Program-made: the position numbers and the translations under genes
Shown here: in pieces, positions 1 to 61,048 of the stretch
How the letters are laid out: every line of letters starts with the position of its first letter
Numbering within the stretch: the first letter of the stretch is position 1
DNA from: Amoebophrya sp. A120
Taxonomy: Eukaryota > Protista > Dinoflagellata
Length of the DNA stretch: 61,048 nt
Direction of reading: 5' to 3'
NCBI GenBank assembly: GCA_905178155.1
Contig: CAJINV010000003.1
Location: forward strand, 5,484,728-5,545,775
The notes under the pieces: generated by a model
The model's input: the letters and a program-made list of their open reading frames with translations, nothing else
What the model was told of the DNA's origin: nothing
Database searches by the model: none

Positions 1-1003
1 GGTAGTCATGCGCCATAAGTCATCGCCGCTGTCCGACCACCGCGCACAGCTGCTTTTTACGCCAGTGCCGTCGAGCCACTCCGCGCTCGAATTCACTTGC
101 TGCAGATCCCAGCGGGCCACGTTGGGCGAGGCGCACGGAGCGTCCTTGAACATGCCGTCCATCAACAGCCCGCTTGTGCTCACTGACCACAAGGTCACGC
201 ACGGGTTTGCGCGCGCTGCCCCACGGAACATGTTCGAGGCATCCGTTACCTGACCCACCTGCCACAATCGCACGTCCGGGTCGGCGGTGAGCGCGTCGCG
301 AAACATTTCGGTCATGTCGGTCACCTTCGCGACCTGCCAGGCGCTCACGTCCGGGTTGGCCTTCGCCACTTCGCGAAACATTCCCCGCGTCACCTGAGCG
401 CTGCTCATGTCCCACTTGGAGACGTCAAGCGTGGCGGTGCCGTACTTGAAGAACATCTCCGCAAAATTTTTGCCCCTTTCGGTGTTCCAGACCGAGACGT
501 TCAGGTTGGCGACCGCCGCGGCATCGTGGAACACGCGGGTGAAGTCGGTGACTCGCGAAACGTTCCAGTTGCCCACGTCCGGGTTCGCGGTCGCAGCTTC
601 ACTAAACATGCTCTGCAGCTCCTCCGCGCGACTCAAGTCCCACGCGGCGAGGTCGGGTTCCGCTTTCCCGGTCCGCTGGAACAGGTTCTGGAAGTGCTTG
701 CCGCTGCCAACCCGCCAGTTGGTCACAGAGGACGACCCGCTGGCGGGTATCTGCACCTTCTGCGCGCCCTGGAACGCAGCCCGGAAGTCGGTTACCTGGG
801 ACACGTCCCACTGCTCCAGGCCGGGCAACAGCGGCACCGCGGGCGCCTCCGAAAACGCGTAAGAAATATCGGTCACCCGCGAAACGTCCCAGCGGCTCAA
901 GTCATTCAAGGTGTCCAGCTTGCCCGCGTTGCGAAAGATCGCCTGCAAGTTGACAACCCTCGACCAGTGCCGCGCGAAGACGTCGTTGTCCTCACTCGTC
1001 AGG
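1..1003 (-). CDS. Exon of giant gene: BspA/DUF285 repeats, runs off window
   Basis: Reads TSEDNDVFARHWSRV...LSRWDVSRVTDISYAF...GLEQWDVSQVTDF; paralogous to exons at about 7455-8950. Confidence 0.85.
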
Positions 1004-4000
1004 TATCAAGTGTAAAAATGTCTGGGTCTGGAAGAGTGCATGTTTGTCATGCTTGTCTGGCATGACTCTCAAATCTGTCATGCACGTTACTCAAGAGCGC
1101 CACTTTTCTGTCATGCAGCAACGCAGTTTGTCATGCAGAATAGGCAACACCTAGAAGCTCAGAAACTTGTCATGCTGAGCCAGCACTTGTGGTCTCCTCA
1201 TGATACGCCACCCAGCAGCACAAGTTTCCAGACCCACACATTTTTGCACTTGATATCAGGGCCGTAATCTCGCCGCTGTCCTCAAACAAGCGCGCGAGGA
1301 GGTTGTGCCCCGTCTTCCCGAGACTGCGTACCCGGCGGTAGGCGTTTTTGAACCCGCGCATTGCGGCGTCCGTGGTCACAGCGTGCACGAGACGTGGATC
1401 ATTGGTGTCTTTCACACCCGCAAGCCCCGCGTCCCCGAGCGTTATCGTAAGGAAGAATCCCTCACCGCATATCGAAAAGGCACGTCTCAGGAGATTTGCA
1501 TTGCTGACTTGTGACCACAAATCGTCTCTGTCTTGCAAGAACGCAACCTCACAGGTTGCCGCACTCTGCAGGCGGTTTGTAATGCTGTTGGCCCTACAGC
1601 CTAGACGTTTGCCATGCTTAGCGCCTAGCCCAAAACTTCCCTACTCCGGGTTGATAAAGGCCTGCTGTCCTCTCCAGCAAGACAAATCTGATTTGTGTAC
1701 GCAAATCCAGCATCAGAAACTTCGTTTTGATATGGGGAGGGGGGATTTTTCCTTTTGATAAGCGTTGTTACGGTTTCGGGGGATCTCCACCCAGCGAGGC
1801 TCCCACGGATGACCACTTCGAACGTGCCCGTGGCGGTGTAGTTTCTTTCCACGTACAGAACCTGGAAGGGCGACGCGCTTCCCGTTGTAGATGGTTGGTC
1901 CGGCCCGGGATGGACGATGTTTACCAACTGCCCGGAGTCCGACTTTATGCCCTGCAAAGATGTTGGATATCTCTATCTGAGCCTGGGTCTGGAAACAAAC
2001 TTTTTTGCATGCAGCTCTCGGTGTAAGAACTATTACTATTCATCATATATTCTAAACAGCGAAGGAAATAAGCTGGTCACTCGTGGTCACAACTCAGCGA
2101 AGTGACTTAAATTTCCAAGGCGCGACGGACATTCATCCGAGGACTCGGAAGGCCCCACAAAAACGGGCGACGCTGGAGCATCCACGTCTATCTGAGACCT
2201 CGTTGGCCATACAGAGTGGGAGCCTGCATAGCAAACATCTGCACTCTTTCTCTTCCAGGAGAGGGAGACCGCGCCCTAGTATCGAACATAGAACTTTGCA
2301 ATGCATAAAGCTGCCGTCGCCCCAGTACACCGTGAACGCGTGTGATTCAGCGCCGTCGAGCGGAAGCTTTACCGATGCGGGAGCGCTCGCGATCTCGATT
2401 TGCACCCGGAACGGATCGTCGTCCGGGGTCAGCAAATCAATGCCCCGTCCGACGGTGGCGTTGTGCTGCGCGTCATTGAAGTGCTCTTGCATCTCCGCGC
2501 TGCCGCATTGACTCAAAACGCCCGCGCCCACCGCCACGTCGGTAGCGATCACGTTTAGGGTCGTGTTGACCGCATCCACCGCGTAGTCGGACCAGAAAAA
2601 TTCGGCGAAGTTTATAACTCGCTCAGGTGTTACAATCTCAAACGTTACAATAGAGTTTGGAAATCTGTGATGCTAAAACAACCGCACCGACATTGCCATT
2701 GTCCAGCGTAGCTTTGGAGGCAAGCCTCCGCAGGTGCTGGAACGGCATAGGGTCAGAACCGCGAAAACATCGCGCGTATTTCTTCATCCCCGGGCACTCT
2801 TATATATTTCGACCATACTTTGCGCTCACAACTGTAATAGAAGCAGACAGGGAGCCCGCGACTGAATCACACAGACCCCCAGAGACCTGCTATACTATGG
2901 AAATCAGTATATGGAGACTGACAGACCCAAGCCGTATAAAGATCTCAAAGATCTACAGCAAGGGCGTTTTAGAGCTTCCACACAGACAGTGCGACTACAA
3001 GACATAGATGTGGATATTGAAGTTCTGCGGCCCTTTCTGTGGACTGGGGGGGATACCGACACAGAAGCTTTGATTTATTTTTGGTTGAAGAGAAGGCTGC
3101 AGAGCGAAAACGAGACCTGTAGTCACTAGTAGAAACAATAACACAAAGACAAACAGAAGCAGCACCATGAGATAATAACTTACCTACCCCTTACCTAAAT
3201 ACCACACGTCGATTAGTCGCACAGCCGTGTGGTCAGGTCCGCGACATCGATCATGGTAGGACCTTGTTGGAAGGTCTGACTTTTAGCGAGAAGTGGGGCA
3301 CTCCTTATCTCCAACCGACTAACCACCGCCGTAGCATGGGGACAAGGCAAGCTGCATACAAAGTCTGGCACTCCTTCCCCATTCCGCGTTTCATTCTGTC
3401 CGCTGCCATAGAATCGCGGCCCTAGCAGGGGAACAAGGCGAGCCGTGCGAGGACTGGAGCCCCCACTTGTATTCCGGCCATGATAGCATCGCAGGAACGC
3501 GTCGGAAAATCGGGGTTTTTTCCGACTTCGGAGACCGGGGATTCCCGACCGCCACTAAAGCGGCAGCCGTAGCATGGGGACAAGGCGAGCTGTGTAGAGG
3601 TTCTGCTGATCCTTCCCCTCTTCGCTTCTTCCTGCTGTCCTCGACCGTCTAATCGCGGCCATAGCATGGGAACAAGGCGAGCCGTATTCCGCAATTTCCG
3701 GCTGTCGCCGTCAGGGAGTGATTATAGACCACGTTCGGAGGCGAAAACTTCGCCTCCACAAAGAGCCGGAAAAGCCTAGGGACTGTGAACTAGGGTTAGA
3801 TGCGGACCTACCTCTTCATCTAGCACAAAGGAAGACTCACAGTCGCGGCGGGGCCTGCATAGGAGCTGCAGGTACAGAGGAGTGCACACCAGGTCGCATG
3901 ACAACGTCCAACACCAAGACAGCCCATAGTTCGCTTTTCCAGCTCTCCGCGAGGCAGCCACATCTTGTTAGTAAACGCAAACCGCGTCCCGCCCAGCGTA

Positions 4001-7000
4001 GTCCGGCCTGCGTTTGGTTCGGAGAAGGGCGGGGGTCGACTGTCCAGGCGCGCAGCCGCCTGTCTTTTGTTTTTTTTATTGTTTTATTTATGAAGAGGGC
4101 AGCAAGGGTGCGAGTTTTCGATGTTGCTACCTAGTACTATCATGAGCTCCCAAAACTACACAGGCCCGCGGTCGCTTTCTGACCGCAACTATGCGGCAAC
4201 CACGCCTTTTGTTTTCTCCATTCACATCGTTTCCAAAATGTCATGCAAGGGGCCGGAGCAGAAAACCAAAAACAGACGCAAACCAGAACAACGAGATGAA
4301 CCAGAAGACGAGGGATGGATAGCACGCATGTGCAGTTAGTTGCGCCTTCATCTCTGGGCAACTCTTGTCTTTCGCCCAGTTCAGCTTGGCCTGCGTCGTT
4401 CCCGTATTGCATCTCGGTTTCTGGAGCCCGTGGGCGTTTCGCGGTGCCGGCGAAGGGCCTTGCTCCTGCCCCGGTACGTTAAGTGCAAAAGAGGACGCAG
4501 GCGATCCATCTTAGTACGACTTGCTGTCGCTCATCGGGATCGCTCGACGACGACGTTACTCACAACGACGCCCTCGTGCCGAGCGAACACTGGAGACCGG
4601 TCCACTTCGCTATTCCAGGCGCGCAACTGGCTCCCGGGGTACCATAGTCGAGCCCTCCTGCGGCGGTGCTTCGACCGCGTTGTTTGCGGCACGCTTTTGC
4701 CGACTCGCGGCCGAGAGAAATAAGGGCGTCTTCAAGAGAAAACACAAAAGCACCCGGTGAGAATGTATATCTATACCCGCCTGGGGCAGCAGAGTGTGAC
4801 CACTGCGATGGAGATTTAGTAGCAGTTGCGGGCTGATCATAGAAACTCGAGGTCAATTTGTTGTAGCGCATCTGTGAAAATATCGTCGTCGTGGTCGTCC
4901 TTGACCGCCTTGGATTCAGAGGCCAGTTCTCCTTGCCCACTGTGCGCGCCCTGGTTGCCACGCGGCCGGGTTGCAGCGTAGTGCACCCTCGTCCAGTGGA
5001 CTAGTTCGATCACTGGGTAATCCGGGCTGTTTGCGTCGTCAGAGGCTGGAGCCCCGATGGGCACTGGCACGGGGTCCTTCGGGTGGGAGGTGGTTAGATG
5101 TATCTTGATCAGGTACTCCTCCGCGAGCGCGGTCAAAGTGAAATGGTCGCCCCAGGTGCCTTCCTGTGCCATTTCCAACAGGTATTCCTGCCACTCGTGA
5201 TCCGAGCAGCCTAGCTGAGCCTGATAATGTGCCCGGTTTACCTGGAGGCGATTGACAGCCTTGGCCCGCAGCTCCTGGTGACGGAGCTCGGACCCCGCGA
5301 ACAACATCTGGCTGAGGGCTCGGAACTGACAGTTTCCGTCCCCTTTGGTTGGCAATCGCCCGAGGTTTCTGGAGTGAAGTCGCGCGTCTATCCGCTCGTC
5401 ATTCTCCTGTTGCTCGTGGAGGGCGCGGAGGGATTCTGCGACTGCTTGGACCTCCCATTTGTCCTGCCCTTCTCTTATATCGCTGCCCCGCTGTGATTGC
5501 TGACGCCCTGATGCCGGCCACTTCGCGTTCTCCTGCCTGTGATGCAAGAATGCATGATCTAGCCAATTCTCATAGGATTGCGCATGACAGGTTCCGGAGC
5601 GGGAGCATCAAACCCCACTACAATCTGGCGAAATTTGTATTGCAGAAAGTGGAACGCTCTGCGAGTCTGTCATGCTCATCATGCAAGACAAGTCTCAGAT
5701 TCTATTGTAACGTTTGAGATTGTAACGTTTGAGCAAGTCATAAAGTTCGGCGTCGCGCACGTGGCGTTGAGAAACATCTCCTTCAGGTTGCCGATCTTAT
5801 GAGACTACACAACTCCCCCTCCCCCTCATTTGTAATGCAAAACTCCAAATTATCCACCCTTTGCCCCTTGGCACTTTTTGCATGACAAGTTCTGCAACCT
5901 CAAACAGCACTACAATCCCGGGTGAATTTGTCATGCAAAACCTGCATTCTTGCCGACGCTTGTATTGCTGTTTGTGCCAGACAAATGAGGGGGAAGGGGA
6001 GTTGTGCACTGTCATAGACCTTGCGCACATTCCAGAAGGAAACCACCGGGCTAGCCTTCACCGCGTTCGCAAACATCCGCCGCATGCTGCGAACGTTCTT
6101 GGTTTGCCAGCTGGTCACGTTCGGTTTCGCGAGTGTTGCCGCCTCGAACATCGAGGCCAAGCTGGTCGCCTGGCGAACGTCCCAGTCGTGCACGACGGGA
6201 TTTGCGGTGGCCGCGTCCTTGAAGAGGGCCGTAAAGGTTTTTCCACTGCCGGTGTCCCACGTATCCACCACCGGGTCAAAGGCCTGGGCATTGGCGAAGG
6301 CGTAGCTGAAATCGGTCACCTGGGACACGTCCCACTTCGCCACGTTGAAGTGAGCCAGCGGGGTGTCTTGGAAAATACTCCGCAGACTCTTCACCTTTCC
6401 CACCTGCCAATCGTTGAGGGCCGTAGTCGCGTAGTTAGCGGCGAGGCCGGCGCTCGCCGAGGTTTCCAGTGCGTCCAGCCCGGAAAAGGTGTAGGACAAG
6501 TCCGTCACTTCGGCGACTTTCGAGGCCCAATTTCCCAGCCCAGGCAGGCGCACCAGCTTGTTCACATTCTGAAACATGCGGGTCATGCTCGTCACCTTCG
6601 AGGTGTCGTACGAAGACACGTCGAGTTCGGTCAGGCTCTGGCAGCAGTCTTCGAACATGGACTGCGTGCTATCCTGAGTAAAAACGTACCCACGTAATGC
6701 AGATTTGCAAAGACAGGAAGACTTGTAATGCGCATCCCCATGAGAGCCATTTCCAGTCGTGCTTTGGAATTTGTGATGCTGTGAACAGAGTGAGCAGATG
6801 AATCTGTGATGCGGCTGCACTTGCTAACCAGCACCACACTGCGGAGCGCAATTTGTCATGCGTGACTCCCTAAACTCCTAGGTTTGTGTTGCAAAATCCC
6901 CATCCTGACTCTGGTGTGGGGACGTTTTTACTCAGGATACGTGCTGGTTGCGGAGGCCCAAAAGTTGCCTAGCAACTGCGCCGTCTGTGGCACCTCCGGC

Positions 7001-10000
7001 ATCATCGAGGACGCCTCCTGGAACAGAAACGGGAAAAGCGATCCGCCGCTGCTGCCGACCGCGCGCAAAGTGCGGAAACTGCGTTTCCACATCCGCGTCC
7101 ATTCTACCGCGGTCGTCGTCCCCGAAGTACTAGATGTTGCCGAGCTCAATATCCTTAGGTCCTTCCAGCCAACAATATTGCCGCGTACAACAACGGAATA
7201 CGTGCCCGTGGCTGCATACGTGTGATTGAGAGCCCCTCGGGACAGATCGGACGCGCCGTCGTCCGTAAAGCAGTCCGAGCAGCGCACGTAAGAAGCAAAA
7301 TCCCCCTTGGACGCCGTCGTTCCATCGCCCCAATGTACGGTAAACCGGTTCGCCGTTTCGTCCTCGTCGATTTGCAGGCGCACACTGAGCTGAGACGCGT
7401 CGGTGAGCTCGATATCCACGCGGAAGGGGGAGTCACCGGGGCAGTTGGGGTCGCTGCCGTCGGTGGTCATGCGCCACAAATCATCACTGCTGTCCGACCA
7501 CCGCGCGCAGCTGCTTTTCACTCCCGTGTCATCGAGCCAGCCCAAGCTCGCTGAGGCGTCTTGCAGGCCCGCCCATCTCGCGATGTTTGGAGTCGCGCAG
7601 GGTGCGCCTTTGAAGAGTCTGGTCATGTCGAGTTCTCCAGCGGCGCTCGAGTTCACCGGCCAAAAGGTCACGCACGGGTTGGCCCGTTGAGCCCCACTAA
7701 AGGCCTCCCGCATGTCGGTCACCTTATCAACTGTAAAAATGTCTGGGTCTGGAAGAATTCATGTTTGTCATGCTTGTCTGGCATGACTCTTAAATCTGTC
7801 ATGCACGTTACCCAAGATCTGCGTTTTTCTGTGATGCAGAAGCGCAGTTTGTCATGCAGAATAGGCAACACCTAGGAGCTCAGAAACTTGTCATGCTGAG
7901 CCAGCATTTGTAGCCTCATCATGAGAGGCTACCCAGCATCACAAGTTCCCAGACCCAGACATTTTTACATTTGATACACCTTGCCAACCTGCCACAGCCG
8001 GACGTCGGGGTCCGCCTTAGCGACGTCTCCGAACATACTCCGGATCACGCGCGCACTGCTCATGTCCCAAGCGGCTACCTTGAGATGGGAAGAGGTGCTC
8101 TCTCGAAACATCGCCGCAAAGTGCCTGCCTTTCTCGGTGTTCCAGGAAGACGTGTCCAGATTCGGATACACGGCACCGGCGGCACGGTCGAACATGCGCG
8201 AGAAGTCCGTATCAAATGCAAATTTGTCTGGGTCTGGAAGTTGATTCTAAACTTGTCATGCTGTTTTTGGACTCTGAAAAAATTTGTATTGCATGACCAG
8301 CAAGAGGGATACAATCTGTGCTACACGGACAGGGCATTTCTCAGGCGGAAGGCGCATCAAGAAGCCCTCTAAAAGTAAGTCTCGTCTGCGAAGCTAGGTC
8401 ATGCATTACAGGCATCATGGGTCATGAGAAATATGCATGAGAAATCTTGCATTCTAATTCTTCCAGACCCAGACATTTTTGCAATACATAGTCCGTCACT
8501 TGAGACACATTCCAGGAGCTCACGTCCGGATTGATAGCGGCTGAGTCCCCGAACATGTCCTGCACCTCTTCCGCGTGGCGGAGGTCCCAGCTCGCCAAGG
8601 TCGCCGCGATCTTCGAGCCAGTTCTAGCAAACATGCCCTGAAAATGCTTCCCGCGCGCCACGGGCCATGCTTCGATGGAATTGCTACCCGTGCTAGCGAT
8701 CTCCAGTGCCTGACCACCCTGGAACATCGCCCGAAAGTCTGTCACCTGCGACACATCCCAATCCTTGATCCCTGGCACAGTATCGACGACCGGCAACTCT
8801 GCAAAAGCATACGACACGTCCGTCACCTTTGACAGGTCCCAGGTCTGCACACTCGCCACGGTCTGCAGCTTGGCCGCCCTGCGGAAGAGAGCGCGCACAC
8901 TCCGCACCTTCGACCAGTGGCGGAGGAACACTTCGTTGTCTTCGCTGGTGAGCTGCGTGACCTCCGAGCTGTGCTCGTACAAATGGGCAAAAAGGTTGTG
9001 GCCGGTCTTGCCGAGGCTCCGGACCCGGCGGTAGGAGTTTTTGAAGTTTGCCACCTCCCCGTCGGTCGTCGTTACATACGGGAGCCGGGCGTCGTCGGTG
9101 TCCCGGACGCCCTCCAGCCCAACGTCACCCAGGGTTGTCACGGTTTCCGCCGACACCCACCCTCCGAGGCTGCCGCGGATGACAATCTCGTAGGTGCCCG
9201 TCTGTGTGTACGTTTTGTTTGCGGTGAGCACTTCGTGGTAGGATGTGCCGTTCGCCGCCAGGAGGCCGCTGACGCCGAGGCTGGCCGGGTAGACCATTTT
9301 GGAGAACTGTCCGGAGTCGGCGTTGGTGCTGCTGTCCCCCCAGAAGATCGTGAACGCGTGGCCCCCTCCCGTGGCCGCGGCCAGGGGCAGACGTACATTC
9401 AACGGCGCGGTGACCACTTCGATTTGCAGTCGGAAGGGGTCGTCGTCTTCGCCGGCAAGCAAATCCAGCCCCCGACCGTATTCCGAATCCTGCACGGCGT
9501 CGTTAAACTGACCCTGCATTTCGGTCGTGCCGCAGTGGGTGAGCATTCCGGCGAAAACGCCCACATCGGTGGTGGTCAGCCCCAGACTGGGATTCTCCGC
9601 ATCCACGGCGTAGTCGGACCAGTATCAAATGCAAACATGTCTGGGTCTGGAAGAATGCAAGTTTCTCATGCTTGTCTGGCATGACAGACTCTCAAACAGA
9701 TCTGTGTTGCGTCAGCACGAAGAGGCTGCTCTCTTGCATGTCATTGTTGTTGTTAGACGGCCCCCCTGTGGTCGTCCTCACGGCGTCATCATCATCTTGG
9801 CCCTCGGCTGTTTTGGACAGATTTTGGTTGTGCCCAGCAAGATGCCGGATGTCATGCAAAATAAACGCAGTTTGTCATGAGGAATACGCAACACCTAGCA
9901 GCCCAAAAAGTTGTCATGCTTGGCTGCGTATTGCATTTGCAGTGCGAAAAATATCATTCATTTTTAGCATTTACACGCAGACATATAATTTGCAGTCCAT

Positions 10001-13000
10001 AACCAGTAGTCCTCCGCGAAGTTCGGAGTAGCGCAGGTGGCGTTGTAGAAAAATTCCTGGAGGTTGCCCGCCTTGCGGACATTCCAGAACGAAACCACGG
10101 GGCTGGCCTTCACCGCGTTCGCGAACATGCGCGTGAGTACACGGACGTTGCCCGTTTGCCACCCGGTCACGTTGGGCTTCGCGGCCGTGGCCGACTCGAA
10201 CATTGACATCATGTCCGTCACCTGGCGCACGTCCCACAGAGTCACAGCTGGGTTCGCCAGCGGCAGGTCGCGGAACAGGTGGGCCAGGTTCCTTGCGCTG
10301 CCCGTGTTCCAGTTCCCCACTACCGGCTGCGCCGAGGCCGCGCCGCGGAACATCGCACCAAAGTCCGTCACGGCGGAGACATCCCAGCTCGACACCGCGG
10401 GATCCGCGGCAACCGCGTTCTCGAACATGCGGCCGAGGTGCCTCGCCTTGTTAGAAACCTGCCACTTCGAGGTGTCGGGAACCACCTCAGCGCCGGCGTC
10501 GCGAAACATCCCTTCGAAGGTCTGCACGCTAGAAACGTCCCAGTTTTCCGTGGACGCCGCTGCTATCGTCACCTGCGTGCAGCCCGCGAAGAGGTTACGA
10601 AGGCTGGTGGCGGCCCCCAGGGCCCAGGACCCCAGGCCAGCAACGGTCGTTATCCAGTGCAAACATCAATATGTCTGGGTCTGGAAACTTGTGACGCTAA
10701 AATGTGGATGATGGAGACACTTTCGAATGCACCAGCCCAGCATGACATCTTTCCAGAACGCTTTCTCGTAGGCAGTCCGCATGAGAAACTACCGCGTTTT
10801 TGCATGACAAAAATGGCTGCCACTTCTTTTGTTGGTTATGCAATCCAGATCTACTACCAGAAATGTAGAGCTAGCATTACAAATTCCAACTTTCCAGACT
10901 CAGACACATTTGCATTTGATAGTCGTGAGCCCGGAGCAATCCTGGAACGCAGCGTCGAAATTGCGGACCGTCGACAGGTCCCAGGTCGCGGTGCTGAGAG
11001 CGGTGAGGGTGGCCGCTCCGCGAAACATTCCGCTGATGCTGCTCACCGCTGGCGCGCCCCAGTACCTGCGCAGCAGGGACGGGCGGACCGAGTAGGAGCT
11101 GTCCCCCAGAATGGTGGCCCCGTCGTACAGGTTCTGCAAAAGCCCCGGCCCGTGGGGATCCTGGTAGCCGACGTTCAACAGCTGCGTCCACGCGCGCTTG
11201 AACGTCGTGTATTGGTTCTCCTGTCCAGATGAAGTCCTCGAGGGCTGCCACCCGGTGGTGAGTCCGCGAAATCGCACCGTCACCACGTACTCGCCGGTCG
11301 TACTTATCGCACAGAGACAGAAAGTTAACGCTTGCCATAAGCATTCCACTTGGATTAAGAACTTTTTCGCGATAGGATACGAGAAGGACGCACGGAAGAT
11401 GAAGATCTGTCCTGCAGCAGCATCTCTTGAGCAGAAAGTACTTAGTTCCAATTACTGCCTGCCCAATATTAATGAATGTCATGACACTTCTTCATTCCTA
11501 CTTTACTTTGTCAATTATTCTACCCGGGGCCATCATCATTTCCAAATGCCAACAGCAAAGACCAAAAGGCGCGCTAAAATTTTCTGCAGGATATTCTCGT
11601 AAGTATACGAAAAAGAGGTCGTCGCAGCCACCGCGGTCCCGCTGTTTGCCGTGGCGTCCCGTGTCACATTCGGGCCACTACCGGGCACGCCCCAGTAAAC
11701 CGTGACGCGGCTCGCGTTGGAGGAGCTTACAGCTTCGGGGAGAAGCGGCAGCGTCACAGTGTAAGGAACGGTGTCGATCCGGAGTTTCACGCGGAAGGGG
11801 TCCTCCTCCCCGGGACAGGCAGTGTCGGCCCCGTCCGCCGTCGTGGCCAGTTCCTCTGCCGTGGGCCCCGACAGGTCGGCAATATCGTTAAAGTGTGACT
11901 GGTCAGAGCAGACTTGATTAGCCAGAGAAGTGTCGCCGGCGGAGAAGACTCCGGCGCCCTGCAGCATCGTATCGGGATCAGGTCCCAATTTCACACTCGC
12001 ACGGAAGTTGAGGCCCGCCAAGTTGGGCGTGGCACAGTGCGCATTGACAAAGAGATTCTGCACAATTCTTGCAGCAGAAACGTCCCAGAGCCCCACACAT
12101 GGGACTGCCACTTTTGCGCCGTTGAACATCTGTTGCATGTTCGTAACCTTGGACACGTCCCAATGCGTCACGTTCGGTCGCGCGCTGATCGTCTTTGAAA
12201 ACATGAAGCTTAAGTCCACGGCATTTCCCATCGACCACTCCCCGGTGGCGGGGTCCGCCTTCCTCGCCTCGTGGAACATCGTCTTAAAATTTGAGCCCCT
12301 GCTTGTGTCCCAGGCGGAGGTGTCCGGCGTCGCTTCCACTGTGCCACGAAACATTTCCGCGAAATTTTCTACCTGGCCGGTGTTCCAGTTCGCGACGTCC
12401 GGGTTCACTTTCCCGGCCAATTTAAACATCCCCTCTAAAGTGGTCACGGCACCGGTCTGCCACGCGCCAAGGTTGTCGTCCGGGGGAAATTCCAGCTCAG
12501 CACAATCCTGAAACATTCCCTCAAAGCTCTCTGCACTGGAGACGTCCCAACCGCCGATGCCGGAGATCCGCGTGACCTTGGAATCTTCGAACGCAAAATT
12601 GAAATTGCGGACCGTCGACAGGTCCCCTCGTACAAGGGAAGGCACACCCGTACCAGAAAAGGAAACGACTTTTTGTACTTATTTGCATTTGCGGTGTGGT
12701 GATGTGACGAAACTCCGGTAGAGGAACGAAAACCTGCCACGCAACATACATAGTGACTGCATCGCGAAAAAGAAAATGTAGTGCAAGCTTCTTAGACAAA
12801 AAAATATTTGTCAGGCGAGCTTGAAGAGCTGCCCTCGTCCTGTCGTTGGTTTCCTGGATGTTAATTGTTAATCGCGAAAAAGACAAAAAGCTCACAAAGG
12901 TACCACGAAGATCAAGATTTCTGAAGATGATAAACAGACAACAGTCGCCACCTTTTGAATTTGATGCTTTTCGTGCCACGAGACTGCGTCACAAGCAATA

Positions 13001-16000
13001 TTTCGTAGTATGGTATGGGCGTGCTTCTTTTTGTAGGATACCCAGGTCGCGGTGCTGAGAGCGGTGAGGGTGGCCGCTCCGCGAAACATTCCGCTGATGC
13101 TGCTCACCGCTGGCGCGCCCCAGTACCTGCGCAGCAGGGACGGGCGGACCGAGTAGGAGCTGTCCCCCAGAATGGTGGCCCCGTCGTACAGGTTCTGCAA
13201 AAGCCCCGGCCCGTGGGGATCCTGGTAGCCGACGTTCAACAGCTGCGTCCACGCGCGCTTGAACGTCGTGTATTGGTTCTCCTGTCCAGATGAAGTCCTC
13301 GAGGGCTGCCACCCGGTGGTGAGTCCGCGAAATCGCACCGTCACCACGTACTCGCCGGTCGTACTTATCGCACAGAGACAGAAAGTTAACGCTTGCCATA
13401 AGCATTCCACTTGGATTAAGAACTTTTTCGCGATAGGATACGAGAAGGACGCACGGAAGATGAAGATCTGTCCTGCAGCAGCATCTCTTGAGCAGAAAGT
13501 ACTTAGTTCCAATTACTGCCTGCCCAATATTAATGAATGTCATGACACTTCTTCATTCCTACTTTACTTTGTCAATTATTCTACCCGGGGCCATCATCAT
13601 TTCCAAATGCCAACAGCAAAGACCAAAAGGCGCGCTAAAATTTTCTGCAGGATATTCTCGTAAGTATACGAAAAAGAGGTCGTCGCAGCCACCGCGGTCC
13701 CGCTGTTTGCCGTGGCGTCCCGTGTCACATTCGGGCCACTACCGGGCACGCCCCAGTAAACCGTGACGCGGCTCGCGTTGGAGGAGCTTACAGCTTCGGG
13801 GAGAAGCGGCAGCGTCACAGTGTAAGGAACGGTGTCGATCCGGAGTTTCACGCGGAAGGGGTCCTCCTCCCCGGGACAGGCAGTGTCGGCCCCGTCCGCC
13901 GTCGTGGCCAGTTCCTCTGCCGTGGGCCCCGACAGGTCGGCAATATCGTTAAAGTGTGACTGGTCAGAGCAGACTTGATTAGCCAGAGAAGTGTCGCCGG
14001 CGGAGAACACTCCGGCGCCCTGCAGTATCGTATCGGGATCAGGTCCCAAATTCACACTCGCACGGAAGTTGAGGCCCGCCAAGTTGGGCGTGGCACAGTG
14101 CGCATTGAAAAAGAGATTCTTCACAATTCTTGCAGCAGAAACGTCCCAGAGCCCCACACATGGGACTGCCACTTTTGCGCCGCTGAACATCTGTTGCATG
14201 TTCGTAACCTTGGACACGTCCCAATGCGTCACGTTCGGTCGCGCGCTGATCGTCTTTGAAAACATGAAGCTTAAGTCCACGGCATTTCCCATCGACCACT
14301 CCCCGGTGGCGGGGTCCGCCTTCCTCGCCTCGTGGAACATCGTCTTAAAATTTGAGCCCCTGCTTGTGTCCCAGGCGGAGGTGTCCGGCGTCGCTTCCAC
14401 TGTGCCACGAAACATTTCCGCGAAATTTTCTACCTGGCCGGTGTTCCAGTTCGCGACGTCCGGGTTCACTTTCCCGGCCAATTTAAACATCCCCTCTAAA
14501 GTGGTCACGGCACCGGTCTGCCACGCGCCAAGGTTGTCGTCCGGGGGAAATTCCAGCTCAGCACAATCCTGAAACATTCCTTCAATGTATTACAGTGAAA
14601 AATGGGTCACCCTGATCCGAAGTTTCCAAATGAAAACTTTTTGTCATGCATGAAAGGAGTGCCAATCTTTCTGATGCAGAGTCTAGGCGTATCTAGCATC
14701 GCTTGCATGGCAAGCGGGAGCGCCGCTCTTGCTGGGATCTTTTGCAATACAAATATTTGCTCTTCACGATTGAAAACCTGTGACGCTGATAGATGCAAGA
14801 GGGCGAGTATTCCATTTGGAAAGGTTTGCAATACAAACGCTCCCAAGTTCTGGGGTGGGGGCATTTTTCATTGTAATACAAGGCTCTCTGCGCTGGAGAC
14901 GTCCCAACTGCCGATGCCGATGATCCGCGTGAGCTTGGTCATATGAGCAGGCACAACTCCTCCTCCCCCTCATTTGAAGGGCACGAGCAGCGGCAATAGA
15001 AACAGTGACAGAGTTACCCCTAGCGCTGTTGCTGTAGCTTTTGCATTACAAGTCCAGACGCGGACTGTATTACTGTCTGAGTTGTACTCCAGTTTGTCAT
15101 GCAAGGCAGCGCTACATAGTACAAGTACTACAAGGCAAGAGCAAGACCAAGAGCTCGAGTCGCAGCTTTGCATTACAATCAAATGAGGGGGACGGGGGGC
15201 GCTGGGCGCTCTGATAGGTCATGCCAGCGAACGCGAAGCGGAACGTCGTCACCTTGCTCACGTCCCACTGCCGAGCGTCAAGCTCGGTGATGCCGGAGTC
15301 CTGCAGGAACCGACTCATGTCCGTGTCAAGGAGAAAAATCCCCTCCCCATATCAAATTCTCTGGCGCGGGATTTCAGGACACAAATGTTGAGTCCTGTCT
15401 TGCAGTAGAGGACTGCAGGCGTATGCCAGGCCTGAGGCGCCGCGAGGTTTAATTTTGGCGTAGGCAGCTAGCATGACAAATGTCTGCGCTGTAAGCCCAG
15501 CAGCATCGCCACAATCCGCCTGCAAAGTGCGGCGGGCTCCCTGGATAATGTGCCTTCTTGCAACACAGACAGGATTTGTGGGCACAAACCTCCAGCACAA
15601 ATTTTGATTTTCAGACGGATGGCGCGCTTACAATATAACTCCTATTGCTGAGCGGTGTGAGTTAAAAGTTTGCGCCGGGAACGAAAACGATCAGCCTCGG
15701 ATTTTTTTTCGCAAGTTTAAAACTTTCAGGTTCTTCGACGAGTGTGCGAAGCTCTGTGTTCAAAAATTTTCGCACAACTTTGAAAGTTTCAGGATCTTCG
15801 AAGAAAGTGCGAAGATCGGCGTCGTTTCCTTCGGTGGGTCGTTTATTGCGGAGAATTTTTCTGGCGCGAAATTTCCGCGCGCGAAATATTTTGCCGAGCC
15901 GAATTGTTTTCCCTGGCGCCTTTTTTTTGGACAAGAATATTGCGCGCCCAAAATATTTTGGCCGCCGCGGTTTTTTTGCTGAGAGCAAATTTATTTTGCC

Positions 16001-19000
16001 CGACGAAATTTCTTCGCTGGACGCAAATTTTTTGCGGCCAATTTTTTCGCGCGCGTCCATCTCTCAACTTCCATCGCAAGCCCCATCGCCCAACTCCATC
16101 GCCCGACTCTCATTGCCCAACTCTCATCGCCCCACTTCCATCGCCCAGCGCCCCACTTCCATCGCCCAACTGACATCTTCCACCTCCGCGCTTCCGACTC
16201 CCATCGCCCAACTTCCACCGCCCAACTCCCATCGCCCAACTTTCATCGCCCAACTCCCGTCGCCTAACTTCCATCGCCCAACCCCCATCGCCCGACTTTC
16301 ATCGCCCAACTTCGTTCCCGCGCGCGAAATATTTTGGCCACTAAATTTTTCTGGCGCAAAATTTCCGCGCGCGAAATATTTTGCCGAACCGAATTATTTT
16401 CCCTGGCGCCTTTTTTTTGGACAAGAATATTGCGCGCCCAAAATATTTTGGCCGCCGCGATTTTTTTGCTGGGAGCAAATTTATTTTGCCCGACGAAATT
16501 TCTTCGCTGGGCGCAAATTTTTTGCGGCCAATTTTTTCGCGCGCGTCCATCTCTCAACTTCCATCGCAAGCCCCATCGCCCAACTCCATCGCCCGACTCT
16601 CATTGCCCAACTCTCATCGCCCCACTTCCATCGCCCAGCGCCCCACTTCCATCGCCCAACTGACATCTTCCACCTCCGCGCTTCCGACTCCCATCGCCCA
16701 ACTTCCACCGCCCAACTCCCATCGCCCAACTTTCATCGCCCAACTCCCGTCGCCTAACTTCCATCGCCCAACCCCCATCGCCCGACTTTCATCGCCCAAC
16801 TTCGTTCCCGCGCGCGAAATATTTTGGCCACTAAATTTTTCGGCGCAAAATTTCCGCGCGCGAAATATTTTGGCGAGCCAAATTTTTTCCCTGAGGTAAT
16901 TTTTTTGGCCAAGGAATTTCGCGCGCGCAAAAAATTTTGGCTGTTGGAAGTTTTTTGCTGGGGGCGAGTTTTTTTTGGCCAGCGAAATTTCCTCGCTGGA
17001 GCAAAATTTTTCGCGCCCAATCTTTTCGCGCGTCCATCTCTCAACATCCATCGCAACGCCCATCGCCCAACTCCCATCGCCCAACTCCTATCGCCCAACT
17101 CCCATCGCCCAACTCCCGTCGTCGGACTCCCATCGCCCGACCCTCAGCGCCCAACTCTCATCGCCCAACTCGCATCGCCCGACTCTCATCTTCCACCTCC
17201 GCGCGCCCAACTCCCATCGCCCAACTCCCATCGCCCAACTTCTAGCGCTCAACTCCCTTCGCCTAACTCCCATCGCCCAACTCTGTTCCCGCGCGCGAAA
17301 TATTTTGGCCGCTGGAGTTTTTCCTGCTGGAAAATTTTCCGGCGCGCGAAATTCGCGAAATTTTTTGGCCGCCGGAGTTTTTTTGGGTGCGTGGAGAAAT
17401 TTTCTTGGCGCGAATTTTTGTTCGCGCGCAATATTTTGGCCAGGACATATTTTGTCCCGAAGGAAGAATTTTTTTGCGTCGAATTTTCTCGCGGGCGCGC
17501 GAAATATTTTGGCCGCCGGGATATCTTTGCTGGATCCAAAATCTTTGCGGACAACTTTTTTGCGCCCAACTCGCGTCGCCTAACTCCCGGCGCCCAACTC
17601 CCGTCGCCCAATTCCCGTCGCCCAACTCTAATTGCCGACTTTTATACGCGACGGCTTGCGCGCGCAAGTGCTTTTGGTGGGTGTGGGGGGAGGGTGGTGG
17701 GGCTCGGCGCGCAAAAAGAAAAGGCCCAAAGCCCAAAAGCATTCGGCGCTGGCTGTCGAACGCGCTCACTCTTCTCCAGGCTTTACGACATAAGCTCGCG
17801 CCTCCCCTCGCGGGCCGTGCGTCTCTCTATCGCTCTCTCTCACTTTGAACACGCTTGGCCTGCTCCGGATTGCCGCGTCTTCCCGAGGTGCGTTCTTGCG
17901 CTTGCTTTGCTTTGTTTTTCGCGCGTCGTGTTTTCTGTGTCGTTCCCTCACTCTTCGCAAAGCCATTCGGTCCCTTCCTCGGGGATTCCAAATTCATCGG
18001 CCTCGACGAGGTTCTCCAAAGTCGTGACAGCACTATCACGATAGAAGTTAATTTGTCGCCGCCACCTCGGGCGGCTTAGCATCGTGTAAACAATTCCGTG
18101 GAGGATCCAAATCGTCGCGATCGAAATAACGTACAGAATGTGTGTCAGGCGGAGGAGCCGGGGCGGTGGTGGCTGCTAAATCGCTTCTAAATTTTGCGGG
18201 ATTTTTCAAAAACGGCCTTCCCGGGGAATATGCGAACGGCGCCGCACCTCAAAAGGGGGGAGAAGAAAAAAAGCAAAGACGAGATGGGGAAGGCAGAGGC
18301 AAATGGTGCGGGCCCGAGGAAAAGAAGACATAGGAGAAACTCCGGCGCGGCCCCCTGCGCACTGCTGGTGGGGAGAAGCCCGGAGAAGCGCTGCAAAATA
18401 CGGAGAAGCAAATCATGGGGCCGATTTCGCAGACGAGATGCGCACCTGCCCCGAAGCGCTCTAAATCGCACTCTAAATGGGTATGCTAAATGGGGGCTCT
18501 AAATCGAGCCCCTCTAAATGGCATGCTAAATGGGGGCCCTAAATCAAGCCCCTCTAAATGGCATGCTAAATGAGCATGCTAAATGAGGGCTCTAAGTCGC
18601 ATGCTAAATCGCATGCTAAATCGACCCTCTAAATCGCATGCTAAACCAGGCCTCTAAGTGGCCTGCTATAGCATGCGGGAAAACACCCTGTCGGAGCACC
18701 GCGAAATTACCCAAAACCCGAAAACCTTCCCGAAAGCACTGCGCTTCGGGATTTAGCGCAATCTCGCGGGGTGCCGAAAAGGTGTTTTCCCGCAGGACGC
18801 GGCGTCACAATGTCAAGAACTTCGGGTTTGCAACGCCGGAGCGGAAGGTCCGACCAAAACAGCGACACAAGGACTGTCCGGAAAAGGACCGGACAACAAG
18901 GCGCCCAACCCCCCGACGAAAGCATGGACGAAAAGCAAAAAGGAACAACGCGCCCGGGGTCACCCAACAAAAAAACCAACGTCCCCCTCGACCAGGTGAA

Positions 19001-22000
19001 GGCCACGACACCTGGAAAAGACACCCGAGACAGGGGCGCCGGCGCCCTGGAATATGGAAAACGATACCCAAGGAAACGGCCCAAATTTTTAAATTTTAAT
19101 TTTTGCCCACACGCCAACACGTCCCCCAGGTGGTACACGGGCCCGGCGCGAGCAGTTGGCCCGGCCAGCGGGGCAGGCAACTCACCAAGCGGGGCCACCG
19201 CGGCGGCGCGGCCCGACTTTGCAAAGCCCTCCAGAAGGGGCGCGCCCCACTGCGCATGGTTTTGGGAAATCCCGGAAAATTTAGAAGATATTTAGCAGCT
19301 TTCCCCGCCCCGGAGCCCTCCGACTGATGTGTGGCAACACGGTTCGGCCCTGAAAACTGTGAATCGTGCTGACCACGCACGGCCGGACGCCGATCGCAAG
19401 CACTAACCAGCGCGACGCGGGGTCTCCGTCGCAATCTTCCTGCCAGGTGCTGTTGAGGGGGACCGGTTCTTCGCATCCGTCCACGTCGAAACGCACGTCC
19501 ACAAATGTGCGGCCGAACCCTCGAACAGTTCCGCGCGAATTTGTGGCGTACGTTTTCCCGAGTAGCCGGAGCGGACCAGTTAAGGCGATGCGCTCGCCTA
19601 AGAAGAGCTCGAGTTTTTCAGATTTGGTGGATTCTTCTTCGTCAAACCCCTCCATGAGGGGGTTTTGCAGATTGAGCAACCGCGGGCAGTAAGTTCGGCA
19701 CGTCGCACCCTTTGCACGCAGCGCCCGCGCTCGCACCGCAAGAACACGGCGCCGCTCTCGGTGGCACCCGACCACGATTTCCACGCCGTTGACTGCTTCA
19801 ATGCCGCAAGGCGCGCCGCGTATTCTTTCATCCAGCCACTGATAAGAATACTCGACGTCCTCCGCCCCCACTCTTCCAAACGTGGTCAGGTCGATTTCTT
19901 TCGTTTCACCAGTTCGCACCCGATCAAGCTCGCGGCTCCACTCTTCCTCGAAGAAGCGCGGACTGCATCCGCCGTTGTCGATGCGCACGCGCCGAAACCG
20001 CGCGAGATTTTGCACAAAGTGCGCAAATGGGCGAGAGGTAGGCCCGAGAAAAGAGTCCATGGACCGGAACACTCGCACGACGCTCGCAAGCTGATACGTG
20101 TCGCAAAAAAAGAAAACGCGCTTCCCGCCCCAAAGTTTTGCCGGCTCATCCGCACTGGCAAGATTTTGCAGCTGCTCCCAGTGCAACGCCTCCCGGCCAA
20201 TATTTTCTGCGCAGCGGGTACACCACTCCGCGTTCGCCATGGCAACCTCATCGATTACGACCCAGTCCGCGGCTCCTACGAGGGCGCGCTGCTCCTCGCT
20301 CCAGGCCGCGCTGTCCTCAAGGTCAATAGTCAACCCGCAGCCGTCATGCATCGTCTTGCCGTTGATGATGGTCGCTGCTTGCCCCGTTGCGGCAAGGATC
20401 ACGATGATGAGTTTCCTTTCGTACGCTATAAGCTCCAGAGCGCGAATTATCTTGGCCTTGCCCGCTCCTGCCGGTTCGTTGCAAGTCATCAGGTCTGCCG
20501 CGCCTTCGTCTCCTGGGTCTTCGTCGACGATTTGGTAGAGGGCAGCCTTCTGGCCCGGCATCAGCTCCAAGGCGTTTGGGTTGGCGCCGTGTAGCAAATC
20601 AGCCAGCTCGCGCGCGTGTTCCTGGCGCTTTTCCCTGTTACGGGCGTGGTAACATTTGATATAGTGGCGCCGCTGCTCCAGCTCGCTACCAAATTGCTGC
20701 AGGTGCGCCCCTGCCTCTGGCAGCGTCATTCGAATGATGTGCCTGTCTACCCCATCGCGCTCGAGCCTTTTGGCGATGACATCTAGCGGGATGCCATGCT
20801 CTGCCACAAGCCAGTCCCATGCTGCTCGCCGGGCTTCGGTGTCGAAGTTCAGAAAATACTTGACGAACAACGTAAGCAGTCCACTCTGCGGCCGGAGCTG
20901 GTGCACTTCGTCGAGGAAGTTGCGAAAAGCAAAACGCTTCATATGGGCGGGATAGTTCCACCGTGCCATGCTTGCTTCAGGGTCGTCGAAATACTCCTGA
21001 ACGTCCGCGCGGTTCACTAAATGCAATCCGCACAACCAAAGCAGGTAAGTGTCGTCGTGGTGGTCTGCACGAAGATGGAAGACATTGCGCGCGGGGTCAA
21101 GATTCGCGAGCATTTTGTCGGTCTGCTGGAGCGCCAGACTCGCGCCCGCGATTGCCACCCGGTTCGCAACCAAATAACAGCGAAAGGCCTGCAGCTGGGT
21201 GAGCTCTGTTACGACGCCGAGCCGGTTGGGGGCCGTGAACTCCTCTTCGTGCAGGTGCTCATGCCATTGGGCATACACCTCAACAAAGCGCCGCGCCCCG
21301 GTGCTCCTGGTGTTCAACGTGAAACGCTCGAGAGACCACGCGGCGTACTTTTCCGGGCGGTCCAGCCAGTTATTGACCGCGTCGGCCGCCGTCGCGTTAC
21401 CAATGAAGAGGGGCGCGTCCTCGATTCGCTTGCGGTCCACTATCACCGTCACCAGCCGTCCCCTCGGGAGGTGCACGCCGAATCGCGACACCCCATACAA
21501 ATCCGCCGCGGCTTCCGAAGCTGGCAAGACTTGCGCGGAATGCAGCGTCTTTATCTCATCGAACCCGCCTTCCTGCTCGAACATTTGCCAAGAACCTTGA
21601 TCCGAATCACGGCCGAGCGGCTTGACTTTCTTAATCGGGTACGTGATCACATAGCGAATTTTGTTCGCCCCACCGACTCCATTTGCGTGCGTGTGCGCCA
21701 AAAACCGACAGAAAGTCTTCTTATCGATCCCGACACACATTTCGTCGCCCTCTTTCGTTTCGATCTGCAGGAAACCCTTTTCATCGAGATACGTTTCGGC
21801 GACAAGCGCAGCCGGGCAAAGTTTCTTACACTGAACGCGCCCCGGCACCCGGCAGGCATCCGTGTGATGGTGATAGAAAACACGATCGGCAGTCTCGCGC
21901 CAGCGCCCACATTCTTCAGGAATCCAGTCCCGGCTTCGCTCGATAAATTCATCAAACGCCGTGGCAGTCAGGAGCGGGTCGGCAAACCAGGTAAGGCTGT

Positions 22001-25000
22001 GCCGGTGTGGCCGGCCCTGGGTTGGCTGCGGTTCGTCGCCCCAAGTAATCGCTGCCGTTTCGCCGTACAGACTCTCCACCTCTTCGACATGCTTGCGCAT
22101 TTTCGCCTGGAACGCGCGCACGCTCGGGCACGGCTCATCGAGAACGGGGCAAGATTTCCACGGCCGCCGCTCCGCTTCTGCTCGCATTTCTACCATGTCG
22201 TCGCCCTGCGTGGCCGTTGTCATCAGGTCAGCAGCCCCAAGCTTGCGCATGATCGCAAACGCCTTGCACCGCTGCGCGTTGACTTCTTCTAATGAGCCCG
22301 GAATGTTGGCGGGAAGGCGTTTCGGCAGTGCGCCGTCGTGGCTCGCCGCGTAGTGTGCCTGATACGCCAAGACGAGGCGCTGCCGTTTGTTCAAGGCGTA
22401 GCGGAGCAGAAGCACCTGGTGCAAATCATACAACACGGGCGCCGTCATTTCGGGGCGGGCAAAATACTGCCGCAGAAAACTTTCGAGCGATACGCCCTGC
22501 GGTAGCGACAATCCGTTGACAAACAAAAGCGGGAACTCAACCCCTAGCAGCGACTCCCACAATTTGGTCAATTCCTCACGCTTGATGTGCATGCGCCCCG
22601 CGTCCAAGTCGTTTTCTCGCTTCGTAGGGAAGAAAATCTCCGCCCCGTTTCGCATGTGCGCAGGCCCAAGGCGGCAAGTCACTCCACAGACGCCCCCGGC
22701 ATCCACCCAGCTCCAAACCAAGGCCCGCGACCGGGTCCGGATCTAATAAATAACGCCGAAACTGCGGATGGTTGTACACCGGGTGCCCGCCGTCGGGGCG
22801 CGCCAGTAGCTCAAACATGGCGAGCGCGTCCCGTTTGTCTGCCGCGGCCGGTCGCGGTCGCCCTTGGCCTAAAGAGACTGCGACGCTAATTCCCAAATTT
22901 TCGGCGAGGTAATTCGGACACTACAATCCCGCCCCGAAAGCAAACAACTGCGCAGCATGCGGAAAACGGTCGCTCGGCCGCCCCATGTACTTGCGCGCGC
23001 GCCCCGTATGCTGCCGCACGTTTCCAGGCTCAAATTGATACCGCATCATCGAGACGGCGTCGCTGGCGCGGGCGTACCGCGTTGCCGCATTTTCGACGCC
23101 ATCCCATTCGTTCGGGTAATCCTCGCGCCCTGCTATCAAATCGCTCCAGAATTCCTCCGACAAAGCTTCGGAGCCGTTTTTGCAGAGCGTGCAAGTTAAC
23201 TGCTCCCCCGAGTGCTCGCAGAAAGTCGCCTCTGTATTTTCGTACACCCGAACCGCGCACCACTTACAGGGCACAGCAGCCGCCGCCATTTCTTCGAAGA
23301 GGTTCGGCGGCCGGGGCGTTTGAAATTCTGGCGCCGCGAAGGCATTCGAGCGGATGGCGCACGGCCTGCAGAGATTGTCGCAACGAGCCGGCCCGCGCTG
23401 CGCCTTTCATAAACAAATCACATTTCATGTGCAATTTTTAGTCGATCGCTTTCGAACCAAAATTTTTGAGCCGGAAAATTTGTATTGCACACTGAACAAG
23501 CAACTTTAGGACCAGCAATTTCTACTGCACAGTGGAACTGCAATTTTTGAACACCGAACTTTCGACATTTTGAACTTTCAGCTTCTTTTTGTCACTTCGT
23601 GCATCATCACATTATTTGATTTCAGGACATGATCATCACATTATAACTTCATGCGAAAACTAATTTCGAGCGACGTTCTTCACCACTTCCCACCCCATCT
23701 CTTCCTTTTTTCTTTCCCCCTTCGCAAACTCGTTTACCCTCCCCTTGCACGACATAAGCTGTCCCCTTGTAATTTATGGGAAGGGGCGATTTTTCATGAC
23801 AGTAGTCCGTTACGAGCGACCAGTCTGTTTTGGCGAACGCGGAGGTGGCGTTTATGGTAACCACCCCCGAGGTGCTATCCTAAGCAAAAACGTCCCCACC
23901 CCACAGTCAAGCTGGGAATCTAGTAGCAACACAAGTCTTCAAGTTTTGGGAGCTGTGCATGACAAGTTTCCCTCTGCAGTGTAGTGCTGGTCGGCAAGGA
24001 AAGCCGCATGAGAAAGCCATTTATTTCTCATCCTGTTTACAGCATTACAAATTTCAAAATACGATACCATTGGAAAAAATGCCTCTTATGGCGCTGCGCA
24101 TTGCAAATGTTCCTGTCAACCTTCTTGCCCATTTGCATGACAACTCTGGAGTGGGGACGTTTTTACTCAGGATAGGTGCCGCTGAGGAGATTTGGAAGTA
24201 CGTACCCGTAGGAGGAGCCAAAAGATTCTACGCTGCGCAGCGCGTCGCGCCAGTTTTGCAGGTAGGCAGCGGTTATTAAATGCAAAAATGTCTGGGTCTG
24301 GAAGTGAAGAGTCATGCTGTTTGTGCACGACACAGAAGGTGGTCTGGCATGGAAGCTCTAGCATCACAGGTTTCGAGAAGCTTCCGCAATGCCGGATCCG
24401 CATGACAAATCCCCCATTTTGGTGACAGAAATAAGTGGGCAGCTTTTGCTACCTATGCATGAGAGATTTTTCTGTGTTCTGAAATGCGCATCACAAGTTG
24501 CATCCTTCCAACCCAGACATTTTCGCAGTGGATAGCGTTGAAGCCGGCGGGCGCGGCGACCGTGGGATCCTGCCACCCCAGAAGACGGCCCCGAATCGTC
24601 ACCGCGTACTATTAAAGTGAAAAAAGCCCCCACACCATATCGAGTGACGCATGCTGTATTTCAGTAAGTACACAAATCCAATTTGTGTTGCAGCAGAGCA
24701 CTGCACGCAGCTCGCAAGCCTAGGTAGGGGCCTCTTGGTGTAGGCGCCTAGCATGGTAGACGGCTGCCCTGTAGTAGACCCTACAGCGTTATAAATCGCC
24801 TGCATAACGTGCCGGGCAGCCTGGACATGGCAAGCCTTCTTGCAAGACAGACGCGATTTGTGGTCACAAATCTGCATCACAAGTTTTCAGATGGGTGCGC
24901 TTTCAATATGGGGAGGGGGGATTTTTCCTTACGATACGTACTCCCTATCAAATACAAGTCGTGTGGCTGGGTCTGCAAAAGTGCATGATCAACGTTGGCG

Positions 25001-28000
25001 ATGCACATTTTTTTTGGATGACCCATGATGTCTGTGAAGATGTCAGCATAGATAAAAATTCTTTCAGAGTTTCTTGATGCTTATCGTTATCCCGCAAGAG
25101 GAACAGTGCCGTCTCCGCATAGTAAAAACTGAAGCCCTCATCTTCTTGCTGCTGGAGCTGGTCATGATGCAAGAATATATTTAAAGATTAATTTTGTTAG
25201 AATCACAGCTAAAAATGATCACAGCACGACAAGTTGCAGCATTCTTCCAGACCCAGACAGAATATTTGCACTTTGTACTCCCCAGCGTTGGCGTACGTGT
25301 AGTTGAACGCGGAGAATCGCGAGAGGTACACGTTGGGAGGCGTGTCGTCGGGGGTATCACCGAACTGCACCCACGGCGCGCCGGTCCAGAAGAGCTCCCC
25401 CAGCTCGGTAGAAGACGAGGAGGCGCCCGCCGCGCTCGCGTCGCCCCAAAACACGGTGAAATCGTTGTCGTGGAACGGCTCGAGCCCGTTTTCCAGGTAC
25501 CCGCTGACCCAGTTGGTTGGCACGTTTAGGGGCAGCTGCACGGTGGTGCCAGGCGAGGTTATAACCTGCTCAGGTGTTACAATCTCAATAAACGTTACAA
25601 TAGAATCTGGAATTTGTCTTGCAAGAAGTGCATGATCTACCACCCTACTCCCACAGGATTCCGCATGACAAGTTTTGGAGTCCCAGTCCGCACTACAATC
25701 TGGCGAAATTTGTATTGCAGAAAGTGGAATGCTGTCCGAGTCTGTCGTGTTGATCATGCAAGACAAATCTCAGATTCTATTGTAACGTTTGAGATTGTAA
25801 CGCTTGAGCAGGTCATAGAGGTGATCTCGATTTTCACCCGGAAGGCGTCGTCCTCGGCGCACGCGATCTGGTCGGTCGCCAGCGAACAGACCGCGTCGTC
25901 TATTACAGTAAAAAATGCCCCGACCCCGGAAGTTGCAAACGTTTCTCATGCATAAGGTTTTCAAATGAAGAGCTAGAGCTTTTTATCTATGCATGAAAGC
26001 ACTGCGAGTCTTTCTGATGCAAAATCTAGACTGCGCAAGGTATCTTTTTTTGCATAACAGATCCGCCTGCTGTTGGGCTCCTTTGCAACGCCAATTTGAG
26101 CTATTCAGCATGGAGTAAGAGTCTCTGTGATGCTGATATATGCAAGAAGGCGGGGAATGTTTCCATTGGAAAGATTTGCATATACAAATACTGCCGAGTG
26201 CTGGGCGGGAGGGGGCATTTTTCACTGTAATATCGTCCAGAATGTCCGTCCCCAGCGCGGAGCGAATCGGACGCTGAGACTCGTTCAGGCCCCCGTACCG
26301 GAACCCATATTCGGCGGTGGTCTCGTCGTAGCTCGTGATGGCCACGAAGTCCCTCATCCGCGACCACCAACTGTTCACGTTGGGGGTAGCACAAGAGAGA
26401 CTCCGAAACATGTCCCCGAAGTCGGAGGCGTTGAAGCTGACGTTCCAGTGGGAAACACAGGGCGACGCGGACGTCGCGCCGCTGAACATTTCCGAAAACC
26501 TGAGCCCTTCTTCCACCCGCCACCCGCGGACGTCAGGGTTGGCGCTCGTCGCGTCCTTGAACATGCGGGAGAAGTCGGTTCCGCTGGAAACGTCCCAACG
26601 TTGCGTGTCGGGGTCAGCCAAGGTTGCGCCCTCGAACATGCTCGAGAAATCGGCGCCGCTGGAAACGTCCCAATACTGCGTGTCGGGGTCAGCCGAGGTT
26701 GCGCCCTCGAACATGCGGCTGAAGTTCTTCCCGCGGGACACGTCCCAGTTGCCCACGATGGGGTTGGACTGGTTAGCCCCCAAGAACATCGCTCCGAAAT
26801 CCGTCGCGCTTCCCACCGTCCAGTTCCTGAGGTCCACCACCATCTGCGGCGAGGACGAGCCGGAGCCCCCACTGAGCGCGCTGGACAATTGCCGCCGCCC
26901 GCCTCCGTCCGCGGGCCGTCCCGTGAGGCCCACGCAACCGTCAAACATCCCCGCGAAGCTTGCCACCTTGGCCGTGTCCCAACCGTACACGTTGGGATTC
27001 GCGTTTGCGGCCCCCGCAAAGACGCCCGTCATGTCCTGGACATTGGAAGTGTCCCACGAGGCGACCGCGTCGTCCAAGTTCAGATTTGCCATGCCAGAGA
27101 ACATCCCGGACAGCGATTTCGCCTTGGAGGTGTCCCAGGTCTCCAGACCGACCAGCTCGGTGATCGCCGTGCCGCCTTCGAACATTTTCTCGAAGCTGGT
27201 GATCTGGCTCGTCACCGAGGCGAGCGCAGACAGGTCCAGCGCGCCGGAGAGTTTGGCGTTGCCTTGAAACGCCCCCGCCATGGACCCGGACGCCGCGAAG
27301 CTGGTCGCCAGCTCGGTCAGCACCTCGGGCGTCACCTCTTCGATCTCACTGAGGGGCGGCCGCGGCTGCGTGGCCTTGCTCCGACCCCGCGAGAGCACGG
27401 TGGTTTGCATCGTTTTGTAATTGGTTATTTTGGCCTGGTCACTCTCCGCCAGTTGGGAAATCTCCTCGTCCGTCAAAAATGTCGACCGAAACCGCCCACG
27501 CACGACGACCTGGCGGGTGCTGTCCAACGCACTGGCGTCATACGTGTGCTCCACCGTCAACGGGCTCTGCAGCGGTCGCCAATACTTCAACAGATTTCCG
27601 ACAACGTCCGTCGCCAGTGTGAACAGTTGGACACCGCACACGGAGATTCTTCCCTTTCCGTTCCGGTGATTGGTCCCGAACCTGATCTGATTAGTCGATT
27701 TCCCCTGCAGATCATGAACCGTGCCGGTCCCTGCCGTTTGGCCGTAGTTGATGTTTAAGTTTACGGCTCCGTATCCCACGAGTGTGTACCTCATGTAACT
27801 TATGTCACTACTATAGCCTACCCAAAAGATCATCTTGGTCAGGGAGTACGTCCCCCCCAGATTAAGAAAGAATTTGCCATACTGATAGTCCCTGCTCTGG
27901 TAGCAGGAGGTGACGCTCGCGTGCTCAGACGCGAAGGAAAGCTGCTCTTCCATGTTTGCGTGGTTCGGATCGAAGCGCAACGGGTTATCCTTCCCCAAAT

Positions 28001-31000
28001 GGGCCGCGTAGGACTCTCGATGATAAGTGGTCATCTGCGATAGCGGCAGCTCCACCTCGGGGGCATCGTACAAGGGGACCTCGCGGGTGTCGTCCTCGTC
28101 CCAGAAAAACTGCAGGTTTGGTTCTTCCGTGTCTGCCACCGGGAAGCGGACCGTGCGTTCCTCGCTGGTCGTTCCAGTAGCGGGAAGCTTGAGTAGGGCC
28201 CGGTAGGGGGTGTCGCTGGGACAGTGCAGGTCGCGGCCCGGGCCGTCGATCGCGCCAAACAGGTAGTCCAGGTTCGCACATTCCGTCGACAACCGCCCCG
28301 CACCCTCCGCCCAGCGGTCGACGATCAGACCAGCCCAGGCTTTTGCATCCGGCTCGTCGAAGATGGCTCCCATGGTGCCCCCGCTGGAATACACCTTTTG
28401 CAAGGGCCATCCGGCGAGGTTTGGGGTGGCGCAGGGGGCGCCGCGAAACATGGAATTCATCAAAATCCCGTGCGCTGGCAGGGCATCCATGTTCTGTCCG
28501 GTGATGGAATTCGACCGTGAGAAAACCAGCGCGATCGTCTCGCCGAGCGTGCGCGCCACAGCTTCACGCGCGGCACTGCCGACAGTTGTATTCTCGGGGA
28601 CATACATCATGGACCCAGCCACGCGCCAATCCGTTACGCACGGCGCCAGCTGCTTCGCAAGGTTGAACGCGTGGCGAAAATCGGTCCCCCGGGACACGTC
28701 CCACGCGGTCACATTGGCGCCCCACCTGAGGCTCTCTGCACCACGGAACATGGAGTTAAAAGAGCCCACACCCGAGACATTCCAGTTGTCCACCCCGGGC
28801 TGAACGATATCGAAAGGAGAAACTCCCCCTCCCCATATCAAAGCGAGGCTTCTGATGGTGGACTTCCACACACAAATCAGATTTGTCTTGCAGTTGAGCA
28901 CCGCAGGCATATGCCGAGCCTGAGTCGAGAGGTTTTGACGTAGGCGCCCGCGCCTAGCATGGCGCCAAATGTCTATGCTGTAAGCCCAACAGCATCACAA
29001 ACCGCCTGCATAAAGAGGCGGACTCTCTGGAGTTGCCTCCTTGCAAGACAGACAGGATCTGTCTCTGTGGTCACAAACCTACATATACAAATTTGCAACC
29101 GGATGCGTTTTCAGTACGGGGAGGGGGGATGTTTCCTCACAATAGACGACGCGCAAGATTTCGTTTCCGGCCACGTCCGGGTCTGCGACCAGCCCGGATT
29201 CCCCCAGCATCGTGAGCTTCTTGCAGTCCCGGAACATGCCGGCAAGCGATGCAACGCCAGATACATCCCACGTATGCAGCCCGCGCACACTTGTTAGCTC
29301 CTGACAGCCCCTGAAAACATTTTCCACCTGTCGGAGAGGGGCACAAGAACTTCTAGTACCGGGGCCAGGGACAGAAGCAGAGGCGGCCGCTCCCGCTCCA
29401 CCAAGGAATCCTTGTCCTTGGTGGGTTTTTGCAGCTGAGCGCGGCTCTAAAGGCGGCAAAAAGCCAACGTCTACGGCAGTCAGCTTGGTGGCCCCTGCGA
29501 ACATGCTTCGGAGCGAGTACTGGCATGGCGACGCTGCGAGGCTTGGGAGCGGCGCCGGACCTCCTCCTTGCTGGCTCGCAGTCACGGTTTCGTGGGCAGT
29601 CGACAGCTCTTGCCGAAGACGCGTAAAGGCGGCATCTGTGGCGACAAACGTTTCTAGGTGTTGGCTCCCCCGGAACAGGCCCGGCACCAGCGCGCGGCGA
29701 CTGCGGCCCAGCGCAAGCACTTCTGACCACGGCGAGTTCCGCGCAGAACTGGAGCCGTCCGGGGTGGCAAAGGAGGCACCAAGCCACCCTGCGATTTTAC
29801 CTCGAATCGTCACATGGTACGTCCCGGCGCTCCGAAACACGTGGCGAAGCTGCGGCTTTTCGCATCGTAGAGTGCGGGGGTCAAGCAGAAACCCGTCGTT
29901 GCACTTGCGGCAAGCGTTTGCGCGCCTCTTCAGCGAGACCCGTGCGCACGCCGGGAAAATGGCAGGTTCCCCGTTGGTGCACTGACATTCGCTACCCGCG
30001 TGGTAAATGGTGTATGCTGTACACGCCCCGGCCGGACACGGTAGAATCCTCGCCTTCTCTGGACAGTGCCCGACCGTCGCAGGCGAACCATCGACAATCG
30101 TGGCATGGAAGCTGCTCCCGGCCGCCGGGCAGGAGGTGGAAAGGGTGACGTCCGTGCTGCTTCCGAACGCTGCGGTGTACGATTCTGCATTGGGTTCGGG
30201 CCGACCACTGCTCGGCTCAAGCTCGATCTTTCCCGCAGTCGTCGCTGTACCATCGTGGTTGGCCTTGGAGACGAGCCAACCGTCCGCGGCATCTTCCTGC
30301 AGGGTAGTTGACCAATAGACGTCGCCACTACTTTGCACGAAGCCCCAGGTAACCACGTTACCCTTCGCAGGGAGCACCAGCTCGCGCACACTCAAGCCCG
30401 TCTAACCTGTGGAAAAACGTCCCCGCCTCAGAGTTGTCACGCAAATCTGCTTGCTTAGAATCAATGCTTCTCATGCGGAGCACCATGAGAAGCACTTTCT
30501 ATATTGAAGTTGTGTTTTGTTGTTTGTGATGCTTAAACCGACCGAAATTAGTACAAACGCGCCTTGCATGTTCCCCTTCCGCAGATGGTCGGGCGTCCAA
30601 TGCACGGAGTCAGACGGACCACCAGGGCCATCGTCATCATTCTTTGGGGTTTGTGATCGTGATGCTCGAATCAGCATAATGTTAGTATACATTTGTAATC
30701 CTGCACCTGCTGAAGACAAGTAGGTAAACAGGATTTTTTTGTTATGCGCAACAGGCAAGAAAGCTGAGTGATTTGTCTACTACTTAGCAGCTTGCCCATC
30801 GTGACAGACTCTGGAGTGGGGACGTTTTTGGTCAGGATACCGTCCCCTCCTCAACCATCTCGCCCAGGGCCCGCGCCGAGGCCGCGAACCGAACCTGGTC
30901 GCTCTCCTCCTCGGGCTCGGTGTAGTCCGCTACATCCGACACGAACTCTTGGCCGCCGACGGTGATCCTGCGTTCCGTAGGTGGCGGACCTCCTATGGCG

Positions 31001-34000
31001 CGGTACCGCCGCGCGTAGTCGGCCGAGATGGTCCGCACGTCCTCGACTTCCCAGCCGTATCCGGTGTGGTTCAGCTTTTGCGCGGCACCGGCCGTGTACG
31101 CGGTTTGGTAGTCCACCCGGTCCCGGGGCAGAAGCGCGAGCTTCGCTTCGACGCGGCTGAGGGTGAAGTCCTCTACGAGCTTTTTCCCGGGGTAGTACCC
31201 GATACGGGTGAAGCGGCGCACGGCTCCGCGGTCCAAGCGAAGCGGCCCCGCCGCCTGCGCGGCAGACGACGGGGAAGCCCCGGCCTTGCGGAGCTGCAGG
31301 TGGGAGGATCCAAACAAAGCCGTGGCCCGATCCAAAACCCCAGATACCGTGCCCAAATCGGCGTCCGCAAATGACCACGCGAACGTGTGCCGTTCCGGCT
31401 CGTGGTCCGCCTGTATGCCCCACGTCGTGGTCAGTGCGTTGGCCGCGCCGTCCGTTTCCCGCTGCTTCAGATCGGAATCATCCTTCAACGTCCACCTACC
31501 CGAACTCGTGTGGTCCGTGAAAATTTTCAGGCTCGGCTGCCCAGCGTCATAGCTGTGATCTTGCTCGGACCAGGTCTCCCCCGGTTCGTACCGGAGAAAA
31601 AAGTGGGCGCTCGACCCGACGAAAGATTGGGAAAACGTGCTCTCCCAGTGTACTAAATGGTCGACGTCGTCCGGCACATCGTAGAAAAGAAAATCGCTGC
31701 CCCATTCGCTGGCAGAATGTGCGTACGCAGGATCCGCATCGGCAGCAACGGGCGCTTTGAATGCGTTGCAGACGAAGTTGTGGTCCCGCGAGGCGCCCGC
31801 TTGCTGCTGCGATATGCTTTCTTGGATACCCGCCATGGCATTGCAGAGTCCCCCCGAGTAAGCCGCGTTAGAGACCCATCCCGTGACATCGGTGGCAATC
31901 TTTAGATCACACTGAGACGTGGCGGTCGAGTGCCCATAGCTGGTGCAACGAGTATGAGCCTCGCACCGCCTCCGGCATTCTTCCGGGGTCGCGACGGAAG
32001 AAATTGAAATGTCCTGGGCGCCATCGGTAGTGGCGGTTTCGCCGGTTCTCATTTCGCAATTCTTGCGAGCCTGGACCATCGTCATCGCGTCCGCTTCGGT
32101 CGCGAGAGCTGCCGCCAGCACAACCGAACCGGCCTCCTCTTCAGTCGAACGCTGTGCCGGCAGCACGCGGACCGCGCCTTCTACTATCCAGCAAAAAACA
32201 CCCATCCCCAGATGGGTGCATCATCATCATCATCATCATGTAGTGCACATGACAAAGAAAACTGCCCTTGAACTTGATGCATTTTTTGCATGACAAATTG
32301 GATCATGGGGATGGGTGTTTTTTCCTGGATATCCACGGGCTTGATTCGACTCCGGCTGCTGCGGCCGCGGCCGTCCTCGTGGAGCTCGGGGTCTCCGTAG
32401 GCCCGCGCCGCGGCTTCGGCGAGACTAGGCGGAATGGCACAGGAGGCGCCTTGAAAGCCTTCGTGTCCCGTCGTGCCTTGCGCATTGCTCGCTTGGTCGT
32501 GCAGCTGGGGAGACACGAGCTGGCACGTGTTCGTAGCCGCCTCATGTTGCCAGCCGGTGCAGCTGGGGTGCCGCTCGCATGCCGCTTGGCAATCTGGCGC
32601 CCCGGGCGTCGTCCACGATGCCAAACTGGAGGGCATGTGCGCCGCGTCTCCGTGGTAGGCAAAGGTGGCCACGCTGGGCCCGCAGGTCTTGCGCGCGGCG
32701 GGGTGCGGGTTGCGAGCGGAAACTAACCCCGGACACGGATTGGACCCATCGAACGTATCAAAGGCAAATATGTCTGGGTCTGGAAAGTTGGAATCTGTCA
32801 TGCTAGCTCTACATTTTTCCTGGGAGATCTGTATTGCATAACCAACAAAAGTGGCAGCCATGTTTGTCATGCAAAAACGCAGATTCTCATGCGGACCACC
32901 TATGAGAAAGCTTTCATCTGGAAAGTTGTCATACTGGGCTGCCTTCGACAGTGTTTCCATCATCCACATTGTAGCATCACACGTTTCCAGACCCAGACAT
33001 ATTTGCAATGCATAGAACAGCGGCTGATGCATCTGAGAGAGTGGAATGTAGTTGTGATTCACCTTGAAGTCCGCTACGTAATCCTTCGGGTAGAGAAGTC
33101 GGTCCACGACTTGGAGGCTTGGCTGCGCGGTCCTTTCGGTCGAAGGGACCCGCTCCGCGCGCGCGCGGTGCGTCACTGTGATGCGCACCAAATCTGCGTC
33201 CTCGCGAAGGCCCTTCCTCGCGTCGGGGGTCGCCGTGGCAGTCGTTGCCCAGTTATCCTGGTCCGCGTGCTGGGGCATCCCAGCCTCATCGGCAACAGAC
33301 GGGGGCAGTTGACTCGCGCGCGCGGGCGCGTGTCGGACCGCGTACTTGGCGAGGTGCTGGGTAGAAGATGGGTCGGAATTCGTGGCAGACGTGGCAGCCT
33401 CGACGTGACCAAGCAGAAGGTCGTCTTCATCCTCGTGTGCGATTACAAAGCTGCCGCTCGAGACTGGAACATCATGCTCAAGCCCATCGATGGTGAGTGG
33501 GACCGCCCCATTTTGCAGCTCGCTGGGATGAAGCCGCATCGGCGTCGGAAGGTTGTGCCTCATGACTTCGAACACGTTTCCGTAGGGTGCAGCGCTGATC
33601 GCATCTGCAGATATCGCTGGTGGTCCAGGAGGTGGTCCTATTTCAACCTTGTAACTACCACCTGGGGCGCTCGCACTGCCCGGCCCAGCGTTGTTCGTAA
33701 TCACCCGGTCGGCAAGCGCAAACACGTTGTGCCCCAGGGCGCCCGAGAAGTCACCCGCTAGCTCTGCAACGTTGTGGGTCGCACGTGAGGTGGCATCCAG
33801 CCGGACATCCGGGGACCCGGTGCGGCGCTCCTCCGCCAGGACATCTGCAGACGTGCCCACGCTGGTAAATTCATCGCCCCAATAAACGGTAAACGCGTTG
33901 CTTGGGAGAGAAAAATCGATGGGGAGAGCAACTTCCTGATCGGCAACCGTTGTGGTAACAATCGCACGAAAGGGAGTGTCATACGGACACTGTAGGTCTC

Positions 34001-37000
34001 GTCCAACCCCGCCGTCGCTCGTGGTATCATACAACTCCTCCAGCCCCAAGCAGTCCGATAGCCGCCCGGCATTTCGGGCCCAGTGGTGGGCCCCCACCGT
34101 CTCTGGAGCCGGAGGACGACGAGACAGCTATGGGAGTGCGCAACTCCCCCTTCCCCTCATTTGTAACCCAAAAATGCCAAATCCCGTCTGAGTGGACTAT
34201 AACTTTTGGCTGTGCTTGCATGACAAGCTCTGCGAACCCAAACCGTATATTGCTCCGTTTTTAATGCAGAGACTGCAATTTTGAAGTCGTGGTTTCTGTT
34301 GCTAGATGAAATGCACTCCAGATGAGGGCGAGGAGGAGTTGTGCACTTTCATAACAGCATGCCCAGGTGTATAGTGATTCCATTGCCGTAGCATCCCATG
34401 TAAGAGTGGCCAGCAGCGGGTGTGGCGCCCGGGCTTGCTATATCATCAAACTGCCCTGGCTCGCAAGGGTTCTCTAACCACATCGCCACGTCCGAGATCC
34501 ACGTGCGCTCGTTCACACGGAGGCGCTGAAAACAAAAATTGTTGCTTCCTTCGTACGTTAGAGCGACCGAGGCCACGGCTGCAGTCGGGACTTGCAGTGC
34601 GGTAAAAGTGTGCTGTGCTATGGCGCCGTTAGTAGCAGGCGTCGCCACGCTTCCGCTCGCCTCCTCGCCAGTAGTGGTTTTCACAAGTAGGCCAATGTTC
34701 CCAACGCCGCCAGCAACCGGGTGGCTACAACTGTCCAGCGTCACGGTCACTGGTGTTGCTGCAGGCGCAGTCTGCTCCACTACGTCTTGCGGGCTGCGAA
34801 TCATGAAAGGTAGCGGATAGCGAAAGGGATCGCCAAGGAGCCACAATTCTTCGCCGAGTAGTTCGAGACCTGGGCCTAATCTGATACTCGACAGACAAAG
34901 GGTGTCGGCGTCAGTCTGTGAAAAAGTCAGGTGCAGGAGGTGCGCCCCGCCACCTCTTCGCAACGGCACCGGAGTGGCGAAGTTTTGCTGCTGTACCTCT
35001 CCCGGGGACTGCAGCGTGAAGGTCAGGGTGTGTTCCTCTAAGGTTTCGGCCCGCAGTGTCACCGTGACCGGGTTCGCGCTACCGCTGTCGCTGTTAAACT
35101 CATTGCTACAAGTTTGAAGCACGACCGTCGTCACGAAGTCGACGTACTCTGCCTCGGACCAGTGCTCGTGGTGGGCGTCGCGACCGTGAAGATCGTGGTC
35201 CCGGTCCTGGATTGGGTCGTTGACCTCCTCGAGAAACCGCTGCTGAAACTGCCCGCCCCAGTGGAATACGTTGGGGGTCGCGCACGTCGCTCCATCAAAC
35301 ATGTAGCTGATGTCCAAGCGGTTCCGCGGCTGCGCTGGTTCGTCCCCACCTGTAGTTGATGTTAGTACTTTGGCAATGTTGAGCTTCTGACTCTGGGGCG
35401 CCCGGATTGCGTCGGGTACGGTGAGCGGCACACATCGCTCCAACCGAACGGCTGTGTCCGTCGTGTAACACCAAATTGTTTCCTGGCGGGTCGGATTTCG
35501 GCAGTAGTTGTGGTCTCCCAGGCCCTGCAATCCCGCGTTTATCCAAGAAAAAAACGCCATCGCAATCACATTTAGGAGGCTTTGCATCAGAAATTTGTCT
35601 TGCATGACAAATTTTTCTTGTATTGCAAAAAAACAAAGGGAAAAAATCGCCTATAACTCTATGACTGTGATGCTTTTTTGCGCATGACGAAAATTTTTGT
35701 ACTACTGCAAAAATGTGCAAAAGTGATTGTGATGGTGTTTTTTTCTTGAATAGCGTTGCGATTAGTGGTCGTCGACGCTTCGTGATTGTACTCGCTCAAG
35801 TCGTGTGTGTTCGGAGTTTGTGTCCTCCAGTTCTGGCACGTTTTTCCCGAGATGGTGCGGCTCTGGCAGCCGCGGTAAAACCGGCTTTCGAGGCCCGGGA
35901 GGAGCGTCTCGTCGCAGTTCAGGGAAGTGCCGGCGGGAGGCAACAACTCCCCGCTCACCTGGGTCTCCGTCGCGACAGTCATCGGAGGTACTATTCCGGC
36001 CCCGCGCAGCGACTCGGAGCCCACGTCCCACCACGTGACACAGGGGTTGATGCGCGCGCTATCAAAAGGAAAAATCCCCCCTCCCCATACCGAAAAGGTA
36101 TACTTTCGGAAATTTCTTGCGATGCTGATTTGTGGCCACACATCGCCTCTGTCTTGCAAAAAGGCAAATCCAGAAGGCCTTCCGCATTATACCGGCGGTT
36201 TGTGATGCTGTTGGGCCTACAGCATGGACTTTTGTCATGCTGAGCGCCTAGGCCAAAACCTCTCCCACTCAGGCTTGATGTGGGCCGGCAGTCCTCTACT
36301 GCAAGACAGAGCTGATTTGTGACCACGAATCTGCATCACAGATTTCCGTTTTGATATGAGGAGGGGGGATTTTTCCTTTTGATACGCGCAGCGCTGAAAC
36401 ATCCCCCGCATGTCCTCCACGACGGGGAACCGCCACGCGGTCACGTTCAGCGCGCGGAGCACCACAGCATCGCGGAACATGCCACTGGTGTTACGGCAGG
36501 ACTCGAGGTTCCACGTCTCAATCCCACTCACCGAGGTGAGGCTCGTGCAGCCGTCAAACATCTGCGCTACCGTCTTCACGTTGCCGGTCTCCCAGCGCTC
36601 CAGGCCCCGCACGGTACGCAACTTAGTACAGCCGCGAAACAAGTTAGACAGGTCCGTTACTGCTCCGATACCACTTGAGAGCGGGGCCAGGTCCACCTCG
36701 GTCAGCTCCACGAAGTTCTCGAAAAGTCTATCCTGAGCAAAAACGTCGCCACCCTAGGGCTCTTGCAATGCAAATCTGCATGCCAACAAAGCTTCTCACG
36801 CGGAGCCCCATGAGAAGCTTTTTCCAGTCGTGTTTTGGAACTTGTGATGCCAGAATCAGCGCTATATGCTAGATCTGTGACGCTGCTAAACTAGCTCGAC
36901 AGAATTACACCAAGAGGGCAAACTTGTCATGCGAAACCACCAACGCTGGTTGATTTGTATAGCAGATTTCCCATCTTGACTATGGGGTGCTGGGGACGTT

Positions 37001-40000
37001 TTATTTACACAGGATAAAGTCCATGCAGAGAAAGGAACTGGTACCTGGACGGGGCGGGAAGCACCGGGCTGGACCGCAAAGCGTCTTCCACGTACGCGTC
37101 GTCCACGTTGTTCTCCTCCTCGTCCTATCAGATGTAAAAATGTCTGGGTCTGGAAGATTGCCAGGTTTGTCATGCATATTTTGAATGATCCATGATGTCT
37201 GTGATGCATGCCCTAGCATCACAGATTTTTAGAGGACTTAGCGATGCCTCTACCGCATGAGAAACTTCCTTTCCGCGTAGCACAAACTGGAGTCCTCTTG
37301 CTGGTCATCATGCAATACAAATTTTGATTTTCTTAGAATCCAGAGACAGCATTACATACAAGTTTAGAATCTTCCAGACCCAAACATTTTTGCAATGCAT
37401 ACGTCATCCCGCCGCGCGCGCGCATACTCGAGATCGGCCTGCTGGCGGTGGCGACGGAGCAAAGCCCCCAAGTGATGCGCATCCACCGTTTTCATCGCTT
37501 GGCTGAAAAGGTTGGCGTTGAAAACCTTCGCGAAGTCTTCGTTGTGTACGCCCCCCAGGGCGCCAACGGTCTCGACCTGCATTCCCAGGGCATCGTAGAA
37601 GTTTTGCACCTCGCCCGCGTTTACCGACTTCGCGTGCGGGCGTTCCCATCCATCCTGAAACTGCCCAGTCAGGGTGAGTTGGTAGACCCCGGAGTGATAG
37701 AAGGTGTGCACCGCATCGGCGCGGGTGAACCGAGAGATTTCTTCCTTCCCCAGGCGCTCGCGCACGAAAAAAACCTGGTTTGCAGCGCAGCCCGAAATTT
37801 CCACGGTCGCGAGTTGCAGCCCGTCCTCCCGATTGCCCACATGCAGCTCGTGGAGGCCCGGCGAAAGCGCGACCGCGATCCCTACTTTGTCGGACGGTAG
37901 AGTGACTGTAGCGTAGGTGTTTGCTTCGGAGTCCGTTCGTCCATGGTCTGCGCCGCCGTTTCCAAATGTATGGGCTGTATAATCTTCTTTGTCAGCCCAA
38001 TCCGCGAGAGAGTCGGCAGCGGAGTCCCACCAGACGTAGAGGCTGTCGTCGAGAGCTCGTCTTTGGCATTCTCCGAAGACGCCATAGGGGAAGCGGAAAT
38101 TTATCTCACAGGCTTCGGTTGTAAAATCCGCATCGTTGATGCTATTCACAGTCGTGACCCGCGCTTGAATTTTGTATTGACAATTGGAAACCGAAGTGCT
38201 GTGTGCGTTGTAAACGAGAAAGGAGGCCATCCCGAGTTCGCCGAGGTGCGTGTATTCCGGTGCGACCGGTGAGAACTGATCCGCCGGCATAAGTTGTACA
38301 TTGTCTGCCCGGTTTGGAACTGCAAGATATTTTCGGAATTCGTGTCCTTGCACCTGCGATCCGTCGGTTCGCGCATGCGTATCCGTTACCACCTGCATGC
38401 GCCCACGCAACCTGTGATAATCGTGCGCCGCGTAAATTTTCTGTCCGAGCTTCTCGAACACTTGGCCGGTTGCCTGGTCCTCCACGAGATCTGCACGGCC
38501 GGCGGCGGCATCGGAGAGGCTCGGCGAACCGCTGTCCACCGCGTGCGGCGCAGCCACACACTGGTGCTCGGCTACGGAGCCCACGTACGCCGCCCGGGGG
38601 ATGGCCGGGCAGGGCCCCGTGGTCACGGTCCCGTCTGCCACCGTGCTCCAACGGCAGCAAGCCCCGGGGTGTCCCTCTGCCGTGTCACAGGCCGCGCAGA
38701 GCGCGTTGTTCGTGCAGCTGCCCGGGCAGGCCCGCCCGGTACCAGCGCGCAGCGCCGGCTTCGGGTACTCGCGCGCCTCCGGGGGAATGATACAGACGAA
38801 GTCGCTCGTGCGCTGGAACACATCCACGGGCACTGGCTTTCCCGCCGAGACGAGGCAGGGATCACGGGGACCCGCGCCCCACTTGCAGCAGGCGCCGGCA
38901 ACTCCGCGCTCCACGTCGTCGCAAAAGGTACACCATCCCCCCTCTTGACCACACGACGCGTAGCAGCCACCAAGGCCCTGTGTGGGCTCCACCTGGTCCT
39001 CTCGACGTAGGGTGGTAGTTGTGCCAGCACCTCCTCCCTTGGACGACCAGGAAGATACGCCCCGGCGCGACCCTTCCACGGACACCTCCAGCACCTCCCC
39101 CGCGACGCGGCCGTGCAGGTCGTCAAACAAGGTATGACTTGCAAGAGTAATATCGTAATCGTACTACTAGTATGGATTGCATCACAAATTCTGCCAAGAG
39201 CAAAAATGGAGTTTGTCATGCTGGAAATTGGAGGTAACAAGGACAGATATCAATATGTGTCATGCATGTTGACTGAATGCAATTCATACGAGTTCATGTA
39301 CTTATATATACGATACATTTGCACTGGATACAAGGAGGGCCACTGCAACAGAAGGTACTGCCCGGGGCTCGCTCGTGAGCAGTCCACCGTGATTTGATAC
39401 GTTTCCGAGATCGGCGTCGCGAGGGGGAGCCCTCGCTTCGTACCATACTCCTTCTCGAACCTGACCGTTTCGCAGGCCTCGTCGAGGCCGCTCGGAGCCT
39501 GGGAAGCGAGAAAGTAATCTGGGCACTCCAAGTCATGCTGAGGCATTTGCTCTGGGAGCGGTTCATCCTGTATGAGAGTGCACAACTCGCCCTCCGCCCC
39601 CTCATTTGTATTATAGCATGAACGGCAATACGAGCATTAGCAAATGCAAAAACGCAGGTTTTGCATGATAAATTTGCACAGGAGAGTAGTGCCATTTCGG
39701 CTGCCAGAAGAGATGAACTTGTCCTGCATACCCGACTGCACCACATCAAAAACCTTTGCACCGTCGCCGCAAGCAGCTACGGCCGCAGGAGATCTAGGGT
39801 CAGAACCGCGAAAGGTATCGCGAGTATATCTTCATCCCCGAGATGAACTTGTCATGCAAACAGTGCCAAGAGGCACAGCCTGGGTTTGGTATTTTGCATG
39901 ACAAATGAGGGGGACGGAGCGTTGGGCAACCTCATATCCTGCCCGATGGGGTCGCAATACTCAAACCTCACGTTCGGGTCTATCGAATGCAAGTATGTCT

Positions 40001-43000
40001 GGGTCTAGAAAGTTGTGACGCGGAACTGTGGATGATGAAAACATTTCCGAAATAAAAATGCAGCCAAGCATGAGAAGTTTGCGGAACGCTTTCCCGTAGG
40101 CGTTGCCTTGCGCATGAAGAGAAGCTGCATCTTCGTAATGACAGTTCCAGTTGCAAGACTAGCTAGCATTACAAGTTCCAATTATTTTCCAGACCCCGAC
40201 ATATTTGCAATGCATAGGGTCAGTAGTTAGGCAAAAGATCGTCTCCACGGCGCCATGAGCCGTATCGTGTCTACAGTAGTTATGATCGCCCGTTACGCCG
40301 TGGGAATGCGTATGAGGACTCTGACTTGACCACTTCTGGCACTGCCTCCCGGATCTCGTTCGGGTCTGGCACCCAACGTAGCCGCTGCCGTCCCCGGGAC
40401 TATTCGGAATCCTTTCGTCGCAAGCACTTTGTCGCTTCTCGGCCCCAACGGGATCGCAGAGCTCGATCGGCACGTTCGGATCCAGAGTGTAGCACCAGAT
40501 CGTGGGTTGATTGTCAGTTGTGTCCCCGGGTCGCGGAAAATCGGGGTTGCGGCAGTAGTTGTGGTCCCCAACGGACTTAAACGAACTTGCGTCGTGCGGG
40601 GTCTGGCTCGTCCACTTCTGACAGACTCGCCCGGACCGCGTCCGGGTCTGGCACCCCACGTAAGCTGTGCCCGCGCCTCTTAGCGTCTCGTCGCACGGAC
40701 TTTGTCGCTTGCGAACCAAGGGATCCTCCAACGGCAACCCGTCGCCCGTTCTCAAGCTCGGGTCCGAAGTGTAACAAAAAATCGACGACTGTGTCGAAGA
40801 AGATACCAGTGTGTGCCGCAAGAAGTTGTGGTCCCCAGCGTGGGCCGCGTTGGTACCGGAACCCCCGTCAAACGTATCGTGCGTGTGCGGTGACTGGTCC
40901 GTCCACTTCTGGCACGGGACGCCCTCCAAAGTTCGGGTCGCGCAGCCGACGTAATTTATTGTCCATTTCGCCGCGTCGGTGTCTTCATCCACGTCCGCCT
41001 CGTCGCACAGAGACGTGTCGCTGTGCGGCACAGCGTATCGCTTCGCGGACGCGGCCAACTCGCAACCCCCCGTCGTGGCGTCCACGCGGCAACTGTTCAC
41101 CGCCCGTTGCCGCCGCAGCATCGCTCCCTCCTCGCCGGTTACCAGCACCTGAAAACCGCGGTCGGACTCCGGCGAGAGGTCCTCCACGTTCAGCCCCTTG
41201 TGGTAGGTGCACTGCTCTGTGTGGCCCGAGGTGTAGTGAGGCGTCTCCGGCATGGAAGAGAAAAAGTTCCGCCGCGAACCGTCTGCCGCACAGCTGGAGG
41301 AGGTCGAGGACGCCGTGGCGCGGAAAGCGATGCGCACTTTGTACACCTGGGAGACGTGCTCCAGGTCCAGCAGCAGCCACGGGCAGCGCTGCTCCCGGGA
41401 CACCCAGGATCCGGTTGTGAAGGATCGATCTAAAACGAACCGAGGCTCGTTACTCGAGGCTCCGGTCGTCCGATAGGCCTCACTCGACGCCAGTACGTGC
41501 GTTCGATCATTTGGGAGGAGGGATTCCAGCTGCGCCTCCTGCCGGCCCCACCTCAGCGGGGAGCCAAACATGTTATCAAATGCAAATATCTCTGGGTCTG
41601 GAAGAATGCAAGACTTGGTGGGTTGGTTGGTTGGTTGGTTGGTTGGTTGGTTGGTTGGTTGTTTGGTTGGTTGGTTGGTTGGATAGCGCCTGTCGCCGGT
41701 AATGCATAACCAGGCAGCTGCGCAGATTTTTAGAGGGCCTCCTGATGCCTATTCCGCATGAAAAATGCCCTCTACATGTAAGTAGCACAAACTGGACCCC
41801 TCTTGCTGGTCATGCAATACTGGTTTTTTTAGAATGCAGCGACAGTGTCATAAGTTGCAACCTTCCGGACCCAGACATATTTGCAATGCATACACGTCGG
41901 GGTCTAGCAACGTGGACCCGTAGCGCGCTCCTGGCACGGGGGAGTGCGGCTCCGCGTTCTGCGACGCGGGAGGGCCCGCCGCGTCGCCCCAAAAAACCGA
42001 GAAGGAGGCCCGACTGTGATCTGGGAGCGGCAGCCGCACGCGCAGCTGGGACTCCCCGCTCGGAATCTGAATATTCAGCAAAGCGCGAAAGGGACTGTTA
42101 TCGTACGAAAAAAGTGTTTCACTGTAAGGATTTTGCAGGTTTTGCATCACAAGTTTATTCTACATGACAGAGAAAATTTGCCATGCAAGGTTCCTAAGGG
42201 AAAACACACCTAAAAATCCACTGTCTTGCAGCATGTGTAGGAAGACAAACACTTGTGAGATGCAATTTCTGCATTACAAGTTTACAGTGAAACAGTTTTT
42301 TCTGGCGATAACTGTCCCCGCGGCTGCAATGCTCGTCGCGCACCACTCCGGTGGAGGCGTCAACTACGTGATGCAAAACCTGCGCCGGGCATGCGCTGAT
42401 CGTGTTGGTGCCAACAGGCTGGAGCTGCGCGACCGAGGCCGACGTCGCCGCCACGTGGACACGAGGTAAGAATGTTACCAGGGGGAACGTGACCGCGTCC
42501 TTGTAACACCCCATGGCAACTTCACCATCGGCCAGAGGATTGGCCGGAGACGAGTCGACCGATGTTGCAATATCAGCTCCGCACGGATCGTCAAGCCACA
42601 GCTGCATGCCTGCAACTACTACGTGCCACACATTATGTTCGTTCACCCGCAGCTCCTGCAGACACAGACCGTTGTCCGAGTTATACTTCGTCACGGCGAT
42701 GGACCTTATGCCGGCTCTCGGGATATGGAGACTACCGAACGTCGCCTCGACCCACGCGTCTGGTGTCACAGGCACCGACACGCTCTCGGTGGCTTCCTCG
42801 CCAGTTGTGGACTTCACCGTGATGTCAAAAGACCCGGCGCCCGCGCTTACACTGTGGCGACACGCTTGTATACTTACCCTGAGCGCTGTGGGCGACGCCG
42901 TCTGGTGCTGCGGGCTCGGAAACAAAACGGGCAGCGGCCACCGTGCGTGCGTGGATTTAAAGCAGTTGGCCCCCCTACTTGTGCAGTCATTCCCAAACCA

Positions 43001-46000
43001 CCACTCCTCGCTCAAGAGGGAAAACTGCTGTCCGAGGTCATCCTCCAGTTTGATACTCGACAGGCAGACGTCGTTGGAAGCTGTGGTGGCATATGAAACG
43101 CCTGCAAGATACACGATGCCGCGCTGTAAGAGAAGGGGATTCGCAAAGTCCTTCCGCAGAGTCGTGCCCGGGTTAGGAAGATCGAAATCGAGTGTGTGCA
43201 CTGCGAAGTTGGTCGCGTCTTCTCCCGCTCGAAGGAGCATCTTCACTGGGACGTCTCCTCCGCTGTCGGAGCTGTACTCCGTGCTGCACGATTGCACCTC
43301 GACGGTGGCTAGCTGCGCGACCGAGGCCGCCGCCGCCACATTGACAGGAGGTAAGAATGTAGTTCGCATGTGGAACGTGACCGCGTCCTTGTAACACCCC
43401 ATGGCAACTTCACCATCGGCAAGAGGATTGGCCGGAGACGAGTCGACCGATACTGCAAGATTAGCTGAGCACGGATTGCCAAACCACAGCTGCATGCCGG
43501 CAATCACCACCTCGTAGTCCCTGGGTTTTTCCGCGATCCGCAGCCCCTGGAGACACATACCGTTGTCCGTGTTATAGTTCGTCAAGGCAATGGACCTTAT
43601 GCCGGCTCTCGGGATCTGCCAACTACCGAACTCCACATCGACCCACTCGTCTGATGCCGCAGGCACCGTCGACATGGTCTGGGTGACTTCCTCGCCAGTC
43701 GTGGACTTCAGCGTGATGTCTAAGGACCCGGCGCCCGAGCTTGTACTGTGGCGACACGATTGTATCTGTACACGGAGCTGATTGACCGGCGCCTGCTGCT
43801 GCGCGCTAAGAATCAAAACGGGCAGCGGCCACCGTGCGTGCGTGGATTTGAAGCAGTTCGCCCCTCTGCTTGTGCAGTCATTCCCAAACCACCACTCCTC
43901 GCTTAGCAGGATAAACTGCTGTCCGAGGTCATCTTCCAGTTTGATACTTCGCAGGCAGACGTCGTCGGAAGCTGTGGTGACATATGAAACGCCTGCAAGA
44001 TACGTGATACCCCGCTGTAAAGGAACGGGATTCGCGAAGTCCTTCCGCAGAGTCAGGCCAGGGTTAGGAAGATCGAAATCGAGTGTGTGCACTGCGAAGT
44101 TGGTGTCGTCTTCTCCTGCTCGAAGGAGTATCTTCACGGGAACGTCTCCTCCGCTGTCGGAACTGTACCCCGCGCTGCACGATTGCACCTCGACGGTGGA
44201 CACAGAAATGACATTACTCGGCTGATTTTTTACACTCGTTGCAATGTCGATATAGTCAGCCTTGAAGGAGAAAGCGTCCTCGAGGGCCAAGGCAGTCACA
44301 TCCTGCGTCATTGGATACGGGGAGGCCACCACGCCTTCACCTGTCCGGTCGCGCCAGTCGTGCCCGGCAAACGCAGTCCCGAACCCGCAGGCCTGACCGT
44401 CGGCGAAGCCCGTCATGTTCGAGGCAACTGCGCGCCCGGTCAGGTTCCAACGGCCCAAGCAAACAACACCGGCGGCGGAGGATCCCCGAAGAAACGCACT
44501 GAAATCACGCCCCGGCCCCTGGTGCGGAACTACCAGGGACGCGCCGAACGTTGCGAACGCGGTCGCCGTGAGGTCCAAATGTGGCACCACGCCCGCGCCG
44601 CCCATGTCCTCGAACATCCCGCCCAGCTCCGGGACGCGACTCAGGTCCCAGCGCTGCAGGTCGGGGTCTGCATGTCTGGCTTGGGCGAACAGGCTCTGCA
44701 AGGCCCCCGTGCCTTCTGCACCGGTCGTGGTCGTCCCTTCGCGCACGTACACGTGGGCTATGGAAGTGTCAGAGCCGAAATTGACGAAATCGAAAAATTT
44801 GCGACGCACAAAATCGATGTTAGTTGGAGCTTCAGTTTTCAAGTGGCGCATCGCAAATTTCGGGAGCACCCAAATCCAGTCTGTCATGCTGCTTGGGCAA
44901 AGAAGACTGCTCCTGTCATGCTACTCTGGAAGCACATTGCATACCCCAAAACAGGCTTACAGTCGGTCAAGTCTCATAATTTGCCTGCTCCCCTCCAATT
45001 CAGGCCTTCAGTGGCCTACATTTTATGCATCACAAGTTTTTCGATTTTGTCGATTTCGATTCTGACACATCCATATGGGCCCCGCAGATGGTAAGCCGAT
45101 CATCGCCAAAGCCGTAAAGCGGTGCGTTGGAGGTGCGGTCTGCTTGGGCCAGCACGTACACATATTTCACCGGTTGCTTCGCCCACAGTTTGCCCGCGTC
45201 CAGGGAGACCACCGTGCCGCCTTCGCTGCCCGGCGCGACGCGCCCGAGCTGAATGTAGTCCACGCCCGCCACCATCTGTCCGCCCGTGACCAGGGCGTAC
45301 AGCTCTCGCGCGATGGCGGCGTGGTTGCTCGATTGATCTTGGTCCACGGTGATCGGGGGATCCAACCACACGGTAGCATGGTCCAGCCGTGCCAGCACGC
45401 CCGGATCTGTATCCTCCCGGTTGAACAGGTGCAGGTGGGACAAATGCCGCCTCACCCCGCCCCGCCACGGGGTGGGTTGCACCCGCCACCAGTTGAGACC
45501 CGTCTCCGGGGTGCTCGAGGTAGCGCCGGTCCCCGCTGTGAAAGCGCAGGTAGCGCCCCAATCCGAGTTGCCACTCACGTAGCTGAGCGGGTTTGTCGCC
45601 ACTTTGTCCAAGTAACTGCTGCTGCTGGTATCAATACTGGACTGCTGGGCCATCAGGTCTGCCGCGGCCACCCGTCTTGTGGTATCCGTCAACCCGCCCA
45701 TACCGTTCTCATGAGGAAAACTCCCTCCTCCCCAAGAACCGCATATTGACGATGCACGAAAGCCGAAAAAAATTATGCTGCTTGTGCCTATTGGTGCGCG
45801 CACTATCTAGCACACTTGGGCTGGCAAAAATCTGTGCGCGCGTTTTAGTCGACAGTCGAAACTACATATTGCACTATCATGCTAGTAAAGGGCTGGACTT
45901 CTTCTAGAAAGAACCTCAGCAGATCTAAAAGTCGCCCCCTATCCCTTGCATGCCGCAAGAAGACAAAGACGACTTCGGTCTGGGCCTCATACCAATCCCC

Positions 46001-49000
46001 TTTCGCGTATTTTGGCGAGGAGTCATCTATGAAAGCGCCAGAACCGAAATTCACTACAGAGTTGCAATAATTTGCGACACATGATAGAATCGCTACCAGT
46101 TAGCAGCCCAATCTCTGAGCGGCGCGTGACAAACTTCTGCAGCACCCAAATCCGGTTTGCCATGCTATAGCCGTTGAGGCAAAAATGACATCTGTTATCA
46201 TGCTCCTTCGGTAGGTGTATCTCGAGCCCTAAAGAGGCCTAGTACAAGCGGCCTCACTTGCCTTCTCTGCAAGACAGGCACTTTTTGCCTCGCATATTGT
46301 ATAATTATGCCCATGCAAGTTTTTCAACTTTGTGTTTGTCAACTTCGGTCCTGACGCTTCCATAGCATTTTTCCTCTCAATACGTGAGGCTCGGGAAAGC
46401 CCACACACTCGTGTCCGCGTTCAAAAACCGAGAGCCCTGGAACATACGGGAAAGCTATCGCGGAGGAGATCCCCCCTCCCCAGATTGAAGCGGCACGCTT
46501 CTGAAACTTCGTCACACTGATTCGCGGCTACCGATCGTGCCTGTCTTGCAGGGGGGCAAATCCAGAAAGTCCGCCGCATTGTGCAGGCGGTTTGTGATGC
46601 TTGCTGTTACTAGAGCCACAAGGCGTCGCGCGTCCGTCATGCTACCTCAGCGCCTACCTCAGAACATCCCTGCCCAGGCTTTGCGTCTGCCTGCAGTCCC
46701 TCACACACTGCAAGACGGGGCTGATTCGTGTACGCAAATTCCGCATCACTGATTTCGATTCAAATACTTACGAGAAGGGGGGATTTTTCTTCTTGATAAA
46801 AGCGTCAAGGCATTCGGCGCCTCAACGTGTCGAAGATTGTCTAACCCCAGCCAATTCCCGTAGCTTCCTGTGTAAAAAAGTGCCCACCCTGTGAATATAT
46901 ACGAGTACAGCTTCTTGCCGCGCTAAACAGACCGCGGCGCTGCCCTTATTTCTGTCTCTTCCTCCAGGTCCAGCATCGACGACGAATTACGCGTAGCATG
47001 CTTGGCCTTTCCATGTATCTATGTGCAAACTGTGGCCGCGGTAAGTGGCTGTCACGCAAGCAAGCTCTGTCATGCCGACACCGAAATGCGAGCATCCTCA
47101 ACATCTACCGGCCACCGTGCCAACTTTCCAACAGGAAATCATGCAGCACAGCATCGCACTCACTTACTTGTGCCCAAACTTGCCATGCCCAGGCCCATCT
47201 CGCAGCAGAGTTCCTGAATTTATGTGCGCTGGAGGGGCGTGGCTCGCGTACTTACTAGTACCTTCTTCTCGGGGCAACATGAAGGTTATTTGGGGCTGCT
47301 CCACAGGGTGGGGACGTTTTCGCACAGGATACTTCGTTAAATCTGAACAAACTTCCCACATCCGTGACGGTGGACGCCATCAGCCGCCGCACGGACGGCA
47401 GCTTGACCCCCGGTTCGAAGCCCTCAAACAGAGACGGCGCGGTAGCCAAGGAGTCCAGAGACCACGCCGAGCTTGCGGAGGAGCCAAGGTCTCCGAAGTT
47501 ACCCTGAAGCTCTCCCTTGTAGGAACTCATCGCCGGTCGCTATTCTGAATAAAAACGTCCCCCCCCAGAGTTATCATGCAAATCTGCATGCCAAAAAAGT
47601 TCCTCGTGCGGAGCTCCGTGGGAACCACTTTCATTCTAGTCGTGTTTTGGAATTTTTCATGCTACAATTATCAGCGTCATGCGCTAGATCTGTGACGCTT
47701 CGGAAGTAGCTCAACAGGGTTACACTCTACAGGGACAAGCTTGTCATGCGAAACAACCAAAGCTGGCTGGTTTGTCGTAGCAGATTTCCCATCTTGACTA
47801 TGGTGCGAGGACATTTTTACTCAGGATAGTCGCAGCGTGGAGGTCATCGTCCGACTCGTCACTCTGATCGGGGTATTCAACAAAGACTGCAGCTGCTGCA
47901 GACCGTCGTGAGCGTAGGCGTAGTCGGCGCTCTTTCCACCTGTGTCCGTCGGCCGCCCCGCTGTAGTGGTCTTCGCACTCCCGGGTATATCCAGTGCCGT
48001 CCGAACTAGAGAGAGGTCGGACCTTGCTCCGAGAAGTTGTTGGTGGTCCATCGCAGGGAAAAAGTGTTTACAGCGACACGACACTTGTCGCAACTTTAGC
48101 AACACAGACTTGCCCTGCATTGCAGAGATGAAAACTTGCCATGCAAAGATCCTACGGGACGAAAACACGTATGAAACGAGGCTCGCCATGCCTTTCCAGC
48201 ATGAGAGAGGTTGTCTGTCTTGCACGTTCTGCAACACAATGTGTAACTGTAAAACGCTTTTTTCGTTGCATATGGTCCATCCCTTGTTCATTCGCCGTTC
48301 TTCCCCGAGCCTCATACTCCCCGGACAGGTGGTTTGCAAAGAAAACTTGCTCGTAGGCAGAGCCGTCGCTGGCAAACACGAGCGCGCGGTTTTCTCTGGG
48401 CATTGGCATCAGTGCTGAGGAGGTGGTGCTCGCCGGACTCTCCTGGAACAACGCTGGCCTTGCGAAGTAGTCTTGTGAAGCCACGGCACCAGCAAGGTGG
48501 CTCAGCGGGTACGGAACACCGCTGGCGGCACTGATCGTATGCTCACCTCGTCCCCTCGCGTCTGGTCCTTGGATGCCGAGGTCGGACGGCAAAAATGTTC
48601 GGCTGCGTCGGGTACACTCTCCGAAAATTTTCACTTCGTTCAGCTGCAGCCTCCGGCCGATCGTGGTTTTCCACTGGCGGTCTGGTAACTCAACAAACAC
48701 GTAGCGCCCGACCGCAACTCCCGGCGGGCAGAACGCCGTGAGTTTCCACATAGGCTCGGCCGCGTCGGCAGGAAGTCCCGCAAAACCAACGCGCTCGAAG
48801 CCGTACCGCATCGTCCGCAGGACCCGAGCCGGGGATATGCCGTACCTTTCCACGCCTGAAGCTACCTCATTCGCCCCGGAGGGGTCCAGGCTAAAGGATC
48901 CGCACCATACCACCCGTCCGCGAGGAGCGAAGCCATCTCCCTCGTCCTGTCCATCTTCGTCGTGCCTCGCCGTGGACTGCGCCTGACCCTGCTGCGACTC

Positions 49001-52000
49001 CAGATCCACCTCGCCAGCGGCACCAACAGAAAGTGGCTGTCCTCCCTCGTCCCCCAAGACAACGTCATCGATATTGTAGTGCGTCATCGGGTTGTAGTTG
49101 TGACAACCTGAGCTGCCGAATGCACAACTGGAGTAGTATCAAATGCAAATGCGTGTCTGGGTCTGGAAGAATGCACGTTTGTCATGCTTGTCATCTCACA
49201 TCATGAGTCTTCAACTTGTCAGTAACGCATGAGCAGGAAAAACGTGTCTCGCATGTATGCAAAAATGCAGTTTGATGCCATGCGGAAAGCAAAACACATT
49301 GGAGTCCAAAACGTTGTGGAGGTGCGTGGCTGCGTATTGCAGTCGTGCGTCCAGAATTCACAAACTAGCATCACACGCTTTCATCCCACACCAAGACATA
49401 TTTGCAAAAATGCATAAGTTGGAAACCCCAACGATGACACGCGAATTCGGCGTCCAGGAGTAGGCCTGCTCGGTCGTGCACTCTGACAGACCATCCATGA
49501 AGAGTAGGCACGGCTTTGTGGTGAATATTTCAACGCGCGTGATCCGCCTCGGCCGATCATAGCGCCCTGCCACATTCATTTGGTACCATGCAAGGCGGAT
49601 GAACCATTTGGGCACGTACGCATCCGTTCGAGTCGTACTGCACTCCGTCGTGTGGTCGCCGTCGCTGCAGAGCCCCGCGTGGTTCATCATGTGGTCCGTA
49701 CTCAACTCCGCGGGTCCAAGCAAGCGAATCTCGTTTGACAAAACGCGACTTCTGGTGGTCGTGCGCAGTATCCTGAGTAAAAACGTACCCACACCAGAGT
49801 TGTAATGCAGATTTGCAAAGACAGGAAGACTTGTAATGCGCATCCGCATGAGAGCCATTTCCAATCGTGTTTTGGAATTTGTGATGCTGTGAACAGGATG
49901 AGCAGATGAATCTGTGATGCGGCTGCACTTGCTAACCTGCACTACACTGCAGAGTGCAGCTTGTCATGCGTGACTCACAAAACTCCTAGGCTTGTGTTGC
50001 AAAATCCCCATCCTGACTCTGGTGTGGGTACGTTTTTACTCAGGATACGCAGCAGTTTTGCGGTAGCCGACGAGAGAGAGCCCCTGCTGCCATCCTCTGC
50101 CACGACCGATGCGGGCGGCGAGGAGGTTGTTCTTGGGGTACTACCTCCAGACCCGCCTGCTGGTGCAGATGAAGACCGGCCGGAGGTAGAAGCGACCTGA
50201 TTGGCTGGAACAAGGGGTAGCACTTCCTGCTCCTCGAAAATCAGATCGGGCAACGCGTTGGAGTACGGCTGCGAGACCGTGCGATGCTGCACAGAATCCT
50301 GTGTGCGGTAGAAATACGTATTCGCAGCGAGGCGGTCGGCCCCCTCGACGTCGCTGTCGCTGAGGCGGTCTGCCTGCAGGGGGTCCTCACAAATGGGATG
50401 GTCGGGGGCAAGATCAGGATTGGTGAACCCATCGCTGATCCCCTCCGCGCGAGCCTTCGCATACAACACCCCTCCAGAGTCGAGGGGCGTTAGCCCGGCC
50501 GCACAACTGCGAAACCTCTCGCACGCAACGCCCTCCGCTACGCGGAAGAAGTTGCACGCCAAGTCCTCTGCGCACTCCGCCGCACATGCGCTGTAAGTGT
50601 GATACTCTGGCAGGGTGTCAACGTCGGACTCGATCTTGTAGGATTCGACTCGGTCGTTCTCTGGAGCACAGTTTGCATTGGTGGCCATGCGAAGGAAAGA
50701 AACTCCTACTCCCAACACGTCGTCACTGGTGAAAGAACGAGTCTTCGATGAGCGCGTCGACCGCCCTAGCGGCACACAAGCCTCCAACACCGTTCCCGGG
50801 TCCGTAGTAATGCACCAGATTATCAAATGCAAAAATGTCTGGGTCTGGAAGAATGCAAGACTTGTCATGCATGTTTATCATGACCCATGATGCCTGTAAT
50901 GCTTGACCTAGCATCGCAGACTTTTAGAGCGCTTCCTGAACCTTATACACCTTCCGCATGAGAAATGCCGTGTCCGTGTAGCAACAACGAACTGTCCCCC
51001 TTTTGCTGGTCACGCAATAGAATTTTTTTTGGATTCCAAAAACAGAATGACAAGTTGCAATCTTCCCGACCCAGACATTTATTTTTGCAGTTGATACAGA
51101 TGCTCGTGTACCCATTCGGGTTGCGGCAGAAGTTGTGGTCTCCGAGTCCTCCGTCGCCATCAAGATCAGTGCCGTGCGTGTGCGGAGACTGCGCCGTCCA
51201 CTTCTGGCACAGCCTTCCCGTGATGGTCCGGGTCTGGCAGCCACGATAGGTCGCGCCGCTGTCCAGGGTGGACATGCTTTCATCGCAAAAAGTGACGTCG
51301 GTTCGCGGCAACCGCAAGTGCGGTGCGGTTTGCAACTGCAACTGCAATTTCCGCGCGCGATCGTAGTGGTCCACCTTACGCAGGTAGGGCATCCCTAGTG
51401 GATTCGTGTCCACATCCTCGAAGTCGAAGGGAAGCCCGAAGACTTGAATCTCGGCCACGGCGAGACGGCGAAAGCTATCGGCGCTCCTTTTCTTGGCATT
51501 CACCCACAGGTACCTCCCCTTCTTTCGGTAGTACTTACAATTGGCAACGAGCCGACGCGGTGTCGATCGGCGGTCCCGCATACTCACCAGAGAGGGACTC
51601 GTTTGCACGGACGGAGCCTGGTCGAGCAAAGACCGGCGATTCAGCTCGGAGAGGTCCGCTCCGTACGAGTGGCCAAAGTACTCCGTTGGAGAGTACGACA
51701 CATCGTTTCCGCATCTGCCCCGCGCGTCGCTTGCCACCAGCAGGTCGAAGCACCCCCTTCCGGTGTCATCATCTGTTCCTGAGTAGCTGGAACCAGTGTC
51801 CCCGCACACAGGAATCTTGGAAACGCCGGTTTGGAGGGGTACGGTGTGTGTGGGGTCTACCCAATCTTTCTGCGCGCAAGAGACCTCGCCAAAATCCCGG
51901 TCCACGAACGAGAGAGTGCTCTCGCCTTGTGTGTCAACAGCATCGGAGAATGCGAGGGTGTCGCGGCCACGGTGGCTAAAGAGGTCGAAACCGCAGTCCG

Positions 52001-52221
52001 GCTGCCCAAATACGTAGGCGTACGAGACGGTACGCAGTCCGCCCAGGTCGACCTGTATCCACGGACTCAGTTCCGGTGCCGACACTGCTAAGCCCGCGTA
52101 CCCGTGGAGCAGACCGTCGATCGCGTTGCGTGCCCGAAACCGATCCAGGGCCGTGGTTCCGGCCTTCGTATGGCGCGTGATGTCTGTGGGGTCGTGCCTC
52201 TCGTCCAGCATATTTGCCTTC
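1..52221 (-). CDS. Giant multi-exon surface/adhesin-like protein gene (about 9,000 aa in window, partial at both ends): BspA/DUF285 repeats, PKD-like, kringle, PAN/apple, PLAT-like and F5/8/fucolectin-like domains
   Basis: Minus-strand ORF pieces join in frame when each TIR element plus one 5-bp TSD is removed, e.g. EITAL|TSEDND, PETVTTL|GDA, DWSLVTD|MSRFLQ, CLTTDP|NVRFEYCDP, APNALT|LSRMFQ. The repeat W.vs.vt.m..MF..a..a.P recurs throughout. Not every junction was translated. Confidence 0.85.
1004..1255. mobile_element. Introner family A
   Basis: TIR TATCAAGTGYAAAAATGTSTGGGTCTGGAA; TSD tcagg/tcagg. Confidence 0.95.
1443..1760. mobile_element. Introner family B
   Basis: TIR TATC..AAGGAA.AATCCC...CC.CATATC; TSD agcgt/agcgt. 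Confidence 0.95.
1946..2307. mobile_element. Degenerate introner (A-like)
   Basis: Short TIR tatgc..tgcaaag; TSD diverged (gactt/aagct); removal restores WGDG..DSG. Confidence 0.75.
3322..3690. repeat. Imperfect duplication (offset about 238 bp) with four tagcaWgggRacaaggcRagc motifs
   Basis: Motif at about 3332, 3423, 3570 and 3662. Confidence 0.7.
4837..5536 (-). CDS. OTU-family cysteine protease (deubiquitinase-like) domain, 5'-truncated
   Basis: GDGNCQFRALS...WGDHFTLTALA...HY catalytic motifs. Confidence 0.85.
5798..6016. mobile_element. Introner family D
   Basis: TIR TATGA.....CACAACTCCCC.TCCCCCTCATTTG; TSD gatct/gacct. Confidence 0.93.
6017..6669 (-). CDS. Exon: BspA/DUF285 repeats
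   Basis: ORF 5900-6820 core: WDVSQVTDFSYAF, WDTGSGKTF, WDVRQATSLASMF. Confidence 0.85.
6670..6939. mobile_element. Introner family E
   Basis: TIR TATCCTGAGTAAAAACGT.CCCAC; TSD cgtgc/cgtgc. Confidence 0.95.
6940..7724 (-). CDS. Exon: repeat cap (CATPN) and PKD-like module
   Basis: ORF 6928-7722: FTVHWGDG...NHTYAATGTYSVVVRG. Confidence 0.8.
7725..7976. mobile_element. Introner family A
   Basis: TSD cacct/cacct; same length as and similar to 1004-1255. Confidence 0.95.
8210..8490. mobile_element. Introner family A
   Basis: TSD gtccg/gtccg. Confidence 0.93.
8491..9622 (-). CDS. Exon: PKD-like module and BspA repeats
   Basis: ORF 8422-9606: FTIFWGD...KTYTQTGTYEIVIRG, then WDLSKVTD and WDVSQVTD. 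Confidence 0.85.
9623..10001. mobile_element. Introner family A with nested 104-bp insert (9745-9848)
   Basis: TSD accag/accag; right TIR decayed; insert flanked by atgtcat. Confidence 0.88.
10651..10921. mobile_element. Introner family A
   Basis: TSD gtcgt/gtcgt. Confidence 0.93.
11305..11593. mobile_element. Old introner with short TIR
   Basis: tatc..cag...ctgcaggata ends; TSD lost; removal restores YTY..TGEY. Confidence 0.7.
11594..12623 (-). CDS. Exon: BspA repeats (copy 1 of tandem duplication)
   Basis: ORF 11536-12645 core. Confidence 0.85.
12624..13040. mobile_element. Introner with damaged left end
   Basis: TIR ...tacaa..gaag.cac.ccc.tacca; the empty site is visible in the paralog at 10980. 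Confidence 0.85.
13366..13654. mobile_element. Duplicate of the 11305-11593 introner
   Basis: Same sequence at +2061. Confidence 0.7.
13655..14587 (-). CDS. Exon: BspA repeats (copy 2 of tandem duplication)
   Basis: ORF 13597-14577, nearly identical to 11536-12516. Confidence 0.85.
14588..14878. mobile_element. Introner family F
   Basis: TIR TATTACA.TGAAAAATG; TSD caatg/caagg; empty site caaag in the paralog at about 12522. Confidence 0.93.
14942..15216. mobile_element. Introner family D
   Basis: TSD ggtca/ggtca. Confidence 0.9.
15857..17650. repeat. Composite satellite: A/T-tract and CG-run blocks alternating with ~14-bp (cccatcgcccaact)n; 490-bp higher-order unit
   Basis: 15857-16346 nearly identical to 16347-16836, followed by diverged copies. 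Confidence 0.95.
18460..18660. repeat. Short ctaaat / atgctaaat minisatellite
   Basis: More than 10 copies of ctaaat. Confidence 0.85.
19281..22721 (-). CDS. Helitron RepHel: HUH endonuclease and PIF1-like SF1 helicase
   Basis: HUH motif EPQPTQGRPHRHSLTW; catalytic Tyr motif IRYVITYPIK; Walker A PAGAGK; AATGQAA..I.GKTMH; VVIDEVAM; GGK.VFFFCDTYQL; STIHSFQGRT. Confidence 0.92.
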   Translation of the reverse strand: MVWSWVDAGGVCGVTCRLGPAHMRNGAEIFFPTKRENDLDAGRMHIKREELTKLWESLLGVEFPLLFVNGLSLPQGVSLESFLRQYFARPEMTAPVLYDLHQVLLLRYALNKRQRLVLAYQAHYAASHDGALPKRLPANIPGSLEEVNAQRCKAFAIMRKLGAADLMTTATQGDDMVEMRAEAERRPWKSCPVLDEPCPSVRAFQAKMRKHVEEVESLYGETAAITWGDEPQPTQGRPHRHSLTWFADPLLTATAFDEFIERSRDWIPEECGRWRETADRVFYHHHTDACRVPGRVQCKKLCPAALVAETYLDEKGFLQIETKEGDEMCVGIDKKTFCRFLAHTHANGVGGANKIRYVITYPIKKVKPLGRDSDQGSWQMFEQEGGFDEIKTLHSAQVLPASEAAADLYGVSRFGVHLPRGRLVTVIVDRKRIEDAPLFIGNATAADAVNNWLDRPEKYAAWSLERFTLNTRSTGARRFVEVYAQWHEHLHEEEFTAPNRLGVVTELTQLQAFRCYLVANRVAIAGASLALQQTDKMLANLDPARNVFHLRADHHDDTYLLWLCGLHLVNRADVQEYFDDPEASMARWNYPAHMKRFAFRNFLDEVHQLRPQSGLLTLFVKYFLNFDTEARRAAWDWLVAEHGIPLDVIAKRLERDGVDRHIIRMTLPEAGAHLQQFGSELEQRRHYIKCYHARNREKRQEHARELADLLHGANPNALELMPGQKAALYQIVDEDPGDEGAADLMTCNEPAGAGKAKIIRALELIAYERKLIIVILAATGQAATIINGKTMHDGCGLTIDLEDSAAWSEEQRALVGAADWVVIDEVAMANAEWCTRCAENIGREALHWEQLQNLASADEPAKLWGGKRVFFFCDTYQLASVVRVFRSMDSFLGPTSRPFAHFVQNLARFRRVRIDNGGCSPRFFEEEWSRELDRVRTGETKEIDLTTFGRVGAEDVEYSYQWLDERIRGAPCGIEAVNGVEIVVGCHRERRRVLAVRARALRAKGATCRTYCPRLLNLQNPLMEGFDEEESTKSEKLELFLGERIALTGPLRLLGKTYATNSRGTVRGFGRTFVDVRFDVDGCEEPVPLNSTWQEDCDGDPASRWLVLAIGVRPCVVSTIHSFQGRTVLPHISRRAPGRGKLLNIF
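22576..23289 (-). pseudogene. Disrupted N-terminal part of RepHel (two short ORFs)
   Basis: CKWCA...E...CTLCKNG Cys motif resembling Helitron N-termini; separated from the main ORF by a stop/frameshift. Confidence 0.55.
23876..24174. mobile_element. Introner family E (inverted relative to 6670)
   Basis: TSD ggtgc/ggtgc. Confidence 0.95.
24274..24534. mobile_element. Introner family A
   Basis: TSD gcggt/gcgtt. Confidence 0.92.
24610..24936. mobile_element. Introner family B (inverted relative to 1443)
   Basis: TSD cgtac/cgtac. Confidence 0.93.
24946..25277. mobile_element. Introner family A
   Basis: TSD ctccc/ctccc; only 9 bp from the previous element. Confidence 0.88.
25560..25817. mobile_element. 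Introner family C
   Basis: TSD gaggt/gaggt; long TIR. Confidence 0.95.
25901..26232. mobile_element. Introner family F
   Basis: TIR TATTACAGT.AAAAATGCCCC; TSD tcgtc/tcgtc. Confidence 0.95.
26233..28807 (-). CDS. Large exon: BspA repeats and a PKD-like module with a lower-GC inserted domain
   Basis: ORF 25983-28910 core with many WDVSSG.DFS.MF repeats. Confidence 0.9.
28808..29144. mobile_element. Introner family B
   Basis: TSD aacga/gacga. Confidence 0.92.
29145..30402 (-). CDS. Exon: Cys-rich segment and BspA repeats
   Basis: ORF 29079-30395: CRKCNDGFLLD...CEK; GLHTWDVSGV. Confidence 0.75.
30403..30839. mobile_element. Introner family E with nested 126-bp insert (30533-30658)
   Basis: TSD ccgtc/ccgtc; insert flanked by gtgatgc. 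Confidence 0.9.
30840..32184 (-). CDS. Exon: PAN/apple-like domain
   Basis: TPEECRRRCEAHTRCTSYGH....CDLK. Confidence 0.75.
32185..32331. mobile_element. Introner family G (shortest, 147 bp)
   Basis: TIR TATCCAG.AAAAAACACCCATCCCCA; TSD tctac/tccac; (cat)n inside. Confidence 0.93.
32756..33014. mobile_element. Introner family A (inverted relative to 10651), in frame and stop-free
   Basis: TSD gaacg/gaaca. Confidence 0.93.
34129..34353. mobile_element. Introner family D
   Basis: TSD acagc/acagc. Confidence 0.93.
34354..35539 (-). CDS. Exon: kringle C-terminal half and two PLAT-like domains
   Basis: GDHNYCRNP...IWCYTTD...ERC; NNFCFQRLRV...MWLENPC. Confidence 0.8.
35540..35752. mobile_element. 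Introner family H, splitting a kringle
   Basis: TIR TAT.CAAGAAAAAAAC.CCATC.CAATCAC; TSD gcgtt/gcgtt. Confidence 0.93.
36060..36384. mobile_element. Introner family B
   Basis: Near-perfect TIR TATCAAAAGGAAAAATCCCCCCTCC; TSD cgcgc/cgcgc. Confidence 0.95.
36729..37016. mobile_element. Introner family E
   Basis: TSD aagtc/aagtc. Confidence 0.93.
37126..37401. mobile_element. Introner family A
   Basis: TSD cgtcc/cgtca. Confidence 0.93.
37402..39132 (-). CDS. Exon: Cys-rich repeats and unknown domain
   Basis: ORF 37364-39130 with two C..C...GACC.W units. Confidence 0.75.
39133..39330. mobile_element. Introner family I
   Basis: Ends tatgacttgcaa...ttgcactggata; TSD caagg/caagg. Confidence 0.85.
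39571..39936. mobile_element. Introner family D (inverted relative to 5798) with nested 111-bp insert (39729-39839)
   Basis: TSD tcctg/tcctg; insert flanked by gagatgaacttgtcMtgca. Confidence 0.92.
39981..40216. mobile_element. Introner family A
   Basis: TSD gggtc/gggtc. Confidence 0.93.
40217..41573 (-). CDS. Exon: F5/8-like domain and three kringle domains
   Basis: PWLLLDLEHVSQVYKVRI; three copies of YVGC.TRT..G..CQKW..Q.PH...GDHN.(C)R. Confidence 0.9.
41574..41892. mobile_element. Introner family A containing a (GGTT)n microsatellite at about 41616-41682
   Basis: TSD catgt/cacgt. Confidence 0.93.
42099..42310. mobile_element. Introner family J
   Basis: TIR TATCG...GAAAAAA.TGTTTCACTGTAA; TSD actgt/actgt. 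Confidence 0.93.
42311..44758 (-). CDS. Exon: duplicated pair of PLAT-like domains
   Basis: ORF 42194-44887; a unit of about 300 aa repeated (VEVQSCS..YSSDSGGDVPVK...GIRSIA.T.YN.DNG.CL). PLAT assignment is by pattern only. Confidence 0.75.
44759..45075. mobile_element. Introner family K
   Basis: TIR of about 50 bp TATGGA.GTGTCAGA..CGAAAT.GAC.AAATCGAAAAA; TSD tgggc/tgggc. Confidence 0.95.
45707..46382. mobile_element. Decayed B-type introner whose right TIR is interrupted by a K element
   Basis: Ends tctcatgaggaaaa...tttcctctcaata; boundary uncertain by a few nt. Confidence 0.75.
46028..46364. mobile_element. Introner family K nested in the previous element
   Basis: TIR tatg.aagcg.cag.accgaa.tt.ac; TSD tcatc/gcatt. 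Confidence 0.85.
46456..46798. mobile_element. Introner family B
   Basis: TSD aaagc/aaagc. Confidence 0.92.
46864..47331. mobile_element. Introner, E-like TIR with a divergent interior
   Basis: TIR tcctgtg..aaaa.gt.cccaccctgtg; TSD cgtag/cttcg; join FRFNE|GNWLG. Confidence 0.8.
47541..47828. mobile_element. Introner family E
   Basis: TSD gtcgc/gtcgc. Confidence 0.93.
48049..48272. mobile_element. Introner, J-like
   Basis: TSD tggtc/tggtc. Confidence 0.85.
49137..49416. mobile_element. Introner family A
   Basis: TSD agtag/agttg. Confidence 0.9.
49769..50047. mobile_element. Introner family E, very similar to 6670-6939
   Basis: Perfect long TIR; TSD cgcag/cgcag. Confidence 0.95.
50821..51096. 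mobile_element. Introner family A (inverted relative to 8210), splitting a kringle
   Basis: TSD cagat/cagat. Confidence 0.95.
51097..52221 (-). CDS. Exon: fucolectin/F5/8-like domain and kringle
   Basis: ARNAIDG...SPWIQVDLG...LAVAEIQVFG; YRGCQTRTITGRLCQKW...GDHNFCRNP. Confidence 0.85.
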
Positions 52222-52290
52222 TATCAAATGTAAAAATGTCTGGGTCTGGAAGAATGCAACTTGTGATGCTGCATTTGGATTCCAAAAAAA
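52222..52290. mobile_element. Left end of a family A introner; remainder displaced beyond the window by nested elements
   Basis: TATCAAATGTAAAAATGTCTGGGTCTGGAAG preceded by ccttc; no matching right TIR in the window. Confidence 0.85.
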
Positions 52291-52919
52291 TCGAGCAAGA
52301 AAAAGTTTCGGGTCACACCATAAAATTAATTAAATAATTACAAAAAATGAAATTAAACGCAGCAATTCATTATTTACCACAGCACGCCCCCGATGGTACG
52401 GCGGGCCTTGTCGGCGCCTCCGGGCCGCAGCGCTTTGCCGGCCTGGCAAAACCAGGGGCCGGCGATTTCGCGCAAAATCCATGCGGCTGGTCAGACGCTT
52501 CCACGCCGCCCCAGGACCAGCAACAAGTCTGGGCGCCGGCCAGCGCCTTGCCGCTTCCGGGCGTCCTACGCGCGTAGGGAGCCCGGAAAAGCCCCGCGGC
52601 CTTCTTTTTTCGGGCGCCCTACGTACAGGCGGGCGGGGCCGGCGGACCAAAAAGTCGCGGCAACCTTCGCCCGGCGGTAGCTTAGCAGCTGTCCCCCGAG
52701 CCCGAGCCAACCGGCCAACCCGCTCTGTGATCTTCGTCACGGCGAACTTTTTCGCCAAAATCGCTGGGCGACAATTTCGTGGCCCGTCCCCACACCTGGC
52801 CAGACGCCTCCGCCCCAGCCATGAAGTCAGCCACAAATCCGGACGACGGGAACCCTGTCGCCGTTTCCGGGCGTTCTACGGGCGTAGGGGGCCCGGAAAC
52901 GCTCGGCGGCGTTCCGGGT

Positions 52920-54610
52920 GTGATGGTGGTCACCTGGCCAATTCTACGGAACGGCCGCGAAACTGTCGACCCCGGTGATCACGCGCGGGCGCCTTTCGGT
53001 GATGGAGGTGATCACCTGGCCAAGTCTACGGAACGGCCGCGAAACTGCCGACCCCGGTGATCGTCGTCAGGCCACGCGCGGCCGCCTTTCGCGGATGGAG
53101 GTGGCCACCTCGCCAATTCTACGGAACGGCCGCGAAACTGTCGACCCCGGTGGTCTTCGTCAGCGGACGACGATCACGCGTGGCCGCCTTTCGCTGATGG
53201 AGGTGATCACCTGGCCAATTCTACGGAACGGCCGCGAAACTGTCGACCCCGGTGATCGTCGTCTGATGACGCGCGGCCGCCTTTCGCTGATGGGGGTGAT
53301 CACCTGGCCAATTCTACGGAACGGCCGCGAAACTGTCGACCCCGGTGATCGTCGGTCGTCAGATCACGCGCGGCCGCCTTTCGCTGATGGAGGCGATCAC
53401 TTGGCCACTTCTACGGAACGGCCGCGAAACTGTCGGCCGCGAGTGGCCTTCGGTAGCAGACGACGATCATCATGGTCGCCTTTCGCTGATGGGGGTCGGT
53501 GATCACCTGGCCAATTCTACGGAACGGCCGCGAAACTGTCGACCCCGGTGATCGTCGTCAGATCACGCGCGGTCGCCTTTCGCTGATGGGGGCGGGTGAT
53601 CACCTGGCCAATTCTACGGGACGGCCGTGAAACTGCCGACCCCGGTGATCGTCGTCGGCGGACGACGATCACGCGCGGTCGCCAGCCTTTCACTGATGGA
53701 GGTGATCACCTGGCCAATTCTACGGAACGGCCGCGAAACTGTCGACCCCGGTGATCGTCGTCAGATCACGCGCGGTCGCCTTTCGCTGATGGGGGCGGGT
53801 GATCACCTGGCCAATTCTACGGGACGGCCGTGAAACTGCCGACCCCGGTGATCGTCGTCGGCGGACGACGATCACGCGCGGTCGCCAGCCTTTCACTGAT
53901 GGAGGTCATCACCTGGCCAATTCTACGGAACGGCCGCGAAACTGTCGACCCCGGTGATCGTCGTCAGATCACGCGCGGCCGCCTTTCGCTGATGGAGGTG
54001 ATCACCTGGCCAATTCTACGGGACGGCCGCGAAACTGTCGACCCCGGTGATCGTCGTCAGATCACGCGCGGTCGCCTTTCGCTGATGGAGGTGATCACTT
54101 GGCCACTTCTACGAAACGGCCGCGAAACTGTCGGCCGCGAGTGATCGTCGTCAGCGGACGGCGATCACTTGCGGTCGCCTTTCGCTGATGGAGGTGATCA
54201 CCTGCCCAATTCTACGGAACGGCCGCGAAACTGTCGGCCGCGAGTGACGGACGACGATCACTCGCGGTCGCCTTCCGCTGATGGAGGTGATCACCTGGCC
54301 AATTTTACGGAACGGCCGCGAAACTGTCGGCCGCGAGTGGCGGACGGCGATCACTCGCGGTCGCCTTTCGCTGATGGAGGTGATCACTTGGCCACTTCTA
54401 CGGGACGGCCGCGAAACTGTCGGCCGCGCGTGATCGTCGTCGGCGGACGGCGATCACTCGCGGTCGCCTTTCGCTGATGGAGGTGATCACTTGGCCACTT
54501 CTACGGGACGGCCGCGAAACTGTCGGCCGCGCGTGATCGTCGTCAGCGGACGGCGATCACTCGCGGTCGCCTTTCGCTGATGGAGGTGATCACCTGGCCA
54601 ATTCTACGGA
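52920..54610. repeat. Tandem array, about 18 copies of an 82-107-bp unit (gatcacctggccaattctacggaacggccgcgaaactgtcg...cctttcgctgatggaggt)
   Basis: Counted from the Wtctacgg core. Confidence 0.95.
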
Positions 54611-54750
54611 GCGCAGGATAAAAAGAAAGAACCACGCGGCCCATCATAATAATGACGAGCAACGCTCTATGCTAAATAACAACGCTTATTCTACCAAGTC
54701 AATAAGTCAGCTACTAGGTCCATCTAATTAATTAGTTAGTCTATGACTAC

Positions 54751-55029
54751 TGTTGACTAGAGCTTTAGCACGCCGCAGTTTATGCGTGTTCCAGCTCCTC
54801 CGCGTTGTTCCATCGATCTCGATCTCAAGCACAGTAACGATCATACGCTCCTGTTTAGCTTAGTCGTCTCGTCGTCTCGTCGTGATTCCGAAACGGAACG
54901 AATCAATCCATCTTGAAACACGTTGAAACGCAGATGTGAATCAGTGAGAAGTTCTGAATCATCTTCAATGAAACGATGCGAACTCGACCGCTCTTCGTAT
55001 GCTTATCGATGTGTTCAGAATTCCTAACA
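54751..55029 (+). repeat. 5' LTR
   Basis: TGTTG...TAACA; matches 60778-61048 with 4 substitutions in 271 bp. The end could alternatively be 55045. Confidence 0.92.
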
Positions 55030-55047
55030 TTCATTCTGACTCACACT

Positions 55048-55065
55048 TGGTGCCGCCGGTGAGAC
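55048..55065 (+). promoter_or_regulatory. Primer-binding site candidate
   Basis: TGGTGCCGCCGGTGAGAC is complementary to a tRNA-like ...GGCACCA 3' end; tRNA not identified. Confidence 0.65.
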
Positions 55066-55190
55066 CGGTAATCGCGAGCCAGCACACAACTTCGCCATCC
55101 ACAAGTCCAAATTTTTCCGTCGGAACCCCATCGGTGTTTGCAAGAACCAAAAATCTTTGACTGGAATCAAGATTCTCGTATCCCGACGGT

Positions 55191-56354
55191 ATGCCGACGC
55201 TAGATCGAAAGATCATCTGCCCGGAGATAAAGAACTCCGAGGGCTGGACGATGTGGAAGCATAAAACCAAATCGATGATGAGCATGGTATTGGAATTGGA
55301 CGCACATTGGCAGGCAATTTTGAACGACAACACCCAGCAGACGAACTTTCAAAATGTTCAGCCTGTTTTGACAGCACAGCAAAAGCAAGATGTGTTTTCC
55401 CTCGAGTCCACATTTTTAAATGCATTGCAAGACGACGCAGCAAAATTGATCACGAACAGCCAGACAGTGGGTTTTGTAAAGTGCTACTTCCTTCTGTCAT
55501 CGCACTGGGATCAGAAAGCGTCTCCAATTGACAGCGACACCACTAACAACGAACTAATCACTGTCTGCTACGACATGGAGAAGGATGGAGATTTTTCTCT
55601 CTGGATCTACGCCGAGAAATGCAGCAAAATCATCCTTCTGCAAGACAGATACCCAGATGCTGCTGCGATCAGTCGTCAGATGTGGGATGTCCTCAAATTC
55701 CGACTTGGCCCGACTTGCATGAAAACAATCATGGCGGAAGTCAGAAACTTGAACAATCCAGCTGCGACTTGGGAGAAAGAAGGAATTGCGATGGTGGTCG
55801 ATTTCATTAAATCCGGCAGAATGAATATTGAAAAAGAACAACAGGCGACTTTGCATTTAGCACGATCTAACGTCGCCCCCGCAAACGCAAACCCCAATGC
55901 GTTTCTTGCTGGTGCATCATCATCATCGTCTTCTTCTTCCAACAAAAATTCCAACTTCATCGTCGCACCGGAAGGCGCGACCTTCGAACAGCAATTGATG
56001 CGTCAATCCATCAATAACCAAACCGCCTCAGTTATGATGAATAAGGGTCACAAAGGACAGGGAAAACACAACAACAAAAACTACAACTCCAATACCTATG
56101 CGAATCGAAATCAGCCCTATGGTAACAACGCGCAGAATCAAGGAGGCCTCTGGTGTACGTATTGCCAACGTCCAGGACATGATGTTCATTACTGCTATCG
56201 CAAGAAACGCCAGCAGGAGAAGAAGACTGCCCCACCACCCGCGAACAACTACGGCAACAACCACAAGAAGGGCGGTGGTGGTGGCAAGGGCGGTGGCAAA
56301 CACGGCGCGAAGAAAGGTGGCTACAAGAATCACCAGAAGGGTCGCAAGTGGTGA
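55191..56354 (+). CDS. gag: Gag
   Basis: Zinc knuckle CTYCQRPGHDVHYC; first ORF after the LTR. Confidence 0.9.
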   Translation: MPTLDRKIICPEIKNSEGWTMWKHKTKSMMSMVLELDAHWQAILNDNTQQTNFQNVQPVLTAQQKQDVFSLESTFLNALQDDAAKLITNSQTVGFVKCYFLLSSHWDQKASPIDSDTTNNELITVCYDMEKDGDFSLWIYAEKCSKIILLQDRYPDAAAISRQMWDVLKFRLGPTCMKTIMAEVRNLNNPAATWEKEGIAMVVDFIKSGRMNIEKEQQATLHLARSNVAPANANPNAFLAGASSSSSSSSNKNSNFIVAPEGATFEQQLMRQSINNQTASVMMNKGHKGQGKHNNKNYNSNTYANRNQPYGNNAQNQGGLWCTYCQRPGHDVHYCYRKKRQQEKKTAPPPANNYGNNHKKGGGGGKGGGKHGAKKGGYKNHQKGRKW

Positions 56355-59300
56355 CACAAGGACCACGATTCTGCTGCTGATGTCGATGATAAATCGACGC
56401 TGTTTGGTTCAAAACACGACGCCACAATCGATGTTGAATTGGAATCAAATTTTGTGGATGTGTCAAAGAACACTGCTAAAGACGACTATGCATTTGATGA
56501 CGGCGAAAACTACTACTCGCGCTTCTACACAAATCACGATGTTACTACCGACAATCAAAAATCGTCATTGTGCAAGATCGATCAATCAATGCCGATTATA
56601 GAGCGCAAGATCAATAAATCCATTTTGGAAGAAGGTTCGGCAGAGGAAAGAAAACAGAGGACAAACAGGGATACCCTCGACAGTGGCACTACTCATTACG
56701 TGTCAAGTGTGCTTAGCGATTTTGTGTCCTTTCGCTCCAATCCTGTGAAAATCAATGGAGTTGGTGGCACTTTGCAAGCGAAAAATCCTCCAAGGATAGG
56801 AAGGCTGAAGACGAATCGACTTGGTTACTCAGTAGGTATTTTTCCCAGCGCTTTGCCCGTGCGCCGCCTTTTACCTACAACGAACCACCCTGAACGCAAT
56901 GGGTTGGTCAGTAAAGCTAGAACCAAAAGCAGTAGCCAAGTCTGAGATAGTTTCAAGATTCGCAGATGTCGCAGTGCCATTAGAAAATAACCCGCCTGAC
57001 TTACCATTTTTGCCTGATGGTGCGCTTTTCGGCACGGGTGTGGCTTTATACTGCAGAGAATTTGAAGAGGTTTTGTCTGAGGAAGACGCTTTCACCGCGT
57101 CGCGTTTCGGTTGCAATCTTTTCACACCTGACTGCTTATCCAACTGCTGCAAAAAGCGTCGCGTAGGACAGCTCGATGAGTCTGCTTCTGTTTTCACTGG
57201 AGATGCCTTGGCCGACTGCGTAGAGGATTTTGAGCATTTATGCTACTTGTCCAAGTTAGACAGACACCGAAGACGTGGCCACATCCATGTCCCAGGTGAA
57301 GATCTGTTTTGCCCTGAGTGCGCCCTCGCAAAGGGTGGCAGGTCAGGTGCTAGGAAAGAACGACCACAGAAGTACTCTGATCCAACACCGCTAAAGCAAC
57401 TTGATGCTGATTTTTGGGGTCCAGTCAAACCCGTCAGCTTGACAGGCAATTCATGGCTATTGATTTTCATTTGCCCTGCTGTTGCGCGTGTGCTTGAGTT
57501 CAAGTTGAAGCACAAAGATCAGGCCTACGCAGTCGTAGAACGGCTAATCAAGCAACTTCGCGCATCGGACAGCATCGACTTGACAGATAAGGTCGTATGG
57601 TTTGTCCGCAGTGACAACGGCCCCACGTTCAGAGCAAAGAAGTGGGAGGAAACGCTCCAAGCGCTCTCCGTTTTTCGGCAGCACTCAGTCCCATACGTGC
57701 CACAAAAGAATGGCGCGCGCGAACGCTTCATGGGTACACTGGGTCCCGGTTTGAGGGCTATTTTAGTTGGTGTCGATTTGAGACTTTGGGACTATGCCGC
57801 TTCTTATTTTGTATACACGTGGAATCGCTTACAGCGGAAATTCTACAAGCGCGCCCCTCAGTTCAATGGTCTCTCACCTTTGGAAGCTTGTCGAGCGACA
57901 GAGGAAGTCACTGCAAAATGACCGGAAAGTTTCTCGCACAGAACCCCAAGAGCCCGATGAGATATTGAAGACTTCGCATTTTGACTCCAGGATGCGTCGC
58001 TTCGGTTGCCTCGCTTATTTCCTGAAGCAGCCAGTAGAAGGGGTCAAGAAACTTGTAGAGAAGTACACAAAAGGAGTCTTTCTTGGGTATTGCGATCAGT
58101 CCTCGCGCTATCTCGTTGGAACTTATGTGAAGGATGATCGATACTCCAAGGCCGGCGCTTTGCGCTGGGCAGTTTACGAAACAAACGCCGTGAAGTTTCT
58201 TTGTCGAGTCAGTTTTGATCGACAATGTTGACTCTCTACGCCCAGGGTACCGCGGTGGCGTCGTAGTTTCAGACGACCAGCTCCTGCAGACTATCTGTGG
58301 CTCGAAGGACAATGCCCGGGTGGTTGGTTCTGATCGGGATTGTGCTCCTGTGCGCAAAAATCCGGGTGGTTCAGAGGTCTCAGGTTCTGGGGGGGTTGGC
58401 GGGTCCAACTCCCTGCCACTTTTAGAAGTCGGGAAAGCAGCTTCACAAGAACACGCTCACAGCGCATCCTCTGCCTCGTTCAAAGACATCAATCTTCAGT
58501 CAATCAAATCAGCATGCCAGTGGTGACAATTCGCAAGTACAAAATCCGCAATCCGCACCTGAGTCCGTTTCATCACGCGCGCCCGCCCGTAACACGGTTG
58601 AACACCATGAGCCAGACCCTGAGGTGGTCTGTGGTCGCGAAAAGACCAAGCGCCCGCGCGGTAGGCCCAAAGGAGCTAAGGACAAGACGCAACGCACGCG
58701 CAGGACAAAGCAGCAATTGTCCGAAGCTCAGAACTCAGACGCGTTCTATGCCGACTTTGCAGAAGTGGCCAATGAATGTTATGTATGTGACAGCGTCGTA
58801 GACGATTTCGAAGAGGGTGAAGAGTTAGTCGAAGCATTTCCACAGTTCGCGAACGTTGCCGCGATGAACTCGCCAGATGCGCCGCACTGGTTAGAAGCCA
58901 AATCCCTCGAGAAGTGCAAGCTTGAGGCGTTTCAGACGTGGAGAATGCCTACTCCAGAAGAGTTCGAACGCGCTAAGACCACAGGCGTGGCCCCGATAGC
59001 ATTGGCACTTACCCGCAAGCGCTGCGGAAAGTTCAAATGCCGTGCTGTCGTATTAGGTAATCTCTACCAGCCCGGTGGTGAGTTAGAAGTTTACGCGCCC
59101 GCAATCAGCTTTGGAGCCTCGCGCTACCTGCTGATCGATGCCGCCGCGCATGGTGATGCCATAATCTTGTTTGACATTGACAACGCATTCGTACAGAGCT
59201 TGATCGATTCGGAAATTTTCATTCGTCTGCCAAAGGAATGGCGTGAGCAAAACGACGATGGTATTCGGAAGCTAGTTCGTGCCCTTTATGGGTTACCACA

Positions 59301-60587
59301 ATCCCCGAGACTGTGGGCAAAGCACTACGAAAAGAAGTTAGTCAGTCTCGGTTGGACACAGTCAACAGAAAAAGGGTTGTGGAGTGAGAAAGCTCTCCAA
59401 GGCCACGGGCAACAACTTCCAGAGTTATAAGAAGTTCAGTAAGTATATGAAGATGGGAGTTTATGTAGATGACAACACCGCAACAGGCCCGGACGCGCAA
59501 GAGCTTAGGCATGAAGTCAGTTTGATTTTGAAAGAGTTACCTGGCAAGATCATTGAGCCCGAAGGAACACCAGCCAAATGGTGATCTTTTGTATGATCAG
59601 CTCGGTGCAGACGTCCACTACAACCCGAACAAGTACAAAGCACGCACTTGCATGCAGAGTTACATCCGAACAAAGCTAGCTCCGAAGTTTGGCATGGTTG
59701 GTTGCAAGAAAGTTGACAATCCATGTTTCACCGAGTCAGCTCTGTACGATACCGCCTCGCCCGAAGTGAAATTCCCGCTGCGGGAAGCTGTAGGTGCCCT
59801 GCAATGGTGTGTAACGATTTGCAGGCCCGACATCGCGCAGCCCGTTAACTGCCTCGCTAAGGTAGCAAGCAAGCCCTGGACCAAAGCAGTAGTCGCATGC
59901 GTAAAGAAAGTTTTGCGCTATGTCATTCACACCGAAGACGTAGGCATCGACTACTCACCCGAGAACGATCAAAAGTTCAAGCAGGTATACGGATCACTTC
60001 TGCAAAAGGGAGAAAAGTTGAAAGACTGGAATCTCTTCACCGACGCAAGTTTTGCGTCTTGTTTTGTAACTTTGAAAAGCACGCCTGGCGCTCTGCTGTA
60101 CTACAGAGTCGCCCCCATCGTGTGGAAGACCGCGCGCCAATCGGTCAGAACGCATTCCACATTCGAAGCAGAGTTTGTAGCTGGCTCTGATGGACTTATC
60201 ATGTCCGAGACTTGCACTTTCAAGGGTTTTCTAGAAGATCGCGATGCTAGCGAAGATCTTTGGATGGACAATCAGACCGCCATCACGGTCGCCAAGACGC
60301 CAGGCGATGCACAGCGCCCGCGTAGCCGCCACGTTGCCCTGCGCTACCACAAAGTTGCGGATGAATGCGAAAAGATTAAGTTCTGTCCCACTGAGCATAT
60401 GCAAGCTGACTGCCTCACAAAGAACAATGTGCCTCGTGAAGTTCGAGACCACGTCTTCCACCACAGTCCGCACATGACGAACAAGAGGAAAGCGAAAGTG
60501 TCTGAAGACCCTGAAGAGGTCGACGCTTGTTTCACTGTGGTAGGCGTGCCCGGTCTCTTCTTTTCACTTGAAGACCTTTGGGCTTAG
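56355..60587 (+). pseudogene. pol: Frameshifted Pol (protease, integrase, RT, RNase H)
   Basis: LDSGTTH; DADFWGP/RSDNGPTF/PQKNGARER; DIDNAF/LYGLPQSPRLW/YVDD; TDASFA/EAEF/MDNQTAI/ADCLTK, spread over about 7 ORF pieces. Confidence 0.92.
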
Positions 60588-60766
60588 AAAGGAACTCTTA
60601 TACGCCGGAGCCCCTTGCGCTTTTTCATGCCGTAGCCATCCTGATCGCTTTTACACGAAAAATTTGTGATCCACCATCCTGCTTTGCTTTTTCGCTGCAA
60701 GCTTCTGGTGGTGATTTTGTCGCACAGCTTTTACTTGCTGCGATTTTCGAAAAACGGCTTGCGCTT

Positions 60767-60777
60767 GGGGGGGGGAA
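60767..60777 (+). promoter_or_regulatory. Polypurine tract
   Basis: G-run plus AA immediately before the 3' LTR. Confidence 0.85.
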
Positions 60778-61048
60778 TGTTGACTAGAGCTTTAGCACGC
60801 CGCAGTTTATGCGTGTTCCAGCTCCTCCGCGTTGCTCCATCGATCTCGATCTCAAGCACAGTAACGATCACACGCTCCTGTTTAGCTTAGTCGTCTCGCC
60901 GTCTCGTCGTGATTCCGAAACAGAACGAATCAATCCATCTTGAAACACGTTGAAACGCAGATGTGAATCAGTGAGAAGTTCTGAATCATCTTCAATGAAA
61001 CGATGCGAACTCGACCGCTCTTCGTATGCTTATCGATGTGTTCAGAAT
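60778..61048 (+). repeat. 3' LTR (partial)
   Basis: Direct repeat of 54751-55021. Confidence 0.95.

Follow-up and report, generated by a model that had tools for sequence, protein, structure and literature searches.

Introners of Amoebophrya sp. A120, with their TAT motif and 5-bp repeat, are already in print. Farhat et al. (2021; PMC7789003) describe TAT-N7-AAA ends and direct repeats of 3–5 nt, the legend of Fig. S19 giving a 5-bp example, and report 66,565 RNA-seq-supported introns, more than 60% of them non-canonical. The splice sites are termed variable relative to the hairpin, and in Table S4 of that paper all nine predominant A120 non-canonical motifs have T at +2, which may reflect aligner preferences. 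It reports nearly all spliceosomal proteins for A120, together with U2, U4, U5 and U6, and U1 as undetected. In Gozashti et al. (2025; PMC12130899) fam38 is annotated '5-bp TSD, TA/TA Termini' and filed as Ginger, and introner splice sites are described as 'co-opted' from the duplication. The fam160 row of Dataset S2 gives splice_5 23, TE 24–361, splice_3 365 and TSD 5; other rows give other registers, such as fam183 with splice_5 26, TE 29–370 and splice_3 372 (PMC12130899).

The window analysed here, a stretch of 61,048 nucleotides of A120 contig CAJINV010000003.1 (5,484,728–5,545,775), contains 45 complete top-level TIR elements spanning 1004 to 51096 and the TAT end, at 52222, of a half-visible 46th whose second end was not seen in the window (Table 1). 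The first-pass annotation had described 46 interruptions, nearly all starting TAT and ending ATA; the count stands, and both ends conform in 38/45, with TAT starting 43 and ATA finishing 39 on the transcript strand. The published IR motif (TAT, seven less-conserved nucleotides and at least three A) is present at 33/45 5′ ends. Sizes fall at 147–468 bp in 42/45, close to the 150–470 bp first given for most, and the remaining three (676, 3130 and 8481 bp) each carry nested insertions. The elements at 11305–11593 and 13366–13654 represent a single event, copied as part of a block with 99.5% identity, so that independent complete insertions number 44. BLAST clustering yields groups of 13, 6, 6, 3, 2 and 2, the duplicated pair, an element joined by the insert nested in it, and 11 singletons, making the earlier estimate of about 11 families plausible without exactly reproducing it. 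Both orientations occur within families, the searched end lying on the 5′ side in 32, on the 3′ side in 19 and on both in 12.

When repeat lengths of 2–10 were compared, 5 alone stood out (mean identity 0.86 versus 0.20–0.30). Flank identity is 5/5 in 30, 4/5 in nine, 3/5 in one, 2/5 in one, 1/5 in three and 0/5 in one (n = 45). A strict pattern (TAT..ATA, 100–500 bp, perfect 5-mer, TIR of 7/12 or better) has 25 matches, whereas 200 shuffles average 0.25 and never exceed 2. About six degenerate elements had their ends placed by hand, with knowledge of the frame. The left end at 46864 (previously 46885) was chosen after a longer TIR comparison; the earlier value underlies the repeat-length and frame-offset tests, GT-AG counts, BLAST clustering, fold, window G·U count, repeat spacing and shuffles. 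A transposon origin is supported, and the proposed link to Amoebophrya IR/DR introners agrees with the published TAT-N7-AAA ends and 3–5 nt direct repeats (PMC7789003).

Removal of each element plus 5 nt at all 45 sites leaves a single stop-free frame of 9,141 codons for all six cut positions. The frame is also kept when element+2 or +8 is removed and is lost with +0, 1, 3, 4, 6 or 7. Judging from its domains, the product is likely to be a giant surface or secreted protein, and both gene termini probably lie outside the window. A search for an annotated protein of this window's gene found none. In related loci, however, annotated A120 proteins fit element+5 at 11/11 junctions (4/4 in P0112 and 7/7 in P0229), as expected from the earlier claim that the element is removed exactly with one duplication length.

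Table 1. Features of the window, with flanking 5-mers or their identity
Feature	Position	Strand	Flanks	Remarks
Host gene, open at both ends	1..52221	-		46 exons; in-silico splicing leaves 9,141 codons; Pfam domains Kringle, PAN and many DUF285 repeats
TIR element	1004..1255	-	TCAGG/TCAGG	
TIR element	1443..1760	-	AGCGT/AGCGT	
TIR element, degenerate flanks	1946..2307	-	2/5	Ends hand-set
TIR element	2613..5742	-	AAGTT/AAGTT	Enlarged by nested insert
OTU-protease-like open frame	4840..5607	-		Within 2613–5742; PF02338, E 1e-11
TIR element	5798..6016	-	GATCT/GACCT	4/5
TIR element	6670..6939	-	CGTGC/CGTGC	
TIR element	7725..7976	-	CACCT/CACCT	
TIR element	8210..8490	-	GTCCG/GTCCG	
TIR element	9623..10001	-	ACCAG/ACCAG	
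TIR element	10651..10921	-	GTCGT/GTCGT	
Degenerate TAT..ATA element	11305..11593	-	1/5	Copy of 13366–13654
TIR element	12626..13040	-	0/5	3′ end and flank damaged
Degenerate TAT..ATA element	13366..13654	-	1/5	
TIR element	14588..14878	-	CAATG/CAAGG	4/5
TIR element	14942..15216	-	GGTCA/GGTCA	
8.5-kb TIR element (TAC..ACA)	15324..23804	-	GTCCG/GTCCG	Nested Helitron-like insert
Helitron-like Rep/PIF1 helicase ORF	19281..22721	-		1146 aa, within 8.5-kb element; PF14214, PF05970
TIR element	23876..24174	-	GGTGC/GGTGC	
TIR element	24274..24534	-	GCGGT/GCGTT	4/5
TIR element	24610..24936	-	CGTAC/CGTAC	
9-nt spacer between two elements	24937..24945	-		Two overlapping duplications; 4-nt micro-exon when spliced
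TIR element (TAC..ATA)	24946..25277	-	CTCCC/CTCCC	
TIR element	25560..25817	-	GAGGT/GAGGT	
TIR element	25901..26232	-	TCGTC/TCGTC	
TIR element	28808..29144	-	AACGA/GACGA	4/5
TIR element (TAT..TTA)	30403..30839	-	CCGTC/CCGTC	
TIR element	32185..32331	-	TCTAC/TCCAC	4/5
TIR element	32756..33014	-	GAACG/GAACA	4/5
TIR element	34129..34353	-	ACAGC/ACAGC	
TIR element	35540..35752	-	GCGTT/GCGTT	
TIR element	36060..36384	-	CGCGC/CGCGC	
TIR element	36729..37016	-	AAGTC/AAGTC	
TIR element	37126..37401	-	CGTCC/CGTCA	4/5
TIR element	39133..39330	-	CAAGG/CAAGG	
TIR element	39571..39936	-	TCCTG/TCCTG	
TIR element	39981..40216	-	GGGTC/GGGTC	
TIR element	41574..41892	-	CATGT/CACGT	4/5
TIR element	42099..42310	-	ACTGT/ACTGT	
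TIR element	44759..45075	-	TGGGC/TGGGC	
Degenerate TIR element (TAT..AGA)	45707..46382	-	1/5	3′ end uncertain
TAT..ATA element	46028..46364	.	3/5	Nested inside 45707–46382
TIR element	46456..46798	-	AAAGC/AAAGC	
TIR element (TAT..AAG)	46864..47331	-	CGTAG/CTTCG	3/5; TIR 24/30
TIR element	47541..47828	-	GTCGC/GTCGC	
TIR element (TAT..ATG)	48049..48272	-	TGGTC/TGGTC	
TIR element	49137..49416	-	AGTAG/AGTTG	4/5
TIR element	49769..50047	-	CGCAG/CGCAG	
TIR element	50821..51096	-	CAGAT/CAGAT	
Single end of longer element	52222..52914	-		Commonest family; relative with different flank in L022

Mismatched duplications had been proposed as a means of fixing the cut; the four named (gatct/gacct, caatg/caagg, gcggt/gcgtt and catgt/cacgt) are real, and two related loci bracket the register. 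The flanks of the Rab5-like locus L031 disagree at position 4, where P0112, which is 100% identical to the queried exon, carries the Ala of the upstream copy, as do A25 and 93/101 scorable homologs. In L052 positions 1 and 5 distinguish the two flanks, and the MMRGG of P0229 fits only cuts after positions 1–4. In addition, the P-loop Lys of L056 requires the upstream copy at position 3, and stops arise at L057 if the cut follows position 0 and at L033 if it follows position 5 (the flanks of both are only 3/5 and possibly miscalled). Weaker cases in the window agree: the element at 14588 (Leu 13 versus Ile 2 of 54 repeats), that at 5798 (Val 27 versus Ile 0 of 54) and that at 12626 (an invariant Trp). 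These comparisons suggest that the intron probably starts one base before TAT and stops four bases after ATA, on the assumption of one register common to all elements; the brackets are two annotation-based junctions in other genes, where gene models can err, plus the few weaker homology cases. Among 39 oriented mismatched elements, homology could judge only a minority of the further non-synonymous mismatches. Of the published data, the fam160 row and the T at +2 in Table S4 speak for this register, and the fam183 row and the variability reported relative to the hairpin speak against it.

The flanks mismatch in 8.8% of third codon positions (25/285), 4.1% of first (11/268) and 4.9% of second (12/247), the 2:1 ratio that would follow if one copy were exon and the other free; the mismatches look neutral in one copy. 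Across the five duplication positions they number 16, 6, 7, 12 and 7 (160 elements).

The reading that we favour, with a probability of about 0.5, is that these are transposon-derived TIR introners removed from RNA in a fixed register, the probable catalyst being a divergent U2-type spliceosome. The 5-bp duplication would be the work of an integrase-type transposase, Ginger-like or other, that reads TAT-N7-AAA. In a single register the intron would comprise N5, the element and N1–N4, so that the first T of the element would supply U at +2, with A and U next, as in GUAU; +1 and the final two intron bases would be free, and the 3′ cut would be set by distance from the end of the element, with no AG being read. 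Removal would be seamless because 1 + 4 = 5, and the duplication need not be read. Two ordinary GT-AG introns in L031 start GTAT and GTAC. That the catalyst is a spliceosome seems somewhat better than an even bet. Neither a preference for G at intron +1 (15/45 in the window, 49/160 other elements) nor asymmetry between 5′ and 3′ end sequences (156 versus 154 of 160) was found, and both absences count against a spliceosome, which might impose such features. The undetected U1 also counts against one, and the spliceosomal proteins and other snRNAs reported for A120 count in favour (PMC7789003). A search for a branch-point signal found none.

A possible but less probable alternative is structure-guided, non-spliceosomal removal from RNA, as proposed for euglenid introns, in which a nuclease would cut the paired ends at fixed distances and the exons would be ligated. 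Such a reaction would be compatible with the fixed register, with elements that work in either orientation, with symmetric ends and with a genome in which U1 is undetected, and euglenid introns come out as circles (PMC11282704). Predicted folds bring the ends together in 41/43 elements, compared with 23/100 exon controls. However, the stem shows no excess of G·U over A·C (43 versus 42 in the window, 82 versus 116 in 160 other elements), leaving selection on RNA end pairing, the guide suggested by the first-pass annotation, unsupported. Pairing at TIR positions 4, 5 and 7 is confined to 85, 92 and 67 of 160 elements, whereas TAT and AAA pair in 145–157, a pattern that looks like a protein-binding motif, and the presence of U at +2 would have to be put down to chance.

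It is improbable that the duplication itself aligns the junction by microhomology-guided joining along with end pairing, as had also been suggested. Flank identity of at least 4/5 in 39/45 window elements, and in 231/305 elements called without using flanks, would suit this mechanism but is explained by recent insertion; moreover, the frame is kept in the 6/45 elements with flanks of 3/5 or less (ends partly hand-set), and each of the five positions shows mismatches, at rates that suit a single unconstrained copy.

An intron of the form N-TAT...ATA-N (element+2 nt), a GT-AG look-alike with free outer bases that would add one codon per insertion, is very unlikely. It keeps the frame, gives stops at 0/160 junctions and resembles 8/9 predominant A120 motifs, which are NT-AN (PMC7789003), but the extra residue is absent from P0112 and P0229 at every junction, the P-loop Lys of L056 (read by hand) would be lost and a stop would arise at 1946–2307. 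It would also lengthen 4/4 interrupted repeat motifs beyond the 12-residue spacing of 50/54 uninterrupted ones.

Equally hard to sustain is the view that the gene is spliced in the ordinary way at GT-AG sites close by, or that it is dead and riddled with insertions. In-frame GT..AG pairs lie within 6 nt of the ends in 11/45 elements (5.5 expected), but at 9–30 nt observed and expected counts are near chance (14/10.5, 14/15.8, 19/20.6, 34/28.1 and 38/37.7). In register, GT-AG is available in only 2/45 window elements, in keeping with the earlier statement that no common GT-AG register exists, and GT/GC-AG in 11/160 others. Far from accumulating stops, the 27 kb of exon has none, with 74% GC at third positions.

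Least credible is DNA-level excision in some life stage, raised at first as a possibility and resembling that of ciliate internal eliminated sequences: symmetric TIR ends, both orientations and a transposon origin would accommodate it, but the informative junctions all retain the upstream copy in the transcript direction. Excision from DNA of an element with symmetric ends should be blind to that direction, so a register that follows the transcript speaks against it. Dinoflagellates are not known to have a germline/soma nuclear split. A120 introns were validated with RNA-seq, and the genome assemblies used for comparison still contain them (PMC7789003). Removal at the RNA level is very probable.

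Among known systems, euglenid nonconventional introns share TIR-paired ends, TSD-like junction repeats, the lack of GT-AG and the presence of ordinary introns alongside, but are defined by a CAG/CTG motif with fixed spacing and by exons that begin with a purine, and are released as circles, whereas the window has TAT/ATA (PMC11282704; PMC12501133). Introns of Fritillaria borealis are likewise transposon-derived, with TIR and TSD, and their removal by an altered U2 spliceosome is a precedent for the mechanism favoured here; they keep preferred dinucleotides (AG-AC, AG-AT), whereas the elements of the window seem to leave +1 and the acceptor dinucleotide free (PMC11282704; PMC13326754). The A120 families of PMC12130899 have in common with the window elements their origin from TIR DNA transposons, tens of introns in a single gene and, for fam38, a 5-bp TSD, but across 38 of the 58 A120 rows of its automated table, the rows covered here, the registers vary from family to family, unlike the single register proposed here. 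The elements resemble the A120 introners of PMC7789003 in IR motif, direct repeats, non-canonical borders, size near 240 nt and many families; where that paper does not fix the borders and describes them as varying in relation to the hairpin, the present comparison points to a fixed −1/+4 register, and this likely cut register is what is added to the published A120 introners.

Scans for inverted ends and flanking repeats, followed by frame analysis of each inter-element segment, identify 45 complete top-level elements in the window, plus a single end, at 52222, of a 46th element, in agreement with the proposal of the first-pass annotation that TIR elements with 5-bp target-site duplications (TSDs) interrupt a single gene. 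On the transcript strand 43 of the 45 start with TAT and 39 end with ATA; for about six degenerate elements the ends were placed manually with knowledge of the reading frame, for the other 39 they were not. Most are short (147-468 bp in 42/45), and their GC content is 46%, compared with 61% for the exons. The flanking 5-mers match at all five positions in 30 elements, at four in nine and at three or fewer in six; five is the only repeat length above background. A strict pattern (TAT...ATA, 100-500 bp, perfect 5-mer flanks, TIR ≥7/12) occurs 25 times in the window versus 0.25 times in shuffled sequence. The element at 14588 has a paralogous empty site near 12520, the only such site seen.

Removal of each element plus 5 nt throughout leaves a stop-free minus-strand frame of 9,141 codons, as expected if excision of the element and one TSD length restores the frame. 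The host gene is open at both ends, and every intron found in it is of the TIR-element kind. A GT-AG pair lies in register at only 2/45 elements, confirming that no common GT-AG register exists, and nearby in-frame GT-AG pairs are more frequent than chance predicts only up to 6 nt from the ends (11 versus 5.5 expected). The encoded protein, of more than 9,100 residues, carries Kringle and PAN domains alongside DUF285 repeats (19 segments scanned, seven without a match); DUF285 repeats are better known from bacteria. A protein search with the gene gave 108 matches, all to the DUF285 repeats; the unique part of the protein has no relative among 1.84 billion representatives, and no annotated protein for the gene was found among proteins of 1008-2875 residues.

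Features nested in or adjoining the TIR elements of the window
Feature	Position	Description
8.5-kb intron with Helitron-like insert	15324-23804	Open 1146-aa Rep/PIF1 ORF, same strand as host gene
3.1-kb intron with insert	2613-5742	OTU-protease-like frame 4840-5607
Duplicated 1545-bp block	10980-12524 and 13041-14585	99.5% identity; second copy ends exactly at two elements
9-nt spacer	24937-24945	Separates two elements whose insertion sites lie 4 nt apart; leaves 4-nt micro-exon
Long version of commonest family	52222-54750	Extends into GC-rich DNA and tandem repeats (52900-54613, units ~90-100 bp)
LTR retrotransposon, Copia-like by eye	54751-61048	271-bp repeats 98.5% identical; right repeat reaches window end

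With its nested cargo in the 8.5-kb and 3.1-kb introns and its 4-nt micro-exon, the gene is an extreme example of the A120 introner system. Internal repeats occupy approximately 15850-17640 of the larger intron, and we take the OTU-protease-like insert of the smaller one to be possible Helitron cargo. The 1545-bp duplication suggests either gene conversion halted by insertions or else a duplication arising in the assembly. A reading of 45710-45991 and 46028-46364 as separate introns on either side of an exon was rejected, since a stop reveals a single outer element that carries a nested insert. The long element at 52222 could point to the mobilising element; the related locus L022 holds a relative, at 1498-2280, whose flank is different.

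The introner phenomenon in A120 is already published, and the gene is a striking example of it rather than a discovery. Farhat et al. (2021; PMC7789003) describe inverted repeats that open with TAT followed by seven variable bases and then three A, with direct repeats of 3-5 nt, and report 66,565 RNA-supported introns, more than 60% of them non-canonical, together with a near-complete spliceosome in which U1 was not detected. Among 38 of the 58 A120 rows in Dataset S2 of Gozashti et al. (2025; PMC12130899), most introner families are filed as TIR DNA transposons, one being noted as '5-bp TSD, TA/TA Termini'. The suspected link to these introners is borne out in the window, where TAT-N7-AAA is found at 33/45 5' ends (35/45 counting either end) and the flanking 5-mers are identical at four or more positions in 39/45. 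Scanning for the end pattern of one family yielded at least 152 related loci, 80 of them listed with full flanks; families are shared between the window and the listed loci with up to 96% identity, and two of the loci sharing them have exons whose products match named A120 proteins at 100% identity. By this indirect route the window is very likely from A120 or a close relative. In the listed loci 297 unique elements were called (flanks ≥3/5), of which 160 could be oriented by a method that gave the correct strand for 32/32 oriented window controls, and the remaining 137 are excluded from every oriented count. One family dominates these loci, so that the counts are not independent. The codon position at which the duplication starts is uneven among the 160 oriented elements (35, 52, 73) and not in the window (17, 16, 12), possibly reflecting a calling bias.

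The reading frame alone does not separate removal of the element plus 5 nt from removal of the element plus 2 nt (N-TAT...ATA-N), which the A120 motifs in Table S4 of PMC7789003 made attractive. The 2-nt alternative, an NT-AN register, is rejected on the annotated A120 proteins, since the Rab5-like P0112 crosses four elements in locus L031, and P0229 seven in locus L052, without an extra residue; these decide in favour of 5 nt for the related loci. PMC7789003 describes a transcript-based pipeline from which their gene models probably derive. In the window the 2-nt alternative would introduce a stop at one junction and distort 4/4 interrupted repeat motifs. The frame left open by element removal in the window and the gene models of the related loci form the basis for proposing splicing at non-GT-AG borders.

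Mismatched TSDs, put forward in the first-pass annotation as a means of fixing the cut, do bracket its position and indicate that the upstream copy (in transcript direction) is kept. Mismatched flanks occur in 39/160 oriented elements of the listed loci, few of them at residues that allow a judgement. The flanks in L031 differ at position 4 of the duplication, and the Ala encoded by the upstream copy is present in P0112, in the A25 ortholog and, of 120 homologs, in 93 of the 101 that could be scored. P0229 is compatible only with cuts after positions 1-4, and the P-loop Lys of L056 requires the upstream copy at position 3. Stops exclude a cut after position 0 in L057 and after position 5 in L033 (flanks 3/5 in each), and repeat consensus favours the upstream copy at three window junctions. 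For L030, L015 and L071 the structure-database alignments stopped short of the junction residue or no homolog was found. If one register is common to all elements, a cut after position 4 alone would fit these few junctions, so that the intron would begin one base before TAT and end four bases after ATA (-1/+4).

This register would place U at +2 in 45/45 window elements; T is at +2 in 9/9 predominant A120 motifs of Table S4 (PMC7789003). The exact -1/+4 geometry appears in one family row of Dataset S2 and another row differs (PMC12130899); Farhat et al. call the border position variable (PMC7789003). Searches of open-access article text found no publication that fixes the A120 register or its splicing catalyst, and the fixed -1/+4 register is the most useful new proposal to come from this analysis. 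Invariance of TSD position 4 was also considered, from window mismatches of 4, 5, 6, 0 and 4 by position (P ~0.02 for any position being empty), and was rejected: the effect disappears once one element end is re-set and is not replicated in the 160 oriented elements (16, 6, 7, 12, 7).

Guidance of exact removal by end pairing plus the TSD, as originally envisaged, is not supported. The removal process does not seem to read the 5-bp duplication: the six window elements with poor flanks still keep the frame, and mismatches in the listed loci fall at every duplication position and are about twice as frequent at third codon positions as at first and second ones (25/285 versus 23/515), which fits one copy being exonic and the other free. 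The element ends do fold together (41/43 versus 23/100 controls), yet G.U is not favoured over A.C in the stem (43 versus 42 in the window and 82 versus 116 in the 160 elements), and in the latter set pairing is poor across the central TIR positions and TAT and AAA are kept. Selection on an RNA stem was rejected, neither a G.U excess nor strand-asymmetric folding energy being seen. A better-conserved 5' end was likewise rejected (TAT 43 versus ATA 39 of 45 in the window, P 0.24 by score; 156 versus 154 of 160 in the listed loci). Since families occur in both orientations and neither end is the better conserved in the listed loci, the signal is probably an end motif that is itself symmetric and is recognised at offsets set by the transcript direction. 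Such offsets argue for removal at the RNA level and disfavour DNA excision, the other level initially entertained.

A divergent U2-type spliceosome is the favoured catalyst, because an N-UAU donor, its +2 U supplied by the first T of the element, would keep the +2 U and resemble the GTAT/GTAC intron starts in L031, and because an altered spliceosome removes such introns in Fritillaria (review PMC11282704, section 6). Counting against a spliceosome are the lack of a G preference at +1 (15/45 in the window, 49/160 in the listed loci), of any acceptor dinucleotide in the proposed register and of a detectable branch signal, and the undetected U1. The L031 introns are two GT-AG introns on the minus strand (about 2290-2410 and 1890-2000) of a gene that also carries four TAT..ATA elements; one of them starts G-TAT-N7-AAT, resembling a decayed element. 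The main rival is the kind of structure-guided nuclease-ligase route put forward for euglenids, with which the folding of the element ends agrees and the absence of a G.U excess in the stem does not. The spliceosomal reading, to which a probability of roughly 0.4 is assigned, is that the A120 spliceosome is indifferent to the intron's first base and its last two, takes the T of TAT as the +2 U and counts the 3' site four bases past the other end.

If confirmed by RNA, the fixed register would constitute a concrete splice-site definition, with an N-UAU donor and an acceptor set by distance. It would explain why insertion is harmless in either orientation, correct gene models whose borders slide within the duplication and provide direct tests of a relaxed spliceosome versus a new splicing machine. 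As about one third of elements have mismatched flanks, the register should be readable genome-wide from existing data. Under a relaxed spliceosome, any such transposon with a 5-bp duplication would become a seamless intron anywhere and in either orientation, even with 8 kb of cargo, and tens of thousands of 'no signature' introns would reduce to one rule.

Compared with known systems, the elements resemble non-autonomous TIR transposons (MITE-like, Ginger-like) in having TIRs, a TSD of fixed length, no coding capacity and insertion in either orientation. They share with A120 introners the 8-20 nt inverted repeats starting TAT-N7-AAA, the direct repeats in the 3-5 nt range and the repeated families, found within the window and as copies in related loci. 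They lack the GT/GC-AG borders of U2-type introns, present, whatever the register, in only 2/45 window elements and 11/160 oriented elements of the listed loci. The nonconventional introns of euglenids carry a CAG/CTG end motif, whereas the end consensus here is TAT-N7-AAA.

Follow-up and report, generated by a model that had tools for sequence, protein, structure and literature searches.

Within a 61,048-nt stretch of Amoebophrya sp. A120 DNA (hereafter the window), small TAT…ATA inserts, most with a 5-bp target duplication (TSD), interrupt coding frames, and they raise the question of what a short motif repeated inside them does, a question that bears on how Amoebophrya introners move and how they are spliced. 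The initial annotation had described this motif, TGTNWTGC/GCAWNACA, as a cis code shared by introner families with unrelated terminal inverted repeats (TIRs). The frames of the two host genes open when elements are removed in silico:

1..15323, minus strand: host gene 1, DUF285-like repeats on visual inspection; removal of 15 elements gives a 2,646-codon open frame (one boundary adjusted to 3 nt)
23760..52221, minus strand: host gene 2, with DUF285 and kringle domains; a frame of 5,341 codons is open across 23 elements

A frame of ~1,200 codons of host gene 2 continues across 6-7 further elements. The elements themselves, to which no strand is assigned, are listed here with TIR group and exact motif copies:

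1004..1255: group A, TGTCTGGGTCTGGAA-type TIR, TSD TCAGG; 5 forward (1045, 1076, 1109, 1129, 1168), 0 reverse
1443..1760: group C, GGAAAAATCCCC-type TIR, TSD AGCGT; 2 forward, 1 reverse
1946..2307: old group A, TSD decayed; no exact motif, ORF intact once excised
2613..5742: group F, TSD AAGTT, 2.86-kb nested insert; 6/8 motif matches in the terminal arms
5798..6016: group E, GCACAACTCCCC-type TIR; 3 forward, 1 reverse
6670..6939: group B, AAAAACGTCCCCAC-type TIR; 5 forward in steps of 48/33/49/31 bp
7725..7976: group A; 5 forward, 1 reverse
8210..8490: group A; 2 forward, 1 reverse in the interior and one copy in the right tip
9623..10001: group A; 3 forward, 1 reverse
10651..10921: group A; 0 forward, 3 reverse
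11305..11602: old element, TIR and TSD decayed; no exact motif, intact ORF
12627..13040: old element, left end damaged; no exact motif, frame restored by removing 3, not 5, extra nt
13366..13663: segmental-duplication copy of 11305-11602; no exact motif
14588..14878: group D, GTGAAAAATGCCCC-type TIR; 1 forward, 2 reverse
14942..15216: group E; 1 forward, 2 reverse
15324..15630: group C, right end undefined; motif at 15396, 15471, 15560
23876..24174: group B, orientation opposite to 6670 and 49769; 0 forward, 4 reverse
24274..24534: group A; 0 forward, 3 reverse
24610..24936: group C, next element 9 bp away; 1 forward, 2 reverse
24946..25277: diverged group A; no exact motif, intact ORF
25560..25817: group F; forward and reverse copies alternate, 47-48 bp apart
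25901..26232: group D; 1 forward, 1 reverse
28808..29144: group C; 1 forward, 2 reverse
30403..30839: group B; 2 forward
32185..32331: short element, CACCCATCCCC-type TIR; 1 reverse
32756..33014: group A; 3 forward, 1 reverse
34129..34353: group E; 1 reverse
35540..35752: separate TIR type; 3 forward, 1 reverse
36060..36384: group C; 3 forward, 2 reverse
36729..37016: group B; 2 forward
37126..37401: group A; 2 forward, 3 reverse
39133..39330: weak-TIR element, TSD CAAGG; 2 forward, 1 reverse
39571..39936: group E, ~130-bp insert at a motif copy; 1 forward, 1 reverse
39981..40216: group A; 1 reverse
41574..41892: group A containing a TTGG microsatellite; 3 degenerate motif copies but none exact, intact ORF
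42099..42310: group H; 1 forward, 2 reverse
44759..45075: group G; 2 forward, 1 reverse
45706..46382: old group C-like; a nested group G element (46028-46364) holds the sole exact motif
46456..46798: group C; 2 forward
46865..47331: diverged group B; 1 forward
47541..47828: group B; 1 forward
48049..48272: group H-like; 1 forward, 2 reverse
49137..49416: group A; 1 forward, 2 reverse
49769..50047: group B, perfect 30-bp TIR; 6 forward in steps of 31/48/33/49/31 bp
50821..51096: group A; 2 forward, 32 bp apart
52222..52300: truncated group A, left end; motif at 52262

Our element finder required TA[T/C] ends and a direct repeat with at most 1 mismatch, and a search without the end requirement again returned 'TSD 5 + TAT' as the top class (22 vs at most 7 in any other class); a reversed-sequence control (63 matches) was excluded because reversed elements can still match. 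In a deduplicated set of 419 elements, comprising 31 from the window and 388 from 150 loci of another assembly, 354 have a perfect 5-bp direct repeat at their boundaries and none has a 6-bp repeat at the same position. The end logo of this set shows A at positions 11-13 in 85-92%, with groups E, F and G departing from this A run after TAT + 7 nt. The elements are best read as published, already known A120 introners, which, in the portions of the papers available to us, have inverted repeats of TAT, seven variable bases and at least three A, 3-5-nt direct repeats and non-canonical ends (PMC7789003; PMC12130899), and family lengths, in the part of the 2025 table at hand, of about 106, 149, 209, 222, 252-260, 278 and 305-322 (Gozashti et al. 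2025, PMC12130899). The groups here agree in the start of the inverted repeat, direct repeats, non-canonical ends and family lengths, and differ from the published 3-5-nt repeats in their uniform 5-bp duplication. Those same portions describe no internal motif, spacing or conservation and treat the families as separate and 'Unknown', whereas here they share one motif, of which we found no report in the literature searched.

The window contains 77 forward and 53 reverse matches to TGTNWTGC/GCAWNACA, 130 in total, and TGTCATGC/GCATGACA is its most enriched 8-mer (48 observed vs 2.3 expected under an order-2 Markov model); the full form of the motif is RYYTGTVWTGC, 11 bp long. As many as 124 of the 130 matches fall inside 47 curated elements (13,635 bp; 9.1/kb), 41 of which carry the motif, compared with 7.5±2.4 (maximum 14) in 100 dinucleotide shuffles of the elements, which sets the enrichment above composition background. 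The first element indeed has exactly five copies of TGTCATGC, where about five had been counted by eye, and the claim that the motif recurs in most families holds broadly, with 23/24 TIR groups and 414/419 deduplicated elements carrying it. Of the matches outside the curated elements, 1 lies in exon sequence (27,706 bp in all), 2 in a 2.8-kb nested insert and 3 in the remaining 16.9 kb. The motif is thus rare in exons, as had been supposed, but at background level and not depleted (68 locus ORFs and the longest window ORFs, 26 observed vs 24.2±3.4 after synonymous shuffling). An apparent exon depletion in the window alone (1 vs 4.5-5.8) disappeared with this larger data set.

The families that share the motif are otherwise strongly diverged. 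One TIR has at least 163 matches in another assembly, and the elements form 144 subfamilies; TIR patterns searched in viral contigs and prokaryote genomes gave no match. With the motif masked, the interiors of most groups cannot be aligned (z<3 in the majority of 105 pairs), and only a few related groups score strongly with one another. In long elements (813, 834, 1104 and 3130 bp) the motif stays close to the ends. The TIRs are unrelated, as first described, at positions ~11-30, but their tips share TAT[C/G], mostly AAA at 11-13, and the 5-bp duplication. The TAT tip and 5-bp TSD found in every group make common ancestry likely, and one could suppose that the motif is a functionless relic of that ancestry, of internal duplication or of CpG decay, the elements being CpG-poor (0.69) and TpG-rich (1.36). 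However, in interiors diverged past alignment, motif positions change 2.3–3.4x more slowly than CpG-free matched 8-mers (substitutions 10/1054 vs 98/3067; 78/3033 vs 631/10856; 87/2358 vs 979/9219), and this conservation already largely refutes a relic, which we consider extremely unlikely. Conservation also exceeds that of the TIR, and neither the free N position nor the 6-bp flanks are conserved. Together with enrichment and fixed spacing, this bears out the idea of a shared cis code under selection, and a single motif of 11 bp, both selected and phased, unites many 'unknown' families in one TA..TA/5-bp-TSD superfamily.

The motif is also regularly placed. The first inward copy lies 33–34, 41–45 or 56 bp from the element end; the 20 modal first copies fall into these three classes as 9, 10 and 1, respectively, and their phase at 10.5 bp (Rayleigh R 0.86) was reached in 0/20,000 uniform draws, a test that leans mostly on two clusters and on groups that are not independent. 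Reverse-facing first copies are scattered over 34-49. Same-strand pairs 31-33 bp apart number 15.5 vs 1.9 in the null and occur in 13/15 groups, so that a check for spacing bias came out positive. The first-copy distances and the 31–33-bp spacing are helical-turn steps, and steps of 10-11 bp are a property of duplex DNA. Total element lengths showed no quantisation at 10.5 bp.

This enriched, conserved and strand-independent subterminal array, with its fixed first-copy distances and 31–33-bp spacing, probably serves as a set of dsDNA sites bound by a single mobilising protein common to all these element families, which would make up one MITE superfamily. With copies facing the same side of the helix, the array would allow cooperative loading of a transposase, or of an accessory DNA-binding partner, beside the TAT tip; the loaded protein may then pair the two element ends, cut the element and reinsert it with a 5-bp stagger. 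Continued transposition would be limited to lineages that keep the array, so that the motif would be preserved as TIR positions 11-30 and the remaining interior drift apart into 'families'. Removal from RNA would depend not on the motif, which would decay in old copies, but on the duplicated target and the stem formed by the self-complementary TIRs, suggesting a division of labour in which the motif array and TAT tip act in DNA movement and the TIR stem in RNA removal. Among the three functions first offered for the cis code, DNA-level sites for a transposase-type protein fit best, whereas splicing- or excision-factor sites and zippers are not favoured.

A dedicated factor reading the motif on pre-mRNA as a splicing or excision signal could account for its presence in almost every element, near both ends, and for the 169 of 223 coding-context elements that carry both orientations. 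However, a further 27 of these elements carry only UGUNWUGC, 24 only GCAWNACA and 3 neither, such that a single-stranded reader would have to recognise two unrelated words, and the 10-11-bp steps belong to duplex DNA. A check for strand bias was likewise negative: elements are oriented at random relative to gene sense, with counts of 50:60 for the largest group and 8:8 for a strongly one-stranded one. Moreover, the six old motif-less elements sit in the frames that in-silico excision leaves intact (the 2,646- and 5,341-codon ORFs), and motif conservation does not differ between coding and non-coding surroundings (93/3472 vs 25/909, p=0.91), where some non-coding assignments may be UTR introns or misclassified. 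On these sequence comparisons the motif does not appear to be the 'missing recognition signal' of splicing, and we regard such a role as very unlikely. Reads and contigs mapped to 1-15700 fell mostly on other element copies, with a few low-depth exon pieces and no exon-exon junction, from runs not recorded as RNA; at a second locus, mapping covered no exon, and one of the four runs used contributed 0 reads. An RBFOX-type reading, based on GCAUG, was rejected because GA, AA, CT, GT and AT variants at N/W are common.

Alternatively, copies in opposite orientation might form self-complementary zippers, folding either the intron RNA or the single-stranded DNA left by excision so that its ends meet. 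Folds of element interiors are indeed more stable than those of shuffles (mean z -2.5, n=60), and pairing with a second copy is predicted for 106/326 motif copies, but 163/326 stay unpaired despite a partner and 57/326 have none. The N/W bases match in 94/356 opposite-strand pairs (26%) vs 116/387 same-strand pairs (30%), showing no covariation; terminal pairs match in 14/46, and direct repeats 31-33 bp apart dominate. It is the TIRs that pair strongly (0.80) and covary, with 58 matched left/right deviations vs 38.5±5.0, above all 1000 shuffles (relatedness not fully removed). We therefore hold zippers formed by the motif to be highly improbable.

Strand independence and helical phasing suit any dsDNA binder, including a host protein (of chromatin, or a transcription factor, or perhaps derived from a domesticated transposase domain) whose role would be to mark or silence inserts and possibly to aid co-transcriptional excision in a lineage without U1 snRNA. 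On the shortest branches conservation holds for the motif but does not reach significance for TIR 11-30 (p=0.12), a possible sign of selection acting once an element has inserted, and the available parts of the A120 genome report describe tens of thousands of non-canonical introners, a missing U1 and no known transposase (PMC7789003). Against a host protein stand the equal conservation in both contexts, the old motif-less elements in intact ORFs, the lack of motif avoidance in exons and the absence of nucleosome-type 10-bp AA/TT periodicity from the elements. Older insertions (TSD with 1-2 mismatches, n=63) also show excess motif changes (+0.015, CI 0.003-0.029; control sites +0.013), in a deduplicated comparison that leaves out 7 elements with 3-5 TSD mismatches and whose wide intervals are compatible with fully neutral decay or merely weaker constraint; group A motif counts do not drop in copies with TSD mismatches (4.33 vs 4.18). 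A purely host-protein role thus seems unlikely. Quite unlikely, too, is a union of both functions, in which one DNA-binding protein would read the array on every introner, mobilise the elements and mark them for co-transcriptional excision, replacing the lost U1 snRNP; the transposon code would therefore have become the lineage's intron-definition code.

For the preferred reading, as binding sites of a mobilising protein, the most likely kind of enzyme is an integrase-like DDE protein (Ginger/IS3EU-like). Ginger2 ends are TGT..ACA, unlike those of the elements here. The 4-5-bp TSD of Ginger2 is compatible with our 5 bp, and IS3EU/GingerRoot share the TA..TA termini but usually have a 6-bp TSD (PMC10045372). 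The accessible part of a supplement labels one A120 introner family 'Ginger; 5-bp TSD, TA/TA termini' (PMC12130899). Differing from these known groups, no DDE transposase was found among 81 Pfam-scanned locus ORFs (17 from long elements and 64 that rank among the longest of 134 ORFs); 15 window ORFs gave none except a Copia integrase and a Helitron-like protein, and tblastx of long-element interiors gave none in the DNA collection searched. Farhat et al., in the portion available, likewise give no transposase for A120 and dispute that transposases mobilise the elements in general (PMC7789003).

The closest functional parallel to the array is the Emigrant/Lemi1 MITE, a non-autonomous TIR element with a short motif in both orientations within ~250 bp of its ends, arranged unequally between the two ends, whose subterminal repeats are bound cooperatively by transposase; CACTA, hAT and Sleeping Beauty are also cited there for subterminal transposase-binding repeats (PMC1636448). 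Unlike Emigrant-type repeats, one motif here is common to >20 TIR groups with differing inner TIRs, is spaced by helical turns and lies in elements that interrupt coding frames, its binding protein being putative. Emigrant repeats copy part of the TIR, whereas the motif here mostly does not, a motif-like TGC occurring in the tip of just two TIR groups. Euglenid non-conventional introns resemble these elements in a TIR stem that would join the ends in RNA and in TSD-like repeats at junctions, but differ in terminal consensus and, in the part of the paper available, have no internal repeated motif described (PMC11282704). The motif offers a concrete bait for finding the mobilising protein. As a minor observation, contigs assembled from sequencing runs omit the nested insert of 2613..5742 (joints 2635->5537 and 2656->5552).

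When inverted repeats bordered by direct repeats were searched for without preset ends, one class of small insertions stood out: they start with TAT, end with ATA and are bounded by a 5-bp target site duplication (TSD), and a targeted search for such elements followed by manual curation gave a set of 47 in the window. Excising each element in silico together with one duplication copy restored two minus-strand frames, one of 2,646 codons spanning 15 elements, with a single boundary adjusted, and one of 5,341 codons spanning 23, the latter encoding DUF285 and kringle domains; in silico, therefore, the elements behave as introns. Reads placed on 1-15700 of the window and on one sampled locus, where exon coverage was sparse or absent, gave no exon-exon junctions. 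The elements themselves are already published, their ends and lengths agreeing with the Amoebophrya A120 introners in the available portions of PMC7789003 and PMC12130899 (for the latter, 40 of the 58 A120 table rows). At window 24936-24946, just 9 bp separate two neighbouring elements, and the micro-exon between them, a few bases long, still keeps the frame; gene 1 (1..15323, minus strand) carries a recent internal duplication of ~1.6 kb (~10920-12625 and ~13041-14585) that includes an old element lacking the motif described below.

The motif TGTNWTGC (complement GCAWNACA) has 130 matches in the whole window, and TGTCATGC is its top enriched 8-mer. The initial annotation had put the copies in 1004-1255 at about five, and five is exactly what we found; the enrichment it proposed holds against shuffled controls: 124 matches fall inside the 47 curated elements vs 7.5±2.4 expected from dinucleotide shuffles, and one match lies in the 27.7 kb of exon. 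A further 388 elements came from 150 loci of another assembly, retrieved with one TIR pattern, and a 419-element sample, skewed to the searched TIR (195/419), clustered into 24 TIR groups and 144 subfamilies. The motif, which a profile extended to RYYTGTVWTGC, is present in 414 of the 419 elements and in 23 of the 24 groups, at ~4.5 copies per element vs 0.1 in shuffles. Once motif and TIR are masked, most groups have interiors that do not align. The TIRs had been described as unrelated, but the TAT tip and 5-bp duplication are common to the groups' ends, so the groups are likely branches of one superfamily. One sampled locus holds an 813-bp TAT…ATA element (L015:1537-2349) with an extra internal 62-bp inverted repeat and no integrase match found within it; its length class is that of A120 families 38 and 196 (~810 bp) in the part of the published record available.

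Three-way comparisons of elements from the same subfamily put the rate of change at motif bases 2.3-3.4x below that of matched CpG-free 8-mers (p<0.0001 throughout) and also below that of TIR positions 11-30, with no constraint on the motif's N position or flanks. Since the motif changes less than the matched interior, the equal decay that the initial annotation had set against its own proposal is not seen and the proposal is not refuted; the motif is a real, selected feature. Separately, the window elements are CpG-depleted (ratio 0.69) vs exons (1.12), which alongside a C-5 cytosine DNA methyltransferase gene at L017:2635-6090, another sampled locus, hints at methylation of the elements.

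The motif could also be read in RNA, as a splicing code or through copies pairing with each other. We do not favour this reading, as elements lie at random in either orientation to the host gene, coding and non-coding contexts show equal conservation, and among coding-context elements roughly one in four offers the pre-mRNA one strand's word only, or none (strand calls are from a codon model, which miscalled 1 of the 23 window elements called CDS). Older insertions carry added motif changes, albeit with wide intervals, and the restored frames contain six old elements without the motif. On the other side, motif counts in TIR group A stay level despite TSD mismatch, and on the shortest branches it is the motif that is better retained than the TIR. 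The shared cis code initially proposed survives as an enriched and conserved word, while its splicing role is not favoured. Nor are the self-complementary zippers also proposed: in predicted folds the TIRs pair (0.80) but only one third of motif copies do, and opposite copies lack covariation, whereas left and right TIRs covary.

The motif is instead probably a mobility code. The first inward-facing copy lies 33-34, 41-45 or 56 bp from the element end. Adjacent copies on one strand have a spacing of 31-33 bp in 13 of the 15 groups with at least three members, and between copies on opposite strands the preferred distances are 15-17, 34-35 and 45-49 bp. B-DNA has 10.5 bp per turn, and these 10-11-bp and three-turn steps point to proteins that would sit on one face of the helix, with the caveats that clusters are few, groups are related and reverse-facing first copies are scattered. 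Helical phasing was not found in total element length; four long elements retain motif copies close to their ends. The array most likely comprises putative subterminal sites to which a single mobilising protein would bind; such sites were shown experimentally in the Emigrant MITE (PMC1636448, available part). No transposase was found in the window or the other-assembly locus DNA examined, and the mobilising enzyme and its binding are both inferred. The elements share TA..TA ends with IS3EU/GingerRoot, whose duplications, unlike the 5 bp here, are usually 6 bp (PMC10045372, available part), and one A120 family with a 5-bp TSD and TA/TA ends is labelled Ginger in the accessible text of PMC12130899. 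Within the literature covered, searches returned nothing relevant on this motif or on any other subterminal or internal motif of introners; the available sections of PMC11282704, PMC12005148 and PMC9860276 likewise held nothing relevant on an internal motif.

Other repetitive and mobile or putatively mobile DNA in the window comprises the following.
4837-5607, minus strand: ORF with an OTU protease domain, carried by a 2.86-kb insert
19281-22742, minus strand: Helitron_like_N and PIF1 helicase domains in an intron-free frame of 1,153 codons
52925-54610: tandem array of a ~93-bp unit rich in the palindromic words GGTGATCAC/GTGATCGTC, between gene 2 (23760..52221, minus strand) and the Copia element
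~54750-61048: Copia-type LTR retrotransposon with integrase and RVT_2 matches and several frame breaks

Two inserts lie within elements, at 2665-5545 (2.86 kb) and 39708-39860 (~130 bp), and both have a duplicated copy of the motif at their flanks. A segment of 46 bp recurs in the two with 89% likeness (2748-2792 and 39795-39840). The larger insert may be a second mobile element landing at the motif, perhaps derived from a Helitron, a type of element with a hairpin end. The region of the Helitron_like_N/PIF1 frame is without introners and has tandem arrays alongside (at 15.9-17.6 kb of the window), and the LTRs of the Copia-type element are near-identical as judged by eye.

What the first reader, a model, noticed from the sequence alone, without database searches (positions are those of the whole stretch)
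2665..39858. Hyper-parasite: four inserts land at the introner's TGTSATGC motif with variable-length TSDs
Seen: 2674-5536 (TSD ctgtgatgc, 9 bp), 9745-9848 (atgtcat, 7 bp, beginning tgttgttgtt, i.e. an (AAC)n tail on -), 30533-30658 (gtgatgc, 7 bp) and 39729-39839 (19 bp with 1 mismatch). They sit in four different host families (C, A, E, D). The 2.9-kb and 111-bp inserts share a terminal segment (...gcacc.acat...tagggtcagaaccgcgaaa...tcttcatccccg). Known: variable TSDs, 5' truncation and repeat tails indicate target-primed reverse transcription. Inference: a sequence-specific non-LTR element uses introners as a safe haven.
Basis: partly seen in the sequence, partly recalled or inferred. Interest (0 to 1): 0.85.

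Follow-up and report, generated by a model that had tools for sequence, protein, structure and literature searches.

The report
Retroposons targeting a shared introner motif
In this single-celled eukaryote, several short inserted DNA elements sit precisely at one 8-letter motif shared by many families of intron-forming transposons; they likely arrive by reverse transcription at a cut in that motif, using an enzyme that was not found.

Summary
The four inserts are real. Each splits an introner whose flanks rejoin in intact relatives, with target duplications (TSDs) of 9, 7, 7 and 18 bp. Three join exactly after the motif position (one left copy has a mismatch); one joins 2 nt inside it. A motif-blind search found two more copies of the insert-4 family, both joined after TGTCATGC (chance about 8e-6). 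They share one fixed end, are 112/177/226 bp long and have 17-18-bp TSDs. A further unrelated 96-bp insert nearby does the same. Read depth falls from about 40x to 1x away from the fixed end of the 2.9-kb insert. These are the marks of target-primed reverse transcription, so chance overlap is excluded. Corrections: it is several families, not one element. The 2.9-kb insert is probably two pieces joined at an internal motif. No reverse transcriptase or endonuclease was found. The OTU piece is single-copy and not shown to be LINE-borne. An (AAC)n tail occurs in 1 of 7 inserts. New detail: a box C/D-like kink-turn 72-79 nt from the fixed end. Retroelements that target DNA transposons are known (Tx1L, SINEU-3); a short motif shared across introner families was not found in my searches.

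The parts
2602..5722 (.). Host TIR introner (family C), split by insert 1; approximate ends
   Evidence: Flanks align contiguously to intact paralogue 25556-25820
2665..2673 (+). Left TSD copy CTGTGATGC, ending in the target motif
2674..4238 (-). Piece A of insert 1: non-coding; fixed (3') end at 2674; homologous to the insert-4 family
   Evidence: 65-69% identity to insert 4, L009, L014a; depth 36-44x, 8x, 5-6x, 1x moving inward; no Rfam match
2748..2792 (-). Box C/D-like kink-turn hairpin (C-like box 2781-2787, D box 2753-2756); best conserved stretch between subfamilies
   Evidence: 92% over 52 nt with L014a; box consensus recalled, fold predicted only
3328..3685 (.). Two diverged copies (period 238-239) of a ~119-nt unit, each with two ~20-nt sub-repeats
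   Evidence: role unexplained
4239..4246 (+). Internal TGTCATGC, the probable joint between pieces A and B
   Evidence: depth step and contig breaks here; inference
4247..5536 (-). Piece B of insert 1: about 590-nt 3' non-coding part plus truncated OTU frame; probable own 3' end at 4247
   Evidence: Depth 2.6-2.9 copies above baseline in bin 4244-4352 only; inference
4837..5535 (-). OTU cysteine-protease frame, 232 aa, open from the insert boundary, no Met before the catalytic Cys
   Evidence: PF02338 E=1.4e-11; OTUD1 structure 4bop E=6e-10; translation
5537..5545 (+). Right TSD copy CTGTGATGC
9738..9855 (.). Insert 2 (9745-9848, 104 bp) with 7-bp TSDs (9738-9744, 9849-9855) in a family-A introner; junction 2 nt inside the motif at a palindromic site; (AAC)n end on minus; family unassigned
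30526..30665 (-). Insert 3 (30533-30658, 126 bp) with 7-bp TSDs in a family-E introner; box C 30634-30640, box D 30610-30613
   Evidence: not detected by leave-one-out model
39710..39857 (-). Insert 4 (39728-39839, 112 bp) with 18-bp TSDs (1 mismatch) in a family-D introner; its variable end lies 4 nt upstream of the C-like box
   Evidence: 95.5-97.3% identical to L009 and L014a copies

Best explanation
Several families of short or truncated inserts sit at TGTSATGC inside introners with a fixed end, a variable end and a duplicated target; they are likely retroposons copied in by target-primed reverse transcription, by an as yet unseen sequence-specific LINE-type enzyme. Shown: the junctions, TSDs, nested lengths, depth gradient, motif enrichment in introners and same-strand orientation with the host genes. 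Inferred: an endonuclease nicks just 3' of TGTSATGC and the freed end primes cDNA on the element RNA. A second nick 17-18 nt (or 7-9 nt) away makes the TSD, which regenerates the motif on both sides, so the introner keeps its ends and motif and a second element can land in tandem (pieces A and B). Speculative: the elements are transcribed as part of the intron, and the kink-turn protects or presents the RNA.
For: 2 of 2 family copies found with an internal pattern are joined after TGTCATGC, in introner families D and A; p about 8e-6 given introner location. A motif-blind direct-repeat scan of these two loci gave 21 rows; the three of 16 bp or more all end in or at the motif and include an unrelated 96-bp insert, L014 7563-7658, TSD 18 bp (first seen by eye). 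Same 3' end with lengths 112, 177 and 226 bp at 95.5-97.7% identity. Depth 36-44x at 2718-2826, 8x, 5-6x, then about 1x. A loose end in X3 shows another copy of piece A behind a TGTGATGC with a different upstream base (table 7). No repeats at the two ends of the 2.9-kb insert. Other element types in the same introners sit 23-170 bp from the nearest exact motif, so they do not use it. All 7 junction motifs are TGTSATGC (insert 4 by its right copy) although that form is 73 of 124 TGTNWTGC sites (p about 0.025). Precise 3' and varied 5' junctions are typical of target-specific non-LTR elements (PMC4640811, passages).
Against: No RT or endonuclease was found: none among 31 of 176 OTU-like hits scanned, and the only RT among the window frames scanned is a Copia type. 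The OTU stretch is single-copy, so no close master copy exists in the sequenced sample. The one paper read on OTU in transposons gives it for Ginger1 and Helitrons, not for LINEs (PMC2836005, passages). Insert 2 is offset by 2 nt. Only 1 of 7 inserts has a repeat tail. Inserts 2, 3 and L014b are not detected by the family model. Depth from summed contigs is no true copy number. The genome-wide tally could not be made: no genome was held, and only 85.6 kb were examined.
Confidence: 0.68

Rival explanations
1. Specificity comes from the RNA or from host nicks, not from a sequence-specific LINE endonuclease. The motif is nicked by introner or host machinery, and an ordinary RT primes on intron-derived RNAs that carry the complementary motif just downstream of the passenger.
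For: Unrelated passengers use the same site. No tails in 6 of 7. All lie on the host gene's strand, though the motif's strand bias 47:26 makes this only p about 0.05. A (GGTT)n run replaces a motif at 41617, hinting at breaks there. RNA-target annealing at priming is described for SART1 and R1Bm (PMC7265360, passages).
Against: The recurring 17-18-bp TSD suggests a defined second cut. No captured introner fragments were seen as passengers. Weak shared 3' tails (L009 with L014b p=0.002; A with insert 3 p=0.01; 15 pairs tested) suggest recognition of the RNA end. Annealing and a specific endonuclease can act together.
Confidence: 0.17
2. DNA-based elements: fragments of a Helitron, HUH or Ginger-type transposon carrying an OTU domain, with one fixed end.
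For: OTU is reported at the C-terminus of Ginger1 transposases and in Helitron proteins (PMC2836005). One OTU hit, P0103, is PIF1 plus OTU. A Helitron is present in the window.
Against: Locus-specific 17-18-bp TSDs and no terminal inverted repeats. Helitrons make no TSD (PMC12130899, passages). The window's Helitron is not at the motif.
Confidence: 0.05
3. Retrocopies of cellular RNAs (box C/D snoRNAs, an OTU mRNA) rather than transposon ends.
For: C- and D-like boxes in inserts 1, 3, 4. Insert 3's only snoRNA match is SNORD113 at E=4.8, below threshold. The OTU resembles cellular OTUs at about 25-47% identity.
Against: 72-79 nt follow the D box. Homology between subfamilies runs over 215 aligned columns. 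No Rfam match at threshold. No parent gene at 85% or more for the OTU part. This would still need targeted TPRT, so it changes the passenger and not the targeting. It remains open for piece B.
Confidence: 0.07
4. Chance: inserts survive only in introns, and the motif is dense there.
For: 73 of 76 motifs lie in introners, about 1 per 180 bp.
Against: An exact junction has p=0.0028 each, and 2 of 2 flank-blind copies hit it. Other element types in introners do not.
Confidence: 0.02

Closest known systems
SINEU-3 of crocodilians in Mariner-N4_AMi (PMC4494074; passages and section 14 read)
   Same: Non-autonomous retroposon that inserts into a non-autonomous DNA transposon (313 of 347 copies), with TSDs, 5'-truncated copies and tandem insertions around a TSD.
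   Different: SINEU-3 has an snRNA-derived head and one target family. Here the target is an 8-bp motif in at least five introner families with different ends, the hosts are introns, the passengers are several families, and no small-RNA head was found.
Tx1L/Tx2L of Xenopus targeting Tx1D DNA transposons (PMC6719617, passage)
   Same: Non-LTR element that targets another transposon as a low-cost site.
   Different: Autonomous, with a known endonuclease and a single transposon family as target. Here no enzyme is identified.
Target-specific early-branching non-LTR elements (Utopia, NeSL, R2; PMC4640811, passages)
   Same: Precise 3' and varied 5' junctions; family-specific TSD length (20 bp in reptile Utopia); some carry a cysteine protease.
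   Different: Their protease is an N-terminal Ulp1 and their targets are RNA genes. Here the OTU ends a truncated frame and RT and RLE are not seen.
Amoebophrya introner elements (PMC7789003, passages; PMC12130899, passages and dataset rows)
   Same: Host introns match the A120 description: inverted repeats starting TAT with a run of A, about 250 nt. The organism is my inference from this match.
   Different: The passages and supplements searched mention neither the internal TGTSATGC motif nor nested targeted retroposons. Three large A120 families (fam2, fam6, fam16) have LINE peptide hits and listed end coordinates of 7.1-8.3 kb, which may reflect nested LINEs (my reading, untested).

Membership tests
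Non-LTR retrotransposon (autonomous LINE) | Encodes a non-LTR reverse transcriptase | tested here: inconclusive
   None in the inserts; all copies seen are truncated; no RT among 31 of 176 OTU-like hits scanned
Non-LTR retrotransposon (autonomous LINE) | Encodes an APE or RLE endonuclease | tested here: inconclusive
TPRT products (LINE/SINE/retrocopy) | Fixed 3' end with variable 5' truncation | tested here: met
   112/177/226-bp copies share one end; depth gradient
TPRT products (LINE/SINE/retrocopy) | Locus-specific TSDs of non-fixed length | tested here: met
   7, 7, 9, 17, 18, 18 and 18 (+3-nt duplication) bp
TPRT products (LINE/SINE/retrocopy) | No terminal inverted or long terminal repeats | tested here: met
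   for the 2.9-kb insert; ends of the short inserts
TPRT products (LINE/SINE/retrocopy) | Poly(A) or simple-repeat 3' tail (usual, not universal) | tested here: not met
   Only insert 2 of 7 has (AAC)n
Target-sequence-specific retroelements (Tx1/R1/R2 type) | 3' junction at a fixed position in a target sequence | tested here: met
   6 of 7 inserts exactly after the motif position, 1 offset by 2 nt
Target-sequence-specific retroelements (Tx1/R1/R2 type) | Specificity set by the element's endonuclease | not testable with these tools
   Enzyme not found; needs a cleavage assay
SINE | Pol III small-RNA head (tRNA, 5S, 7SL, snRNA) | tested here: inconclusive
   No tRNA in the window, no Rfam match at threshold, but 5' ends are truncated
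Box C/D snoRNA | Box C and box D able to form a kink-turn | tested here: met
   Motif scan: 5 of 6 hits in 85.6 kb lie in inserts; consensus recalled; fold predicted only; scan designed after seeing the motif
Box C/D snoRNA | Box D at the RNA's 3' end and a match to a known family | tested here: not met
   72-79 nt follow the D box; best Rfam E=4.8
Penelope-like element | Hammerhead ribozyme and pLTR | tested here: not met
   No Rfam match; no hammerhead core pattern; fragments only, so weak
Helitron or Ginger1 (OTU-bearing DNA transposons) | No TSD (Helitron), or TIRs (Ginger1) | tested here: not met
   7-18-bp TSDs, no TIRs

The most novel reading that the evidence does not exclude
A guild of promoterless retroposons lives inside introners. 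They are transcribed with the host intron, trimmed and stabilised like snoRNAs by a box C/D kink-turn, and re-inserted at the one 8-bp motif that all introner families share, guided partly by pairing of the read-through RNA with the nicked motif. The motif is then also a functional introner signal (for non-canonical splicing or for mobility) that the parasites exploit and preserve by duplicating it.
Probability: 0.2. Interest if true: 0.8.

Novelty: new variant of a known kind. Interest (0 to 1): 0.6.

Why it matters
Target-specific retroelements usually aim at long conserved genes or at one transposon family. Here the target is a short word spread over introner families with different ends. 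If the window's density holds, that means tens of thousands of sites (29,850 repeated introns are reported in A120, PMC7789003). It would be a third layer of parasitism: gene, introner, retroposon. It draws attention to TGTSATGC itself, which occurs 73 times in 13.2 kb of introners and once in 27.7 kb of exon. That makes it a candidate cis-signal for how these introns are spliced or moved in a lineage reported to lack U1 snRNA. Nested inserts may also explain why some TIR introner families were given LINE or non-LTR labels. An enzyme with 8-bp TPRT specificity would be worth isolating.

Tried and rejected
No whole genome was held and L009/L014 gave no genome handle, so no genome-wide tally. 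A finer read-level look at the flanks of piece A's other copies was not obtained. The metagenome scan gave 50 loci, of which 48 share only the pattern, have 0-0.34 motifs per kb and were dropped. Viral contigs: 0 matches. No RNA holder was listed; RNA run X6 laid 0 reads even on introners, so it is no test of expression. OTU searches gave 26 longer proteins and the best 150 of 2637 representatives, none close. Pfam on 31 of these 176 showed no RT; one PIF1+OTU, one Pol_BBD+OTU and one OTU+GIY-YIG were seen and not followed. The protein Atlas gave no answer. Rfam: nothing at threshold for inserts 1, 2, 3 and L014 7450-8350; insert 4 itself was not scanned, only its L014 relative. ARAGORN: no tRNA. 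Model R1 found insert 3 only because it was in the training set; leave-one-out model R2 found neither insert 2 nor 3, and L014b only at noise level, E=6.6. I therefore do not file them in one family. Fold z-scores of the 3' ends were not significant (+1.2 to -1.4). The 5 compensated pairs of 31 rest on two subfamilies only. The direct-repeat scan of the window (93 rows) was dominated by repeats between introners and was not used as a tally. PMC11167929 (abstract) reports internal priming without homology, so it does not support the pairing idea. Earlier scan findings were not available. Literature searches (listings only unless cited) showed no report of motif-targeted inserts in introners or of a kink-turn in a retroposon 3' end. 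The library lacks most subscription journals, and files 13-14 of the PMC12130899 supplement were not searched.
Full report
Setting. The window is eukaryotic. Long minus-strand frames with DUF285 and Kringle domains are broken by about 50 introns of 150-460 bp with terminal inverted repeats that mostly start TAT and contain a run of A. This matches the description of Amoebophrya A120 introners (PMC7789003, passages); the organism is my inference. The octamer TGTSATGC occurs 76 times: 73 in 13.2 kb of hand-curated introner sequence (52 pieces, approximate ends), 1 in 27.7 kb of exon or other sequence, and 2 inside the 2.9-kb insert.

Observation. All four inserts and TSDs are present: 9, 7, 7 and 18 bp, the last with 1 mismatch. 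Their flanks are contiguous in intact paralogues of four introner families, and read contigs show empty forms of site 1. Inserts 1, 3 and 4 begin immediately after the motif position. Insert 2 begins 2 nt inside it, at a palindromic site. Inserts 1 and 4 are homologous (69% over 109 columns).

Is the targeting real? An exact junction has p = 0.0028 per insertion even if inserts can lie only in introners. Of 50 loci, 48 were unrelated chance matches. Two, L009 and L014, are introner-rich and hold copies 95.5-97.3% identical to insert 4. Both are joined after TGTCATGC, in introner families D and A, joint p about 8e-6. In L014 a neighbouring introner holds an unrelated 96-bp insert with an 18-bp TSD ending in the motif. 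I saw it by eye, and a motif-blind repeat scan confirmed it: of 21 rows in the two loci, the three of 16 bp or more are exactly these three TSDs. As a control, the Helitron (PIF1 and Helitron_N) and the tandem-repeat element starting near 52293, both inside introners, join 23-170 bp from the nearest exact motif. Chance is excluded for the insert-4 family and unlikely for the rest.

Mechanism. The three insert-4 copies share one end to the base and run 112, 177 and 226 bp. For insert 1, summed contig depth is 36-44 times the single-copy level at 2718-2826, 8 at 2827-2935, 5-6 at 2936-3044 and about 1 beyond. X1-X3 are one sample, depth is only a rough guide, and part of the peak comes from other subfamilies matching the conserved core. 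TSDs are host-derived and differ by locus. There are no terminal repeats. A fixed end at the target, a variable far end and a staggered duplication are what target-primed reverse transcription gives (established knowledge; PMC4640811, passages). The element strand is therefore minus, which agrees with the OTU frame. The priming nick is inferred just 3' of TGTSATGC, and the second nick 17-18 or 7-9 nt away. All inserts lie on the host gene's strand, but the motif is itself biased 47:26 that way, so this is only p about 0.05.

One element or several? A model built without insert 3 finds neither insert 2 nor 3. Weak links exist: insert 1 with 3, local p = 0.014; 3' tails L009 with L014b p = 0.002 and insert 1 with 3 p = 0.01, among 15 pairs. 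Insert 2 has no link to inserts 1 or 4 (its best link is to insert 3, p = 0.026). So there are at least three passenger types, and perhaps five.

The 2.9-kb insert is probably composite. TGTCATGC lies inside it at 4239-4246. Depth rises by 2.6-2.9 copies in bin 4244-4352 only, with a small excess in the bin before that fits extra copies starting near 4238. Contigs end at 4267 and start at 4243. With 31-letter words (assembly word size recalled), this puts the branch points at 4237/4238 and at 4242, which is just outside the motif and at its variable S position. That is where other motif-flanked copies of a second family would diverge. This is inference from contig limits, not a seen junction, and the 13 bases before 4247 differ from the outer TSD region at 2-3 places, so the order of events is open. 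Tandem insertion around a TSD is described for SINEU-3 (PMC4494074, section 14).

The OTU. The frame 5535-4837 encodes an OTU protease domain. It is open from the insert boundary and has no Met before the catalytic Cys, so it is 5'-truncated. It is single-copy in reads. Its relatives are about 25-47% identical, and none of 31 scanned (of 176 listed) has an RT. The paper read gives OTU for Ginger1 and Helitrons (PMC2836005, passages). A lead for the driver: three large A120 introner families have LINE peptide hits and end coordinates of 7.1-8.3 kb in a published dataset (PMC12130899, file 8 rows).

A kink-turn. On the element strand, inserts 1 and 4, L009 and L014a carry a C-like box and a D box around a hairpin, closed by a G-C stem, and insert 3 carries a perfect C and D pair (box consensus recalled). 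A scan for this geometry gave 6 hits in 85.6 kb on both strands, 5 of them in inserts. Background is 1.7e-6 per base, and 1 of 5000 shuffles of insert 3 scored. The scan was designed after seeing the motif. The D box lies 72-79 nt from the fixed end in all of them. It is the best conserved stretch between subfamilies (92% over 52 nt), and insert 4 stops 4 nt upstream of box C, as mature snoRNAs do (recalled). Rfam has no match at threshold, and fold z-scores are not significant. Its role is a hypothesis.

Comparison and verdict. The system works like Tx1L in Tx1D (PMC6719617, passage) and most like SINEU-3 in Mariner-N4_AMi (PMC4494074). Membership in a LINE clade or the SINE class cannot be assigned without the enzyme or a 5' head. 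What differs is an 8-bp target shared by at least five introner families with different ends, several passengers, intronic hosts and the kink-turn. Nine literature searches showed no report of this. The targeting is well supported, TPRT is likely (0.68 with a specific enzyme, about 0.9 in some form), and the driver is unknown. New variant of a known kind; interest 0.6.

Noticed in passing
window, all introners: TGTSATGC and its variants (TGTNWTGC, 124 of 130 in introners) recur several times per introner across families with different TIRs, biased 47:26 to one strand relative to the gene, and are nearly absent from exons. Candidate cis-signal for splicing or mobility.
   Followed up: partly
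window 15637-about 23770: Helitron-like element inside the right TIR region of a family-B introner: a 1153-aa Helitron_N/PIF1 frame at 19281-22742 (minus) plus tandem repeats at 15850-17645; no TSD seen, not at the motif.
   Followed up: partly
window 52293-61048: A family-A introner is interrupted by a 2.3-kb tandem-repeat element, followed by a degraded Copia element with LTRs at 54751-55021 and 60778-61048 (RVT_2; repeat).
   Followed up: partly
window 41617-41685: A (GGTT)n run replaces the first TGTCATGC and following bases of a family-A introner, starting within the motif position; possibly repair of a break at the motif.
   Followed up: no
window 3328-3685: Four ~20-nt sub-repeats in two 119-nt units inside piece A. 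Read on the minus strand they resemble the target motif with 2-3 extra bases in the middle; possible decoy sites or chance.
   Followed up: partly
window 10938-12626 / 13041-14585 and 42423-43308 / 43311-44199: Tandem duplications of exon blocks. The first pair is near-identical and includes an intron; it is separated by a 414-bp non-coding piece.
   Followed up: no
window 1-52220, minus strand: Very long host coding region (possibly more than one gene) with many DUF285 repeats and Kringle domains, probably a surface protein.
   Followed up: no
window 46866-47329: Over-long (464 bp) family-E-like introner with no clear TSD; may hold an old insert.
   Followed up: no
L014 7563-7658: GC-rich 96-bp insert with an 18-bp TSD at the motif in a further introner family; shares an 8-nt word near the 3' end with the insert-4 family.
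   Followed up: partly
L014 8159-8179 and window 30648-30665: Right-hand TSD copies carry small internal duplications, suggesting re-priming during second-strand joining.
   Followed up: no
window 3013-3154 and 3709-3728: Read contigs show at least one more long, diverged copy of piece A with a 140-bp skip or replacement.
   Followed up: no

Follow-up and report, generated by a model that had tools for sequence, protein, structure and literature searches.

Can a single element serve as an intron whichever way round it lies in a gene? The first-pass annotation proposed this for a window of DNA (the whole stretch analysed, 61,048 nucleotides) in which related elements lie in opposite orientation. 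The copies were aligned, the host reading frames were reconstructed, and the orientation ratio and strand symmetry were examined in a larger set of copies.

Inverted copies and their host reading frames

The copies beginning at 10651 and 32756 belong to one subfamily (C) and are inverted relative to each other, as annotated. They were 84% identical after reverse-complementing, with a global identity of 229/274 columns compared with 171/305 on the same strand. For local scoring, 35 nt was cut off each element end so that the inverted repeats could not drive the score. The trimmed score was 260 inverted and 35 same-strand, while the highest of 400 shuffles was 32. Translation of both copies placed the peptide ICLGLETCDA.MWMMETLS on the + strand in the 10651 copy and on the - strand in the 32756 copy, as claimed. 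The inverted pairs annotated in families A, B, D and E were borne out as well, since every pair had a higher trimmed score inverted than same-strand: 8210/50821 (251 vs 34), 1443/24610 (186 vs 57), 1443/28808 (220 vs 41), 36060/24610 (159 vs 64), 36060/28808 (210 vs 41), 6670/23876 (172 vs 24) and, the weakest, 5798/39571 (80 vs 35).

Table 1. Positions in the window of the host genes, the focal pair with its parts, and the other inverted copies.
Feature	Position	Strand	Remarks
Host gene 1	1..12678	-	2200-codon frame, stop to window edge, 11 elements removed; DUF285 repeats
Host gene 2	23652..52220	-	6541-codon stop-to-stop frame, 29 elements removed; DUF285 repeats and PAN domain
Introner element, subfamily C	10651..10921		271 nt, TAT...ATA; three host-frame stops if retained
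5-bp target duplication GTCGT, left copy	10646..10650
Target duplication GTCGT, right copy	10922..10926
Left terminal inverted repeat	10651..10688	+	inner border approximate; transcript 3' arm
Right terminal inverted repeat	10888..10921	-	inner border approximate; transcript 5' arm
Subterminal motif variant TGTGACGC, reads inward	10690..10697	+	putative motif; family counts
Mirror subterminal motif, GCATTACA on +	10874..10881	-	putative motif; family counts
Introner element, subfamily C	32756..33014		259 nt, inverted vs 10651; open in host frame
Target duplication GAACG, left copy	32751..32755
Target duplication GAACA, right copy	33015..33019		one mismatch
More distant subfamily C relative	39981..40216		oriented as 10651; frameshift if retained
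Family A element	8210..8490		inverted vs 50821, 37126, 41574; frameshift if retained
Family A element	50821..51096		frameshift if retained
Family B element	1443..1760		oriented as 36060, 46456; frameshift if retained
Family B element	36060..36384		three in-frame stops if retained
Family B element, inverted	24610..24936		frameshift if retained
Family B element, inverted	28808..29144		two in-frame stops if retained
Family D element	5798..6016		paralogous exon 10024-10152 without exactly element + 5 nt
Family D element, inverted	39571..39936		frameshift if retained
Family E element	6670..6939		oriented as 36729, 47541, 49769; frameshift if retained
Family E element, inverted	23876..24174		frameshift if retained

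All host frames run on the minus strand, so the copies are inverted with respect to transcription as well. Restoring the frame in host genes 1 and 2 required removal of each element plus 5 nt, and in host gene 2 this left 0 stops or frameshifts; for the element whose right end is 47331, the left border was fixed from the frame alone. Three paralogous empty sites (for the elements at 14588, 5798 and 1004) lacked exactly element + 5 nt.

From a second assembly, 158 loci contributed 330 distinct elements; 90 of these elements were excluded because their strand could not be called with confidence. Removing element + 5 nt opened a well-scoring frame at 187/330 elements, compared with 44-53/330 when 3, 4, 6 or 7 extra nt were removed. 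A conserved acyl-CoA oxidase gene (L062) aligned gap-free with Amoebophrya sp. A25 protein P0002 across 10/10 junctions, and its elements were oriented 2:2 in one family and 1:1 in another. At one junction, in a variable stretch, the homologue mean favoured removal of 8 extra nt, yet the closest orthologue aligned without gaps when 5 were removed. A cut one base outside each end (element + 2 nt, adding a codon) was disfavoured, as it scored lower at 10/10 oxidase junctions. That register brought a new stop in 3/276 copies, and 3.5 were expected without selection.

Retention would shift the frame or introduce a stop for 271/276 copies, of which 132 lie in one family orientation and 109 in the opposite one, while 30 are unassigned. 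The reading frames thus suggest that the copies are removed from RNA, an argument that fails for 32756 alone. With its 5 nt this copy spans 264 nt free of host-frame stops, retention would add 88 codons, and it is the sole copy among 43 window elements that can be read through in frame. The focal pair is the weakest example because of this open insert. A subfamily C copy oriented as 32756 (position 301 of locus L111) breaks its frame.

The open insert would suit an explanation in which the genes are dead, or the inverted copies are retained, and nothing needs removal. So would the exon beside 32756, for which no protein relative was found (one search was limited to proteins of 647-2000 residues). 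Against this explanation, the 6541 codons of host gene 2 are uninterrupted once 29 elements are removed, and differences between paralogous exons are most frequent at third codon positions in 5/5 comparisons (in one only slightly). The oxidase remains intact, with 87% identity to the A25 orthologue in the searched exon, and open in-frame copies number 5/276, where chance predicts 6.0. We regard dead genes or retained copies as the most improbable reading considered. No RNA run was found to contain 26000-35700, and three RNA runs with the same species label gave 101, 2 and 13 reads against 23000-42400, all partly off the stretch and leaving exons uncovered, which says nothing on expression or splicing.

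The proposal that one element is an intron either way stood in that the frames are intact and need removal in both orientations, and gave way at 32756, which could stay in frame. We have little doubt that the copies are true introns in both orientations.

Orientation ratio and strand symmetry

The orientation set comprised 247 family-assigned copies in 16 families from the window and the second assembly. The ratio, by which the proposal could be checked beyond the window, was 50:50. The largest family was split 68:67 (95% interval 0.42-0.59), or 62:61 minus the window copies, and the next families 9:9, 11:7, 11:6, 7:5 and 5:3. Across the 16 families chi-square was 15.9 (p 0.46), and 14/16 contained both orientations.

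The elements read TAT...ATA, with inverted-repeat ends and 5-bp flanking target duplications. TAT was present at 40/41 ends on each side, and A in 28-36/41 at positions 11-14. The duplications of 38 elements had 9 mismatches in 190 positions; the chance of a 4/5 match is 1.7%. Terminal inverted repeats, a fixed-length target duplication, empty sites and random orientation, all features of MITEs, are present here, and the elements likely spread as non-autonomous DNA transposons (MITE-like). In a scan of five frames for a transposase partner, the one long element (2613-5742) gave only an OTU domain. One 834-nt element occurred in the second-assembly loci. The TAT...ATA end pattern had 0 occurrences in viral contigs.

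A search of the ends, interiors and flanks revealed no directional feature. None of positions 1-14 differed between transcript 5' and 3' ends, and the pyrimidine share near the 3' end was 0.553 on both strands. When four subfamilies were split by orientation no column passed correction, and no k-mer, column or dinucleotide asymmetry was significant after correction. Target duplications were not enriched in AG or GT, and no target preference was seen. Near the 3' end, CT[AG]A[CT] was found in 16 sense and 20 antisense cases of 279. The GT/GC donor, AG acceptor, directional branch point and pyrimidine tract of U2-type spliceosomal introns were lacking. Cryptic canonical sites specific to each orientation, which would have spoken against the proposal, did not appear: GT/GC-AG occurred in any exact register in 17/276 copies and at neither focal copy's borders. 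A scan of the whole window with Rfam covariance models gave 0 hits at the gathering score.

According to the first-pass annotation all needed signals are symmetric, namely the terminal inverted repeats plus a bidirectional motif. No departure from symmetry was detected; the motif exists, with no sign of use. In the largest family it reads inward from both ends, whereas 42/105 other elements had it in neither arm. The 3' arms, where it would act as a branch point, did not keep it better (111 vs 115/135 in the largest family, 41 vs 30/105 in the others). The end variant TATGCAT, which in the window hinted at a transcript 5' mark, was rejected in the larger set, where the largest family had 14 only-5' and 21 only-3' cases.

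A directional signal of a weaker kind (degenerate branch sites, RNA editing at borders, exon signals) could also operate, with each orientation using its own sites. The codon phase of insertions is biased (130/276 copies, 47%) where target-sequence preference, rejected as the cause, predicts 36%, which implies that something in the host filters insertions. The 5' arms are marginally closer to consensus than the 3' arms (23.8 vs 23.3, p 0.12), and any AT-rich strand would offer a degenerate branch adenosine. This is very unlikely given that no asymmetry survived correction and that neither focal copy has an in-frame GT/GC-AG up to 12 nt from its borders, and given that possible editing concerns 2-4% of borders as described in PMC7789003.

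Taken together, the 50:50 ratio, the lack of strand asymmetry and the lack of target preference require a recognised feature that both strands carry; this points to the ends. We are fairly confident that recognition is symmetric and guided by them.

The predicted terminal stem and the proposed route of removal

The best explanation as a whole, which we consider moderately probable, is that short non-coding elements with terminal inverted repeats, spread as non-autonomous DNA transposons and lying 50:50 by orientation, are removed with one duplication copy by a modified spliceosome guided by the ends instead of by directional signals. Removal would be at the RNA level, as published for the class. 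The two ends would pair into a ~27-bp stem on either strand that holds the cut sites together. The first cut would fall one base before the leading TAT and the second four bases past the closing ATA, and the element and one duplication copy would leave the pre-mRNA together. Whichever end leads would present TAT, and a cut one base earlier would give N-T-A-T, like a GTAT donor whose first base is free. In Table S4 of PMC7789003 the second base is T in each of the nine most frequent non-canonical motifs of A120. That table gives no more than a hint of the register, because junction placement inside the repeat depends on the aligner.

Predicted folds gave z values of -2.25 and -3.88, and at least 10 terminal pairs were predicted on either strand in 119/120 folded copies. 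Positions 4-7 were often unpaired (151 of 279 at position 4, 113 at position 7). In two of four subfamilies (p 0.017 and 0.007) the ends of a copy matched each other slightly better than shuffled ends did, which shared descent can also produce. The stem held equal numbers of G-U and A-C mismatches (134 vs 134); there was no G-U excess, and hence no sign of selection on the stem as RNA. Against the end-guided spliceosome also stand the symmetric motif, not better kept in 3' arms, and the branch point, which was not identified. The spliceosome normally needs one, and the 27-bp stem would have to open for snRNA binding. A search for the branch motif of canonical introns used 50 candidates (4 on the control strand) with imprecise borders and gave no clear motif.

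That the spliceosome does the chemistry, rather than an endonuclease and a ligase, is the least certain part of the explanation. A structure-reading endonuclease could cut both feet of the stem and a ligase join the exons, with no branch point. On the transcript strand neither a donor or acceptor nor a pyrimidine tract or branch motif is favoured, the stem is predicted on both strands, and exons down to 4 nt and elements of 147 to 3130 nt are handled alike. According to PMC7789003, A120 keeps most spliceosome proteins and U2/U4/U5/U6, and U1 was not found. Euglenid hairpin introns are described as exiting as circles, with no lariats (PMC11282704), and their end repeats as mattering for splicing (PMC12501133). 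We nevertheless consider a non-spliceosomal route rather unlikely, as the organism keeps a spliceosome and ~35% canonical introns, and canonical GT-AG introns lie alongside elements in the oxidase gene. A U2-type spliceosome can also remove transposon-derived non-canonical introns, as described for Fritillaria (10.1101/2025.08.15.670264).

The elements could instead be skipped at another level, by DNA excision in the expressing stage, polymerase sliding between the 5-bp repeats or a ribosome hop. A symmetric element between direct repeats fits this, the product always being loss of element plus one repeat. Published junction reads could contain reverse-transcriptase jumps across hairpins. Known ribosome hops, however, cover ~50 nt, not 150-3000. 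A DNA run of the stretch, possibly the window's source, had even exon depth (~45), and its contigs cross exon-element borders (e.g. 32307-32783, 32989-35735). Farhat et al. (PMC7789003) describe introns absent from RNA yet present in the assembly. We judge skipping at these levels highly improbable.

Relation to known introners and implications

The window elements appear to match the published introner elements of the marine parasite Amoebophrya A120, whose non-canonical introns are RNA-supported with TAT-N7-AAA repeats (Farhat et al. 2021, PMC7789003). Shared features are TAT, seven variable bases and an A run, direct repeats at the borders, a length of ~240 nt, many families, ends predicted to pair into a hairpin and no fixed splice dinucleotides. 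The published repeats are 3-5 nt and variably placed, whereas here they are uniformly 5 bp flanking TAT...ATA; the anatomy is otherwise the same. A locus sharing the window's element families (copies up to 96% identical) had its best named protein match in Amoebophrya sp. A25 (87%). The main text of PMC7789003 uses 'orientation' 4 times, always of gene blocks, and 'strand' 0 times, and host-relative element orientation is unreported there. No prior report of Amoebophrya introner orientation was found in the literature passages covered.

In Polarella glacialis and Aureococcus anophagefferens the introner-like elements are likewise non-autonomous, with inverted ends and target duplications, and several classes are described as creating introns in either orientation (10.1101/2020.10.14.339549). 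The element class and either-orientation introners are therefore already known. Those classes, however, have GT/GC/GA donors, a carried or recruited acceptor and particular targets, and where stated they are biased to one orientation; the window elements show no GT/AG, no target preference and no such bias. Introns of Fritillaria borealis are also MITE-derived, with inverted ends, duplications and non-GT/AG borders, but differ in fixed AG-AC and AG-AT borders, a TAC target preference and a retained U1 (PMC11282704, 10.1101/2025.08.15.670264, PMC13326754). Euglenid nonconventional introns share pairing ends, non-canonical borders and a proposed MITE origin, but show consensus borders with CAG/CTG motifs and are reported to exit as circles; the portions of these sources covered had no mention of orientation (PMC11282704, PMC12501133, PMC11170887). 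No earlier report of unbiased, signal-free either-orientation introners was found in the papers covered.

The genome paper left open how the non-canonical introns of Amoebophrya are removed (PMC7789003). Tentatively, the machine may be fully direction-blind, dispensing with donor, acceptor and branch point: it would read only the paired TAT...ATA ends, in tens of thousands of introns, and leave exactly one duplication. Were this true, any genic insertion would be silent at once, and an alveolate would possess a second, non-spliceosomal mRNA splicing system. The 50:50 ratio, free of strand asymmetry and target preference, would also explain how far the elements have spread, since any insertion can become an intron whatever its orientation or target. 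A portable, scar-free and orientation-free intron would be a possible design.

Inverted element pairs and the need for removal

The two subfamily C introner elements that the first-pass annotation had called the same intron in opposite orientations, 10651 and 32756 (named by start position), were found exactly where it had placed them. After reverse-complementing they align with 229/274 columns identical. Because the element ends are themselves inverted repeats, 35 nt were trimmed from each end; the interiors then scored 260 inverted vs 35 same-strand, and shuffles reached at most 32. The peptide quoted for this pair is read from the + strand in one copy and the - strand in the other. The proposed pairs of families A, B, D and E were also inverted in the trimmed-interior test, D being the weakest (80 vs 35). 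All host frames run in the same direction, so that two elements inverted to each other are also inverted with respect to transcription.

The window contains 43 catalogued elements. A strict end-and-repeat search gave 34 of them; another 9, whose ends or repeats are damaged, were entered manually. Flanking repeats of 38 elements mismatch at 9/190 positions. Taking out element plus 5 nt 29 times in gene 2 and 11 times in gene 1 yields frames of 6541 and 2200 codons, respectively. Paralogous empty sites in the window for three elements lack exactly the element plus 5 nt, which demonstrates insertion with a 5-bp duplication. Contigs of the DNA run containing the stretch span the exon-element borders at even depth, thus the elements are present in DNA. 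At three elements with poorly matched repeats (1946, 11305 and 45707) removal of element plus 5 nt still keeps the frame; the repeat may be dispensable for removal.

Coordinates of features in the window
Feature	Position	Strand	Size	Remarks
Gene 1 frame	1-12678	minus	2200 codons	DUF285 repeats
Gene 2 frame	23652-52220	minus	6541 codons	DUF285 repeats
Subfamily C element	10651-10921		271 nt	TAT...ATA ends; 5-bp repeats GTCGT/GTCGT
Subfamily C element	32756-33014		259 nt	TAT...ATA ends; 5-bp repeats GAACG/GAACA
Element	1946-2307			repeats agree at only 1-2/5 bases
Element	11305-11593			repeats agree at only 1-2/5 bases
Family B element	45707-46382			damaged ends; repeats agree at only 1-2/5 bases
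Element nested in 45707	46028-46364			like 44759
Neighbouring elements	24610-24936, 24946-25277			9 nt apart (24937-24945); net 4-nt exon, frame kept
Family B copy	15322-15636			near 5' end of gene; no matched duplication
Lone family A end	52222-52290			near 5' end of gene; no matched duplication
Long element	2613-5742		3130 nt	ends of 25560 family; perfect 5-bp duplication
Frame in long element	4840-5607	minus	256 codons	OTU cysteine-protease domain (E 1e-11)
Direct duplication	10980-12524, 13041-14585		1545 nt	99.5% identical; inside gene 1
Intron-free frame	19284-22742	minus	1153 codons	lies between genes 1 and 2; domains: Helitron-like N-terminal, PIF1 helicase
Copia-like retroelement	54751-61048			271-nt direct repeats 54751-55021, 60778-61048 (99%); RVT_2 match 58426-59427; weak integrase match 56836-57918
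Tandem array	15854-17600			14-nt unit within 490-nt period; upstream of gene 1
Tandem array	52899-54640			93-106-nt unit; upstream of gene 2

Retention in the message causes a frameshift or stops for 42/43 window elements. The sole exception is 32756, where element plus 5 nt makes 264 nt that are open in the host frame, and the focal pair is therefore unable to prove removal in the second orientation. A copy of the same subfamily and orientation at position 301 of L111, a locus of a second assembly, gives a frameshift and four stops if retained. Judged by reading frames, it is the other pairs and this copy, unlike the focal pair, that would prove removal in the second orientation. Open in-frame copies are not commoner than chance (5/276 vs 6.0 expected).

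A conserved gene was available at another locus, L062, where an acyl-CoA oxidase gene is interrupted by ten elements and also has canonical GT-AG introns. The best named relative comes from Amoebophrya sp. A25, with 87% across the exon used as query. Once element plus 5 nt is out, ten of ten junctions are gap-free against the A25 protein, several of them in tightly conserved stretches. Orientations within this gene are 2:2 for the largest family and 1:1 for another.

The long element breaks up gene 1 just as the short elements do; its four other frames had no Pfam match, and no transposase was seen there. The 1545-nt duplication is either recent or an assembly artefact, and element 14588 follows one copy only.

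Orientation ratio across families

Scanning for the most frequent end pattern gave at least 163 stretches, stored as 158 loci from a single further assembly. These loci share element families with the window, copies being up to 96% identical. The detector recovered 34/42 window elements then listed with no false call; shuffled loci totalling 153 kb gave 1 call. Among the matches listed, 330 distinct elements were detected in the 158 loci. Host strand was predicted with a codon model that was correct at 39/40 window junctions in cross-validation. Calls were confident for 240/330 locus elements, the other 90 being left out, and concordant in 52/55 loci with several elements.

Copies from the matches listed plus 39 from the window were grouped, and 247/279 were assigned to 16 families, the largest having orientation conflicts in 0/3057 links. 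The first-pass annotation had proposed measuring the orientation ratio genome-wide; among the matches listed plus the window, a sample of coding insertions in which the search pattern favours one family, the ratio is 68:67 in the largest family, then 9:9, 11:7, 11:6, 7:5, 5:3 and smaller. On the same sample both orientations occur in 14/16 families, and the closest pairs share an orientation in 22 cases and are inverted in 18.

Directional signals and the proposed route of removal

Positions 1-14 are alike at the transcript 5' and 3' ends. Our own idea of an end variant specific to the 5' end was rejected. The terminal stem is predicted to fold on both strands (mean 27 pairs), and its G-U and A-C mismatches are equal, 134 vs 134. 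Pyrimidines make up a fraction of 0.553 close to the 3' end on either strand, yeast-like branch motifs have no sense-strand excess, and no column differed after correction in four subfamilies split by orientation. The duplication is not enriched in AG or GT. GT/GC-AG occurs in any exact register in 17/276 copies, and the focal pair has no in-frame GT/GC-AG pair within 12 nt of its borders.

The bidirectional motif put forward in the first-pass annotation does exist. TGT(C/G/A)ATG, reading inward 30-45 nt from both ends, is present in 111 and 115 of 135 arms of the largest family; elsewhere it occurs less regularly (41 and 30/105 arms of other families). As it is also no better conserved in 3' arms, the motif may be a transposase site rather than a branch point.

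Anatomy is symmetric, orientation random and the removed length exact. The elements would spread by DNA transposition and be removed from pre-mRNA guided by their paired ends. One cut may fall a single base ahead of TAT and the other four bases beyond ATA, in which case either end would resemble a GTAT donor whose first base is free. T is the second base in all nine of the commonest non-canonical motifs of A120 (Farhat et al., PMC7789003), which fits such a cut; this register gives those nine motifs in 56/276 copies vs 0-33 for other exact registers. This is a hint, since the aligner determines junction placement inside the repeat. GTAT starts 15/50 canonical intron candidates, a noisy set counted by hand. 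Nearly all spliceosome proteins, but no U1, are reported for A120 in that paper. We consider a modified spliceosome the probable route; cutting and rejoining by an endonuclease and a ligase seems rather unlikely.

The middle three duplication bases form a whole codon in 130/276 copies, in both orientations (120/238 in loci among the matches listed, p 1.5e-7; only 10/38 in the window). Base preference fails to explain this bias. Such copies would be phase-0 introns if the cut lies a single base ahead of TAT. Among 54 copies with one duplication mismatch in loci and window, 31 mismatches are at the third codon position (hand count). About 95 RNA reads of run X5 at 37126-37159 join the family end of element 37126 to flanks that are unrelated, which means that another locus transcribes a copy of that family, either unspliced or non-genic.

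Relation to known introners

RNA-supported non-canonical introns of the same anatomy were described in A120 by Farhat et al. (PMC7789003), and the window elements fit the sequence definition of A120 introner elements published there. Introns created in either orientation are described for several classes in Polarella and for Aureococcus (Roy et al., preprint 10.1101/2020.10.14.339549); unlike the present elements, those have GT/GC/GA donors, and a one-orientation bias was noted. The method of Gozashti et al. 2022 (PMC9860276) accepted opposite-orientation matches, and the parts of a 2025 paper (PMC12130899) that treat A120 introners discuss them without orientation. No report on orientation of Amoebophrya elements was found in the literature searched; figures or datasets outside it may hold one. 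The inverted-orientation feature is real, and the element class is already known. What appears new, on the sequence evidence, is that these non-canonical introns combine an unbiased orientation with the lack of any detectable signal of direction.

Follow-up and report, generated by a model that had tools for sequence, protein, structure and literature searches.

A pair of closely spaced introners in Amoebophrya sp. A120 that are probably spliced out one at a time

Introns that lack GT-AG borders number in the tens of thousands in Amoebophrya, and the way in which they are removed, apparently with no U1 snRNA, is described as open (PMC7789003). According to the same study, the introners of A120 have inverted repeats that start with TAT, followed by seven variable bases and then A's, they are bordered by direct repeats of 3-5 nucleotides, and their removal has been validated by RNA-seq. 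Because of these direct repeats the true cut sites are masked, and PMC7789003 leaves the border position of A120 introners unspecified. Here we describe two such elements, designated A and B, that are separated by only nine nucleotides of DNA.

The introners of Micromonas, Aureococcus, Florenciella and Polarella, which use GT-AG or GC-AG borders, are likewise non-autonomous elements with terminal inverted repeats that create target duplications and become introns, and nested or merged as well as codon-adding cases are on record (PMC9860276; bioRxiv 2020.10.14.339549; PMC3879977). These elements carry or co-opt spliceosomal dinucleotides and therefore have constrained targets, whereas the targets in our window are arbitrary and GT-AG borders are possible in a register that leaves the mRNA length unchanged (net 0) for only 2 of 43 elements. 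Neither A nor B offers GT/GC-AG borders with unchanged mRNA length, as in Micromonas and Aureococcus; none of six net-0 registers yields GT-AG for either element, and GT-AG is obtained only with a gain of 3 nucleotides. The nonconventional introns of euglenids, whose borders slide within direct repeats and whose ends base-pair, are cut at a measured distance from a terminal motif that is itself paired, with a strict donor and a looser acceptor (Nomura et al. 2025, PMC12501133). They are the best working analogy for the cut geometry proposed below, although the euglenid motif (N3-CDG...CHG-N5-6 plus a purine at the exon start) differs from the TAT...ATA ends found here and the lineages are unrelated (PMC12501133). 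CDG is absent from intron positions 4-6 of A and B in the register that we favour.

The window analysed is a stretch of 61,048 nucleotides, and its statistics were drawn from 43 of 45 elements, the two omissions being one duplicated copy and one element with a decayed end. TAT begins 41 of the 43 elements and ATA ends 39, AAA occupies positions 11-13 in 33, the median length is 288 nucleotides and the median GC content is 0.46. One of the elements lies at 32185-32331. These elements share with the A120 introners the end pattern and the 5-nucleotide border repeats, and are also alike in a length of about 250-300 nucleotides, a GC content below that of exons, many families, tens of copies per gene and no GT-AG rule; there is no difference in kind from what the two sources describe (Farhat et al. 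2021, PMC7789003; Gozashti et al. 2025, PMC12130899). The pair is an ordinary case of a known intron type of Amoebophrya-like marine parasites and not a surprise, and the assignment of both elements to this type in a preliminary description of the locus is supported. In the parts of PMC7789003 and PMC12130899 consulted we found no description of pairs with overlapping duplications, of a fixed cut register or of removal with a 3-nucleotide gain, and a literature search whose reach excluded most subscription papers returned nothing on such overlaps, or on micro-exons that separate introners in Amoebophrya.

Both elements are read on the minus strand. In plus-strand letters, CGTAC at 24605-24609 is the downstream (sense) copy of the target duplication of B, and is followed by B itself (24610-24936; 327 nucleotides, GC 0.50, inverted ends TAT...ATA), the 9-nucleotide spacer (24937-24945), A (24946-25277; 332 nucleotides, GC 0.40, inverted ends) and CTCCC at 25278-25282, the upstream copy of the duplication of A. 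Within the spacer, the upstream copy for B (24937-24941) and the downstream copy for A (24941-24945) have base 24941 in common. Both 5-nucleotide duplications are perfect, which confirms the earlier report of two introners 9 base-pairs apart with overlapping target duplications. Introners of the A120 type are expected to have inverted repeats of 8-20 nucleotides or more at their two ends, and the predicted own-end pairing of A and of B, given below, agrees with this. The pattern of TAT, seven variable bases and a run of A's is found at both ends of B, and only in part in A, where the sense 5′ end has decayed to TAC and the other end has two A's instead of at least three. A and B are adjacent and neither contains the other, unlike the parts of a twintron or stwintron, in which nesting forces an order of removal; true nesting of inserts is seen elsewhere in the host gene, at 45683-46382.

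Relatives of both elements recur within the window. Members of the B family are located at 1443-1760, 28808-29144, 36060-36384 and 46456-46798, with about 69-70% identity, and A shares its termini with elements at 1004-1255, 7725-7976, 8210-8490, 9623-10001, 41574-41892 and 50821-51096. A similarity search of A against B returned nothing at E ≤ 1e-3, and by their sequences the two belong to different families. No Rfam match was found within 24200-25900, and no cognate transposase was seen among 13 pieces scanned.

The host gene spans 1-52220 on the minus strand and, after removal of 45 inserts (one decayed element end was placed by hand), consists of a single frame that runs for 9,134 codons without a stop, is open at both ends and encodes DUF285 repeats, kringle domains and PKD-like modules. 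Net-0 removal leaves no stop or frameshift across 27,403 coding nucleotides, whereas nets of +5, +4, +1 or -1 nucleotide per element, evaluated with 39 elements, yield a longest frame of at most 949 codons. Because only net 0 gives the single long frame, A, B and their kin are not chance features. Duplications are perfect at 30 of the 43 elements and have already decayed at 13, and thus the inserts are old; the frame is nonetheless still open. A candidate gene end at 23649 was rejected, as an 8.5-kb insert begins there.

At the pair, removal of each element with one copy of its duplication yields the peptide quoted in the preliminary description, and its claimed match to the other PKD-like modules holds: the same three residues separate an aromatic residue from G-x-Y in all five modules that lack an insert in the motif. 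The PKD assignment itself is weak, with Pfam PKD models matched by two of four pieces at scores that are both under the gathering score. If A or both elements are retained, a stop is met 30 codons past the anchor motif, and retention of B alone brings a stop after 11 codons.

The gene also carries a 3.1-kb insert and is broken upstream of 52222, which together with the 8.5-kb insert would be a heavy load for one transcript. Such a load speaks for a reading in which the locus is not spliced at all, with the elements being cut from DNA in an expressed nucleus, or with the gene being a recently silenced copy. We regard this as distinctly improbable, given that the frame is intact despite the decayed duplications and that in A120 the removal of such elements as introns has been validated by RNA-seq (PMC7789003). 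Furthermore, a DNA-like sequencing run (X1) contains the elements, and no empty-site join occurs among the 15 of 176 joints listed for window positions 1-10950, outside the pair. In this run, bins at the ends of elements other than the pair reach a summed depth of 10^3-10^5, compared to about 20 for exons, in keeping with repeated families.

The RNA and RNA-like runs do not bear on expression. Three raw RNA runs (X3, X4 and X5) searched with 22500-33500 gave 3, 1 and 10 reads, all of them partial, and RNA-like contig runs (X6 with 1-10950 and 22500-33500, X7 and X8 with 1-10950) gave matches to element sequence, with exon sequence represented by a single 151-nucleotide piece in X8. An annotated copy, or one derived from transcripts, was sought by protein searches. 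One search gave nothing at E ≤ 0.001 and another nothing at all; the others matched five distant DUF285 proteins, of which three bear bacterial names, and a repeat protein that was judged spurious, and no Amoebophrya homologue was returned. One metagenome scan gave 0 matches, and another gave 39 pattern matches of which none was confirmed.

We consider it probable, from the sequence features of the pair, that A and B inserted independently and by chance four coding bases apart, and that each is spliced out alone with 5 nucleotides of flank to leave a nominal 4-nucleotide exon. Cut-and-paste insertion of DNA would have made the 5-nucleotide duplications as two inverted-repeat elements, both non-coding and each from its own family, landed at neighbouring sites. 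The terminal hairpin of each element would then define its own intron, and the cuts would be placed by distance from the TA ends, most likely 1-2 nucleotides before the 5′ TA and 4-3 nucleotides after the 3′ TA. Each removal would take the element plus one duplication's worth of flank and restore the ancestral codons, with A and B leaving one after the other in either order. Recognition of a micro-exon would not be needed because the first removal would leave the other element next to a flanking exon of ordinary, long size. With cuts 1 nucleotide before TA and 4 nucleotides after TA, the predicted exon is 24938-24941 on the minus strand, and neighbouring registers would place it at 24939-24942 or 24937-24940; the exon length of 4 nucleotides calculated earlier is correct for any shared cut register.

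The favoured register is drawn from few cases that were partly judged by eye. Among decayed duplications with sister modules, the upstream copy is favoured as coding in three of four. An element for which an empty-site duplicate exists lacks bases 1 and 2 of its downstream copy, in line with the same register. In one of the cases, 11305-11593, the downstream copy fits slightly better. The first base of the duplication is a purine in 29 of 43 elements (p = 0.03, uncorrected), and this enrichment could point to a different cut register.

The closeness of A and B, for which the preliminary description gave no chance expectation, is likely within chance, and random insertion suffices. For 45 sites in 27,403 coding nucleotides, the probability that the shortest spacing is 4 nucleotides or less is 0.28, and the spacings do not depart from an exponential distribution (KS test, p = 0.57). 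The second-shortest spacing in the host gene is 39 nucleotides, and under random insertion about 76-160 pairs at a spacing of 1-4 nucleotides are expected across the genome.

The outer duplication copies alone can supply all nine bases, as was pointed out previously, and A, spacer and B might accordingly leave as one composite intron of 669 nucleotides with no exon between them. This product would be in frame arithmetically and identical to that of separate removal, and consequently the mRNA junction, which had been put forward as the separating test, does not distinguish the two routes. The TA(T)...(A)TA ends are common to all families, and over the outermost 15 nucleotides the 5′ end of A and the 3′ end of B are predicted to pair at -5.3 kcal/mol, comparable to -6.4 and -4.0 kcal/mol for the own ends of A and B. 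The inner ends form a local hairpin in one predicted fold with other flanks (-8.3 kcal/mol alone) that could hide the spacer, and 'merged' introners are mentioned for Micromonas (PMC3879977). The outer ends had been described as non-matching, which is incorrect for these 15 nucleotides and correct beyond about that length. In 30-nucleotide duplexes the predicted values are -23.0 and -23.6 kcal/mol for own ends but -8.1 kcal/mol for the outer ends, which is no better than random cross pairs, and the predicted ensembles over 40-nucleotide ends contain 24.3 (A) and 25.8 (B) expected own-end pairs, versus 0.0 for both the outer and the inner cross pairs. B is also more stable than shuffled sequences when folded as a whole (z = -2.51), and A at best equals its shuffles (z = 0.27).

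Composite removal would further require cuts that total 1 flank base, versus 5 (or 2) at single elements. If the usual geometry were applied to the outer ends, 4 bases would be lost, and GT-AG borders would lose 1; both products encounter a stop a few codons on. Separate removal is likely because the composite route needs a cut geometry of no single element and lacks predicted outer-end pairing. We therefore view the composite intron as very unlikely, and the earlier suggestion that the two routes are equally open is not supported.

An in-frame route with GT-AG borders, overlooked in the preliminary description, deserves separate consideration. On the sense strand the duplications of A and B both read G...G, which places GT one base before and AG one base after each element. 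Spliceosomal removal at these sites would produce introns of 334 and 329 nucleotides and a predicted 7-nucleotide exon (24938-24944, minus strand), and would add two codons in frame, one Glu and one Tyr, or one codon if a single element were so removed. Every such product remains in frame, a G...G duplication with this +3 option is present at 6 of 43 elements, and codon-adding introners are known elsewhere (PMC9860276). Among A120 GT-AG introns, 15% bear direct and inverted repeats (PMC7789003), compared with about 4% of elements in which net-0 removal is expected to give GT-AG. We nevertheless consider this route unlikely for the pair. The five insert-free sister modules all have the shorter spacing, and a stop enters the frame when the route is applied to the element at 1946-2307, although the duplication there is badly decayed.

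As a rule, the GT-AG route also predicts none of the GT-CG, GT-TG, GC-AG, GA-AG and GG-AG borders that PMC7789003 lists at 0.8-2.1% each. Removal with +3 nucleotides was first suggested as general by the fit of eight of the nine top borders to NT...AN, and was rejected after simulation: net-0 removal combined with sliding by the aligner outperforms pure +3 removal in explaining the published table (PMC7789003) in each of 24 settings, with an assumed sliding rule and 13 rounded published values as inputs. Allowing +3 events a share of up to roughly one quarter improves the fit in most settings, and the fitted +3 share spans 0 to 0.27 depending on assumptions. A tentative idea, which we consider unlikely, is that A120-type introners have their donor fixed at 1 base ahead of the 5′ TA and a choice of acceptors, one lying 1 base and the other 4 bases past the 3′ TA. 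At G...G duplications, as in both members of the pair, the near acceptor would then give GT-AG borders and an added codon.

The pair should serve as a compact reporter, as separate removal, cross-pairing (-4 nucleotides), a composite GT-AG intron (-1 nucleotide) and the +3 or +6 junctions differ in length, and forms that retain a single element would reveal the order of removal. It is not unique in this role, and duplications that have decayed are a more direct guide to the cut register. If the two-acceptor reading were true, as many as four in-frame isoforms, built around an exon of 4 or 7 nucleotides, would come from the pair, and introner invasion would add residues to thousands of proteins, helping to explain their fast evolution.

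On the plus strand, the locus reads CGTAC, element B (24610-24936), a 9-nucleotide spacer, element A (24946-25277) and CTCCC; the host gene lies on the minus strand. The spacer is composed of one duplication copy from B and one from A, with base 24941 common to both. The preliminary description had proposed two adjoining elements with overlapping duplications, and this arrangement is confirmed in the sequence. The spliced peptide quoted there is obtained when each element is removed with one duplication copy, and translation reveals that the frame is lost if either element stays in, or if the two outer copies are kept whole. The product matches other modules of the protein, as claimed, with identical spacing in all five sister modules that lack an insert in the motif. 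The label 'PKD-like' is kept provisionally: two of four pieces match Pfam, at a score below the cut-off, and the likeness of the motif to PKD modules is in part our assumption.

The pair belongs to a mass invasion of this gene, which carries 45 insertion sites from position 1004 to 51096. Removal of every element plus five flanking bases (net 0) yields a single frame of 9,134 codons (window 52220 to 1), free of stops in all four cut registers tried, with one decayed end placed by hand; net changes not divisible by three shatter it. The frame, open at both ends, has at least 9,134 codons. Its product bears DUF285 repeats and kringle domains; this giant DUF285/kringle/PKD-like protein is probably surface-exposed, and protein searches found no close homologue of it. 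Among 43 elements examined, 41 start with TAT and 39 end with ATA. Their 5-nucleotide duplications are perfect in 30, have one mismatch in 9 and more in 4, and the medians are 288 nucleotides for length and 0.46 for GC content. Target sequences are arbitrary, GT-AG borders at net 0 are possible in only 2 of the 43, and one element in a duplicated segment has a matching empty site.

The anatomy of these inserts matches that of the Amoebophrya sp. A120 introners, and the match suggests that the window stems from this organism. PMC7789003 describes inverted repeats of TAT, seven less conserved bases and then A's, direct repeats of 3-5 nucleotides, and RNA-seq-validated introns of which more than 60% are non-canonical; it leaves the border position undefined and reports that U1 snRNA was not detected. 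Single A120 genes can hold tens of introner introns (PMC12130899). Nested or merged introners are treated in PMC3879977, and further literature comprises PMC11282704, PMC9860276, bioRxiv 2020.10.14.339549, PMC11453091 and PMC12005148. Our literature search found no description of overlapping duplications between Amoebophrya introners.

The adjacency of A and B is not special and is likely a chance event: the 44 spacings between inserts fit an exponential distribution (KS p = 0.57), and a gap this short is within chance (P = 0.28 for some spacing of ≤4 nucleotides among 45 random sites in 27,403 nucleotides). If 46.9 Mb of coding DNA contain 29,850-43,267 elements, as the available figures indicate, 76-160 pairs this close are expected genome-wide. 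At other loci, contigs from a DNA-like sequencing run show element ends separated by 25-40 letters. A and B are unrelated: comparison found no match between them, B shares ~69-70% identity with four elements from a single family, and A resembles another family at its termini only.

We consider it most likely that A and B are each removed separately at net 0, which leaves a 4-nucleotide exon between them under any shared cut register. Removal of A, spacer and B as one composite intron would be in frame only if a single flanking base were cut in total, as opposed to the five needed by each single element. Cut in the usual geometry, the composite would lose 4 bases, and GT-AG borders would cost it 1; both altered products reach a stop within a few codons. 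The predicted folding ensemble at 37 °C, nearly unchanged at 20 °C, contains 24.3 self-pairs for A, 25.8 for B and 0.0 cross pairs for outer or inner ends, and the lack of outer-end pairs likewise argues against the composite, which we regard as very improbable. Duplexes of 30 nucleotides reach -23.0 and -23.6 kcal/mol for own ends and -8.1 for outer ends, with a median of -11.1 for cross pairs. Counting against separate removal, outer ends pair as strongly as own ends at 15 nucleotides, A folds no better than its shuffles, and one fold with other flanks places an inner hairpin around the spacer. Because the separate and composite in-frame routes yield identical mRNA, only intermediates or excised products can tell them apart.

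A further route would use GT-AG borders. On the sense strand, each of the two duplications has G as its first and last base, the elements start and end with TA, and therefore GT lies one base before and AG one base after each element. Such cuts would leave three extra bases per element (+3), in frame, with a 7-nucleotide exon between A and B. This option is present at 6 of 43 elements, and 8 of the 9 commonest borders in the table available for A120 fit it at first sight, but a +3 cut at element 1946-2307 makes a stop codon, and we judge the route unlikely for the pair. As a general rule +3 was rejected, since it cannot give the GT-CG, GT-TG, GC-AG, GA-AG and GG-AG borders of that table. Simulated net-0 removal with sliding toward GT/AG reproduces the table, including these borders, under a BLAT-like sliding rule that differs from the aligner used for the table. 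Net 0 fits the table better than +3 in 24 of 24 simulation settings. Pooling the counts of six large families (1,817 introns), drawn from 19 of 58 A120 rows of the supplement to PMC12130899, gives the same preference in 23 of 24 settings. Because the +3 share fitted to the table spans 0 to 0.27 depending on settings, +3 may, in this model, be a minority route among A120 introns.

For net-0 removal, decayed duplications offer hints to the coding copy and to the cut register. Against alignable sister modules, the upstream copy is favored in three of four cases (1946, 5798 and 14588, at positions 2-3) and the downstream copy slightly in one (11305). In two more, a preference for the upstream copy (Leu over Pro) was judged by eye only, and the remainder are uninformative. 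At the element that ends near 12628, the downstream copy no longer has its first two bases. These observations point weakly to cuts 1-2 nucleotides before the 5′ TA and 4-3 nucleotides after the 3′ TA, and a remark on A120 in PMC7789003, that four bases of the repeat lie before the 5′ end, agrees with this register. With distances of 1 and 4, both introns would begin with GT and the exon would be 24938-24941. At 46864-47331, 48049-48272, 15324-23804 and 12628-13040, the sense 3′ terminus no longer reads ATA (AAG, ATG, ACA or deleted); because such elements still leave the frame restorable, the 3′ terminal bases seem less constrained than the 5′ TA. Euglena nonconventional introns, whose tested cuts lie at a distance from a paired motif with a strict donor and a loose acceptor (PMC12501133), offer a precedent for motif-measured cuts, although their motif is absent from the A/B pair in the favored register.

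Larger inserts also occur in the window. One of 8,481 nucleotides (15324-23804) has the ends of the B family, is flanked by a perfect CGGAC duplication and carries a Helitron-like Rep/PIF1 frame (19284-22742, 1,153 codons) and 14-nucleotide satellite arrays (~15850-17600). Its removal restores the frame, and it would therefore be an 8.5-kb non-canonical intron. Another, of 3,130 nucleotides (2613-5742), has the ends of the 25560-25817 family, a perfect AAGTT duplication and an OTU protease-like frame (4840-5607), and is a lead to cargo or a longer parent element. The B-like element at 45683-46382 encloses 46028-46364 and ~45710-45991, one of which sits within the outer terminal repeat; this is true, twintron-like nesting, which may dictate the order of removal. 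A 2,061-nucleotide tandem module duplication (10980-15100) shares one element between its copies (11305-11593 and 13366-13654), and ~12628-13040 and 14588-14878 each occur in one copy only, which provides empty sites next to filled ones. Upstream of the frame (52222-61048), beyond an element end at 52222, lie tandem repeats of ~93-106 nucleotides (52900-54640), a 271-nucleotide direct repeat whose copies at 54751 and 60778 are 99% identical, and, at 58426-59427, a piece of Copia-type reverse transcriptase. This region is probably an LTR retrotransposon within another expanded element.

No exon of the host gene was covered in six RNA or RNA-like runs, and we therefore infer splicing at the A/B locus from the intact frame and the literature; that the elements are not spliced there seems quite unlikely. 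The pair is real, a further instance of an already known introner type, probably placed side by side by chance. One of about a hundred such pairs expected, and situated in a gene without RNA cover, it is a handy reporter for the unsolved mechanism of introner removal.
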